64,000 bases of DNA from Balanoglossus misakiensis (Eukaryota > Animalia > Hemichordata). The stretch spans positions 9,162,254 to 9,226,253 of the forward strand of contig CM082583.2 of the NCBI GenBank assembly GCA_040954595.2, read 5' to 3'. The position numbers and the translations under genes are program-made. The notes beneath the pieces are model-generated. The model did no database searches, was not told where the DNA came from, and was given only the letters and a program-made list of their open reading frames with translations. The number at the start of each line of letters is the position of its first letter. The first letter of the stretch is position 1. Shown one piece after another: positions 1-64,000 of the stretch.

Positions 1-3000
1 TGACATTTCTGGATGATTTTCATGAGCTATAACCCATGGTTTTTGTCGAAAAACCACCAAATTTTGAAAATTCGCGAAGTCGAAAAATTGACATTTCTGG
101 ATGATTTTCATGAGCTATAACCCATGGTTTTTGTCGCTAAACCACCAAATTTTGAAATTTCGCGAAGTCGAAAAATTGACATTTCTGGATGATTTTCATG
201 AGCTATAACCCATGGTTTTTGTCGAAAAACCACCAAATTTTGAAAATTCGCAAAGTCGAAAAATTGACATTTCTGGATGATTTTCATGAGCTATAACCCA
301 TGGTTTTTATCAAAAAATCACCAAATTTTGAAAATTCGCAAAGTCGAAAAATCGTCGATTTTTGAAGATTTTCCTGAGCTATAACCCATGGTTTTTATCA
401 AAAAATCACCAAATTTTGAAAATTCGCAAAGTCGAAGAATCGTCGATTTTTTAAGATTTTCCTGAGCTATAACCCATGGTTTTTATCAAAAAATCACCAA
501 ATTTTGAAAATTCGCAAAGTCGAAAAATCGTCGATTTTTGAAGATTTTCCTGAGCTATAACCCATGGTTTTTTATCAAAAAATCACCAAATTTTGAAAAT
601 TCGCAAAGTCGAAAAATCGTCGATTTTTGAAGATTTTCCTGAGCTATAACCCATGGTTTTTATCAAAAAATCACCAAATTTTGAAAATTCGCAAAGTCGA
701 AAAATCGTCGATTTTTGAAGATTTTCCTGAGCTATAACCCATGGTTTTTATCAAAAAATCACCAAATTTTGAAAATTCGCAAAGTCGAAAAATCGTCGAT
801 TTTTGAAGATTTTCCTGAGCTATAACCCATGGTTTTTATCAAAAAATCACCAAATTTTGAAAATTCGCAAAGTCGAAAAATCGTCGATTTTTGAAGATTT
901 TCCTGAGCTATAACCCATGGTTTTTATCAAAAAATCACCAAATTTTGAAAATTCGCAAAGTCGAAAAATCGTCGATTTTTGAAGATTTTCCTGAGCTATA
1001 ACCCATGGTTTTTATCAAAAAATCACCAAATTTTGAAAATTCGCAAAGTCGAAGAATCGTCGATTTTTTAAGATTTTCCTGAGCTATAACCCATGGTTTT
1101 TATCAAAAAATCACCAAATTTTGAAAATTCGCAAAGTCGAAAAATCGTCGATTTTTGAAGATTTTCCTGAGCTATAACCCATGGTTTTTTATCAAAAAAT
1201 CACCAAATTTTGAAAATTCGCAAAGTCGAAAAATCGTCGATTTTTGAAGATTTTCCTGAGCTATAACCCATGGTTTTTATCAAAAAATCACCAAATTTTG
1301 AAAATTCGCAAAGTCGAAAAATCGTCGATTTTTGAAGATTTTCCTGAGCTATAACCCATGGTTTTTATCAAAAAATGACCAAATTTTGAAAATTCGCAAA
1401 GTCGAAAAATCGTCGATTTTTGAAGATTTTCCTGAGCTATAACCCATGGTTTTTATCAAAAAATCACCAAATTTTGAAAATTCGCAAAGTCGAAAAATCG
1501 TCGATTTTTGAAGATTTTCCTGAGCTATAACCCATGGTTTTTATCAAAAAATCACCAAATTTTGAAAATTCGCAAAGTCGAAAAATCGTCGATTTTTGAA
1601 GATTTTCCTGAGCTATAACCCATGGTTTTTATCAAAAAATCACCAAATTTTGAAAATTCGCAAAGTCGAAAAATCGTCGATTTTTGAAGATTTTCCTGAG
1701 CTATAACCCATGGTTTTTATCAAAAAATCACCAAATTTTGAAAATTCGCAAAGTCGAAAAATCGTCGATTTTTGAAGATTTTCCTGAGCTATAACCCATG
1801 GTTTTTTATCAAAAAATCACCAAATTTTGAAAATTCGCAAAGTCGAAAAATCGTCGATTTTTGAAGATTTTCCTGAGCTATAACCCATGGTTTTTATCAA
1901 AAAATCACCAAATTTTGAAAATTCGCAAAGTCGAAAAATCGTCGATTTTTGAAGATTTTCCTGAGCTATAACCCATGGTTTTTATCAAAAAATGACCAAA
2001 TTTTGAAAATTCGCAAAGTCGAAAAATCGTCGATTTTTGAAGATTTTCCTGAGCTATAACCCATGGTTTTTATCAAAAAATCACCAAATTTTGAAAATTC
2101 GCAAAGTCGAAAAATCGTCGATTTTTGAAGATTTTCCTGAGCTATAACCCATGGTTTTTATCAAAAAATCACCAAATTTTGAAAATTCGCAAAGTCGAAA
2201 AATCGTCGATTTTTGAAGATTTTCCTGAGCTATAACCCATGGTTTTTATCAAAAAATCACCAAATTTTGAAAATTCGCAAAGTCGAAGAATCGTCGATTT
2301 TTTAAGATTTTCCTGAGCTATAACCCATGGTTTTTATCAAAAAATCACCAAATTTTGAAAATTCGCAAAGTCGAAAAATCGTCGATTTTTGAAGATTTTC
2401 CTGAGCTATAACCCATGGTTTTTTATCAAAAAATCACCAAATTTTGAAAATTCGCAAAGTCGAAAAATCGTCGATTTTTGAAGATTTTCCTGAGCTATAA
2501 CCCATGGTTTTTATCAAAAAATCACCAAATTTTGAAAATTCGCAAAGTCGAAAAATCGTCGATTTTTGAAGATTTTCCTGAGCTATAACCCATGGTTTTT
2601 ATCAAAAAATGACCAAATTTTGAAAATTCGCAAAGTCGAAAAATCGTCGATTTTTGAAGATTTTCCTGAGCTATAACCCATGGTTTTTATCAAAAAATGA
2701 CCAAATTTTGAAAATTCGCAAAGTCGAAAAATCGTCGATTTTTGAAGATTTTCCTGAGCTATAACCCATGGTTTTTATCAAAAAATCACCGAATTTTGAA
2801 AATTCGCAAAGTCGAAAAATCGTCGATTTTTGAAGATTTTCCTGAGCTATAACCCATGGTTTTTATCAAAAAATCACCAAATTTTGAAAATTCGCAAAGT
2901 CGAAAAATCGTCGATTTTTGAAGATTTTCCTGAGCTATAACCCATGGTTTTTATCAAAAAATGACCAAATTTTGAAAATTCGCAAAGTCGAAAAATCGTC

Positions 3001-6000
3001 GATTTTTGAAGATTTTCCTGAGCTATAACCCATGGTTTTTATCAAAAAATGACCAAATTTTGAAAATTCGCAAAGTCGAAAAATCGTCGATTTTTGAAGA
3101 TTTTCCTGAGCTATAACCCATGGTTTTTATCAAAAAATCACCAAATTTTGAAAATTCGCAAAGTCGAAAAATCGTCGATTTTTGAAGATTTTCCTGAGCT
3201 ATAACCCATGGTTTTTATCAAAAAATCACCAAATTTTGAAAATTCGCAAAGTCGAAAAATCGTCGATTTTTGAAGATTTTCCTGAGCTATAACCCATGGT
3301 TTTTATCAAAAAATCACCAAATTTTGAAAATTCGCAAAGTCGAAAAATCGTCGATTTTTGAAGATTTTCCTGAGCTATAACCCATGGTTTTTGTCGAAAA
3401 ACCACCAAATTTTGAAATTTCGCGAAGTCGAAAAATTGACATTTCTGGATGATTTTCATGAGCTATAACCCATGGTTTTTGTCGAAAAACCACCAAATTT
3501 TGAAATTTCGCGAAGTCGAAAAATTGATATTTCTGGATGATTTTCATGAGCTATAACCCATGGTTTTTGTCGAAAAACCACCAAATTTTGAAACTTCGCG
3601 AAGTCGAAAAATTGACATTTCTGGATGATTTTCATGAGCTATAACCCATGGTTTTTGTCGAAAAACCACCAAATTTTGAAAATTCGCAAAGTCGAAAAAT
3701 CGTCGATTTTTGAAGATTTTCCTGAGCTATAACCCATGGTTTTTATCAAAAAATCACCAAATTTTGAAAATTCGCAAAGTCGAAAAATCGTCGATTTTTG
3801 AAGATTTTCCTGAGCTATAACCCATGGTTTTTTTCAAAAAATCACCAAATTTTGAAATTTCACGAAGTCGAAAAATTGACATTTCTGGATGATTTTCATG
3901 AGCTATAACCCATGGTTTTTGTCGAAAAACCACCAAATTTTGAAATTTCGCGAAGTCGAAAAATTGACATTTCTGGATGATTTTCATGAGCTATAACCCA
4001 TGGTTTTTGTCGAAAAACCACCAAATTTTGAAATTTCGCGAAGTCGAAAAATTGACATTTCTGGATTATTTTCATGAGCTATAACCCATGGTTTTTGTCG
4101 AAAAACCACCAAATTTTGAAATTTCGCGAAGTCGAAAAATTGACATTTCTGGATGATTTTCATGAGCTATAACCCATGGTTTTTGTCGAAAATCGAAGAA
4201 ATTTTGAAAATTCGCAAAGTCGAGAAATTGACATTTCTGGATGATTTTCATGAGCTATAACCCATGGTTTTTATCAAAAAATCACCAAATTTTGAAAATT
4301 CGCAAAGTCGAAAAATCGTCGATTTTTGAAGATTTTCCTGAGCTATAACCCATGGTTTTTATCAAAAAATCACCAAATTTTGAAAATTCGCAAAGTCGAA
4401 AAATCGTCGATTTTTGAAGATTTTCCTGAGCTATAACCCATGGTTTTTATCAAAAAATCACCAACGAAAATTCGCAAAGTCGAAAAATCGTCGATTTTTG
4501 AAGATTTTCCTGAGCTATAACCCATGGTTTTTATCAAAAAATCACCAAATTTTGAAAATTCGCAAAGTCGAAAAATCGTCGATTTTTGAAGATTTTCCTG
4601 AGCTATAACCCATGGTTTTTATCAAAAAATCACAAAATTTTGAAAATTCGCAAAGTCGAAAAATCGTCGATTTTTGAAGATTTTCCTGAGCTATAACCCA
4701 TGGTTTTTATCAAAAAATCACAAAATTTTGAAAATTCGCAAAGTCGAAAAATCGTCGATTTTTGAAGATTTTCCTGAGCTATAACCCATGCTTTTTATCA
4801 AAAAATCACCAAATTTTGAAAATTCGCAAAGTCGAAAAATCGTCGATTTTTGAAGATTTTCCTGAGCTATAACCCATGGTTTTTATCAAAAAATCACCAA
4901 ATTTTGAAAATTCGCAAAGTCGAAAAATCGTCGATTTTTGAAGATTTTCCTGAGCTATAACCCATGGTTTTTATCAAAAAATCACCAAATTTTGAAATTT
5001 CGCGAAGTCGAAAAATTGACATTTCTGGATGATTTTCATGAGCTATAACCCATGGTTTTTGTCGAAAAACCACCAAATTTTGAAATTTCGCGAAGTCGAA
5101 AAATTGACAGTTCTGGATGATTTTCATGAGCTATAACCCATGGTTTTTATCAAAAAATCACCAAATTTTGAAAATTCGCAAAGTCGAAAAATCGTCGATT
5201 TTTGAAGATTTTCCTGAGCTATAACCCATGGTTTTTATCAAAAAATCACCAAATTTTGAAAATTCGCAAAGTCGAAAAATCGTCGATTTTTGAAGATTTT
5301 CCTGAGCTATAACCCATGGTTTTTATCAAAAAATCACCAAATTTTGAAAATTCGCAAAGTCGAAAAATCGTCGATTTTTGAAGATTTTCCTGAGCTATAA
5401 CCCATGGTTTTTATCAAAAAATCACCAAATTTTGAAAATTCGCAAAGTCGAAAAATCGTCGATTTTTGAAGATTTTCCTGAGCTATAACCCATGGTTTTT
5501 TTCAAAAAATCACCAAATTTTGAAATTTTGCGAAGTCGAAAAATTGACATTTCTGGATGATTTTCATGAGCTATAACCCATGGTTTTTGTCGAAAAACCA
5601 CCAAATTTTGAAATTTCGCGAAGTCGAAAAATTGACATTTCTGGATGATTTTCATGAGCTATAACCCATGGTTTTTGTCGAACAACCACCAAATTTTGAA
5701 ATTTTGCGAAGTCGAAAAATTGACATTTCTGGATGATTTTCATGAGCTATAACCCATGGTTTTTGTCGAACAACCACCAAATTTTGAAATTTTGCGAAGT
5801 CGAAAAATTGACATTTCTGGATGATTTTCATGAGCTATAACCCATGGTTTTTGTCGAAAAACCACCAAATTTTGAAATTTCGCGAAGTCGAAAAATTGTC
5901 ATTTCTGGATTATTTTCATGAGCTATAACCCATGGTTTTTGTCGAAAAACCACCAAATTTTGAAATTTCGCGAAGTCGAAAAATTGACATTTCAGGATGA

Positions 6001-9000
6001 TTTTCATGAGCTATAACCCATGGTTTTTGTCGAAAAACCACCAAATTTTGAAATTTCGCGAAGTCGAAAAATTGACATTTCTGGATGATTTTCATGAGCT
6101 ATAACCCATGGTTTTTGTCGAAAAACCACCAAATTTTGAAATTTCGCGAAGTCGAAAAATTGACATTTCTGGATGATTTTCATGAGCTATAACCCATGGT
6201 TTTTGTCGAAAATCGAAGAAATTTTGAAAATTCGCAAAGTCGAGAAATTGACATTTCTGGATGATTTTCATGAGCTATAACCCATGGTTTTTATCAAAAA
6301 ATCACCAAATTTTGAAAATTCGCAAAGTCGAAAAATCGTCGATTTTTGAAGATTTTCCTGAGCTATAACCCATGGTTTTTATCAAAAAATGACCAAATTT
6401 TGAAAATTCGCAAAGTCGAAAAATCGTCGATTTTTGAAGATTTTCCTGAGCTATAACCCATGGTTTTTATCAAAAAATGACCAAATTTTGAAAATTCGCA
6501 AAGTCGAAAAATCGTCGATTTTTGAAGATTTTCCTGAGCTATAACCCATGGTTTTTATCAAAAAATCACCAAATTTTGAAAATTCGCAAAGTCGAAAAAT
6601 CGTCGATTTTTGAAGATTTTCCTGAGCTATAACCCATGGTTTTTATCAAAAAATCACCAAATTTTGAAAATTCGCAAAGTCGAAAAATCGTCGATTTTTG
6701 AAGATTTTCCTGAGCTATAACCCATGGTTTTTATCAAAAAATCACCAAATTTTGAAAATTCGCAAAGTCGAAAAATCGTCGATTTTTGAAGATTTTCCTG
6801 AGCTATAACCCATGGTTTTTGTCGAAAAACCACCAAATTTTGAAATTTCGCGAAGTCGAAAAATTGACATTTCTGGATGATTTTCATGAGCTATAACCCA
6901 TGGTTTTTGTCGAAAAACCACCAAATTTTGAAATTTCGCGAAGTCGAAAAATTGATATTTCTGGATGATTTTCATGAGCTATAACCCATGGTTTTTGTCG
7001 AAAAACCACCAAATTTTGAAACTTCGCGAAGTCGAAAAATTGACATTTCTGGATGATTTTCATGAGCTATAACCCATGGTTTTTGTCGAAAAACCACCAA
7101 ATTTTGAAAATTCGCAAAGTCGAAAAATCGTCGATTTTTGAAGATTTTCCTGAGCTATAACCCATGGTTTTTATCAAAAAATCACCAAATTTTGAAAATT
7201 CGCAAAGTCGAAAAATCGTCGATTTTTGAAGATTTTCCTGAGCTATAACCCATGGTTTTTTTCAAAAAATCACCAAATTTTGAAATTTCACGAAGTCGAA
7301 AAATTGACATTTCTGGATGATTTTCATGAGCTATAACCCATGGTTTTTGTCGAAAAACCACCAAATTTTGAAATTTCGCGAAGTCGAAAAATTGACATTT
7401 CTGGATGATTTTCATGAGCTATAACCCATGGTTTTTGTCGAAAAACCACCAAATTTTGAAATTTCGCGAAGTCGAAAAATTGACATTTCTGGATTATTTT
7501 CATGAGCTATAACCCATGGTTTTTGTCGAAAAACCACCAAATTTTGAAATTTCGCGAAGTCGAAAAATTGACATTTCTGGATGATTTTCATGAGCTATAA
7601 CCCATGGTTTTTGTCGAAAATCGAAGAAATTTTGAAAATTCGCAAAGTCGAGAAATTGACATTTCTGGATGATTTTCATGAGCTATAACCCATGGTTTTT
7701 ATCAAAAAATCACCAAATTTTGAAAATTCGCAAAGTCGAAAAATCGTCGATTTTTGAAGATTTTCCTGAGCTATAACCCATGGTTTTTATCAAAAAATCA
7801 CCAAATTTTGAAAATTCGCAAAGTCGAAAAATCGTCGATTTTTGAAGATTTTCCTGAGCTATAACCCATGGTTTTTATCAAAAAATCACCAACGAAAATT
7901 CGCAAAGTCGAAAAATCGTCGATTTTTGAAGATTTTCCTGAGCTATAACCCATGGTTTTTATCAAAAAATCACCAAATTTTGAAAATTCGCAAAGTCGAA
8001 AAATCGTCGATTTTTGAAGATTTTCCTGAGCTATAACCCATGGTTTTTATCAAAAAATCACAAAATTTTGAAAATTCGCAAAGTCGAAAAATCGTCGATT
8101 TTTGAAGATTTTCCTGAGCTATAACCCATGGTTTTTATCAAAAAATCACAAAATTTTGAAAATTCGCAAAGTCGAAAAATCGTCGATTTTTGAAGATTTT
8201 CCTGAGCTATAACCCATGCTTTTTATCAAAAAATCACCAAATTTTGAAAATTCGCAAAGTCGAAAAATCGTCGATTTTTGAAGATTTTCCTGAGCTATAA
8301 CCCATGGTTTTTATCAAAAAATCACCAAATTTTGAAAATTCGCAAAGTCGAAAAATCGTCGATTTTTGAAGATTTTCCTGAGCTATAACCCATGGTTTTT
8401 ATCAAAAAATCACCAAATTTTGAAATTTCGCGAAGTCGAAAAATTGACATTTCTGGATGATTTTCATGAGCTATAACCCATGGTTTTTGTCGAAAAACCA
8501 CCAAATTTTGAAATTTCGCGAAGTCGAAAAATTGACAGTTCTGGATGATTTTCATGAGCTATAACCCATGGTTTTTATCAAAAAATCACCAAATTTTGAA
8601 AATTCGCAAAGTCGAAAAATCGTCGATTTTTGAAGATTTTCCTGAGCTATAACCCATGGTTTTTATCAAAAAATCACCAAATTTTGAAAATTCGCAAAGT
8701 CGAAAAATCGTCGATTTTTGAAGATTTTCCTGAGCTATAACCCATGGTTTTTATCAAAAAATCACCAAATTTTGAAAATTCGCAAAGTCGAAAAATCGTC
8801 GATTTTTGAAGATTTTCCTGAGCTATAACCCATGGTTTTTATCAAAAAATCACCAAATTTTGAAAATTCGCAAAGTCGAAAAATCGTCGATTTTTGAAGA
8901 TTTTCCTGAGCTATAACCCATGGTTTTTTTCAAAAAATCACCAAATTTTGAAATTTTGCGAAGTCGAAAAATTGACATTTCTGGATGATTTTCATGAGCT

Positions 9001-12000
9001 ATAACCCATGGTTTTTGTCGAAAAACCACCAAATTTTGAAATTTCGCGAAGTCGAAAAATTGACATTTCTGGATGATTTTCATGAGCTATAACCCATGGT
9101 TTTTGTCGAACAACCACCAAATTTTGAAATTTTGCGAAGTCGAAAAATTGACATTTCTGGATGATTTTCATGAGCTATAACCCATGGTTTTTGTCGAACA
9201 ACCACCAAATTTTGAAATTTTGCGAAGTCGAAAAATTGACATTTCTGGATGATTTTCATGAGCTATAACCCATGGTTTTTGTCGAAAAACCACCAAATTT
9301 TGAAATTTCGCGAAGTCGAAAAATTGTCATTTCTGGATTATTTTCATGAGCTATAACCCATGGTTTTTGTCGAAAAACCACCAAATTTTGAAATTTCGCG
9401 AAGTCGAAAAATTGACATTTCAGGATGATTTTCATGAGCTATAACCCATGGTTTTTGTCGAAAAACCACCAAATTTTGAAATTTCGCGAAGTCGAAAAAT
9501 TGACATTTCTGGATGATTTTCATGAGCTATAACCCATGGTTTTTGTCGAAAAACCACCAAATTTTGAAATTTCGCGAAGTCGAAAAATTGACATTTCTGG
9601 ATGATTTTCATGAGCTATAACCCATGGTTTTTGTCGAAAATCGAAGAAATTTTGAAAATTCGCAAAGTCGAGAAATTGACATTTCTGGATGATTTTCATG
9701 AGCTATAACCCATGGTTTTTATCAAAAAATCACCAAATTTTGAAAATTCGCAAAGTCGAAAAATCGTCGATTTTTGAAGATTTTCCTGAGCTATAACCCA
9801 TGGTTTTTATCAAAAAATCACCAAATTTTGAAAATTCGCAAAGTCGAAAAATCGTCGATTTTTGAAGATTTTCCTGAGCTATAACCCATGGTTTTTATCA
9901 AAAAATCACCAAATTTTGAAAATTCGCAAAGTCGAAAAATCGTCGATTTTTGAAGATTTTCCTGAGCTATAACCCATGGTTTTTATCAAAAAATCACCAA
10001 ATTTTGAAAATTCGCAAAGTCGAAAAATCGTCGATTTTTGAAGATTTTCCTGAGCTATAACCCATGGTTTTTATCAAAAAATCACAAAATTTTGAAAATT
10101 CGCAAAGTCGAAAAATCGTCGATTTTTGAAGATTTTCCTGAGCTATAACCCATGGTTTTTATCAAAAAATCACAAAATTTTGAAAATTCGCAAAGTCGAA
10201 AAATCGTCGATTTTTGAAGATTTTCCTGAGCTATAACCCATGCTTTTTATCAAAAAATCACCAAATTTTGAAAATTCGCAAAGTCGAAAAATCGTCGATT
10301 TTTGAAGATTTTCCTGAGCTATAACCCATGGTTTTTATCAAAAAATCACCAAATTTTGAAAATTCGCAAAGTCGAAAAATCGTCGATTTTTGAAGATTTT
10401 CCTGAGCTATAACCCATGGTTTTTATCAAAAAATCACCAAATTTTGAAATTTCGCGAAGTCGAAAAATTGACATTTCTGGATGATTTTCATGAGCTATAA
10501 CCCATGGTTTTTGTCGAAAAACCACCAAATTTTGAAATTTCGCGAAGTCGAAAAATTGACAGTTCTGGATGATTTTCATGAGCTATAACCCATGGTTTTT
10601 ATCAAAAAATCACCAAATTTTGAAAATTCGCAAAGTCGAAAAATCGTCGATTTTTGAAGATTTTCCTGAGCTATAACCCATGGTTTTTATCAAAAAATCA
10701 CCAATTTTTGAAAATTCGCAAAGTCGAAAAATCGTCGATTTTTGAAGATTTTCCTGAGCTATAACCCATGGTTTTTATCAAAAAATCACCAAATTTTGAA
10801 AATTCGCAAAGTCGAAAAATCGTCGATTTTTGAAGATTTTCCTGAGCTATAACCCATGGTTTTTATCAAAAAATCACCAAATTTTGAAAATTCGCAAAGT
10901 CGAAAAATCGTCGATTTTTGAAGATTTTCCTGAGCTATAACCCATGGTTTTTTTCAAAAAATCACCAAATTTTGAAATTTTGCGAAGTCGAAAAATTGAC
11001 ATTTCTGGATGATTTTCATGAGCTATAACCCATGGTTTTTGTCGAAAAACCACCAAATTTTGAAATTTCGCGAAGTCGAAAAATTGACATTTCTGGATGA
11101 TTTTCATGAGCTATAACCCATGGTTTTTGTCGAACAACCACCAAATTTTGAAATTTTGCGAAGTCGAAAAATTGACATTTCTGGATGATTTTCATGAGCT
11201 ATAACCCATGGTTTTTGTCGAAAAACCACCAAATTTTGAAATTTCGCGAAGTCGAAAAATTGACATTTCTGGATGATTTTCCTGAGCTATAACCCATGGT
11301 TTTTATCAAAAAATCACCAAATTTTGAAAATTCGCAAAGTCGAAAAATCGTCGATTTTTGAAGATTTTCCTGAGCTATAACCCATGGTTTTTATCAAAAA
11401 ATCACCAAATTTTGAAATTTCGCGAAGTCGAAAAATTGACATTTCTGGATGATTTTCATGAGCTATAACCCATGGTTTTTGTCGAAAAACCACCAAATTT
11501 TGAAATTTCGCGAAGTCGAAAAATTGACAGTTCTGGATGATTTTCATGAGCTATAACCCATGGTTTTTGTCGAAAAACCACCAAATTTTGAAATTTCGCG
11601 AAGTCGAAAAATTGACATTTATGGATGATTTTCCTGAGCTATAACCCATGGTTTTTATCAAAAAATCACCAAATTTTGAAAATTCGCAAAGTCGAAAAAT
11701 CGTCGATTTTTGAAGATTTTCCTGAGCTATAACCCATGGTTTTTATCAAAAAATCACCAAATTTTGAAAATTCGCAAAGTCGAAAAATCGTCGATTTTTG
11801 AAGATTTTCCTGAGCTATAACCCATGGTTTTTTTCAAAAAATCACCAAATTTTGAAATTTCGCGAAGTCGAAAAATTGACATTTCTGGATGATTTTCATG
11901 AGCTATAACCCATGGTTTTTGTCGAAAATCGAAGAAATTTTGAAAATTCGCAAAGTCGAAAAATTGACATTTCAGGATGATTTTCATGAGCTATAACCCA

Positions 12001-12370
12001 TTTTTTTTGTCGAAAATCGAAGAAATTTTGAAAATTCGCAAAGTCGAAAAATTGACATTTCTGGAAGATTTTCCTGAGCTATAACCCATGGTTTTTATCA
12101 AAAAATCACCGAATTTTGAAAATTCGCAAAGTCGAAAAATCGTCGATTTTTGAAGATTATCCTGAGCTATAACCCATGGTTTTTATCAAAAAATCACCAA
12201 ATTTTGAAAATTCGCAAAGTCGAAAAATCGTCGATTTTTGAAGATTTTACTGAGCTATAACCCATGGTTTTTATCAAAAAATCACCAAATTTTGAAAATT
12301 CGCAAAGTCGAAAAATCGTCGATTTTTGAAGATTTTCCTGAGCTATAACCCATGGTTTTTATCAAAATCA
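1..12370 (+). repeat. Left arm of the 88-bp satellite (~140 monomers, TAACCC orientation)
   Basis: All monomers read ...GAGCTATAACCCATGG... on +. Repeat-derived ORFs (MKIIQK...) fall on the minus strand here. Confidence 0.98.
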
Positions 12371-15300
12371 TCCAAAAATGAGATTTTTCGACTTTGCGAA
12401 TTTTCAAAATTTGGTGATTTTTTGATAAAAACCATGGGTTATAGCTCAGGAAAATCTTCAAAAATCGACGATTTTTCGACTTTGCGAATTTTCAAAATTT
12501 GGTGATTTTTTGATAAAAACCATGGGTTATAGCTCAGGAAAATCTTCAAAAATCGACGATTTTTCGACTTTGCGAATTTTCAAAATTTGGTGATTTTTTG
12601 ATAAAAACCATGGGTTATAGCTCATGAAAATCATCCAGAAATGTCAATTTTTCGACTTTGCGAATTTTCGAAATTTCTTCGATTTTCGACAAAAACCATG
12701 GGTTATAGCTCATGAAAATCATCCAGAAATGTCAATTTTTCGACTTCGCGAAATTTCAAAATTTGGTGGTTTTTCGACAAAAACCATGAGTTATAGCTCA
12801 TGAAAATCATCCAGAAATGTCAATTTTTCGACTTCACGAAATTTCAAAATTTGGTGGTTTTTCGACAAAAACCATGGGTTATAGCTCATGAAAATCATCC
12901 AGAAATGTCAATTTTTTGACTTCGCGAAATTTCAAAATTTGGTGGTTTTTCGACAAAAACCATGGGTTATAGCTCATGAAAATCATCCAGAAATGTCAAT
13001 TTTTCGACTTCGCGAAATTTCAAAATTTGGTGGTTTTTCGACAAAAACCATGGGTTATAGCTCATGAAAATCATCCAGAAATGTCAATTTTTCGACTTCG
13101 CGAAATTTCAAAATTTGGTGGTTTTTCGACAAAACCATGGGTTATAGCTCATGAAAATCATCCAGAAATGTCAATTTTTCGATTTCGCGAAATTTCAAAA
13201 TTTGGTGGTTTTTCGACAAAAACCATGAGTTATAGCTCATGAAAATCATCCAGAAATGTCAATTTTTCGACTTTGCGAATTTTCAAAATTTCTTCGATTT
13301 TCGACAAAAACCATGGGTTATAGCTCATGAAAATCATCCAGAAATGTCAATTTTTCGACTTCGCGAAATTTCAAAATTTGGTGGTTTTTCGACAAAAACC
13401 ATGAGTTATAGCTCATGAAAATCATCCAGAAATGTCAATTTTTCGACTTCACGAAATTTCAAAATTTGGTGGTTTTTCGACAAAAACCATGGGTTATAGC
13501 TCATGAAAATCATCCAGAAATGTCAATTTTTCGACTTCGCGAAATTTCAAAATTTGGTGGTTTTTCGACAAAAACCATGGGTTATAGCTCATGAAAATCA
13601 TCCAGAAATGTCAATTTTTCGACTTCGCGAAATTTCAAAATTTGGTGGTTTTTCGACAAAAACCATGGGTTATAGCTCATGAAAATCATCCAGAAATGTC
13701 AATTTTTCGACTTCGCGAAATTTCAAAATTTGGTGGTTTTTCGACAAAAACCATGGGTTATAGCTCATGAAAATCATCCAGAAATGTCAATTTTTCGACT
13801 TCGCGAAATTTCAAAATTTGGTGGTTTTTCGACAAAAACCATGAGTTATAGCTCATGAAAATCATCCAGAAATGTCAATTTTTCGACTTCACGAAATTTC
13901 AAAATTTGGTGGTTTTTCGACAAAAACCATGGGTTATAGCTCATGAAAATCATCCAGAAATGTCAATTTTTCGACTTCGCGAAATTTCAAAATTTGGTGG
14001 ATTTTCGACAAAAACCATGGGTTATAGCTCATGAAAATCATCCAGAAATGTCAATTTTTCGACTTCGCGAAATTTCAAAATTTGGTGGTTTTTCGACAAA
14101 AACCATGGGTTATAGCTCATGAAAATCATCCAGAAATGTCAATTTTTCGACTTCGCGAAATTTCAAAATTTGGTGGTTTTTCGACAAAAACCATGGGTTA
14201 TAGCTCATGAAAATCATCCAGAAATGTCAATTTTTCGACTTCGCGAAATTTCAAAATTTGGTGGTTTTTCGACAAAAACCATGAGTTATAGCTCATGAAA
14301 ATCATCCAGAAATGTCAATTTTTCGACTTCGCGAAATTTCAAAATTTGGTGGTTTTTCGACAAAAACCATGGGTTATAGCTCATGAAAATCATCCAGAAA
14401 TGTCAATTTTTCGACTTCGCGAAATTTCAAAATTTGGTGGTTTTTCGACAAAAACCATGGGTTATAGCTCATGAAAATCATCCAGAAATGTCAATTTTTC
14501 GACTTCACGAAATTTCAAAATTTGGTGGTTTTTCGACAAAAACCATGGGTTATAGCTCATGAAAATCATCCAGAAATGTCAATTTTTCGACTTCGCGAAA
14601 TTTCAAAATTTGGTGGTTTTTCGACAAAAACCATGGGTTATAGCTCATGAAAATCATCCAGAAATGTCAATTTTTCGACTTCGCGAAATTTCAAAATTTG
14701 GTGATTTTTCGACAAAAACCATGGGTTATAGCTCAGGAAAATCTTCAAAAATCGACGATTTTTCGACTTTGCGAATTTTCAAAATTTGGTCATTTTTTGA
14801 TAAAAACCATGGGTTATAGCTCAGGAAAATCTTCAAAAATCGACGATTTTTCGACTTTGCGAATTTTCAAAATTTGGTGATTTTTTGATAAAAACCATGG
14901 GTTATAGCTCAGGAAAATCTTCAAAAATCGACGATTTTTCGACTTTGCGAATTTTCAAAATTTGGTGATTTTTTGATAAAAACCATGGGTTATAGCTCAG
15001 GAAAATCTTCAAAAATCGACGATTTTTCGACTTTGCGAATTTTCAAAATTTGGTGATTTTTTGATAAAAACCATGGGTTATAGCTCAGGAAAATCTTCAA
15101 AAATCGACGATTTTTCGACTTTGCGAATTTTCAAAATTTGGTGATTTTTTGATAAAAACCATGGGTTATAGCTCAGGAAAATCTTCAAAAATCGACGATT
15201 TTTCGACTTTGCGAATTTTCAAAATTTGGTGATTTTTTGATAAAAACCATGGGTTATAGCTCATGAAAATCATCCAGAAATGTCAATTTTTCGACTTCAC

Positions 15301-18300
15301 GAAATTTCAAAATTTGGTGGTTTTTCGACAAAAACCATGGGTTATAGCTCATGAAAATCATCCAGAAATGTCAATTTTTCGACTTCACGAAATTTCAAAA
15401 TTTGGTGGTTTTTCGACAAAAACCATGGGTTATAGCTCATGAAAATCATCCAGTAATGTCAATTTTTCGACTTCGCGAAATTTCAAAATTTGGTGGTTTT
15501 TCGACAAAAACCATGGGTTATAGCTCATGAAAATCATCCAGAAATGTCAATTTTTCGACTTCGCGAAATTTCAAAATTTGGTGATTTTTCGACAAAAACC
15601 ATGGGTTATAGCTAAGGAAAATCTTCAAAAATCGACGATTTTTCGACTTTGCGAATTTTCAAAATTTGGTGATTTTTTGATAAAAACCATGGGTTATAGC
15701 TCAGGAAAATCTTCAAAAATCGACGATTTTTCGACTTTGCGAATTTTCAAAATTTGGTGATTTTTTGATAAAAACCATGGGTTATAGCTCAGGAAAATCT
15801 TCAAAAATCGACGATTTTTCGACTTTGCGAATTTTCAAAATTTGGTGATTTTTTGATAAAAACCATGGGTTATAGCTCAGGAAAATCTTCAAAAATCGAC
15901 GATTTTTCGACTTCGCGAATTTTCAAAATTTGGTGATTTTTAAATTTGGTGATTTTTTGATAAAAACCATGGGTTATAGCTCAGGAAAATCTTCAAAAAT
16001 CGACGATTTTTCGACTTTGCGAATTTTCAAAATTTGGTGATTTTTTGATAAAAACCATGGGTTATAGCTCAGGAAAATCTTCAAAAATCGACGATTTTTC
16101 GACTTTGCGAATTTTCAAAATTTGGTGATTTTTTGATAAAAACCATGGGTTATAGCTCAGGAAAATCTTCAAAAATCGACGATTTTTCGACTTTGCGAAT
16201 TTTCAAAATTTGGTGATTTTTTGATAAAAACCATGGGTTATAGCTCGGGAAAATCTTCAAAAATCGACGATTTTTCGACTTTGCGAATTTTCAAAATTTG
16301 GTGATTTTTTGATAAAAACCATGGGTTATAGCTCAGGAAAATCTTCAAAAATCGACGATTTTTCGACTTTGCGAATTTTCAAAATTTGGTGATTTTTTGA
16401 TAAAAACCATGGGTTATAGCTCATGAAAATCATCCAGAAATGTCAATTTTTCGACTTCGCGAAATTTCAAAATTTGGTGGTTTTTCGACAAAAACCATGG
16501 GTTATAGCTCATGAAAATCATCCAGAAATGTCAATTTTTCGACTTCGCGAAATTTCAAAATTTGGTGGTTTTTCGACAAAAACTATGGGTTATAGCTCAT
16601 GAAAATCATCCAGAAATGTCAATTTTTCGACTTCGCGAAATTTCAAAATTTGGTGGTTTTTCGACAAAAACCATGAGTTATAGCTCATGAAAATCATCCA
16701 GAAATGTCAATTTTTCGACTTCGCGAAATTTCAAAATTTGGTGGTTTTTCGACAAAAACCATGGGTTATAGCTCATGAAAATCATCCAGAAATGTCAATT
16801 TTTCGACTTCGCGAAATTTCAAAATTTGGTGGTTTTTCGACAAAAACCATGAGTTATAGCTCATGAAAATCATCCAGAAATGTCAATTTTTCGACTTCGC
16901 GAAATTTCAAAATTTGGTGGTTTTTCGACAAAAACCATGGGTTATAGCTCATGAAAATCATCCAGAAATGTCAATTTTTCGACTTCGCGAAATTTCAAAA
17001 TTTGGTGGTTTTTCGACAAAAACCATGGGTTATAGCTCATGAAAATCATCCAGAAATGTCAATTTTTCGACTTCGCGAAATTTCAAAATTTGGTGGTTTT
17101 TCGACAAAAACCATGAGTTATAGCTCATGAAAATCATCCAGAAATGTCAATTTTTCGACTTCGCGAAATTTCAAAATTTGGTGGTTTTTCGACAAAAACC
17201 ATGGGTTATAGCTCATGAAAATCATCCAGAAATGTCAATTTTTCGACTTCGCGAAATTTCAAAATTTGGTGGTTTTTCGACAAAAACCATGGGTTATAGC
17301 TCATGAAAATCATCCAGAAATGTCAATTTTTCGACTTCGCGAAATTTCAAAATTTGGTGGTTTTTCGACAAAAACCATGGGTTATAGCTCATGAAAATCA
17401 TCCAGAAATGTCAATTTTTCGACTTCGCGAAATTTCAAAATTTGGTGGTTTTTCGACAAAAACCATGGGTTATAGCTCATGAAAATCATCCAGAAATGTC
17501 AATTTTTCGACTTCGCGAAATTTCAAAATTTGGTGGTTTTTCGACAAAAACCATGAGTTATAGCTCATGAAAATCATCCAGAAATGTCAATTTTTCGACT
17601 TCGCGAAATTTCAAAATTTGGTGGTTTTTCGACAAAAACCATGGGTTATAGCTCATGAAAATCATCCAGAAATGTCAATTTTTCGACTTCGCGAAATTTC
17701 AAAATTTGGTGGTTTTTCGACAAAAACCATGAGTTATAGCTCATGAAAATCATCCAGAAATGTCAATTTTTCGACTTCGCGAAATTTCAAAATTTGGTGG
17801 TTTTTCGACAAAAACCATGGGTTATAGCTCATGAAAATCATCCAGAAATGTCAATTTTTCGACTTCGCGAAATTTCAAAATTTGGTGGTTTTTCGACAAA
17901 AACCATGAGTTATAGCTCATGAAAATCATCCAGAAATGTCAATTTTTCGACTTCACGAAATTTCAAAATTTGGTGGTTTTTCGACAAAAACCATGGGTTA
18001 TAGCTCATGAAAATCATCAAGAAATGTCAATTTTTCGACTTCGCGAAATTTCACAATTTGGTGATTTTTCGACAAAAACCATGGGTTATAGCTCAGGAAA
18101 ATCTTCAAAAATCGACGATTTTTCGACTTTGCGAATTTTCAAAATTTGGTGATTTTTTGATAAAAACCATGGGTTATAGCTCAGGAAAATCTTCAAAAAT
18201 CGACGATTTTTCGACTTTGCGAATTTTCAAAATTTTGTGATTTTTTGATAAAAACCATGGGTTATAGCTCAGGAAAATCTTCAAAAATCGACGATTTTTC

Positions 18301-21300
18301 GACTTTGCGAATTTTCAAAATTTGGTGATTTTTTGATAAAAACCATGGGTTATAGCTCAGGAAAATCTTCAAAAATCGACGATTTTTCGACTTTGCGAAT
18401 TTTCAAAATTTGGTGATTTTTTGATAAAAACCATGGGTTATAGCTCAGGAAAATCTTCAAAAATCGACGATTTTTCGACTTTGCGAATTTTCAAAATTTG
18501 GTGATTTTTTGATAAAAACCATGGGTTATAGCTCAGGAAAATCTTCAAAAATCGACGATTTTTCGACTTTGCGAATTTTCAAAATTTGGTGATTTTTTGA
18601 TAAAAACCATGGGTTATAGCTCAGGATAATCTTCAAAAATCGACGATTTTTCGATTTTGCGAATTTTCAAAATTTGGTGATTTTTTGATAAAAACCATGG
18701 GTTATAGCTCAGGAAAATCTTCAAAAATCGACGATTTTTCGACTTTGCGAATTTTCAAAATTTGGTGATTTTTTGATAAAAACCATGGGTTATAGCTCGG
18801 GAAAATCTTCAAAAATCAACGATTTTTCGACTTTGCGAATTTTCAAAATTTGGTGATTTTTTGATAAAAACCATGGGTTATAGCTCAGGAAAATCTTCAA
18901 AAATCGACGATTTTTCGACTTTGCGAATTTTCAAAATTTGGTGATTTTTTGATAAAAACCATGGGTTATAGCTCATGAAAATCATCCAGAAATGTCAATT
19001 TTTCGACTTCGCGAAATTTCAAAATTTGGTGGTTTTTCGACAAAAACCATGAGTTATAGCTCATGAAAATCATCCAGAAATGTCAATTTTTCGACTTCGC
19101 GAAATTTCAAAATTTGGTGGTTTTTCGACAAAAACCATGGGTTATAGCTCATGAAAATCATCCAGAAATGTCAATTTTTCGACTTCGCGAAATTTCAAAA
19201 TTTGGTGGTTTTTCGACAAAAACCATGAGTTATAGCTCATGAAAATCATCCAGAAATGTCAATTTTTCGACTTCGCGAAATTTCAAAATTTGGTGGTTTT
19301 TCGACAAAAACCATGGGTTATAGCTCATGAAAATCATCCAGAAATGTCAATTTTTCGACTTCGCGAAATTTCAAAATTTGGTGGTTTTTCGACAAAAACC
19401 ATGGGTTATAGCTCATGAAAATCATCCAGAAATGTCAATTTTTCGACTTCGCGAAATTTCAAAATTTGGTGGTTTTTCGACAAAAACCATGAGTTATAGC
19501 TCATGAAAATCATCCAGAAATGTCAATTTTTCGACTTCGCGAAATTTCAAAATTTGGTGGTTTTTCGACAAAAACCATGGGTTATAGCTCATGAAAATCA
19601 TCCAGAAATGTCAATTTTTCGACTTCGCGAAATTTCAAAATTTGGTGGTTTTTCGACAAAAACCATGAGTTATAGCTCATGAAAATCATCCAGAAATGTC
19701 AATTTTTCGACTTCGCGAAATTTCAAAATTTGGTGGTTTTTCGACAAAAACCATGGGTTATAGCTCATGAAAATCATCCAGAAATGTCAATTTTTCGACT
19801 TCGCGAAATTTCAAAATTTGGTGGTTTTTCGACAAAAACCATGGGTTATAGCTCATGAAAATCATCCAGAAATGTCAATTTTTCGACTTCGCGAAATTTC
19901 AAAATTTGGTGGTTTTTCGACAAAAACCATGGGTTATAGCTCATGAAAATCATCCAGAAATGTCAATTTTTCGACTTCGCGAAATTTCAAAATTTGGTGG
20001 TTTTTCGACAAAAAACATGGGTTATAGCTCATGAAAATCATCCAGAAATGTCAATTTTTCGACTTCGCGAAATTTCAAAATTTGGTGGTTTTTCGACAAA
20101 AACCATGGGTTATAGCTCATGAAAATCATCCAGAAATGTCAATTTTTCGACTTCGCGAAATTTCAAAATTTGGTGGTTTTTCGACAAAAACCATGAGTTA
20201 TAGCTCATGAAAATCATCCAGAAATGTCAATTTTTCGACTTCGCGAAATTTCAAAATTTGGTGGTTTTTCGACAAAAACCATGGGTTATAGCTCATGAAA
20301 ATCATCCAGAAATGTCAATTTTTCGACTTCGCGAAATTTCAAAATTTGGTGGTTTTTCGACAAAAACCATGGGTTATAGCTCATGAAAATCATCCAGAAA
20401 TGTCAATTTTTCGACTTCGCGAAATTTCAAAATTTGGTGGTTTTTCGACAAAAACCATGAGTTATAGCTCATGAAAATCATCCAGAAATGTCAATTTTTC
20501 GACTTCGCGAAATTTCAAAATTTGGTGGTTTTTCGACAAAAACCATGGGTTATAGCTCAGGAAAATTTTCAAAAATCGACGATTTTTCGACTTTGCGAAT
20601 TTTCAAAATTTGGTGATTTTTTGATAAAAACCATGGGTTATAGCTCAGGAAAATCTTCAAAAATCGACGATTTTTCGACTTTGCGAATTTTCAAAATTTG
20701 GTGATTTTTTGATAAAAACCATGGGTTATAGCTCATGAAAATCATCCAGAAATGTCAATTTTTCGACTTCGCGAAATTTCAAAATTTGGTGGTTTTTCGA
20801 CAAAAACCATGGGTTATAGCTCATGAAAATCATCAAGAAATGTCAATTTTTCGACTTCGCGAAATTTCAAAATTTGGTGATTTTTCGACAAAAACCATGG
20901 GTTATAGCTCAGGAAAATCTTCAAAAATCGACGATTTTTCGACTTTGCGAATTTTCAAAATTTGGTGATTTTTTGATAAAAACCATGGGTTATAGCTCAG
21001 GAAAATCTTCAAAAATCGACGATTTTTCGACTTTGCGAATTTTCAAAATTTTGTGATTTTTTGATAAAAACCATGGGTTATAGCTCAGGAAAATCTTCAA
21101 AAATCGACGATTTTTCGACTTTGCGAATTTTCAAAATTTGGTGATTTTTTGATAAAAACCATGGGTTATAGCTCAGGAAAATCTTCAAAAATCGACGATT
21201 TTTCGACTTTGCGAATTTTCAAAATTTGGTGATTTTTTGATAAAAACCATGGGTTATAGCTCAGGAAAATCTTCAAAAATCGACGATTTTTCGACTTTGC

Positions 21301-24300
21301 GAATTTTCAAAATTTGGTGATTTTTTGATAAAAACCATGGGTTATAGCTCAGGAAAATCTTCAAAAATCGACGATTTTTCGACTTTGCGAATTTTCAAAA
21401 TTTGGTGATTTTTTGATAAAAACCATGGGTTATAGCTCAGGATAATCTTCAAAAATCGACGATTTTTCGATTTTGCGAATTTTCAAAATTTGGTGATTTT
21501 TTGATAAAAACCATGGGTTATAGCTCAGGAAAATCTTCAAAAATCGACGATTTTTCGACTTTGCGAATTTTCAAAATTTGGTGATTTTTTGATAAAAACC
21601 ATGGGTTATAGCTCGGGAAAATCTTCAAAAATCAACGATTTTTCGACTTTGCGAATTTTCAAAATTTGGTGATTTTTTGATAAAAACCATGGGTTATAGC
21701 TCAGGAAAATCTTCAAAAATCGACGATTTTTCGACTTTGCGAATTTTCAAAATTTGGTGATTTTTTGATAAAAACCATGGGTTATAGCTCATGAAAATCA
21801 TCCAGAAATGTCAATTTTTCGACTTCGCGAAATTTCAAAATTTGGTGGTTTTTCGACAAAAACCATGAGTTATAGCTCATGAAAATCATCCAGAAATGTC
21901 AATTTTTCGACTTCGCGAAATTTCAAAATTTGGTGGTTTTTCGACAAAAACCATGGGTTATAGCTCATGAAAATCATCCAGAAATGTCAATTTTTCGACT
22001 TCGCGAAATTTCAAAATTTGGTGGTTTTTCGACAAAAACCATGAGTTATAGCTCATGAAAATCATCCAGAAATGTCAATTTTTCGACTTCGCGAAATTTC
22101 AAAATTTGGTGGTTTTTCGACAAAAACCATGGGTTATAGCTCATGAAAATCATCCAGAAATGTCAATTTTTCGACTTCGCGAAATTTCAAAATTTGGTGG
22201 TTTTTCGACAAAAACCATGGGTTATAGCTCATGAAAATCATCCAGAAATGTCAATTTTTCGACTTCGCGAAATTTCAAAATTTGGTGGTTTTTCGACAAA
22301 AACCATGAGTTATAGCTCATGAAAATCATCCAGAAATGTCAATTTTTCGACTTCGCGAAATTTCAAAATTTGGTGGTTTTTCGACAAAAACCATGGGTTA
22401 TAGCTCATGAAAATCATCCAGAAATGTCAATTTTTCGACTTCGCGAAATTTCAAAATTTGGTGGTTTTTCGACAAAAACCATGGGTTATAGCTCATGAAA
22501 ATCATCCAGAAATGTCAATTTTTCGACTTCGCGAAATTTCAAAATTTGGTGGTTTTTCGACAAAAACCATGGGTTATAGCTCATGAAAATCATCCAGAAA
22601 TGTCAATTTTTCGACTTCGCGAAATTTCAAAATTTGGTGGTTTTTCGACAAAAAACATGGGTTATAGCTCATGAAAATCATCCAGAAATGTCAATTTTTC
22701 GACTTCGCGAAATTTCAAAATTTGGTGGTTTTTCGACAAAAACCATGGGTTATAGCTCATGAAAATCATCCAGAAATGTCAATTTTTCGACTTCGCGAAA
22801 TTTCAAAATTTGGTGGTTTTTCGACAAAAACCATGAGTTATAGCTCATGAAAATCATCAAGAAATGTCAATTTTTCGACTTCGCGAAATTTCAAAATTTG
22901 GTGATTTTTCGACAAAAACCATGGGTTATAGCTCAGGAAAATCTTCAAAAATCGACGATTTTTCGACTTTGCGAATTTTCAAAATTTGGTGATTTTTTGA
23001 TAAAAACCATGGGTTATAGCTCAGGAAAATCTTCAAAAATCGACGATTTTTCGACTTTGCGAATTTTCAAAATTTTGTGATTTTTTGATAAAAACCATGG
23101 GTTATAGCTCAGGAAAATCTTCAAAAATCGACGATTTTTCGACTTTGCGAATTTTCAAAATTTGGTGATTTTTTGATAAAAACCATGGGTTATAGCTCAG
23201 GAAAATCTTCAAAAATCGACGATTTTTCGACTTTGCGAATTTTCAAAATTTGGTGATTTTTTGATAAAAACCATGGGTTATAGCTCAGGAAAATCTTCAA
23301 AAATCGACGATTTTTCGACTTTGCGAATTTTCAAAATTTGGTGATTTTTTGATAAAAACCATGGGTTATAGCTCAGGAAAATCTTCAAAAATCGACGATT
23401 TTTCGACTTTGCGAATTTTCAAAATTTGGTGATTTTTTGATAAAAACCATGGGTTATAGCTCAGGATAATCTTCAAAAATCGACGATTTTTCGATTTTGC
23501 GAATTTTCAAAATTTGGTGATTTTTTGATAAAAACCATGGGTTATAGCTCAGGAAAATCTTCAAAAATCGACGATTTTTCGACTTTGCGAATTTTCAAAA
23601 TTTGGTGATTTTTTGATAAAAACCATGGGTTATAGCTCGGGAAAATCTTCAAAAATCAACGATTTTTCGACTTTGCGAATTTTCAAAATTTGGTGATTTT
23701 TTGATAAAAACCATGGGTTATAGCTCAGGAAAATCTTCAAAAATCGACGATTTTTCGACTTTGCGAATTTTCAAAATTTGGTGATTTTTTGATAAAAACC
23801 ATGGGTTATAGCTCATGAAAATCATCCAGAAATGTCAATTTTTCGACTTCGCGAAATTTCAAAATTTGGTGGTTTTTCGACAAAAACCATGAGTTATAGC
23901 TCATGAAAATCATCCAGAAATGTCAATTTTTCGACTTCGCGAAATTTCAAAATTTGGTGGTTTTTCGACAAAAACCATGGGTTATAGCTCATGAAAATCA
24001 TCCAGAAATGTCAATTTTTCGACTTCGCGAAATTTCAAAATTTGGTGGTTTTTCGACAAAAACCATGAGTTATAGCTCATGAAAATCATCCAGAAATGTC
24101 AATTTTTCGACTTCGCGAAATTTCAAAATTTGGTGGTTTTTCGACAAAAACCATGGGTTATAGCTCATGAAAATCATCCAGAAATGTCAATTTTTCGACT
24201 TCGCGAAATTTCAAAATTTGGTGGTTTTTCGACAAAAACCATGGGTTATAGCTCATGAAAATCATCCAGAAATGTCAATTTTTCGACTTCGCGAAATTTC

Positions 24301-26577
24301 AAAATTTGGTGGTTTTTCGACAAAAACCATGAGTTATAGCTCATGAAAATCATCCAGAAATGTCAATTTTTCGACTTCGCGAAATTTCAAAATTTGGTGG
24401 TTTTTCGACAAAAACCATGGGTTATAGCTCATGAAAATCATCCAGAAATGTCAATTTTTCGACTTCGCGAAATTTCAAAATTTGGTGGTTTTTCGACAAA
24501 AACCATGGGTTATAGCTCATGAAAATCATCCAGAAATGTCAATTTTTCGACTTCGCGAAATTTCAAAATTTGGTGGTTTTTCGACAAAAACCATGGGTTA
24601 TAGCTCATGAAAATCATCCAGAAATGTCAATTTTTCGACTTCGCGAAATTTCAAAATTTGGTGGTTTTTCGACAAAAAACATGGGTTATAGCTCATGAAA
24701 ATCATCCAGAAATGTCAATTTTTCGACTTCGCGAAATTTCAAAATTTGGTGGTTTTTCGACAAAAACCATGGGTTATAGCTCATGAAAATCATCCAGAAA
24801 TGTCAATTTTTCGACTTCGCGAAATTTCAAAATTTGGTGGTTTTTCGACAAAAACCATGAGTTATAGCTCATGAAAATCATCCAGAAATGTCAATTTTTC
24901 GACTTCGCGAAATTTCAAAATTTGGTGGTTTTTCGACAAAAACCATGGGTTATAGCTCATGAAAATCATCCAGAAATGTCAATTTTTCGACTTCGCGAAA
25001 TTTCAAAATTTGGTGGTTTTTCGACAAAAACCATGGGTTATAGCTCATGAAAATCATCCAGAAATGTCAATTTTTCGACTTCGCGAAATTTCAAAATTTG
25101 GTGGTTTTTCGACAAAAACCATGAGTTATAGCTCATGAAAATCATCCAGAAATGTCAATTTTTCGACTTCGCGAAATTTCAAAATTTGGTGGTTTTTCGA
25201 CAAAAACCATGGGTTATAGCTCATGAAAATCATCCAGAAATGTCAATTTTTCGACTTCGCGAAATTTCAAAATTTGGTGGTTTTTCGACAAAAACCATGG
25301 GTTATAGCTCATGAAAATCATCCAGAAATGTCAAATTTTCGACTTCGCGAAATTTCAAAATTTGGTGGTTTTTCGACAAAAACCATGAGTTATAGCTCAT
25401 GAAAATCATCCAGAAATGTCAATTTTTCGACTTCACGAAATTTCAAAATTTGGTGGTTTTTCGACAAAAACCATGGGTTATAGCTCATGAAAATCATCCA
25501 GAAATGTCAATTTTTCGACTTCGCGAAATTTCAAAATTTGGTGATTTTTCGACAAAAACCATGGGTTATAGCTCAGGAAAATCTTCAAAAATCGACGATT
25601 TTTCGACTTTGCGAATTTTCAAAATTTGGTGATTTTTTGATAAAAACCATGGGTTATAGCTCAGGAAAATCTTCAAAAATCGACGATTTTTCGACTTTGC
25701 GAATTTTCAAAATTTTGTGATTTTTTGATAAAAACCATGGGTTATAGCTCAGGAAAATCTTCAAAAATCGACGATTTTTCGACTTTGCGAATTTTCAAAA
25801 TTTGTTGATTTTTTGATAAAAACCATGGGTTATAGCTCAGGATAATCTTCAAAAATCGACGATTTTTCGATTTTGCGAATTTTCAAAATTTGGTGATTTT
25901 TTGATAAAAACCATGGGTTATAGCTCAGGAAAATCTTCAAAAATCGACGATTTTTCGACTTTGCGAATTTTCAAAATTTGGTGATTTTTTGATAAAAACC
26001 ATGGGTTATAGCTCAGGATAATCTTCAAAAATCGACGATTTTTCGATTTTGCGAATTTTCAAAATTTGGTGATTTTTTGATAAAAACCATGGGTTATAGC
26101 TCAGGAAAATCTTCAAAAATCGACGATTTTTCGACTTTGCGAATTTTCAAAATTTGGTGATTTTTTGATAAAAACCATGGGTTATAGCTCAGGAAAATCT
26201 TCAAAAATCGACGATTTTTCGACTTTGCGAATTTTCAAATTTTGGTGATTTTTTGATAAAAACCATGGGTTATAGCTCAGGAAAATCTTCAAAAATCGAC
26301 GATTTTTTGACTTTGCGAATTTTCAAAATTTGGTGATTTTTTGATAAAAACCATGGGTTATAGCTCAGGAAAATCTTCAAAAATCGACGATTTTTCGACT
26401 TTGCGAATTTTCAAAATTTGGTGATTTTTTGATAAAAACCATGGGTTATAGCTCAGGAAAATCTTCAAAAATCGACGATTTTTCGACTTTGCAAATTTTC
26501 AAAATTTGGTGATTTTTTGATTAAAACCATGGGTTATAGCTCATGAAAATCATCAAAAAATGACAATTTTTCGACTT
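12364..26577 (-). repeat. Right arm of the 88-bp satellite (~160 monomers, reverse-complement orientation)
   Basis: All monomers read ...CCATGGGTTATAGCTC... on +. The same repeat-derived ORFs switch to the plus strand from 12976. Confidence 0.98.
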
Positions 26578-26618
26578 GTGATTCCAATGATTTGTATATA
26601 TTATGTTGTTCTTTTCAG

Positions 26619-29600
26619 GTGCCCTGTCAACATGTATGGCTCTGCTCAACGTTTTACTGGTCGGCTTCGTATTCGCACCGTTTTTCATGTGTATCACAAC
26701 GCCGGCTAAAATTACTGGCAGCTTTCTGGGAATGCTCTACACGTCGTATTGGTAAAACAGTCAAATTCTAAGTCATAATCTAATAATGCATGACATCCGA
26801 TTTCGGATTATGAAGATACAAACTTTTCGTGCTGAATCTCATTCTTTATAATTAGTGAGATACGTCGTCTTTCATAAAGTTAATTTTCTTTTTGTTCGTT
26901 TTAACAGGGCTTATTTTTATACGTATTCCTACGCCGAATGTCCATATCTTATAAACGTGAGTACACTTAACTGGAACAAAAATTCTGAATAAACTACGTT
27001 ACATTTCCTTTCAAATTTGTTTCGAGTAGTCAGTGAAGCTGCCTACACTCGTTGGGTGGATGTGTTTGACTGATGACAGTCTAAGTGAATTTCAACTGAG
27101 TTGTGCATGCCTGTGATTTCAAATGCAGTGTTTTGACATGTCATAGTTTCTTTATTTTTTCTCTGGCGACCAGGACATCGACGCCAAGGTTTTTGCTATA
27201 CCCTTGATTCTGTCCTATTACTACATGTTCTTGCGTTTCTTCTTTGGATTTGTCATCAGCATCCATTTCAAATATTCAAAGGTAAGATTTCATTTTCTTT
27301 CTCTCAAACCTAAATAGAGTTTCAAAACACACAACAAGTATTTAAAGTCCGAATAGCTGCCAATTTATGAATTATTTTCGTGCAAGAGCACAAAACTATC
27401 GTAGTATGCTCACATGGGTTTTAAAATCATACTTCTGTGACCTTCTGCTCTCAGATTGACATTGATGGAGACGACAGGCCCCTTGGCTTACGGAAATTGC
27501 ATTTGGATTACGTTTACGTGCACAGATTGCTCCAAAAGCACGACATCCCACTCAAGTAAGTTTGCAGAATAATTGACTCTTTTTAAGGGAAGTTCTCTGT
27601 CTGGATGCATTTGGGAAATGTTTAATATTTTCCTGCTGTAGTTCGTTTATATAATAAATATTATGCATATTTTCTTCAGGCCAGAGAAAAAGACGAAAAT
27701 GGACAAGTTTAAAGATTTATTTTATCATAGTATACCCGGTAAGGAAAGAGTATAGTTTTACATCATATGTGCGACACTAAATATGTACGCACGGCCAAGT
27801 ACACAGCTATACGTTAATGTTAGCATTATATGTTGTAGCAACCATGCTAGGGATGTAATTTACATGAGATAAATCATTCTTCTTAACAGGTTTTAAATAT
27901 TCCCGGAGGATACTTTGCACAGTGTTTGTTTGCTTGCTGTCTTTGTATCAAGTAAGTCACCCCACTAATTTAATTTCGAACAAGTCACAGTAATCCCCTT
28001 TGAAATACCTTTGTTTCTTCGTGGTTTCTTCATCACATCTTGTCCCAACAGGTCAATCTCATCGTGCTGTTCATCGTCGGCGAGCCTCTGCGGTATGGCT
28101 GCGAAGAGTTATTTGTGGAAGGTGGCGAGGCGGAGGAGTTTTTCCACTCTATTAATCAGAGTCACCTCTTTGACGAAGCGGCGTTAATTGTCTGCGTTGG
28201 ATACAGTGAGTATTTAAAACAATTATATTAAAAAGCGATATACATACATACATGTCATACGAGTATGTTATCATATTTTGATGCTTTTGATCTGAAGTGC
28301 CTGGGAATATAATCTTTATTCTTTTACAGAAACATTTCGAGTCTCTGCCAACATTTCAGCAATCATACATATAGTGTATCTCATTCACATGTTAGCAGTA
28401 TACAGGTGAGATCAAACTTACCTTTTATCCGGCAGTCACATCAATTTACTTACCTGTATGACGCCAAACGTCGTGTAGAGCTCTTTCTCTGCTTTATGCT
28501 ATAATGCAAACATGATATTGTATTACATCTTGGAAGTTCACTTAACAAAATTAGACTGAACCCATAAAACAGAAATATATAGTGTGACCGAAAATTTTAC
28601 ACTTTGCAGACGATATATGTTGAAAATGTACAAAGGGGATAGGTCTTTCTGGCCGCCAGAACTCAAGTCCAACGTCAGCCTTCTGGTAAGTAAGTTCTCT
28701 TGACAGCACTGGGGGACGGTTCTGTGAAGCCTAATACCTGAGTGCACACAATTTTATGTCTATGTTTCCGTCATTATTTTTACGTTTCAATTTAATTGTG
28801 TCCCTTTTTGCTTCAGGTTGCCAGTCTGCGTTTTTCGGGATATCAGATAGCATATATTTTATGGGGTGAGTTTTACTTATAGTAAATTGACTTCCAAAAT
28901 ACAAATACGATCAACCCTAGGGGCTGTACTCCGCCCTGTACTTCCCCGTCGAAGCAGGGGAGTCATTGATCACAGTTGACGCATTCATTCGAAAACAAGC
29001 TTTTAAAATGCCATAAATTATGACAAACAAGTAAAATAAACAGAGTCACACTTTGTCAGACGGGCAATCAGTTGCAGCAAAATTTACCCATTTTTCTCCG
29101 AGAACCTTGACCTTAATGCCATTTGCCACATTGCACCAATTACTCTGAACCCTTTACAGTACGAGTACTTGCAATAACTTTTACGTCAATCATCTCGATC
29201 TCTCCGGAAGGCTATATGATCAGCCAGTTGATATTGTGGATTGCGGTATTGCTTCTTATATACGGATTTTTCCTCGCCATTCGTGACGGCAGACAGTCCA
29301 TCATACTCTTTTTGATCGCGGAATATTGGTAAGTCTCTTGAAACCGGCGTTTTCTTGATTTATCATAGCAGGAACGCTGTGAAATCCTCACCGAGGTTGA
29401 GGAGGGTTCAGCTCGAAATTCCGATGATATTACAATGAACACGATTGTCTTGGGCTTGTTAATGTTGAGATATGCTATGAAATGGCCTCTATAAACGATA
29501 CATTTTCTGTTATTTTCCCAGGTTCACAGCGGTCATTGCCTTGTTGCTTTACCTCCTTCAAGTATTTACAGCAAAACACGTATTTCTACTTGACAAAGGC

Positions 29601-30772
29601 AAAGGCAAAGCGTTTGGTATAAATAATAGGTAAGCTAGTTTTCCCACATCCCGCAGAACCGATGAGTCAGTACCCTTCGGCAAAGAGAATACAAGTACCC
29701 AATTTGGCATATGAAGCAAAATGACACAATCGTTCCAATTAATGAAATATATAATATCCCGTCAGTTGAAATCCACTTCATTTAAGATTCTCCGCTTGGG
29801 ATAGGAAGAGCGGAAAAATATTACACACTCTTTTATTTTCTCGTTCAAGACGCATGTATCACGTTGCCAACTACTTGCTGTTCTTCTTCAACGTCATTCT
29901 CGGGCTGTTCTCGTGTTTGTTTCGGATCGGCAAAGCGCTCATTTTTGGACTGTTGTTCGTCGGACGAACAGACAAGTGTCTCCTCATGCGGGGCTTTGAG
30001 AAGTTCGACACGGGTGCGTATTTCAAAACACGTCACTTTGAATTTTGGGATATTTATTTAGTTTTATTTATCTTTTTAAATACTTGCCCCAATCATTATA
30101 CAGATAAGAAAATAAGGAAGGAAGGAGTAGTATGTATGAGATATGATTATTTTTTCCGTAGTATTTGTTCTGCGCATCGACTATGGTTCTCTCTACTTCC
30201 TATAGTACAAAAGCCCTAATGACGACCGACAAATGAAAGTGGTTCTCAATCAGGGGCAGTCTTCCCAATATGAAGTATATTGTCACACACACAGGTTTCA
30301 AAGCTTACCTTGGATTCCTGAAGGTCGAGGAAGCCCACACCCACCCGGTTCTGGTGACCTTCTGTGACCTCTTGGCGAACCAGATCCCCAGGATACGCTC
30401 TGACGTCACTGAAGCCGACTACGACGAGGAAACTAATGCAATTTGCTGTTTCAAAAGTCGACACAAAACAACGATGGTGACGGAAACAGGTACAGTATGT
30501 GGTGATAATATCAGGAGGCATTTATGTGTTTATGTATGACAACTCTTTTAAGATAGTAAAGTCAATTAGTTACATTCTGGATTGTTTCCCCTCTCTTTTC
30601 AGATATCGAAATTGAGTGTTTTGTCCAGTGTTACAGGCGTTCACGGCTGGCCAGAAATCGTTGGTTTGTCGCCTACACTATGATCAGAAACCCTCTCCTG
30701 ATGAAGGAACGTTCATCGACCTTGCCACCAGCGCTGCGCAGAGTCAGTGACGATGGAGACGACAATTTTTGA
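26619..30772 (+). CDS. STRA6: STRA6 / STRA6-like (RBP receptor family) multi-pass membrane protein; 3' 15 coding exons, 5' exons not in window
   Basis: Hand-spliced GT-AG exons with consistent phases: 26619-26751, 26908-26956, 27174-27281, 27455-27555, 27680-27738, 27890-27951, 28052-28205, 28330-28405, 28610-28685, 28817-28865, 29211-29328, 29522-29629, 29850-30013, 30295-30489, 30603-30772 (TGA 30770-30772). Translation contains family hallmarks: GSFLGMLYTSYW, YVHRLL, PGFKYSRRI, YRRYMLKMYKGD, LRFSGYQIAYILWGY, INNRRMYH..YLLFFFNVILG, RTDKCLLMRGFEKFDTGFKAYLGFLKVEEAHTHPVLVTFC and ARNRWFVAYTMIRNPLL (cf. vertebrate RARWGLAYTLLHNP calmodulin-binding segment). STRA6 vs STRA6L orthology is not resolved. 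Confidence 0.93.
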
Positions 30773-31585
30773 ATATTTTGTAAATTGAAATGCTTGATCT
30801 TTTTTATCCAGAAGTCTTAACCCATAAGAAGCATTAAAATAAGCAAAGAGCAAATTCAACCGAAGTTATCTCAGTTTAATTCTCCTGGCGACCTAGTTCA
30901 ACAGTCACCATCGTCGAAGGCGGGTCAGGAATAATCGATTCCTCATTTCAAATATGTAACCATTTAGTAAGGGTATGAGTGTCACTTCGATACCAGAGAT
31001 AATTGTGCAATACAAAGATGGTATGTATGAATAGCGACGTCGCCTTATCACTCAAAAACCTGTTTGCGCAACTGTGGAACCTTTGTCTAATAATATGTTC
31101 GACTCGTCGTTCGTACTGTAACCCACTTGAGACTGTTTGTTTACCGTCAATGTTGACCAGAAGCGTGTGGCCAAGTTGAAACGACTAGTCGAAGAGCTCG
31201 CTGCTAAGTCACAGAACACTCCCGTTTTATCTCAGCCAAATTATGCGTCAAGACCCATCAAAACTCGAATTCCCATCTAAAGGCCACCACAAGCTACTCT
31301 ATCAGATAGTAAAATCCTCAGAGATGGGCACTGAAAAAACATACACAAATTCTCTGATTTCATTTACAAACATGGAAAAATTTAATGAACACTGCAAAGC
31401 CGTTTCTACACACAGTATGATTAATAAAAATTACATTTATGAAATATTCAAAATTGCTCAACTCACAATATGGAGTCAATTAGTCTTTGTGATATTTCGA
31501 TTAAAAGTCCGGTTTCGGGTATTTCAGTTCCCCCAGCTTCTGCTTTCTAGCTCATGCTCCGTTCTTCGAGTACCTTCAGGTGCAC

Positions 31586-31984
31586 CTAGGCGCGTTTCAG
31601 GTAGCGCTTGCCGACGACGCTGACGCCAGGCTTGGACAGGCTGATGACCATCGTGTCGCCCTTGACTTCGCGGGTCTCGGTGACGGCGTAGTCCGTGGTG
31701 CTCTTGATGGTCAGTGTGAGTCCGTCGACGGACGCCACCACCTTGTCCTTGATCCCGATCATGGGCAGATCCAGGTCGAACTCCGTGCCCAGCTTGAAGC
31801 GCTGCTCTTTCGCCCGGCCCTTGGCGGTGGTGGTGATGATGAACGTGTCTCCCTCCACCTTGTTCTCCACAACGCTGTCGATGGACTCCGCCTCTTTGGC
31901 CTTGTCGGCCGCCACGCCGATCGCCAGCAGAAACTTCTCCATGTTCTCCGACTTATCGAACTTCCACTTTCCAGCAAATGACAT
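31586..31984 (-). CDS. FABP: Intronless iLBP/FABP-family protein, copy 1 (132 aa)
   Basis: MSFAGKWKFDKSENMEKFLLAIG...FKLGTEFD...TETREVKGDTMVISL...VVGKRYLKRA. Shows the GxW N-terminal motif, SEN helix start, FxLG strand and typical iLBP length. True ATG at 31984; the ORF track extends it upstream from a non-ATG start. Confidence 0.93.
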   Translation of the reverse strand: MSFAGKWKFDKSENMEKFLLAIGVAADKAKEAESIDSVVENKVEGDTFIITTTAKGRAKEQRFKLGTEFDLDLPMIGIKDKVVASVDGLTLTIKSTTDYAVTETREVKGDTMVISLSKPGVSVVGKRYLKRA

Positions 31985-32083
31985 GATGACAGTTTGGTCT
32001 CGGGGTCGCTTAGGTGAGTTTGCCGGGCTGTGTAACACGATCAACGCCTTGCTCAGAAGGTTAGGATCTCACAGCTCGACGTT

Positions 32084-32110
32084 GACATTTAAAGAAAAAT
32101 ATATGCAAAT
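32084..32110 (-). promoter_or_regulatory. TATA-like box with adjacent octamer (ATGCAAAT 32103-32110), FABP copy 1 promoter
   Basis: + strand GACATTTAAAGAAAAATATATGCAAAT aligns without gaps to CATATTTATTGAGAATATTATGCAAAT upstream of copy 5. Confidence 0.5.
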
Positions 32111-32562
32111 TAGATATCCGAAGTGTAGGCGTGGTCGCGGGATCCTCATTGTTCCTGTTGCCAAAATTTAAATTATCGATTATTTATGATATTTAATTTC
32201 CAATAAACAAGAAAGGACGCCGTCTTAATCTTTATTAGGGGATTCTTGTTTTTTTCAGGTGTTACATTGACCTATCATATCTTGGAAAAAAACGAATATC
32301 ATAGTTAAGCAGATGCTGCAACCAAACTTCAATCGTTCCTTATCAGGATTAAAGAAAAAATAAGCCAAAAAATGATCTATCGTAATTTAACTTTATCAAT
32401 AAAGTTTATTGTGAAGACTGTAAAATAGTCTTTAATACGTAATGATCGACGCATAACAGGAGATATCGACCCGTTAAAGATAATACAGTTGAAAAATTAT
32501 AATTTACGATTTGGCAATAACGGCGTCTGAACAGAATAAATCATACAAATCGCCATGTTAGC

Positions 32563-32579
32563 TGACCCTTTCTTGACCC
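32563..32579 (-). promoter_or_regulatory. Candidate DR5 retinoic acid response element GGGTCA-AGAAA-GGGTCA
   Basis: + strand TGACCC TTTCT TGACCC is an exact RGKTCA(N5)RGKTCA match on the coding strand, ~580 bp upstream of the copy 1 ATG. Confidence 0.45.
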
Positions 32580-33639
32580 TCGTTTGTGGCCAAAGTTCTC
32601 CTTTGGTATATATATTTAAAATTGTATTTCTTAAATATCGATGAAGAACCTGATAGATTTTACACGAAACTTATGCGATACCAGTAGCTGCATATCTGTG
32701 ACTATTGCGGGTTAACATGGGTGTCTATTGGCTTCTGCAGTCAAAATGACCTTTGACACTCGCCCATGTCACACAGAGTCAAGACTGGACCTCGATCTCT
32801 ACTTAAACAATGAAATGGCGAAGAATCTTTGATACTCAAGTTAAAGAACTTCAGATGGGTTCAATTTTTGACTAAAATTTCAGGAATGCCCTCAACTTTA
32901 AAGTTTGTGTCAAAATACGATTGAAACAATAAAATGCGTTTTTTAATTCTACGCCCGACAAACATTTTGAGATTACATTTTTATATTTTGTTATTGAATT
33001 ACGACTATCATTTATCCACTAACAGTCCACTCCCCCGAACATCAACAAATGTATTTTCTCTGAACTAGAAGTGTGAAGTAATACAAAAAGTATCATCAAT
33101 CCGGCGTCACAGTTATCATTCGACAAACATTCGACAAAGGACTGTGTCCACCACAATCACAAATTCGATTTTAAGATTCGGTGCATTCTACCACTAGACG
33201 ACAAACAGAGTGAGAAAAAAGGACAGCAGACAAGGTTTAGGTCGATGTACCCAGAGACCTGATATTGGGGCACTTATCGATATCCATGGATGTTAAGGTA
33301 CGCATCGTCATATACCCATCAAAATTTAATTAATTTGTTTTTGGTACGATGATCTCTAAGCTCCATTTATCGAACTTAGCTTGTAGTTGTTGCATGTGTG
33401 GCCACAACCCACGGCAGTAGTCACATTTATATTGGACAGCGTACCAAGAAAGAACGAGCTGCCGTACTTAACACCTACTGCCGTTTCTTTTACAACCATG
33501 GGAGATAAGAATGTTGAGATTACAATTCAATAAATTTTCATCTTTTGAAGGTTTAAGATTCTTACATATTTGTTTAATGCAACTAGGTGACATGTACAGG
33601 ACCATAAAAGGATACAGTACTGCGAGGTGACGTGTGTGT

Positions 33640-33660
33640 GGGGTGGGGATAGGGTGGGGG
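33640..33660 (+). other. Canonical G-quadruplex-forming motif
   Basis: GGGG T GGGG ATA GGG T GGGGG. Confidence 0.45.
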
Positions 33661-35089
33661 TGTCTCGTCGAATCTCTCATCCCTGCTTTAAGACAGTCTG
33701 ACCCATTCTCCAACAGCGCAGCCAGCGGTAGAAATCTCTCTTCCACAGAGAAACTGCATTGCGCCCCCAAACACGAGTGGTGAAGCAGTAGTGATGAATG
33801 TTATGGCGCACTCAGCGACGTAACGCCAAAGTTTGCCTCCTGTCTCGGCTTTTGTAGTGTATATGGATAGGTTTACTTGGAAAAGCTCAGCAAGGATACA
33901 GACTTTGGATTTGTGGCGACTTTTAACATACTATTGAACATTTTAGCAAATGTAGAAAACAGGTCAAACTTCAAGAATTTTCCATGGTTTCCAATTACGG
34001 CGTATGTCAGTATATATAATGGTTGCAAACCTGACGCTTTTTTACTTTCAATGGGACAACAGTTTGTTACAAATTAACGGGCCGACCTTTGACCTTACCC
34101 GTTTCAATTATCTCAACATTAAGACAGTGCTGGGGTAATAAAATGATACAGACACAAGTATTTCATTTCAACCTAATTCATTGAAAATTTTAATTTCAAA
34201 GTTTTGAAACCATAAACAAAATAGGATACATGTATACAGTATTATCTGTAGACTTACAATATGAAAAACGAGCAAGTACATACCAAGTTCTGTGAAGCTC
34301 AAACAAAAATTATCAAATCAAAAATTTATCAATGCAAGGCATACTAATTGCACTACATCAATATAAGTTCTATTGTCATTAGACGTTAGGTGGTCACTGC
34401 AGACTGCCAGTAACAGTTACAGCTGCATCGCGGAAAATGGACACTTCGTCCTCAGCTTGATTGCCGGATACCCATCTGGTCTTTGTATCTGCAAAACAAG
34501 CAATGTAGAAATGAATGTCCATGGACATGAAACAAAGCATGAGCACCACTGCACGCCAATTGTTGTTCATTCGCAGATGGTACATCATGCAAATCTGTAT
34601 GGCTGCCTGGAATTTCACTCTTTCAAATTGGTAACTTGATTAAATTCTACTGCAACAGCGCTAGAGATCTGCCCATACAAGATTATAATTGTACTTGTTA
34701 AACCAGCAACTCCTGGACATTGTGAACAAACACGACGCACTCGCACACCCCTACCATGTATTGTCTCCGTCATCGCCTCAGGTTTCTTTCCCAAAATTCT
34801 TACCTTCCCACAACCATGCAGCAATCTCTGGACATCAATCACACTGGCTGGCAATCATCTTGGCATCATCTATGGAATCCCTGGAATAAATTGAAAGTAC
34901 GTAAATGGAATGTCTCCTACAAAGATGGCGGACATGTTTGTGCCATAACAAAATGGCCACCCTTTGCGTTCGTTTGACTGGGAAACGGCACCAGTCTGAA
35001 TCGAAAAAAATCATCAAAATGGCCACCATGAAATGAGGGGCTTTGATATCTATATCCCTTCTGAAACCTTGCTTGAAACCTCTGGCCTT

Positions 35090-35765
35090 CGTTCAGCCAT
35101 TGAACATACTGCCCATACCGCACCCGGCTATACTGCTGCATGGCGAAAATAACTAGTCACTTAGGCCCCAGCTTGGTTGATGAATACCATTATGAGTTGA
35201 TCTCGTCTCTGGATCTGCAAAACAAGGAAATGAAGTGAATGTCTGTAATATTCATGATCGTTCAGGCATTGAACATACTGCCCTTACCGCACCCAGCTAA
35301 ACTGCTGCATGGCGAAAATAACTAGTCACTTGGGGCCCAGCTTGGTTGATGAATACCATTATGAGTTGATCTCGTCTCTGGATCTGCAAAACAAGGAAAT
35401 GAAGTGAATGTCTGTAATATTCATGATCGTTCAGCCATTGCACATACTGCCCTTACCGCACCCAGCTAAACTGCTGCATGGCGAAAATAACTAGTCACTT
35501 GGGGCCCAGCTTGGTTGATGAATACCATTATGAGTTGATCTCGTCTCTGGATCTGCAAAACAAGGAAATGAAGTGAATGTCTGTAATATTCATGATCGTT
35601 CAGCCATTGAACATAACTGCCCTTACCGCACCCAGCCATTCTGCTGCATGGCAAAAATAACTACATGTAGTCACTTAGGCCCCAGCTTGGTTGATGAATA
35701 CTATTATGAGTTGATCTCGTCTCTGGATCTGCAAAACAAGCAAAAAATGAAGTTAATGTCTGAAA
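35090..35765. repeat. 169-bp tandem repeat, ~4 copies
   Basis: GTTCAG(C/G)CATTG starts at 35091, 35260, 35429, 35598 (period 169). Confidence 0.95.
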
Positions 35766-35927
35766 AATATCAGGAACACGAAAGAAAACCTCTGTCATAA
35801 TAACAGACGTACACACACGAGAAGATGTGTGCAAAATTAACCACTCGGGTTTTACCAGTACATGTTTTGATAAAGTTTTATTGATTGCATTGGAGTTGTG
35901 GTAAAGATTACAAATCTCAACAAAAAC

Positions 35928-36655
35928 ATTATGAGTGCATGCATGTTTTTAATGTGTTTTTTTTATTGAATAATGACGAAAGATTACATATCTCAAAAAA
36001 ACTTGTATTATCTATATACGCAGCCCTAAGATGATCGGTACGGAAATAAACCACTCCCAGTATTATGAGTGCATTCATGTTTTTAATATTTTTTTATTGA
36101 ATAATGATGAAAGATAACATATCTGAAAAAAACTTGTATTATCTATATACGCAGCCCTAAGATGATCGGTACGGAAATAAACCACTCCCAGTATTATGAG
36201 TGCATTCATGTTTTTAATATTTTTTTATTGAATAATGATGAAAGATAACATATCTGAAAAAAACTTGTATTATCTATATACGCAGCCCTAAGATGATCGG
36301 TACGGAAATAAACCACTCCCAGTATTATGAGTGCATTCATGTTTTTAATATTTTTTTATTGAATAATGACGAAAGATAACATATCTGAAAAAAACTTGTA
36401 TTATCTATATACGCAGCCCTAAGATGATCGGTACGGAAATAAACCACTCCCAGTATTATGAGTGCATTCATGTTTTTAATATTTTTTTATTGAATAATGA
36501 TGAAAGATAACATATCTGAAAAAAACTTGTATTATCTATATACGCAGCCCTAAGATGATCGGTACGGAAATAAACCACTCCCAGTATTATGAGTGCGTGT
36601 ATGTTTTTAATATTTTTTTATTGAATAATGATGAAAGATAACATATCTGAAAAAA
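35928..36655. repeat. 131-bp tandem repeat, ~5.5 near-identical copies
   Basis: CAGCCCTAAGATGATCGGTACGGAAATAAACCACTCCCAG starts at 36021, 36152, 36283, 36414, 36545 (period 131). Confidence 0.96.
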
Positions 36656-39045
36656 CGCGTATTAATTATATTAAACCAACAGTCTAAGGGATGGGACCCA
36701 CCCGCACCGGGGATTTTATTTATGTCTATATAACTTACTTGTTACGAAACTTCATCCACTGGTCTTCATTCAGCCATGGAACATACAAACGCTCACCTCA
36801 TTGTAGTCTAGCTGCATGGCCCAAATATACCGTACAACTTACCGTACACGCATGCACACACGCATTCACAACAACGAGCACCTTTCGAAGCATTCAAAGT
36901 CGATGAACTTGTTGGTGCCGTAACAAAAATGACCCATGCACCGAGCATGTAGTCATGTTGGTTTTCAAACTGTAATGACATCCACATATGGCATCCGTAT
37001 TGTTGCATTCTTCAGATTCGTGCAAAATTGGTTCGCTGAACTGGCTACCGGCACCAGTCAGAATCGTTGAAAAATCTTAAAAATTGCCCAAAAAATGGCT
37101 AATACCGCTTACTTTGACATCATGCTTGTACAACATCATAGCATCCGCGTGGAACGTACAGCACCAGTTCATCTAGGCCTCCGATCTGCAAAATGAGGAA
37201 ACAAATTGAATGCCTATCCATGAACACGAAACCAAATATCAACCGCGTTCACCGTACGCTAAACTGTTGTTCATTCGCAAACTGTACTTCATACACGACG
37301 ACAATGTATGTTTAGGGCTTCGCTGACAGACAAGTAGCCTAAAACCACAGCATGGCACATGTATATTTACATATTTTCAAGTTTAGTCCTTCAGCCAAGC
37401 GGAACATTTTAAACTCCGACAATTTTTTTGGCAAAGACTGCATGGACACACAAATAACCGTTCCCAATGAAACGTTTCAAAGCTTATTTTTCCATTGTCT
37501 GGTAGTGTAATCCAAAATTTGCATTCGCTCACACTCGAAAACACGCTGACTACACGTGAACCCGCTACCAATTTATCGTAGCCCCCTCTAGGACCACTCC
37601 CCTTTCCCGAAAAACTACCTTGTTTTTTATGTAAAAAACTGCCACCCACCAGTAGAGCTATAACACCGACTTGTCTTAATTTGATAAACCGTACATCTCA
37701 AGTTGAGTAACGCGAAAGGATGGAATTTGTGAATTAAATCGCAGGGAAGCGTTGACTCGAGCTGTCTGACTGTGACGCATCCAATTTTTCAACGTCTGGC
37801 TTTTTAGTTGTCCGTAACTCGCCACAGAATAACCCATGTTTCCGTTCAAAAATTGAGTAAATGTGTCTACTTCTGTTACTTTACTTACCGCTGTCGTCGT
37901 GAAAACTATCCAGCGGAGAAACTCTGTTTGGGGGGCAGAGTTCTCCGCATCTTCTCGTGGTCCGTGCTGCAGCGTGGCCGTCTGACTCTCGAATGAAAAT
38001 GCACGGAAGGCTAGACGGAAATTTCCAAGTGGAGATGGTCCAGGTGGCTCCAACCAATCAGCAGCGAAGACTTTGGTCAGGCGCGTCTCAAGTCACGTCA
38101 CGTGATCCGCATCAAAAGTGCTGACATACATTTCAAACGCAAACTGCCTTTTGAAAAGCGCCCTCACCTTCCATCCGGACTGGAGTAACACCAGGCCATA
38201 AAAAACTTGCCAAAACTATTTACCGCTGGAGGCGCTATACTCTCTGCTGTCTCAGCAGGTTGCATTGCAGATTAACCTCTTGGATATTTTGAACTCATTA
38301 AAAGACAATTACAGAAAGATTATTTTGTGGAATTAATCTCTGGACTCTTGCTCCACTATGTCCAGACTGCCATGATTAGGGAGGTGACATAAACTACTGC
38401 GGTAATGGATAAGTGGAAAATAGCGTTCTGTCGCAAACCACTTTCCTCTGCGCAGACGATCAATCTCTCCCAAGTACATGTGCCCGAATTATCCACGCGG
38501 AACTAACCATTCAAACCCCAAACCTAGAGCAGATTTCATCTAAAAACAGCGAAGTGTCGGCGTCTGTCTTTTGCACTTCGCGTGTTTGGTTTACTGGACG
38601 ATGAGTCGGTCGTACTGACACCGCCCCATTTGCGTATAAGTAGTACCCTGGCATGGTTACGTGTACCTAAGCAGAACTGGAATTACTCCATCACACGTAA
38701 TGCTTACCAACAGATATATACTATGCTGCCATGACCACCAATTCCACGTCCATGGTTCGGTAAGAACAATTACCATGGTTTTATATATGAAACAAACTGA
38801 CACAAACGATGTTAAAAATTACACAGCTGCTGTGGGAGACTGTGCGCCTATAGCAACACGGGCCCTAGTGACCCGTACCAATCATGGCGCGCCAGCCTGG
38901 TTTCGACGGAAACCAAATGCTCAGGGAGGTTTAGATGAGTCATATTAATATTTGCACAGACATACATTAATTAAAAATTTCGACTCATCGCGATGGTAGT
39001 GCCATCTCCAATTTTGTCTGTGCAATTTAGCCAGGGTTTTGGTTC

Positions 39046-39053
39046 TATAAAAG
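39046..39053 (+). promoter_or_regulatory. TATA box (TATAAAAG) of FABP copy 2
   Basis: TTGGTTCTATAAAAGACCG ~125 bp upstream of ATG 39172; same context upstream of copies 3 and 4. Confidence 0.7.
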
Positions 39054-39171
39054 ACCGAAATCGGGCAGGGCTTGTCTCAGAGGCAGTGTTGCTTGCATCC
39101 GAACGACAAGTAGTGGCGGTGTTTGTCTTAGCTAACTGGTCCGATCGTACACCCCGTGTGAAGAACGCAAG

Positions 39172-39570
39172 ATGGCTTTCGCTGGCAAATGGAAGTTCGA
39201 CAGATCCGAGAACATGACTGAATTTCTGACAGCAGCGGGCGCGCCTGCCGAGGCAGCCAAAGAGGCCGGGTCCTTGTCAAGCACGGTGGAGTGCTCCAGA
39301 GCTGGCGACACAGTCACCATCAAGACTGAGACCAGCCGAGGCACCAAGGAACACACATTCCAACTTGGTAAGGAGTTCGAAATGGAGATCCCGGGTCTGG
39401 GAAAGAAGTTCAACGCCATTGCGTCCGAGGAAGGCGGGAAATTGGTGGTGAAAGGGTTGGGACCAGACGGCATAACCGAGACCCGTGAAGTCCAGGGTGA
39501 CGTCATGATAGTCAGCGTCAGCAAGGCCGGACTTGGAGTCGTCGGAAAGCGCTTCCTGAATCGTGCTTAA
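39172..39570 (+). CDS. FABP: Intronless iLBP/FABP-family protein, copy 2 (132 aa)
   Basis: MAFAGKWKFDRSENMTEFL...FQLGKEFE...TETREVQGD...VVGKRFLNRA. TATA upstream, AATAAA at 39900-39905. Confidence 0.94.
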   Translation: MAFAGKWKFDRSENMTEFLTAAGAPAEAAKEAGSLSSTVECSRAGDTVTIKTETSRGTKEHTFQLGKEFEMEIPGLGKKFNAIASEEGGKLVVKGLGPDGITETREVQGDVMIVSVSKAGLGVVGKRFLNRA

Positions 39571-41079
39571 CTTCTCTTTCTCAAGAAATCTTTCTTAGAT
39601 GTCACCGATGAGAACACTATGAAGTCTGACATTCAATTGATTTGCTGTACCTTCTTCGATCGCATTTCTGTCAATGACCAAAATCAGCTAGCGCTGACCA
39701 AGAAAACAATATGCATATTGTATAATGTACTAGTCCAGTACATGAATATGAATAATTTTTTCTACATACTGTTTCTTGCATATCGTTTCCGTTTTGTACA
39801 ACGACATTTTTCAGTAATCCCATTTCGGAATGTATCATTTTATGATTTGGATGCCCCAGTGCATGTTTGATTGTGTTTTATTTGCAAAAGTTGAACCGAA
39901 ATAAATATTATGCATTTAATTTTCTTGTGTGAAAGTGTCATACTGTATAGGGGAAACTTCGCCAACTTTTGACACCATTTTGGTTATTTTCGCTGTACTT
40001 TGACAAACTGTTACAGCCTTACTTCTATCCTGCCCATAGACTTAGTGGTGACAATTATTGACAAAATATTGACCAAAAATTAACAGCGGGACAACACAAG
40101 AACATCCACGAATTCCTATGTAGGTGTGTTTCAAACGGATGATCGCATTTCTCAAATTAATGAAATGATTTGTCAAAGTTTTACAGCCTTGTTTGTGGAC
40201 AGAGAAGCTCTGTTTCCTTCGCGCGACAAAAATGTTGTCTGGTCTTCTTTTGGGCGGGAACTGTGTTAGTAGGTTAACGTCTGCAGCAGATGGGCTTCTG
40301 TAGAATGTTATTAACCACTGGTGGGATGCACACCGATGATGATCTGTCGTTGACAACTTCGTTTCCCAGGATGTGACTCTGAATAAATTTGGCTGAAGTG
40401 GCATCCGTTACCATAGACACGGACCCCTTAAGTTTCAAGTACCCATTAGTTGCTCGCGTCTGCAGTCGATACTAGTTTGTGCCGGAGAGACCAAAAATTG
40501 CACGTGCAGGTCACAAGACAGGATGTCTTCAAATTGAAAACAATAACCACTGTTGTCGCTTGGGCCCTCAAAGTTCAAACGAAATATCAAGGGTCAAAAG
40601 TTCTAATCCATTGCGTACCCAGTTTCTAAGCAAATTCGATTCGAGTGGATAAGACGTGTGAGACTGTAATGAGCTACGGTCAACACGGTCAACCACGCCC
40701 AGTATCACCCATAACCCGTCCATCGCATTTTAACATCCATACCACAACCTCTCGATCAACACAATGACATAACATTCAAGACAAAGATATCTTGCGCTGT
40801 ACTATTTATTTAGTATGTTGAATCAAATGCAGTTATTTCTAAAAATGTCGACATTTCTCGATGCAAAACCAACTTTCCACAAGGAAAACAAGATTTCAAA
40901 ACATTAAACCATGTGGAGATCTACACTTTCAAATGCTTCATTTTGTAAGCACAGTCAGAACATCAGTACAGAATTTTGGAAAATGCGTTTCTACAGTTAT
41001 TGCATGTTGAAAATGTCAAATGCCCATTATCGTTCACCAGACGTTTTCATGAAGCGAGCGATTTCTTCGGAGAACGGAG

Positions 41080-41478
41080 TTAAGCACGATTCAGGAAGCG
41101 CTTTCCGACGACACCAACTCCTGGCTTGCTGACTGTGATTACCATGACGTCACCTTGGACTTCGCGGGTCTCGGTCACAGCATCTGGTCCCGTTCCCTTC
41201 ACCACCAATCTCCCGCCTTCCTCGGACGCGACGGCGTTGAACTTCTTTCCGAAGCCCGGGATCTCCATGTCGAACGGCTTGCCCATTTGGAACGCGTGCT
41301 CCAGGGTGCCTTTGCTGGTCTGCGTCTTGATGGTGAACTTGTCGCCGGCTTTGGAGCACTCCACCGTGCTTGACAAGGACCCGGCATCCTTTGCGGCCTC
41401 GGGCGGCGCACCAGCTGCGGTCAGGAATTCGGACATGTTCTCGGCTCTGTCAAACTTCCACTTGCCAACGAAAGCCAT
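41080..41478 (-). CDS. FABP: Intronless iLBP/FABP-family protein, copy 3 (132 aa), ~80% identical to copy 2
   Basis: MAFVGKWKFDRAENMSEFL...VVGKRFLNRA; 26/132 differences from copy 2 by hand count. Minus-strand AATAAA at 40805-40810. Confidence 0.94.
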   Translation of the reverse strand: MAFVGKWKFDRAENMSEFLTAAGAPPEAAKDAGSLSSTVECSKAGDKFTIKTQTSKGTLEHAFQMGKPFDMEIPGFGKKFNAVASEEGGRLVVKGTGPDAVTETREVQGDVMVITVSKPGVGVVGKRFLNRA

Positions 41479-41591
41479 CTTGCGTTCTTCACACGGGGTT
41501 TACGATCGGACCAGTCAGCGTAGTGCAAAGTTGCCGTGACAATTTCAATCAGTCAGCGGTGTCTGCAGTGAAGACCCAGCTGCTGCTCGGC

Positions 41592-41600
41592 CTTTATATA
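41592..41600 (-). promoter_or_regulatory. TATA box (TATATAAAG) of FABP copy 3
   Basis: Minus strand TTGGTTCTATATAAAGGCCG ~120 bp upstream of ATG 41478. Confidence 0.7.
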
Positions 41601-42236
41601 GAACCAAGTTTTCTCCAAGATAAGATAGTTGTAAACTTTTCAAAGATTGTCATTGGGTGATAGTACTGTGACTCACCACAAACAGAACTACGCCCCCGTT
41701 TTGTAAAAGTACATCTTCAATAAGCCGGTACGGGCAATTACTCTGTACTTTCTGGGGCCACAGTGTATTCAGACGTAAATGTTTCTCTAGACTGAGTCTA
41801 CAAATAAATGAACGAGTCCACGAGAAACCAATGTCAGCGAACAGAACAGAATGAACAGAACGGGACTGACCCTGCTTGACGGATGATACAACATAACGCC
41901 CTCTCTGTTCGAAACACGCGTGTACCGCTACCATCCTCGAAGTGAAAACGTTAACATCGATTGTTGTTTCTATGTCCGAGGGCGCAAAACTCATACCATG
42001 GTTTTCAAGTGGTATAACATGACAAGCAATCATCCGATGTGGAACTACATGCATCTCTGACCCAACCGCATTTAACTCCATGTAAGATGAAGGGCAATAC
42101 TGGTAGAAGATTGCGGTCCATGACTTTTGTAATCATTTCCTATAGCTTTCCGACCGAGCGTTAGTTGCGTGACAATTATGGTGATCACAGAGTTTGGCAA
42201 GAGGGGCGCCATCTACGGGCCCTGTTATCAACGCAT

Positions 42237-42565
42237 GAAGTGACGTCATTCGTGTTTGCATTCACTGGGAAACATGGAAGTCCAGAGTTTATTATTTTGT
42301 ATTTCATCCTTTTGTCCGAAATTCAATTCATGCGCAAGGCAGTACTGTGTAAGTTGACCGGTTATTGATGCACCACGCACCCATGATATCAACCCATCGA
42401 AGTGACGCTATTCGTGTTTGCATTCACTGGTCGATATGGAATCCCAGAGTTAATTTTTGCAGTTTCTTCCTTTTGTCTGGTTTTCAATTAATTCATGCGA
42501 CAGTAACAAAACATGTAAGTTGTCAATGAAAGGTTAAACGTTTAAGTTCCGTTGATCGGTTACTG
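42237..42565. repeat. Diverged two-copy direct duplication (offset 162 bp)
   Basis: GAAGTGACG..ATTCGTGTTTGCATTCACTGG...CCAGAGTT...TCCTTTTGTC...AATTCATGCG at 42237 and 42399. Confidence 0.8.
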
Positions 42566-43409
42566 ACATCGTTCCTGAGGATTCCAAACCCGGATTATTT
42601 CCTGAATGTATCGGCAAACAATGGAAGAATTGTTGTCACCGTTTTGTTCGAATGACATGTCAGAGACATCAGATTTCAAAGTGTAACTAATTCGAGAAAA
42701 ACATGCGAGTGTTTCAGCCAACCCAACCTAGTATCCTATTTAAAGTTGCATTAAACTGAACATGATTTTCTACAGATCGACAAGTTCCAACAAAATGGAT
42801 TATTTTGTTAAAATATATTTCTATAGCTTATCTAGAACCAGTTCCTTTTATAATAAAATCTCCACTGGGCAAAAACTGTGCTTACGCACAATGTACTTTG
42901 GTAATTTGTTACCAATACTCGGTCGGATTGAGTGGTTTTGATTGGGACTACTAATTTGTTTTTATAAATGACACATCCATTCGTCACTGCACAAACACAC
43001 GTAGGAAGCATCTTACAAGAACATTAAAGGCTGTTGGACTGCTTGCAAGCGAAAACAAGGATTTATTGGTTGGAACAATGCATTGAAAATGATAACAATT
43101 CACACGATAGAGCCAAATAATTGATACTTGGTGGAAGAATGTGTTTCACAAAGTAAACCACACAAAAAGCAGATTATCGAATCTCGATAAATCATACAAG
43201 AGCACAGTTTCATTTGTCCAAAGTTAGTTCCAGCATACTTTGGTATTAGCACTCATTTGTCAAACTTCCATCTTTGAAAAGCGTTCACAAACTTCTGCAA
43301 TGAGTTCTGTGTATTCTTCACAGCACGGCTTGATTTCAGCATTGCGGCTTTATTTCAGCATGGTTCCTGTCCGCTTCCACGCTTTCCAGCCTGTTTCCTC
43401 GGAGGTGCC

Positions 43410-43808
43410 TTAAACTCGTTTCAGTATGCGTTTTCCTACTACGTCGACGCCGGGTTTGGTCAGACTGATGATCATAGTGTCGCCCTGCACTTCGCGGGTC
43501 TCCGTCACGGCGTCGCTCCCCTGGCCCGTCAGCGTCAACTTGTCACCATCTGTCGACGCCACCACGGTGAATTTCTTCCCGGAGCCCAGGATCTCTATCT
43601 CGACTGGTTTGCCCAGTTTGAACGTGTACACCATCTCCCCCTTTGCAGTCTTTGACTTGATGGTGTAGTCGTCGCCGGACTTGGTGATGTCCACCACCGA
43701 CATCATGGTGTCGGCTGCTTCGGCTACATCGGCCGGTGCGCCGATGGCACGCATGAACGCCTTGAGATTCTCCGCACTCTGGAACTGCCACTGTCCAATG
43801 TAAGACAT
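43410..43808 (-). CDS. FABP: Intronless iLBP/FABP-family protein, copy 4 (132 aa)
   Basis: MSYIGQWQFQSAENLKAFMRAIG...FKLGKPVE...TETREVQGDTMIISL...VVGKRILKRV. Confidence 0.93.
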   Translation of the reverse strand: MSYIGQWQFQSAENLKAFMRAIGAPADVAEAADTMMSVVDITKSGDDYTIKSKTAKGEMVYTFKLGKPVEIEILGSGKKFTVVASTDGDKLTLTGQGSDAVTETREVQGDTMIISLTKPGVDVVGKRILKRV

Positions 43809-43927
43809 CTTGTATGCGTATATGTGCGTTCACGACGAATACTATCGGTACTGTTCGGACAGTTAAGACAGGCTCACCTCTCGAGGATAACTGTTGGAAA
43901 CTGGAGTTAAAATTCCCCGAGTCCAAC

Positions 43928-43935
43928 CTTTTATA
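43928..43935 (-). promoter_or_regulatory. TATA box (TATAAAAG) of FABP copy 4
   Basis: Minus strand CTTGGTCTATAAAAGG ~125 bp upstream of ATG 43808. Confidence 0.7.
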
Positions 43936-45413
43936 GACCAAGCTAAAGTACGGACTTAATTAATTATTCCAAATCTGGAAGTGATGCTGACATCATAGCC
44001 GGATGACAAAATTGCTGAGCTAAGATAATGTTCTTGACAGGTCTACTTAGGAACCAAACCCCCAGGCCCCACCCCATCCGCGACATACCATCACAAACGG
44101 GCCACATCACGTGACATATTAAACAAATCAACATGTTTTAAACAAAATAAGAGACTCAAACATGGGACTTAGAAATTTAATGAACTCGGGGCAATAAACC
44201 GCTAAAACTGTGTTACCCGGCTCTTGGCGAAAGTTGAAAAAAATAAGAAGTAAATATATGTTTTGAAATAAAGACGAGATTAAAGTTCTTCAATTTCGTC
44301 ATCACGTGAGCACCAAGGTACATTGTCCAGCGATTTCTATTATTTTTTGCCCTTTTATTCAACCCAAAGGGCTCAGAAGGATCACCGTGCCACTCGGAGC
44401 GCTGATACCGGATGCTGGCAATATTCCATCCGCCATTTTCATTTACGCGTGCGCAGTCAGGATGTGCATTTTTGTCACTTTCGGTTTGTCTTCAGAAGAT
44501 CAGTCAAAAATACATATAAAATGCAGCCTTACACATTTGTACTAATTCTCTCTTTTTTACCAACATGCAATTCAATGGCATTGTCCCAAATCACAATCTC
44601 CGCTGGCGATTACACAGATTGATTGTTATCCTTTTTGACATTAAAATCCGGGTGTAATTGCTTCCGACGTGTAAAACATTGTAACAAAATGGCCAGAAGG
44701 CAGCCATATTTGATCTGTTGAGACACAAATGACGCAAATATGTACATTATAGTACATTCTTATAAGGCATAGTGGTTCTGGAAATTATTGCTGCCAGCGC
44801 CGGTAGCCTTATTGGGATCGTATCAAAGCATTCTCTCGTAGAGGGCTCCGTCGCCATAGCCAGCCAGCCAACCAGCTAAAGTTCTATCATGTCCTGTTAT
44901 GGTTCTTTGTTACATAATTCGATGTCACGCCTTCAATAAAGTAGCTTCAAAGCTTCTACACGAATGCGGTGTCCATGAATAGACATGTGAGTATTTTTCA
45001 GACAAATTTTCTGGCAAAAGTCGTGATCATAATTTGAAAATTGGCCGAAGTTGACGGGTTGCAGAATCTTTAGTCGTCCGCATTTTTGATTTTACAAGCA
45101 TTATGCTCTAATATAGCTGGACCAATTCATTTTTCTATTTTTTCCTCTGATACAAGGAAGCTTATTTGATCGGGGGATCAGCCATTAGTTAATGACACAC
45201 TTGTTAACGTCGACGCATTGTTCTCTGGCGTTATCTTTGCGTCAGCACTGGTCGACATGAATGCTAAAATTGAGGCTAATGGACCCATTGACTGACACCA
45301 TATTATCACGTTTCTGAGTAAGCGCCAGCATGCCATATAACAACACCATCAATCTGCCAAGCTGACGTCGGCACACTGATAAACACAGAACATGTTATGA
45401 AAGATGACCACAA

Positions 45414-45429
45414 AGGTCACTCAAGGTCA
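45414..45429 (+). promoter_or_regulatory. Candidate DR4 nuclear receptor element AGGTCA-CTCA-AGGTCA
   Basis: Two perfect AGGTCA half-sites 4 bp apart, between FABP copies 4 and 5. Confidence 0.35.
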
Positions 45430-47126
45430 AGTGGTACTCAGTGATAGCGTTGCAGTCCTTAAGAGGGCGCTCGCAATAGGAGCATTCTACGTCTTGTTCT
45501 GGCGCCGGTCACGTCAGCAGACGGTGAACCGAGCTTGCCGTTCATGTAAAAATGTTGATCTGTCTACTATGATGATCTCATGTATGGCCTTCGAACGGCC
45601 AACATAACGATTTTTCGCCACCAGAAAGGTAGTATTTCTGTAGACGTGTCGTTGTATCCGTTACATTTGCCGATACTTCTTAACGGTACATGTACGTACC
45701 ATGTTTTTTATTTTATAAATCTTACGGTTCGAATCTGACCATAATCCCAGAAATATAACAATGCGCCCGCCATGTTAATCAACAATCACGTGGATTATAA
45801 CAGATGCGCGGCAATTAATAGGGACACTGAAGTGCCTAGAAGAGAGAAGTCCAATTTTGTGAACCGCCAGGTGGAGACGTCGGTGACATCTCGTATTGCC
45901 GCGCGCGGCGGACCTAGTATAGACATGATGAGTCACTGGAAATAATTGCCGCTACTTCTGTCCCACTTCAGATTTGCACGTCACTGCGAATATTTAACAA
46001 TCGCCCTGGATATTTTACTGTGCTAATTTATCACAGATTTGGAGTAGGACAGACAGACGATCGTCTCCGTGCTTAGTTTTTCTTTGCACAATCCAAAGTA
46101 TCATACGTCGCTTGAAGTGTACGTTGACCCCCATCCTCTGTCGTCGTGAAGCTAACACTTTGGACAAAGTGATCGCTAAGGGATGATGTCACTGGGTTTA
46201 CTCTTTAGCGCCAATCGGCAATCGGCAACCAGAAGATATGAAACCCGGGGGGGTCAGAAACGTTTGAAAGAACATAAAACGACTACGAATTAAAGCATTA
46301 TTTATCAAATTTATTTCGGTGCATACAGATCATCGCATAATAGTCAAGGTACTACAAAAACAGGATAGTATTAGATTTTTGCATTAAATAAAAGAGTTGG
46401 GACGTCACAAACCGGCAACAAATGAACACTAATTCTGGTCCTGTTGTGAAATGGCAAAAGTTCACTTCGGGAGGCCGCGGTACACTACCGAGGGCGTCAG
46501 ATGATGTATGCCTCGAATGTACACACGCGCGTGACAAAGTTCAACCAATGCAAGGGAAATGCTGCTGTAGTGGCCGCCACTGTCAACATCAAGGCCGTGG
46601 TAATTGATCTTCGGGAGACACGTCGGTATTGCTGGTTGTAGTTTACACACCTGTGTGATTGTCAACTTCAACCGATCGCCGCGTCATGTCCATGCACAGT
46701 TCTTCCCATAATGCTCCTCGAGGTCCCAGTCACTTCTCATATCGACGCGCATTCTCATCACCACAGCAACGGCGGCGTTGTTTTGTACGCCCTGTCTTTC
46801 TTCCCACTCCAGATAGTCATTGATGGAGACATTTCAACAACGCAAACCGAAGATTTTCAAAAGTCATTCGATGCCTGTAAGTGATCTGAAAGCCCTTTGG
46901 CGTAAAAGTGAAACAACTATTTCAAAGCATAAATCGCAAAATGCAACCCATTAAAAAATCAACCCACGTGCCGCTACATATTTTTTAAATCACTGAAATA
47001 GACTCCCCTTCATCAAATCACTGTTCATATACAATTTACAAAGACTAGTTCTTTTTCAAATTACGTCGTCATCTCCGAAGAGTGTTCGCACCACCGTCCG
47101 GACATGGCTGTACTCTTCACGGGCGC

Positions 47127-47528
47127 CTAAGAGCGTCTCAGGTAGCGTTTGCCGACCTCGCCGACGCCAGCCTTTGAGAGTGAAAACACCATCTCGTCTC
47201 CGTTGACCTCACGGGTCTCAACCACGCCCGAGCCGTCAGCACCCTTGATGATGAGCTTGTTGCCCTCGACGCTGGCCACGGCCTGTCGCTCCTTGCCGAC
47301 GGGTCCGAAGGCCTCGGTGAAAGGAACCCCGGGCTGGAATCGCTGCTCGATGGTGTTGCCCTTGGGGCCGGTGGAGCTCAGCACGAAGAACGCGCCGTCC
47401 TTCTTGCAGGAGAGCGAGGTAACGGCCTTCTCGGCGTTGGCGGCTTTGTCGGCCGGGGCTCCCGCAGCGATCAGGAACTTCTCGACGTTCTCGCTCTTGT
47501 AGACGGACCAGTTGCCAGCGAAAGCCAT
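47127..47528 (-). CDS. FABP: Intronless iLBP/FABP-family protein, copy 5 (133 aa)
   Basis: MAFAGNWSVYKSENVEKFLIAAG...RFQPGVPF...VETREVNGDEMVFSL...EVGKRYLRRS. Confidence 0.92.
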   Translation of the reverse strand: MAFAGNWSVYKSENVEKFLIAAGAPADKAANAEKAVTSLSCKKDGAFFVLSSTGPKGNTIEQRFQPGVPFTEAFGPVGKERQAVASVEGNKLIIKGADGSGVVETREVNGDEMVFSLSKAGVGEVGKRYLRRS

Positions 47529-47644
47529 GATGATCAGTGAAGGAACAGTAGACGGTGTCGAAAAGAATCGGGTCTGGAAGTTCTTGGTGTCTCGAACAAA
47601 CGATGATCGAACAGCTCGGAGTGAAGAACCTGGCCAAAATCAGC

Positions 47645-47671
47645 CATATTTATTGAGAATATTATGCAAAT
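47645..47671 (-). promoter_or_regulatory. TATA-like box with adjacent octamer (ATGCAAAT 47664-47671), FABP copy 5 promoter
   Basis: Same spacing and sequence context as upstream of copy 1. Confidence 0.5.
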
Positions 47672-50494
47672 GAAAAAGAAATAACCATTTGCGTTTCAGG
47701 TAAAAGAGCGATATGTTCAAACACAGTTTCTATGAACACGTCAACTCTCATTCCACGACAAATGACTTTTTCTCCCCTCTCCTCGGCAAAAAATAGATCG
47801 GTCCAATAAAATATTGATTTATGACAGAGTAGAAATTTATGAAGACATTCAATTAAATTATTATATCTAATATAAAAAAACTGGTCTGTACCATCCCGAG
47901 AAAGATTATCCAAACAATGGATATTTATGACTCTGCAGGGACGACAGTTGATGGTCCTTTGATGGCCTTCACCTGAACTCTGTTACCGGGGAACAATAAA
48001 CATCGAGATCTTTCTCCTTTTGTACGATATTGTCTATTTTGTGAAATCCTCGGTCGGTTTATTGAAACAGCCAGGAAAAGGAAAAGGAAAAGTATGGAAT
48101 ATTATTACCTTATATTTTTGAGAGAGAAATAATTGTATTTGGATTCTTGTGTCATTTTATTCCGAGAAAATATATTTAAGCCTCAGCGGACGAGAGCGCC
48201 TACTTCAAGTGTTAAATTTTAAACTCCGGTTAGAAGACTGCTTTTATTTTACGATTCACAAATCATTAGCTATTGATAAAATATATATTAAGCCCCATTA
48301 ATTTTACACAAATGTTGATATTAGGACCGTCTTGCACGGGTTTCGTTTTTTTGGCCGAGATAAGATAGAAGCGTCGTCGCAGATGCACTACTGGTCTTGC
48401 AGAATTACCCCCACTGTGCGAAAGGTCCCCCATGGCCATCATCGGTAAAAGATTTTCGGGTGTGACGAACTATGTCATCAAGCATATTGAAATTTATGAA
48501 ATTATTTGATTTCTATCAATTTTGTCACCATTGACGACACTAGTCTGTACAGAGGTGAATTCTACCCAGCGTCCTCTAGCGGCGACTACTCCGTTTTGCA
48601 GGCACTTGTAACCAATTTCTGTCCGGAACAGATGTCTTCAGCCACTGCAAATGCGTCGATCATAGCGATGCCAAAGGCCTTTGATCAATTATTCGACAAT
48701 TTTCAAACTTGACGAACTATTTTTGATGTTTTGTTACTCTGAAATATTCCAGTCGCGGGAGAGGCTACCCTCACCACGAACCGTGACCTTTACAAGTTCC
48801 TGATGATGTCATCACTAGCATACATGTGAAAGGTCACTTCGGGTGACTCGCCCAAAACAGGCACGAACACAAACAAAACGCAATAAAGACATGTTGATTT
48901 TTTAAATAGTGAAATATCATTCTACTTCAACAATAACTTTAGGTCAGAGTTGAAGGCATGACTTTTAGCCTGCATGCTGTCTACATATTTTCGTTTTATT
49001 TTAATATTTATTCTGCAGCCTGGTACAATTCATGGATTCGAACGGACTGTATTTCACGACGACAGTATTTCGTGGGCATCGTCTGTAACTCGTGTAACTA
49101 GCTATTCCACGTATTGACTTGAAGTTCGACACTTTCTCCTGTCTGGAGGCAATTTCTGTTACCATGACTGATGTGGAGAAGTGATTTCGCAGGAAACATC
49201 GCGGTGCAAATCACCAAGTCTTCTTCGATCACGTGATCAAGAAACGGTGTGGTTCTTAGGAATATTTCAGTCGGTTAAAGGTAACGCACACAAAACCGAG
49301 GGATGGACGGAAAATTTTCGTCGTTCCATGCTAAGAAAATTTGCCTAGGCATACTTGCCCTGTGCATACATGTATGCTTTAGTTATAATTCGTGCAATGT
49401 GTGATACAGTTTATACTCCAGGTGTAGTGGCATTCCGGTTTGGTCAACGGACTCTTATACGTATACTAAGCACTGCACGCAAGTAGTGTGACAAGCAGGT
49501 GGCGACTGTCTCAACAGACAAGGGGTGGAGGCGTTAAATTGTCTTTTGGTCCCTGGATTATCATGTTGTTTGTAATATGTAGCTTTATATCCCCTGGTGT
49601 ATCCACAAAACACCTCAATATCACGTATAAGGGCGATACTACAGCCTTCGTAATAGTTGCAGCTTTGTGGTATTTATCTGGCGTGATGCAGATAGGACCT
49701 CCACAACGTTTGGACATGTACCGCGGCCTCCGTTGAAAACAGACACAGTACTACCATCGGTAAAAAGTACAGTCACCCACTGCCGGTGTCACAGGCCATG
49801 GTCAAGTTCATTGTACCCATGCCATTCCCAGTTTCAGTAACCTTCTGGGGTATCTAAGCATGCTAACTGATATTTCGCGTTCTACTGCCTATTTTATTGA
49901 TGAACCTGTTTGTAAGGCAGCGTAGCTAGGCACTAATATTCTCGTTTGAATCTGTGCATTCGAATACAACATTAGTACAGTAAATTAATTCTCGTCGTTC
50001 AGTTGATCTCGATCGATGGCTCCGTTCTGTCTGTTTTGGGTGCTGTAAAACCCAACCGTCCTTCAAATTCTGTCCGAACGACAATAAAGTTGCCATCGGA
50101 TTTTATGACGGGGCCATTCAGAGAGGCCTCTCGAGTGGTTTGCAAACTTCTTCACAGAAAAAATCAGCTTTTTACGAGGTAATTGCATCAAAAAGATAGA
50201 AGTGGTAAGTGAAGATTTGACGATCTTGACCCCTGAGTCATCATGTCCGTGGAACTCGTATGCTTTTACTCAAAGCGAGGTCCCTGACCATGCGCAGTAG
50301 CTACCCAAGCTACTCAACTCACACCCAGACACCTGTTGCATAATGTAATTATTATGCATAGTCGAATTTTTATTAAACGTATTAACACAAAATATTTTGA
50401 TTTAAAAAGTCACACATTATGTTTTTCTCGTCAATGCCTCCGCCTTCTGTCTCAAAATAATGCCAAATGAGAAACTCTTATATAAAGTCCTCGT

Positions 50495-51787
50495 TCAATT
50501 TTTTCGCATTTTTGCCTCGGTCGTCTTCTGGCGAATTTTATCCCTCATTTCTCTGAGATAAGTAGCCCGGTCTTTCATATTTGACCTTCGTTCCGCAAAT
50601 CTTAACTCCGCTTCCATGAAATCGTCAAGCTTCTTCTTGACTGAACTATCTTGCAGTTTCCCACCGGAACAAATGGGTTCGTACGTCTTGGCGTCGAAAC
50701 CTTCCTTCGCTGACGTAACGTCCGGCGATTTGGGGTCCCTCAACGACGCCTCGATCTCCTCTCGGGTGAATTTCCTTCCCATGTTTCCAAGACCAGTTCC
50801 CGTCACACCGAAGCCCCCTTCCCCTTTAACCGTTTCTCGCTGAAAGTTTTTTTCGGGAGAAATCAGGTTTATTTCTCGGCAATTCTGGAAGGCCGTCGTC
50901 ATTCGCGATTGGTCTCTGATGTCTGGTGCGTCAAACTTCTGGTAGCTGAAGAACTTTGCGTTTGTTTTAAGTCCCTGGCTGCCGCTCTCCACTTTCTTGC
51001 TCTCGTCCCGGGATGGTAGATCAACGTCGTTTGTTTTTGTCACGTTGATTCTGAAGTCATCCTCCGAGACAACCCCACTGTCAGACGCCGATCGCGATGC
51101 TTCGGACTCCGTCGACTCGGACGTGGATGATGAGCATTCGCCGGCGCCGAGGCCCAGTGCATTTCCGTTCGCTCTCACAACGACTTCTAACGGGTCGTCA
51201 ACGTTTGCCGCCCCAAGCTCCGCCGACTTCGCTGCTGCAACGGGCACATCTATATCCGTCGAATCTGAACTTGGGGTGGCCTTCGGGGTCACAGCTGAGG
51301 GTCGCGTCCCTGCCTCGCCGTCTTCTTTCTCAACGGCAGTGATGGCAGCCTCTATTAGCTTTTCTAAGCTATCAATTTCTGGGGACACGTTTTCCCCTTC
51401 GCTTTTTCCCGGCCCGCCTCGCTGAACGGCCGGGCCCCCGTTCGGTGAACTACCGTTCTTCTCGGCTACCGACTCTCCCTCCGGAAGACTTTCGGGCAAA
51501 TCTTTCTCAGTGACAAAGTTTGCTTTCGGCGGACCATCCGTCAAGTCTGGATGTGTGACCTGATCTATTTCTTGGGTGTTACATGGAAAGACTTGGTCAA
51601 CAGGCAAGGCGTCCTTCGTCGTACCAACAGAGTCAGTCACTGGTTCTCTGCTGTCGCTCGTTTCCCCGGTAACGTCGTCCGTTTTCATGGAGTTTTCGGT
51701 TGAATCACCTGCACCCGTGCATATACTAGGCATATGTCCGGTTGTTTTCCCCTTCGACTTGTTGTTCTTCGAGAAACCAGATCCCAT
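50495..51787 (-). CDS. Uncharacterised ~430-aa protein: N-myristoylation motif, long acidic disordered body, charged C-terminal helix/coiled coil
   Basis: Long open frame; first ATG at 51787 gives MGSGFSKNNKSKGK (MGxxxS plus basic patch). A pyrimidine tract/AG acceptor (TTTTCTTTTGAAG, AG at 51815-51814) lies just upstream, implying a 5'UTR intron. C-terminus KKKLDDFMEAELRFAERRSNMKDRATYLREMRDKIRQK. Confidence 0.75.
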   Translation of the reverse strand: MGSGFSKNNKSKGKTTGHMPSICTGAGDSTENSMKTDDVTGETSDSREPVTDSVGTTKDALPVDQVFPCNTQEIDQVTHPDLTDGPPKANFVTEKDLPESLPEGESVAEKNGSSPNGGPAVQRGGPGKSEGENVSPEIDSLEKLIEAAITAVEKEDGEAGTRPSAVTPKATPSSDSTDIDVPVAAAKSAELGAANVDDPLEVVVRANGNALGLGAGECSSSTSESTESEASRSASDSGVVSEDDFRINVTKTNDVDLPSRDESKKVESGSQGLKTNAKFFSYQKFDAPDIRDQSRMTTAFQNCREINLISPEKNFQRETVKGEGGFGVTGTGLGNMGRKFTREEIEASLRDPKSPDVTSAKEGFDAKTYEPICSGGKLQDSSVKKKLDDFMEAELRFAERRSNMKDRATYLREMRDKIRQKTTEAKMRKN

Positions 51788-54486
51788 GATTTCTAATCGC
51801 TTGAGTGATGCACCTTCAAAAGAAAAATAGTTTCCGTCGGTTCCGTTGTGTGCAGTCGAACACGGAGTGTATCGGCCGTTAGCGTCGCGAAGGTGCAAAT
51901 GGAACGTCGTAAGATCCAAATGTTCGGTAAAAAGTGTCGCTTCGTTGGAGCGTTCGAATATTCATTCCTTTGGAATAATACCACCGCGCTGGGAAGGAAC
52001 CGCCGGGACGAGTCTGCATCACATATACCACAGAAACAGGACAGACCTGACATTGTGATTCTAAAGTTAGATTTTATTTGATAATTTTCATTTAAAACGT
52101 TCAACTCGATGAAGGGTATTAACAATGAACTCTTTGTGAGAAAAATCGCAATCCTGACCGCAGTTCAGGTAATTCTAACACGATGTCCAACTCTATATAT
52201 GTGATGCAAGAAAATAAAAGAACTCAAAATAAAAATTGACTTAGATAATAAGACGTCTAGCTATATTTTGACGGCGATGCAGGCTTAAAAACCAACAACA
52301 CCACTGGCTATGAGTTGTGGCGGAGCGGGTTGATGTCGATGACCGCCCTCTTACAAAGAAAACCAGAGGATCTTTTGTTTTCATGCTGGTCTTCCTGCCG
52401 TGCCAGATCTCTACTCAGGCTGTTGTACCACGTGACGTGGGACGTGATTTTAACAAATTAGATTACCGGTTGAAAAATCAAATCTCGACAGATTTATTGC
52501 ACAGTGAATAAATAATTTTGAAAACAAACAATAAAATACAACTGCATCTGACAGGTGTAAATGTACTTTAAATGTTAGCTTCTAAGCTTAGCCTATGTAT
52601 TAACACTGAATTTTTTCGAATTTCGCAGACTGAGATTCTACTATTTTGACTACAATCTATGGTGCTGATTAGGGAACAATATAGTATTCTCAGGTTTAAG
52701 CTCGTATTGTGAAGACTTTTTAAATTGATTATGTGGGTGAATACCCGTCAAACTGCACAATGGCATTAGAACATACTGTCAGAATCTATGTCTAGTAATA
52801 GTATGAAAGTGCTCATTTAAATTGGGTATATTGCTTCTGCTTGTCTTAATGCAAAAATCCCGAATCTCCGCGGCAACAGACTTGATTTGCGATGCGACTG
52901 AGGTTGATACCAAGTTTTCAGGAAAGTCACGTTATATACACACACTAGTTTTTACTTTGAACTCCGCATCGGGCCGCGTGTCACGTTTTGCTCCGAGTCA
53001 TTGATGAGCGCACGTGCCACCAAGACAGCAGATTGAAATAGTAAAATGTCTACCAGTCCTGAGATGATTGTTGACACTTTAAAATTCTATCCTTGAAGCG
53101 ACCTACGTTACTTCCCCTTACCTAATTCCGTATATGAAGCCGTTATTTACACGCATTATGCGCCGATAAACTTGAGTCTAGCTATATGAACGTTATTGGA
53201 ACATAACGTTAAATGAAGCCCAATATTTGAGAACGTCTGGGCACTCTTAACTGACTACATTAATTACATTAATTCAAAACATCTATAAAAGTTTTATAAA
53301 AAGATGTTCTCTCTTCTGTGAACTTTGTACCGCATCTGATTTGCATCGATGAGTGGCATTGCCATGATTCGCTGGTGAACAGAACACGGTATGACGTCAT
53401 TGTAAACAAATGGTTGACAAGTTTTAAAATAAAATCTGTAATTTCGGAAATTGAGATGTGTTTTATATTGCATTAGATATTGTCTTCTCTCATTCATCCG
53501 GGCACATTACATCCACTCTGTCAAGAAAATGAAATACTGTGGATGGTAGCTACATGTAGGTTTTGATCGCACGTGACGAAGAGTCTCGCACGGTGAGTGT
53601 GACGCCGCGCGCGCACGTATGGTGATCGGGGTGCAGATATCACGTAAATTGCACAATTATTCAGAGATCAGTCTCCGCGAATCGTTCTATCTCTTCCTTA
53701 GAAGAGTAAAAATGCCAGTATTTAGTTACTTTTAATTTACACCTAGGACTAAGAGACGTCACGGCTAGAAAAAAAAACAGTAAACGTGCTGTATGTGCTT
53801 AAACTGTTGATCTAGTGGTGCATTTTTTTCTTGAAGAACGCCAATTATGGTAGTGAAACATCAGACTGTCCGTACATCGTCTGAGGTTTACTCAATTTTC
53901 CCTGCCCTCGTAGTAAATCTGATCAATTATATCAAAATTAGAATGCCTCTGTGTTCATGCTCAGCCTATCGCAAACTCCTGAATTTCTTGTCTGATCCTA
54001 AAATCTACGCCAGACTATGACCGTCGGCCTAATCGAGCAATTTCAAACTCTCCTTTTTCCCGCGGGGCTGAGTGGTTCACAGTCCAGTTGCGTGCTCCTT
54101 AAGTGACAGGGACTTCGCGAAAATTCTTGAATAGTGCAGAGCAGACATTCACAGAGTAAAGTCTGAATGTTTGACTTTTGATATTTCTTGTAGTGTGCAT
54201 GGCATGCATAAGATGGTTTGGATTGCGGCGTCGGTGGTGTAAACTAAGCCGCGTTTCAAGATATGCAATGTGCAACATTACAGCAACTTTTTATAGCTTC
54301 TCAGAGTCCTCGAGCTCAATTCAAGATTTGAGATTTGATATACTCAGAATAAGATTGCTCGGTAAAAACATTCAACTGACTATCGCTCACATCCCTGACT
54401 GCACTGACTACAAACGCACGTCTCCCTCGTGGCCTAAATTGGCCTACACCACTAAATTCCGTAGATTCCGTTATACATATCAGGCA

Positions 54487-54509
54487 ACCGACCGACCGAC
54501 CGACCGACC
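54487..54509. repeat. (ACCG)n microsatellite
   Basis: ACCGACCGACCGACCGACCGACC. Confidence 0.85.
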
Positions 54510-54823
54510 TACCAAATGATTTCACGGGAGAACCTTGACGATGCGATTTTGCCCCGTCGCATCCTCGATGACGATGGGGTAAACCGTTTCTGCAAAATCC
54601 CCGGATGTTTCTATTTCGCGCATGTCATTTACAAGATACAACGGAGAATGTTTGGCGTGACCTACATTTTTGTGTGCAGAAGTTTCTATTTCAGTATAAG
54701 CGCGACAACATATAAGAAATCCGCGACGATTTTAGTGTGTGTGTGTTTTTTCTAATGTTGCGTTATACGGGCGATAGAAATTGAATACTATATCATTACA
54801 TTACAGTTTGGAAGAGATTGAGT

Positions 54824-55572
54824 TTATGGATATTTTGACGACATTTTACGAATTTTGCCCTCCCCAGACATGTCAAAAGTGTTCTGGTTGAGCGCGAACT
54901 TGTCCCGCCTTCTCTTGGTCGCCAACAAATCACTGAGATGTCGCAACCTCACAAGCAGAAGGTTGAATATACACGACATGATCACCATGCCAATGATGAT
55001 GTACCAGATGAGAAGAGCAAATTCGGCGTGTCGGATGTACTCCTCCTCTTTCTTGGTGATGTTGAAATTAATATTGCCGATGTTCAGGTCGTCCGACAGC
55101 TTCTGCGTCAAGTCTTTGATCTTCAGCAGGCCGCCATCTTGGCCCTCGCCGTAAGCCGGTACCAAATCCCCGAAACCTATTGTCGTGAACGTGACCACGA
55201 CGAAGTACAGGGCGTCGACGATGTTCCAACCTTTGGCTTTCTGCAACACGTAGAACATCCCGGAGCCCGCTCCCATGTACAGGATGAACACCACGATGAA
55301 CGGGCTGATGGGTATGTCGGCATCCGACTGTTGCTCGTCTTCCTTTTGCCCGTTGCCCTTCTTGCTCTGTCTCGACGACGCGTTTCGACCTGTGGCGCTA
55401 AATCCTCGCCTCTTCTTCCTCCCGCAACATTTCTTGTGGCACTTCCGGATCGCGTTCACCAAGATGTCGCCCAGTTTGGCCAGGAAGATCAGAAATAAGG
55501 GTATGCCTACCACTGCATAGACCATGCAGGCAATCTTCCCCATCATCGTTTTAGGAACCATTCCTCCGTAAC
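54824..55572 (-). CDS. KCNK: Two-pore-domain potassium channel (K2P, TWK/TRESK-like), last coding exon (end of P1, M2, M3, P2, M4, C-tail)
   Basis: Acceptor AAATACAG (AG at 55574-55573), then (G)YGGMVPKT..GK..C..YA..GIPL (P1 filter and M2), DALYFVVVTFTTIGFGDLVP (P2), YIIIGM (M4), TAA at 54826-54824. No upstream exon recognised in 55.6-64 kb. Confidence 0.93.
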
Positions 55573-56787
55573 CTGTATTTCAAAAAGAAAGAAAGGCTGA
55601 GAATTGTTGCTACGTGATACTTTCACATTTCTTTGGGTATTTTCTAGTATATGTATAAGAGTAGGCACGGATAAGAATGCGAACGATAGTTGCCCAAAGA
55701 ACGCGCGGGAGAAATTGTGTGAGATGTCGCCCTCTAACGGCTGACTCTCAGTTGTGCATGTGCCATTGAGGTAATCCCGAATGCAGTGGTAGTACTGATC
55801 TGCCTACATGGATGATAAATATGCGAAAATTGTCGTTCAATTAGCTCGATTGCCGTGACAATTTATGTCGAACGCTTTTTCCGTATAATTAATTTTATCC
55901 TCGTATTGCGAACGAGTTGCCCCTTGCATTTGACCTTGTGGATCAATAGATATATTTCTCTAACAAATGACTGTCCAAGGATAGCAAGTCCCAGTTGCAA
56001 ACGAACCTAATGAATCCGTAAATTTTCAGCTGACGTTCAATTTGAGGGCGGCTTATTTATGCAATATCGCACTCGTGATTATTCCCGAGAGATTTTCTAC
56101 AAAGTTCCGGGCCCGATCTCTTCGACAAAACGAAACGCCCGGCATGGTTGTTTGGTAATTTATTTAACACGTATTTGATTTCCCTCAACAGATGTCGTAA
56201 ATTTCCCGCCCAAACGACAAGTGAAAATATCTACACTTGATATAACAGGATATAAAAAGGCCAGAAAAGAGTCTCAGATGTACATCGTAAAAATCGCGTT
56301 GTCCTACTACTGTCACATTGTCTCTTTTTTTGCGAACTCTCGCGAGAGTATGCCTCTAACAAACATGACTCAGGGAAACAAAGCCATAAAAATCGAGGAT
56401 TTTTGTAGACATATCAGAAGCATTCTGGAATCGTAGTATGCGACTGCGTGAGGATTTAACGGTTGAGGCAAATATTTATTCAATTCTTCACATGTTCCTA
56501 GTATGTGCCTTACACGTCTCCAGGGCGATAGAAATAATAAAAAGCAAGCAAGGACATGTAATTTAAGCATTAGTCTTAATGGCGGTCAATTCTCAGCGGT
56601 ACAGCACAAAATACCAGCCTCATAAACACTAATGAGATTGCTAATGAAGGCTACCTTAGAAAGCTAATTTGATGACTTGTTAATTTGTACAAATAACGTT
56701 TCGACATTAACGAGATTTTCTAGAGAGAAAAAAAACATGTACAGACAATGACATTGTGAACGACTAGTTCATTGTTTTTCATTGTTA

Positions 56788-56818
56788 GATTGATTGATCG
56801 ATCGATCGATTGATTGAT
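56788..56818. repeat. (GATT/GATC)n microsatellite
   Basis: AGATTGATTGATCGATCGATCGATTGATTGA. Confidence 0.75.
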
Positions 56819-59800
56819 GGATCAGTATACACGGTCTGGTGTTGAAAAGCCGGCAGTTTGTTTTGTGCGTGACATTTATGATTGTATAAGCGTTTTGTAT
56901 ATACATGTACATTCATTTGTCGTGCAAAGTTCGGGCGAACTCTCCCAACCTTTCATTTTGTGCGAATCATTCAAACGTGCGTTAGGCGAGGTTAACTGAA
57001 ACGACGACAGCCAAACAATAAATTTAATCCCGCCAAAATTCCATTTGCATTGCCATTTATCCGTCAAGTCAATCAATCTATGGGAGACGCAACATATGAA
57101 ATCACCCCCCGAAGTCAGAAATGACAAACGGATGAAGCCATATTCGATATTGCATCAACTCTGCCAAAAAGCCAATGAATCTGGGATCGTGTGTCTCCGC
57201 AGGAAGGCGTAACAACCCAACACGTGTCTTCGGGAGACCGCCGCGCGCGGGACCAGCCTCATCAATACACTCAGTGAAAACCCGACGTGGCTGTTGTCAT
57301 GGTTATGCCACTTTCCAATTGCGCAATACCTCCAAAGAATGTCTGTGCAGAACCTCTCCCGTCGCGAATTATGGCAACACATCCGTTCACTGAGGACCCT
57401 ATTGGTCATGACGAACCCAAGCTGTTTGATCGGGAATATTACATTCATTTCAAAGGCACGTTTCTATATCAATTTAGCTCGAACATACCGAGTCTTAAAT
57501 CCAATAAGGTTATTTTTGAAATAACATGATTCTGTTTATACACAGTACGTGATGATATGTGAAATGTCAGGATTTCCAAAGTATTTTTTGCATAATTATG
57601 CAGTGGCAATATGCCGAACCACGATCGCTACATCAACACCGTCGCCGTCACTCTATTTGAAGGCGTCAGGTGCTAATAGTTCAATCACTGCAAACTAACA
57701 CACAACACCAATAATCGACGAAATCTGTTTTGAATATCGGACAAACGACAGGCTGTCTGAGATTGAATGGATCACGTGACAAATCCGACGAGTCAGTGAA
57801 TATTTCGTTGCCGTGGAACTTTTCAGAGGGTCTGTGCGTCGCCATGTTACTGCTTGGGTCTAAAAATCACGAACATATGCAAACAAATAAAACTTGACGT
57901 AACTTTGTCTGTCATATTTCAGCGTATTCATTGCCAACATATCTATCCAATTACAGTCTGTCGATGTTAAAACCGGTTTGTTTAGCGGTACACAAGAAGA
58001 TGAGATGTCCAAGTCAATAAATTCAGTTGTATAGACTTTCTCCGACGAAGACAATTCTTGTGAACGCGCATTGGAAACGCCAGTGTCATCAAATTCCAGT
58101 TTATGCGCATGTCAGGCATCTGCTCAGAAGCCGTTCAGCATCACCGACAGTGCGCATGCGGGCAAACTCAACTCGAGCAGTCACATTCTACTGTCAGGGT
58201 TATTTGATCGGCTGAGAGCTTGTTGAGAAAGAAGTAAAATACAATTCAAATGAGCACACGTAATATAAATGTCATCAGTTTCGTCTCATCCCGAATGAGC
58301 ACTACCCTCGACAACTCATAACGGAGCGACTGTCTCGCCTGGGGAATTGAAAACAAATGAGAAACGCGGACGTAGATTTTTTTGCAAGTGTCACTGCCGT
58401 CGAGAATACGAATATTATGCGAGAATACGAATAACGTGTAAAGAGTGACAGACAAACTGATGGATGAAAATCCACATGAATAGAACCGAACTGTCTCTGT
58501 TCTCACAAAGAAGGCGCCACTGCCAACAACGGTCCTGCAGAATTGCATATTAAGACTAATTTTCCACCCTTTGATGAGGACATCACAAACCTAATAGAGC
58601 GAGGGAGACAATATCAAGACAATAAATGCTAGTTTGCATTGGAACTATGAATTTTAACACCCGTGTTTGTTTTGGTGCATACTGAAATTTCCCATTACGC
58701 GCTTCTAATATTTGAGAAGTCAGTGATAAGAATTTTAAGCGACGGACCACAGCGGATAGGTCTGTAAAATAATCGCTTCAGGTGCGCCTCTGCTTTCTTT
58801 GGCGTGCAAAGCGTTATCGCAGTTTTCAATGGCTGTGAGCTTGAGATAAACATCTGTAAGTAAACGCTAGATTGCGAGATAACTTCTTTAGTAGGCCATG
58901 AAATCGTTGGCTTTGACGGTTCCCGCTTTTTTTGCACTTTCGCACGCGACCGGGGCGTGTAATGCTGACCTGATAAGATACCCGGGTGAACGTTTCCTGA
59001 TCAACGGTGACGGACTCGTTAAAAGCTCCTTCAACAACAGAGATACCACAGATGTGATAGCAGCAGACACTTTAAACTTAACCACGACGTATGCAAGCCA
59101 CACTCGACTCGCAATAATTCACAGACGCCGTATCTATCCACTACAACGTGATTCGGAAGTTATTCCACAAAAACGTATATTCAAATTTATGTAGATTCTG
59201 TGAGCAGAAGAACACACAGATAAGACGTAAAACGGGGATAGGATACGTGATGTGATTTTTTCCGGTTATTTCCCCGATTACAAGGGATCGAATTCCATTA
59301 TGGGAACATTAGTGATTGCTTGAGCAAACGCCACGCTCCTATGTACCCAAAGAATACGTAGTCCAAATATTCCCTATAGATTCCAATATTTATCTGGCTA
59401 TCTGTATACACAGAGCCAAACACACAAGCCCTCATCACCCGGGGCAATGAACGAAATCATAAATTTATTTTCGAAATTGAGGTCGACACAGTCCGATCCT
59501 AATTATTATGGTCCGCGGGGCAAAATTAGTAACATTATTTTCCTGTGTAATGAACCGTGAGAGGACAAGGCCACAAAAATGAACAAATGAAGTTCAGATG
59601 CCAGGGACTGGTAGGGTACGCATAATCAAATCAAGAAAGCAGCGTCGAAGGTCATAAGTGGCTTTTTGCGAGAAGCGACTCTCTCAGCATCAAGTTGATG
59701 TCGATACCAACGGTGTCGGTTGTTACGCGGACCAAACTTCTGCGTCAAAGGTAGGTAGATTAATGAGGGAATACGCATTGACAGGAATTCGCAGTTGGGA

Positions 59801-62800
59801 GTAGATTGTCGTTCGCTGTCAGGGGTGACATCGCGACCGCGATATGCTTTTGTAACTGAAACCGAAAATTCGGCATATAGAGTATAACATCAATCTTTAC
59901 TCTGGATCATCTCAGGAATGATGAGCTTCTGGTTAATTAAAACTGGGAGGGCGTCTCGCTATCTCTTATACATACCGAGTATCAACCCCGTTCTATCGAT
60001 TTGGAATAACAATTTTTAACTCAGAATTTCGTTCTACAAAAGAATCACGCACAGACTCGAGCGAAATATGAAGCAATAAAAGTTGAAAGCCAGAATCTCA
60101 AGGTTGCCTAAAATAAATAATACAGGGCACATGGTAAACCTTATGTTGCCGCGTATGGATTACTGTCCAGGGTTTTATGATTATCTTGATCACAGTGTTT
60201 GTGCGTCTCATCCAGGTGTATCAACCTACAAATTTAAGTATAAGGTAATAAAATGTTGACTACAGCGACCGAAACAGTTGAATACAGATAGTTACTTTGC
60301 GTCGAGACAGGTTTTTACATGCCGAGTGACATAGCCTGACCGAAAGGTGTTCAAGGGCACGCCATTTCATCAAATATTCATGGGGAGAAAATGTAAACAC
60401 GGAAGAAATGCCAGAATAGTTAACGTCGACACTGTGGTTAAGAAGAAAGTATTATGAGCCTGATTCAATTGCCGCCTTGCGAGGCAACTATTCTGTACAA
60501 TATACAAAAAAGCGGCGAGTGCAGTTAGTAATTTGTTTTGACTATAGCCGGCGGTCCATAACCGCGTTCGATTTTCAAAAGTAATAGGTAATGGCACATA
60601 TGTGTTTTAAAAGAGAGTCATCAATCAAATATTTCACTATTAATATATTGACCGTAATTTTATTTTAAAAATAACCGTTGGACCCAATTGTTAGGGGCTT
60701 GTGTCTTTCCTTTTATACAGACGTCAAAATTCGGACGGTTGTCAAACACGCACTTACATGAAAAATCACGGGTGATGAATGTTGATACAAGTGAAGGCGC
60801 CGTCGGATCATTCGACGGCTTGGGTAAGTTAAGAAGAGTAAAGTTGCATATGCAAATTTTGCCCAGTCGCTCCGATGAATACACAGAGAATCCGCGTCTC
60901 CACATTCAATGAAAATGCATGCACTTAGAGCCCTTGCCTAAAATATGTTTGCTTGATATAATCTACTGACTCGCGAAGTGATTGATCCCATTATGTTGAA
61001 CAAATTTCAGATGGAGGAGATTCTCATCCGGGGAAGTGGCCGAGGCGCTTTAACGAGCTCCCGTAAAAAAGTTTCATGGCGTTCGCTATCCATGTTTGAC
61101 AAATACAGCCAATTAATACGGCTTATTAGCAGAAATAGCTTACAAGTTTTATCGGCACTGTCGCCTAAAAGGCGAGGTAAATGATAGTCATGATAGCGAA
61201 TGATGCGTTTTATTTCGCGATGAATCTTCGGAAATGTCTAGTCATGACGAGTCGCTCTTTTGGCATCATGAAAGTTAGTGCAAGTGGACTTAACTATGTT
61301 AGTTCTACTTGTTAACGAGGATGTATTTTCCAGTTTACCGAACTTTATTGAACGGCGGCCTTTTCATATCGTCTGCTTTGCGTCAGAAATGCGCGCGTCC
61401 ATCACAATGTTGCGGCGAGATCCTTCAAAACGAGCGAATTATATTAATCAATCGCACAACGGCGACGGATATTGATGTATTAACATTCCTGCCCTTTTTT
61501 ATTTTACACTCGTCGGAATAATACGAGGCAGTCGTCTTTAAGTAGTGGTTATGGTCATTTCGGTGAATGCAAGGTTGTTTCTACCATTGAGCTGCGGTGG
61601 GTCTAATCAGATGTACGTATACGTGGCGATCTGACCAGTGAAACCCCCTCAGAACGGGTGAAAAATTAACACTAAAGAAAAGTTCAGTGTCGCGGATCAT
61701 GTCCATTTGACACAAATTTTACGAGTATACCATTGTTCGTATGAAATGAGAACATCATTAATCCGTAACATGTGTCACACGTGCGCCACTATGAAAAGAA
61801 AAAAATATTTGGAACTGATGTGTATACTTGGCTCATTGATTCTCCCTGACTGGAATCGCCCTAAAAATTCCCGAAAAAAATCTAGCATGATCCATTTGCA
61901 ATCCTGACGTCATTGGCGCTCTCCTTTTCATTATGGTTAATCATAAACTGATGCTAAGACAACACTGACGAAACTTCCAACAAGTCCTGTACGTGCTTGT
62001 GCAAACTCATGTTATATCACCCATGTATTCAATACATGTACTTCGATTTTTTTTACCCCCGAAAAGCAAGGACCTGACTAGCCTATTATCCCCCGAACCG
62101 CGTTTACATAGTCCGCTGTTTGCTTTCCTTCCCTCCGATGACACGATATGAAGGTTTATTTGATTACTTCTTTTCAATTCGTCGGCCATGATTGCTTTTT
62201 AATATCGAAAGGTTGCGATTAGATATGAAAGCACGTGTTGACCAAGCGACATGTTTTCCCGACAAATTTGTTTTAATTTGACGGTAATGTCACTCTGTTC
62301 TCGATTTCTGTCATGTTTGTTCGTCAAACACTCTTTTCAGTTATTCAAATGCATGTATACCACGTGTCATTCTCTTTCAATAGCGTGTATGTTCACGCTA
62401 TGCAAACTCTCCGTGCAGGCTTGTCCGTCTTTTAAACTGAAAAGCTCGAATAAACTCACTATTATCGCTACAAAACCTTGAAACCAGCCAAGCTTGTAGT
62501 TATAAAATTGTTTTCATGTGCTTACCGAATTTCAAAGCACATTTTATTTGTTGTGCTACGGTGGATACGTGTATGTGCCTACGTAGTGCGACACGCGATG
62601 GGGATATTTTGCCCGAGCTATAGAAGACAAAAAGTCCCGCGTACTCTTAGCCTGGTTCCTTCCAACATGATCAATCAATCGACGGGAAAACGTGTCGCCT
62701 GCTCTTTTACCACGGCTACCTGAAAGCGCATGTGGTCTCTATTTTTTAATATATTCTTTTTAATCTATATTTCATGCGATTTGTCATCGACAACTGCGTG

Positions 62801-64000
62801 CGAGGAGAATACAAATATTCACGCGAAGCTGGAAGCCTTTTGTCTTCACCTACAACATCCAGAAGACTTGACGGTTCCATTTGGGTCATTACCGTAGGGA
62901 GGCGATTTGTACTTTCGCTCGGAAAGCCGCTTAATGAGGTGTTCGCGGATAGACGGCAGCTTGGTTCAATGATGCACGTCATGTTACAGTCGTCTTTACA
63001 CGGTACATCCAGGCATATTTCGATTTCAGCCTACTTTTAGGAGTCTATCGTTCAGTACACGACATATTAACTGTTTAAACCAATTGATTTTGTTTCTTTG
63101 CTTTTCATCTCGTGCAACGATGGTAGTTGCATGAACGTTTGCAGAAGGTGATTCTGTAACATATGGCGCATATTATCACATCATAAGCTTATTCATTATT
63201 AGTGGGCATCCTGTATAGCTTTATCAATGCATGTTTATCTAATAAATGAGAGCCATATACAAAGAAGTCGCGCGTGCCGTGTAACCGACTGTTTATTGAC
63301 GCGGAATTTATTTCCTCGGTTTTGTCTCCGTTGCCGTGACCTGCTTTCGATCGGTTGTCGTCGCTACAGAGTAAGACTATCGAATTAACGATAGCTTTAG
63401 ATCTCGCAACTGCGCCCTTACATTTTAGACCTTAGAAGCTTGCCGTGTCCAACTGTTATTTTAAGCCACCGTTTCTCCATGTGTGGCATATGCCTCAACC
63501 TTCCCCCATGACACGGACGGCAAGAACACGACACCTGCGCCGAGAGGCGAAGTAGGACGAAATAGGTATCGCTTTGTTTTGATTAGCTCCCTTTGGGGGA
63601 ATGGTTATTGAAAACAAGTAAGTGCCATAGGATGTGGATTTTAACCTTGACTTTCTGGCAGAGAGTCAAGGGTAAATGGATACGTATTGCCGATCAACAT
63701 ATCACATCGAGATGAATTTAATCAACTCGGGCAATAATGAATGGTTGAAACTTGCAAACTAGAAACGACCATGGTCCCATTCTGTGCCTGTTCGCTCGCC
63801 ACGTGCACCTTGCTGTTCTATTCAGCTTCGAAAATTTGACAATGCCTTTTCATATTATGTTTCATAAATCAGGGGTTGTTACCAGCAGCGCCGGGAATGA
63901 ATGAAGGGACGGGGAAGATGGTAGTGAATGATAGAATGGCTGTCTGCTCAAAATTATCTTTACACGATGATCTTTATCACAGATATGCCTCCTCTGGAAA

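What the first reader, a model, noticed from the sequence alone, without database searches (positions are those of the whole stretch)
1..26618. A >26-kb inverted satellite apparently inside a STRA6 intron: potential giant fold-back dsRNA
Seen: the first visible STRA6 exon is internal (starts mid-codon after TTTTCAG at 26618, no N-terminal part), and the satellite ends ~40 bp before that AG. The 14 downstream introns are only ~110-350 bp. The arms (>=12.3 kb and ~14.2 kb) are reverse complements of the same monomers. Inference: if transcribed through, the pre-mRNA could fold into a >10-kb duplex that loops the intron out, is edited by ADAR, or yields endo-siRNAs against the satellite family. 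Alternatively the array has cut off or silenced the gene.
Basis: partly seen in the sequence, partly recalled or inferred. Interest (0 to 1): 0.82.

Follow-up and report, generated by a model that had tools for sequence, protein, structure and literature searches.

The report
Inverted satellite within acorn-worm STRA6 gene
At least 26 kb of an 88-base repeat, in two halves that point in opposite directions, ends 41 bases before an internal exon of an intact, spliced STRA6-like gene of what is likely an acorn worm, so it likely fills a giant intron and would fold into a very long double-stranded RNA if transcribed, most likely as a by-product rather than as a splicing aid.

Summary
The array is real in the window: an 88-bp satellite, 140 copies on + (15-12367) and 161 inverted copies (12364-26577). 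The arms share two monomer types but are not mirror images and carry their own higher-order repeats, so this is an old strand switch, not a fold-back read artefact. It ends 41 nt before a strong, phase-1 acceptor of a 15-exon STRA6-like gene. The gene has an open 532-codon frame, is 63-73% identical to acorn-worm orthologues, and lacks about 220 N-terminal residues. An RNA-like run splices 12 of 14 visible introns, allelic differences avoid exons, and a DNA contig bridges the array-gene junction. A giant intron is therefore likely. It is not shown: no 5' exons, no splice into 26619, and no contig across the centre were seen. Read-through RNA would pair at 90-96%, but nothing shows editing, siRNAs or a splicing role. 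Closest known: Tribolium satellite macro-dyads and Drosophila satellite-filled giant introns. The scan noted a similar inverted satellite in an arthropod genome. Verdict: new variant of a known kind, moderate interest.

The parts
15..12367 (+). Left satellite arm (cut by the window start): 140 x 88-bp monomers (81 type A, 42 type B, 11 hybrid, 6 with indels); own 3,428-bp (39-mer) higher-order duplication. Type A example 289-376, type B example 11021-11108
12364..12419 (.). Strand-switch junction: a truncated left monomer joined to a truncated inverted monomer with a 4-bp AAAA overlap and no foreign DNA; predicted 52-nt loop (12368-12419) on a 118-bp perfect stem
   Evidence: not bridged by any listed contig
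12364..26577 (-). Right satellite arm, 14.2 kb, about 161 inverted monomers (59 A, 97 B, 4 other among 160 whole units); own 2,024- and 2,816-bp higher-order repeats; one private variant in 27 monomers; atypical monomers at both ends
26578..26618 (+). 41 nt of unique intron end: branch-point-like words, pyrimidine tract and AG; acceptor scores 10.2 bits, above 12 of 14 leave-one-out scores of the gene's own acceptors
   Evidence: bridged to the array by X2 contig 26544-26861 and X1 contig 26556-27302
26619..30750 (+). STRA6-like gene (Pfam RBP_receptor), 15 visible exons: 26619-26751, 26908-26956, 27174-27281, 27455-27555, 27680-27738, 27890-27951, 28052-28205, 28330-28405, 28610-28685, 28817-28865, 29211-29328, 29522-29629, 29850-30013, 30295-30489, 30603-30750; open frame of 532 codons; N-terminal ~220 residues not in the window

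Best explanation
A two-armed array of an abundant 88-bp satellite abuts an internal exon of an intact, spliced STRA6-like gene and likely fills a giant intron of it, having likely arisen by one strand switch followed by separate expansion of each arm, and it is likely a tolerated passenger whose transcript would form long double-stranded RNA as a by-product. Shown: the array, its non-mirror arms, the clean junction in the assembly, the intact gene, splicing of introns 3-14, and the array-gene junction in DNA contigs. Inferred steps: (1) A satellite seed sat in the intron upstream of the codon matching Gly219 of the Glandiceps orthologue. (2) A template switch or inversion at a short A-run joined two truncated monomers in opposite orientation. 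(3) Each arm then grew by unequal exchange or slippage, giving arm-specific 2-3.4-kb repeats. (4) Growth toward the exon stopped at the 41 nt needed for branch point and acceptor. (5) Polymerase reads through, since neither monomer type carries a poly(A) signal or a strong splice site, and the intron is removed by ordinary exon definition at the strong acceptor. (6) As the right arm is transcribed, the RNA would zip back on the left arm from the centre outward into an imperfect duplex of 12 kb or more, a likely ADAR or Dicer substrate, with no sign that the gene needs it.
For: Arms are not mirrored and have private higher-order repeats and variants. The junction has the anatomy of Tribolium inversion sites: two truncated monomers, no foreign DNA (PMC12581902 passages). 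Open 532-codon frame, 63% identical to Glandiceps over 525 aa and 73% to Ptychodera flava over 418 aa; exon 1 is as conserved (28 of 44) as the whole. 82 of the 85 homologues that align to the model's start (151 examined) have 60 or more residues upstream. Run X3 shows spliced joints at 12 of 14 introns (3-14), absent from X1 and X2. Of 39 listed allelic substitutions in the gene span, 5 are exonic (4 synonymous; exons are 39% of the span; P=0.0004), and 0 of 12 listed indels are exonic (P=0.003). An X2 contig bridges array and gene with 34 letters on the array side. The acceptor is strong, and the array has no AATAAA on either strand and no strong splice site. Centre hairpin: -398 kcal/mol over 601 nt, z -38; arms pair at 90.4% without looping out monomers and 95.7% with 39 looped out.
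Against: No 5' exon, left array end or splice into 26619 was seen, so the intron reading rests on indirect evidence. Some database models start near this exon: sea urchin P0012 has only 4 residues upstream and P. flava P0003 has 47, so a shorter form is conceivable. The lack of poly(A) and splice signals is what 44% (type A) and 59% (type B) of shuffled monomers also show, so it permits read-through but is no sign of selection. The allelic test uses a truncated list (8 substitutions and 3 indels not shown) of clustered, non-independent differences. All three runs are one sample, and X1 may be the assembly's own source.
Confidence: 0.55

Rival explanations
1. The duplex is functional: the arms pair to loop out the intron and bring the splice sites together, or act as a hairpin locus feeding siRNAs against the satellite family.
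For: The right arm ends 41 nt from the acceptor, and pairing is strong in silico. Complementary repeats at intron ends do enforce splice-site pairing in zebrafish (PMC4691745 abstract). Young repeats are the main A-to-I targets in nearly all animals examined, in a survey that included P. flava (PMC9989829 sections 8 and 10).
Against: The arms have diverged in monomer order and variants as freely as unrelated arrays (in-register identity equals random pairing), so there is no sign of selection for register. The acceptor is among the gene's strongest, so it has no obvious need of help (my inference).
Confidence: 0.1
2. The array marks a rearrangement or a large (peri)centromeric block that has split the gene. 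The visible exons are expressed from a new internal start and give an N-terminally shortened protein (first in-frame Met at 26636).
For: No 5' exons are in the window (tblastn of 151 N-termini). Three of 85 homologue models start within 47 residues of this exon. The satellite is highly abundant in the genome (summed contig depth about 10^4-10^5 times single copy, a rough figure).
Against: Exon 1 keeps a strong acceptor and a phase-1 start that completes a Gly present at this position in all five other models shown that cover it. Both alleles keep the frame. 82 of 85 homologues have a long N-terminal part that includes a predicted transmembrane segment.
Confidence: 0.13
3. The centre is an assembly misjoin of two arrays of the same family (or two haplotypes) in opposite orientation, so no local dyad exists.
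For: The arms behave as independent arrays, and the right arm (14.2 kb) is near the length of a typical accurate long read (recalled).
Against: No N gap lies in the window. The junction is base-clean, has a 4-bp overlap and matches the form of read-verified Tribolium inversion sites. A rare hybrid monomer occurs near the centre on both sides (11925, 12013; 12672, 13287).
Confidence: 0.13
4. The structure is a foldback DNA transposon (Tetris/Rehavkus type) inserted in the intron, whose tandem-repeat terminal arms have expanded to satellite size.
For: Two inverted arms of tandem repeats; in Tribolium, Rehavkus-borne repeats expanded to arrays up to 80 kb (PMC12581902 passage). Both ends of the right arm carry an atypical monomer not seen in the other segments counted.
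Against: No non-repeat terminus, internal spacer or coding region: the array stops mid-monomer, the centre is satellite-derived, and the longest stop-free stretch on + is 89 codons. The arms are not mirrored.
Confidence: 0.09

Closest known systems
Satellite macro-dyad symmetries of Tribolium madens, T. freemani and T. castaneum (PMC13081366 abstract and passages; PMC12581902 passages)
   Same: Two multi-kb oppositely oriented subarrays of one satellite, unequal arms, a junction of two truncated monomers without foreign DNA, size in the same range (up to 75 kb there).
   Different: There the dyads are recurrent, with conserved inversion sites in thousands of copies in (peri)centromeric multi-megabase regions, and read-verified. 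Here one is seen, directly against an exon of an expressed gene in gene-rich DNA, in a likely hemichordate; recurrence is untested.
Satellite-filled giant introns of Drosophila Y-linked genes kl-3 and kl-5 (PMC6508621 abstract)
   Same: A gene whose intron is filled with satellite DNA that must be transcribed through.
   Different: Those are megabase simple repeats in spermatocyte genes with shown transcription and dedicated RNA-binding proteins. Here a complex 88-bp repeat with an internal inversion; read-through is not shown.
(AC)m-(GT)n RNA-bridge introns of zebrafish (PMC4691745 abstract and opening text)
   Same: Complementary repeats within one intron that can pair across it, one arm close to the 3' splice site.
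   Different: Those are short dinucleotide tracts at both intron boundaries with a shown splicing role. Here the arms are over 12 kb, meet at the centre, and the 5' boundary is unseen.
Foldback transposons with tandem-repeat termini (Tetris, PMC4079207, search listing only; Rehavkus, passage)
   Same: Inverted arms built of tandem repeats that can seed satellites.
   Different: No terminus, target-site duplication, spacer or mirror symmetry seen here.
STRA6-like / RBP_receptor family PF14752; orthologues XP_070542488 and XP_070543672 (P. flava), XP_077989332 (G. talaboti), XP_006817521 (S. kowalevskii)
   Same: Pfam match in 4 of the 9 exon pieces scanned; groups with the three acorn-worm proteins (SH-aLRT 100, quick tree).
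   Different: N-terminal ~220 residues are not in the window; retinol transport by invertebrate members was not tested.

Membership tests
Tribolium-type satellite macro-dyad | Two multi-kb subarrays of the same satellite in opposite orientation | tested here: met
Tribolium-type satellite macro-dyad | Junction of two truncated monomers with no foreign sequence | tested here: met
Tribolium-type satellite macro-dyad | Inversion site conserved and repeated at many loci | tested here: inconclusive
   No genome held; no listed contig crosses the junction, which a high-copy site might be expected to show, but contig sets are filtered
Tribolium-type satellite macro-dyad | Location in (peri)centromeric multi-megabase satellite regions; confirmed on raw long reads | not testable with these tools
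   Right flank is gene-rich unique DNA; left end unseen; no raw reads offered
Satellite-filled giant intron | Exons of one gene on both sides of the array, joined in mRNA | tested here: inconclusive
   Downstream exons intact and spliced; upstream exons and the joint not seen
Satellite-filled giant intron | The satellite is transcribed as part of the pre-mRNA | tested here: inconclusive
   X3 holds satellite-family contigs, but locus, strand and DNA carry-over cannot be told apart
RNA-bridge intron (zebrafish AC/GT type) | Complementary repeats at both intron boundaries | tested here: inconclusive
   3' side within 41 nt; 5' boundary outside the window
RNA-bridge intron (zebrafish AC/GT type) | Pairing required for correct splicing | not testable with these tools
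   Needs a minigene or deletion test
Foldback transposon | Mirror-symmetric terminal inverted repeats around an internal region | tested here: not met
   Arms not mirrored; no internal non-satellite region
Foldback transposon | Matching termini and target-site duplication | not testable with these tools
   Left end outside the window
Fold-back read artefact | Exact mirror image around the centre (recalled property) | tested here: not met
   Perfect symmetry ends after 118 bp; 15 of 126 in-register monomer pairs identical
STRA6-like (PF14752) | RBP_receptor profile match and grouping with STRA6-like proteins | tested here: met

The most novel reading that the evidence does not exclude
A host gene's intron has become a 25-kb-plus hairpin-RNA locus: each time the STRA6-like gene is transcribed, the two satellite arms zip into one of the longest natural intramolecular RNA duplexes, which both draws the splice sites together and supplies siRNAs that keep a major genome-wide satellite family silenced, tying heterochromatin upkeep to expression of an ordinary gene.
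Probability: 0.08. Interest if true: 0.78.

Novelty: new variant of a known kind. Interest (0 to 1): 0.4.

Why it matters
A 2026 paper states that satellite macro-dyads had been documented only in Tribolium (PMC13081366 passage), where the question is whether they act as DNA structures. A dyad in a transcribed intron would give a rare single-locus test at the RNA level: private monomer variants let edited reads, small RNAs and nascent RNA be assigned to this array. It would also show that a compact gene with 100-345-nt introns tolerates one intron about 100 times longer. If no RNA role is found, it is an ordinary satellite inversion in a large intron. Single direction changes in satellite arrays are also reported for mouse (cited in PMC12581902) and, from recall, for human and Arabidopsis centromeres.

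Tried and rejected
Whole genome: none held, so upstream exons, the left array end and other arrays could not be read. Centre junction: contigs of X1-X3 laid on 12330-12425 at 97% likeness showed no listed piece across 12367/12368; pieces end at 12367 or start at 12364-12369. A junction path of about 56 letters would have been the longest piece, and short low-depth contigs (34-67x) do survive in X1, so this blank is not negligible. However, X2 has zero cover at 12370-12377, where X1 has about 2,400x from a common variant, Logan contigs are a simplified and filtered graph (preprint passages), and the tool states that a hole proves nothing: unresolved. Splice into 26619: X3 has no cover at 26664-27155 and its longest contig starts in exon 3; inconclusive. 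No run is on record as RNA; X3 is judged RNA-like from its spliced joints. Editing: no A>G changes listed in X3; contigs at 90-97% likeness would miss hyper-edited RNA. Protein searches for a product spanning the junction: exon 1 against longer proteins, 0 of 34 candidates; P. flava N-terminus against shorter proteins, 0 of 4; both insensitive, since known orthologues were not retrieved. Monomer motif in metagenome contigs: 0 matches. Rfam: only sub-threshold miRNA-hairpin matches at the centre, explained by the palindrome, and no ribozyme; nothing at gathering score in 26000-64000. Monomer self-folding is no better than shuffles (z -1.6 to +0.1), so short centromere-type dyads are not enriched. 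CpG decay: 4 of 41 distinct variants, uninformative. My first exon-11 acceptor (29160) was wrong and was replaced by 29211. Literature searches listed no paper on a hemichordate satellite or on an inverted satellite array inside a transcribed intron; the library is partial and no supplements were read.
Full report
OBSERVATION. Bases 1-26577 are one satellite. TRF gives period 88 at 15-12367 (140.4 copies) and the reverse-complement unit at 12364-26577; GC skew changes sign near the switch and the window has no N. Splitting at a fixed anchor gives 140 left and 160 right whole monomers, 57 distinct. Two types, A and B, differ at 13 of 88 positions, and copies lie on average 0.5-0.7 changes from their type, so the array is young or well homogenised. 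No 14-mer of either type occurs in the rest of the window. Summed contig depth on the monomer is about 2-5 x 10^4 times single-copy depth. This is not a copy number, but even divided by 31 it implies hundreds to thousands of copies, and many further variants appear among loose ends.

THE ARMS ARE NOT MIRROR IMAGES. Read outward from the centre, the order of A and B monomers differs between arms. In-register identity is 0.906 (15 of 126 pairs identical), the same as random pairs (0.908). The longest exact complement between arms is 475 bp, while each arm has its own long exact duplication: 3,548 bp at period 3,428 on the left, 2,046 bp at period 2,024 and 1,613 bp at period 2,816 on the right. 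Nine of the 27 left and 23 right variant types are shared, and the commonest right variant (27 monomers) is absent on the left. This rules out a palindromic read artefact and points to one strand switch followed by separate growth. At the centre a left monomer cut after 27 bases joins an inverted, truncated monomer through a shared AAAA, with no foreign DNA; perfect symmetry spans 118 bp around a 52-nt loop. Tribolium inversion sites are described in the same terms (PMC12581902 passages).

THE GENE. Fifteen exons from 26619 to 30750 give an open frame of 532 codons. It is 63% identical over 525 aa to Glandiceps talaboti XP_077989332, from residue 220, and 73% over 418 aa to Ptychodera flava XP_070543672. 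Four of nine exon pieces scanned match Pfam RBP_receptor, two above the curated cut-off. A quick ML tree of 19 proteins (the careful search did not finish) places it with P. flava, then Glandiceps and Saccoglossus, so the organism is likely an acorn worm. The exon starts in phase 1 and completes a Gly found at this position in all five other models shown that cover it. Of 151 homologues, 85 align to the model's first 30 residues, and 82 of these have 60 or more residues upstream; the exceptions have 4, 35 and 47. No N-terminal STRA6 sequence lies elsewhere in the window. The acceptor at 26618 scores 10.2 bits on a matrix from the gene's 14 other acceptors, above 12 of 14 leave-one-out scores.

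THE GENE LOOKS ALIVE. Three runs of one sample hold the stretch. X3 shows joints at 12 of the 14 introns (3-14), absent from X1 and X2, so it behaves as RNA rather than a retrocopy. Its contigs do not reach exons 1-2. Among listed allelic differences in the gene span, 5 of 39 substitutions are exonic (4 synonymous, 1 Val to Ile; P=0.0004 against length) and 0 of 12 indels (P=0.003). Eight substitutions and three indels were not shown, one listed substitution in the 3' UTR was left out, and the differences are clustered.

THE ARRAY-GENE JUNCTION. An X2 contig runs 26544-26861 (34 letters in the array, 5 differences and a 3-base gap) and an exact X1 contig runs 26556-27302 (22 letters in the array). 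Neither breaks at 26578, where a fork would be expected if one allele lacked the array. The X1 contig starts just after 26555, where the window differs from the family consensus, which suggests an allelic site inside the last monomer. I infer, without proof, that both alleles carry the array here. The centre junction was not bridged by any listed contig; this is unresolved and discussed under Tried and rejected.

WHAT A TRANSCRIPT WOULD DO. Neither strand of the array has AATAAA; one ATTAAA lies at 26520. There is no GT[AG]AG donor; the best donor-like word scores 4.6 bits (62 copies, right arm) and the best acceptor-like word 2.4. This permits read-through, but 44-59% of shuffled monomers are equally clean. 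The 601 nt around the centre fold into one hairpin of -398 kcal/mol (z -38, 0 of 20 shuffles as stable). Paired colinearly, the 140 visible left monomers match at 90.4% with none looped out, and at 95.7% over 105 monomers with 39 looped out. So a duplex of 9-12 kb is possible if the RNA is made and not first cut, coated or degraded. A survey of 22 species that included P. flava found young repeats to be the main A-to-I targets in almost all animals (PMC9989829 sections 8 and 10; I saw no acorn-worm-specific figure). Editing would therefore be the expected by-product, not a surprise. Nothing obtained here shows editing, small RNAs or looping. Looping the intron out needs the left arm to be about 14 kb and to start near the donor; only 12.4 kb is visible.

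MECHANISM AND RIVALS. Most likely (0.55): a real satellite dyad in a giant intron of a working gene, tolerated because the last 41 nt of the intron are intact, with dsRNA as a by-product. Rivals: a split gene expressed from a new start (0.13), a misjoined centre (0.13), a functional RNA bridge or siRNA source (0.10), an expanded foldback transposon (0.09). Taken together, the odds that the array lies in an intron of a full-length gene are about 0.75-0.8.

COMPARISON WITH WHAT IS KNOWN. It works like a Tribolium macro-dyad in anatomy (PMC13081366 abstract and passages), but recurrence and centromeric position are untested, so membership is not claimed. It resembles Drosophila satellite-filled introns (PMC6508621 abstract) and zebrafish RNA-bridge introns (PMC4691745 abstract and opening text) only in part. 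SOS splicing of inverted-repeat transposons (PMC12779559 abstract) concerns elements in mRNAs; here a normal acceptor is present. The combination was not found in nine literature searches. No supplements were read. An earlier scan note describes a 13-kb inverted satellite with mirrored variants in an arthropod, and another places a finding 5.9 Mb upstream on the same piece, so the window is not at a scaffold start; neither note was checked.

VERDICT. Observation confirmed, interpretation partly supported. New variant of a known kind, interest 0.4. Finding the 5' exons and reads across 12367 would settle the architecture.

Noticed in passing
window 31586-31984(-), 39172-39570(+), 41080-41478(-), 43410-43808(-), 47127-47528(-): Five intact, intronless FABP/CRBP-type genes (132-133 aa, 39-80% identical; Pfam Lipocalin_7/Lipocalin; best solved relatives are FABPs, then CRABP2) start about 0.8 kb downstream of the STRA6-like stop. 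Vertebrate STRA6 hands retinol to CRBP1, and this family normally has three introns (both recalled), so the linkage and intron loss may deserve a look.
   Followed up: partly
window 39131-39590 and 41060-41519: Two of those genes form a convergent inverted pair, 85.5% identical over 463 bp.
   Followed up: no
window 35089-35762 and 35928-36655: Two small tandem arrays: 169 bp x 3.9 and 131 bp x 5.5.
   Followed up: no
window 54824-55561 (-): Last coding exon of a two-pore potassium-channel-like gene (Pfam Ion_trans_2, E 2.9e-19).
   Followed up: no
window 50495-51787 (-): 430-aa acidic, low-complexity ORF with a Met-Gly start resembling a myristoylation signal (recalled motif); no Pfam match.
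   Followed up: no
window 12364-12392 and 26546-26575: The first and last monomers of the right arm share an atypical word absent from the other segments counted; the first also occurs elsewhere in the genome in normal tandem context. Possibly older edge monomers.
   Followed up: partly
proteins P0003, P0152, P0004, P0012, P0155: Database models of the P. flava and Saccoglossus orthologues and a sea-urchin homologue also lack or skip part of the N-terminal third; this part of the gene may be hard to annotate in several species.
   Followed up: no
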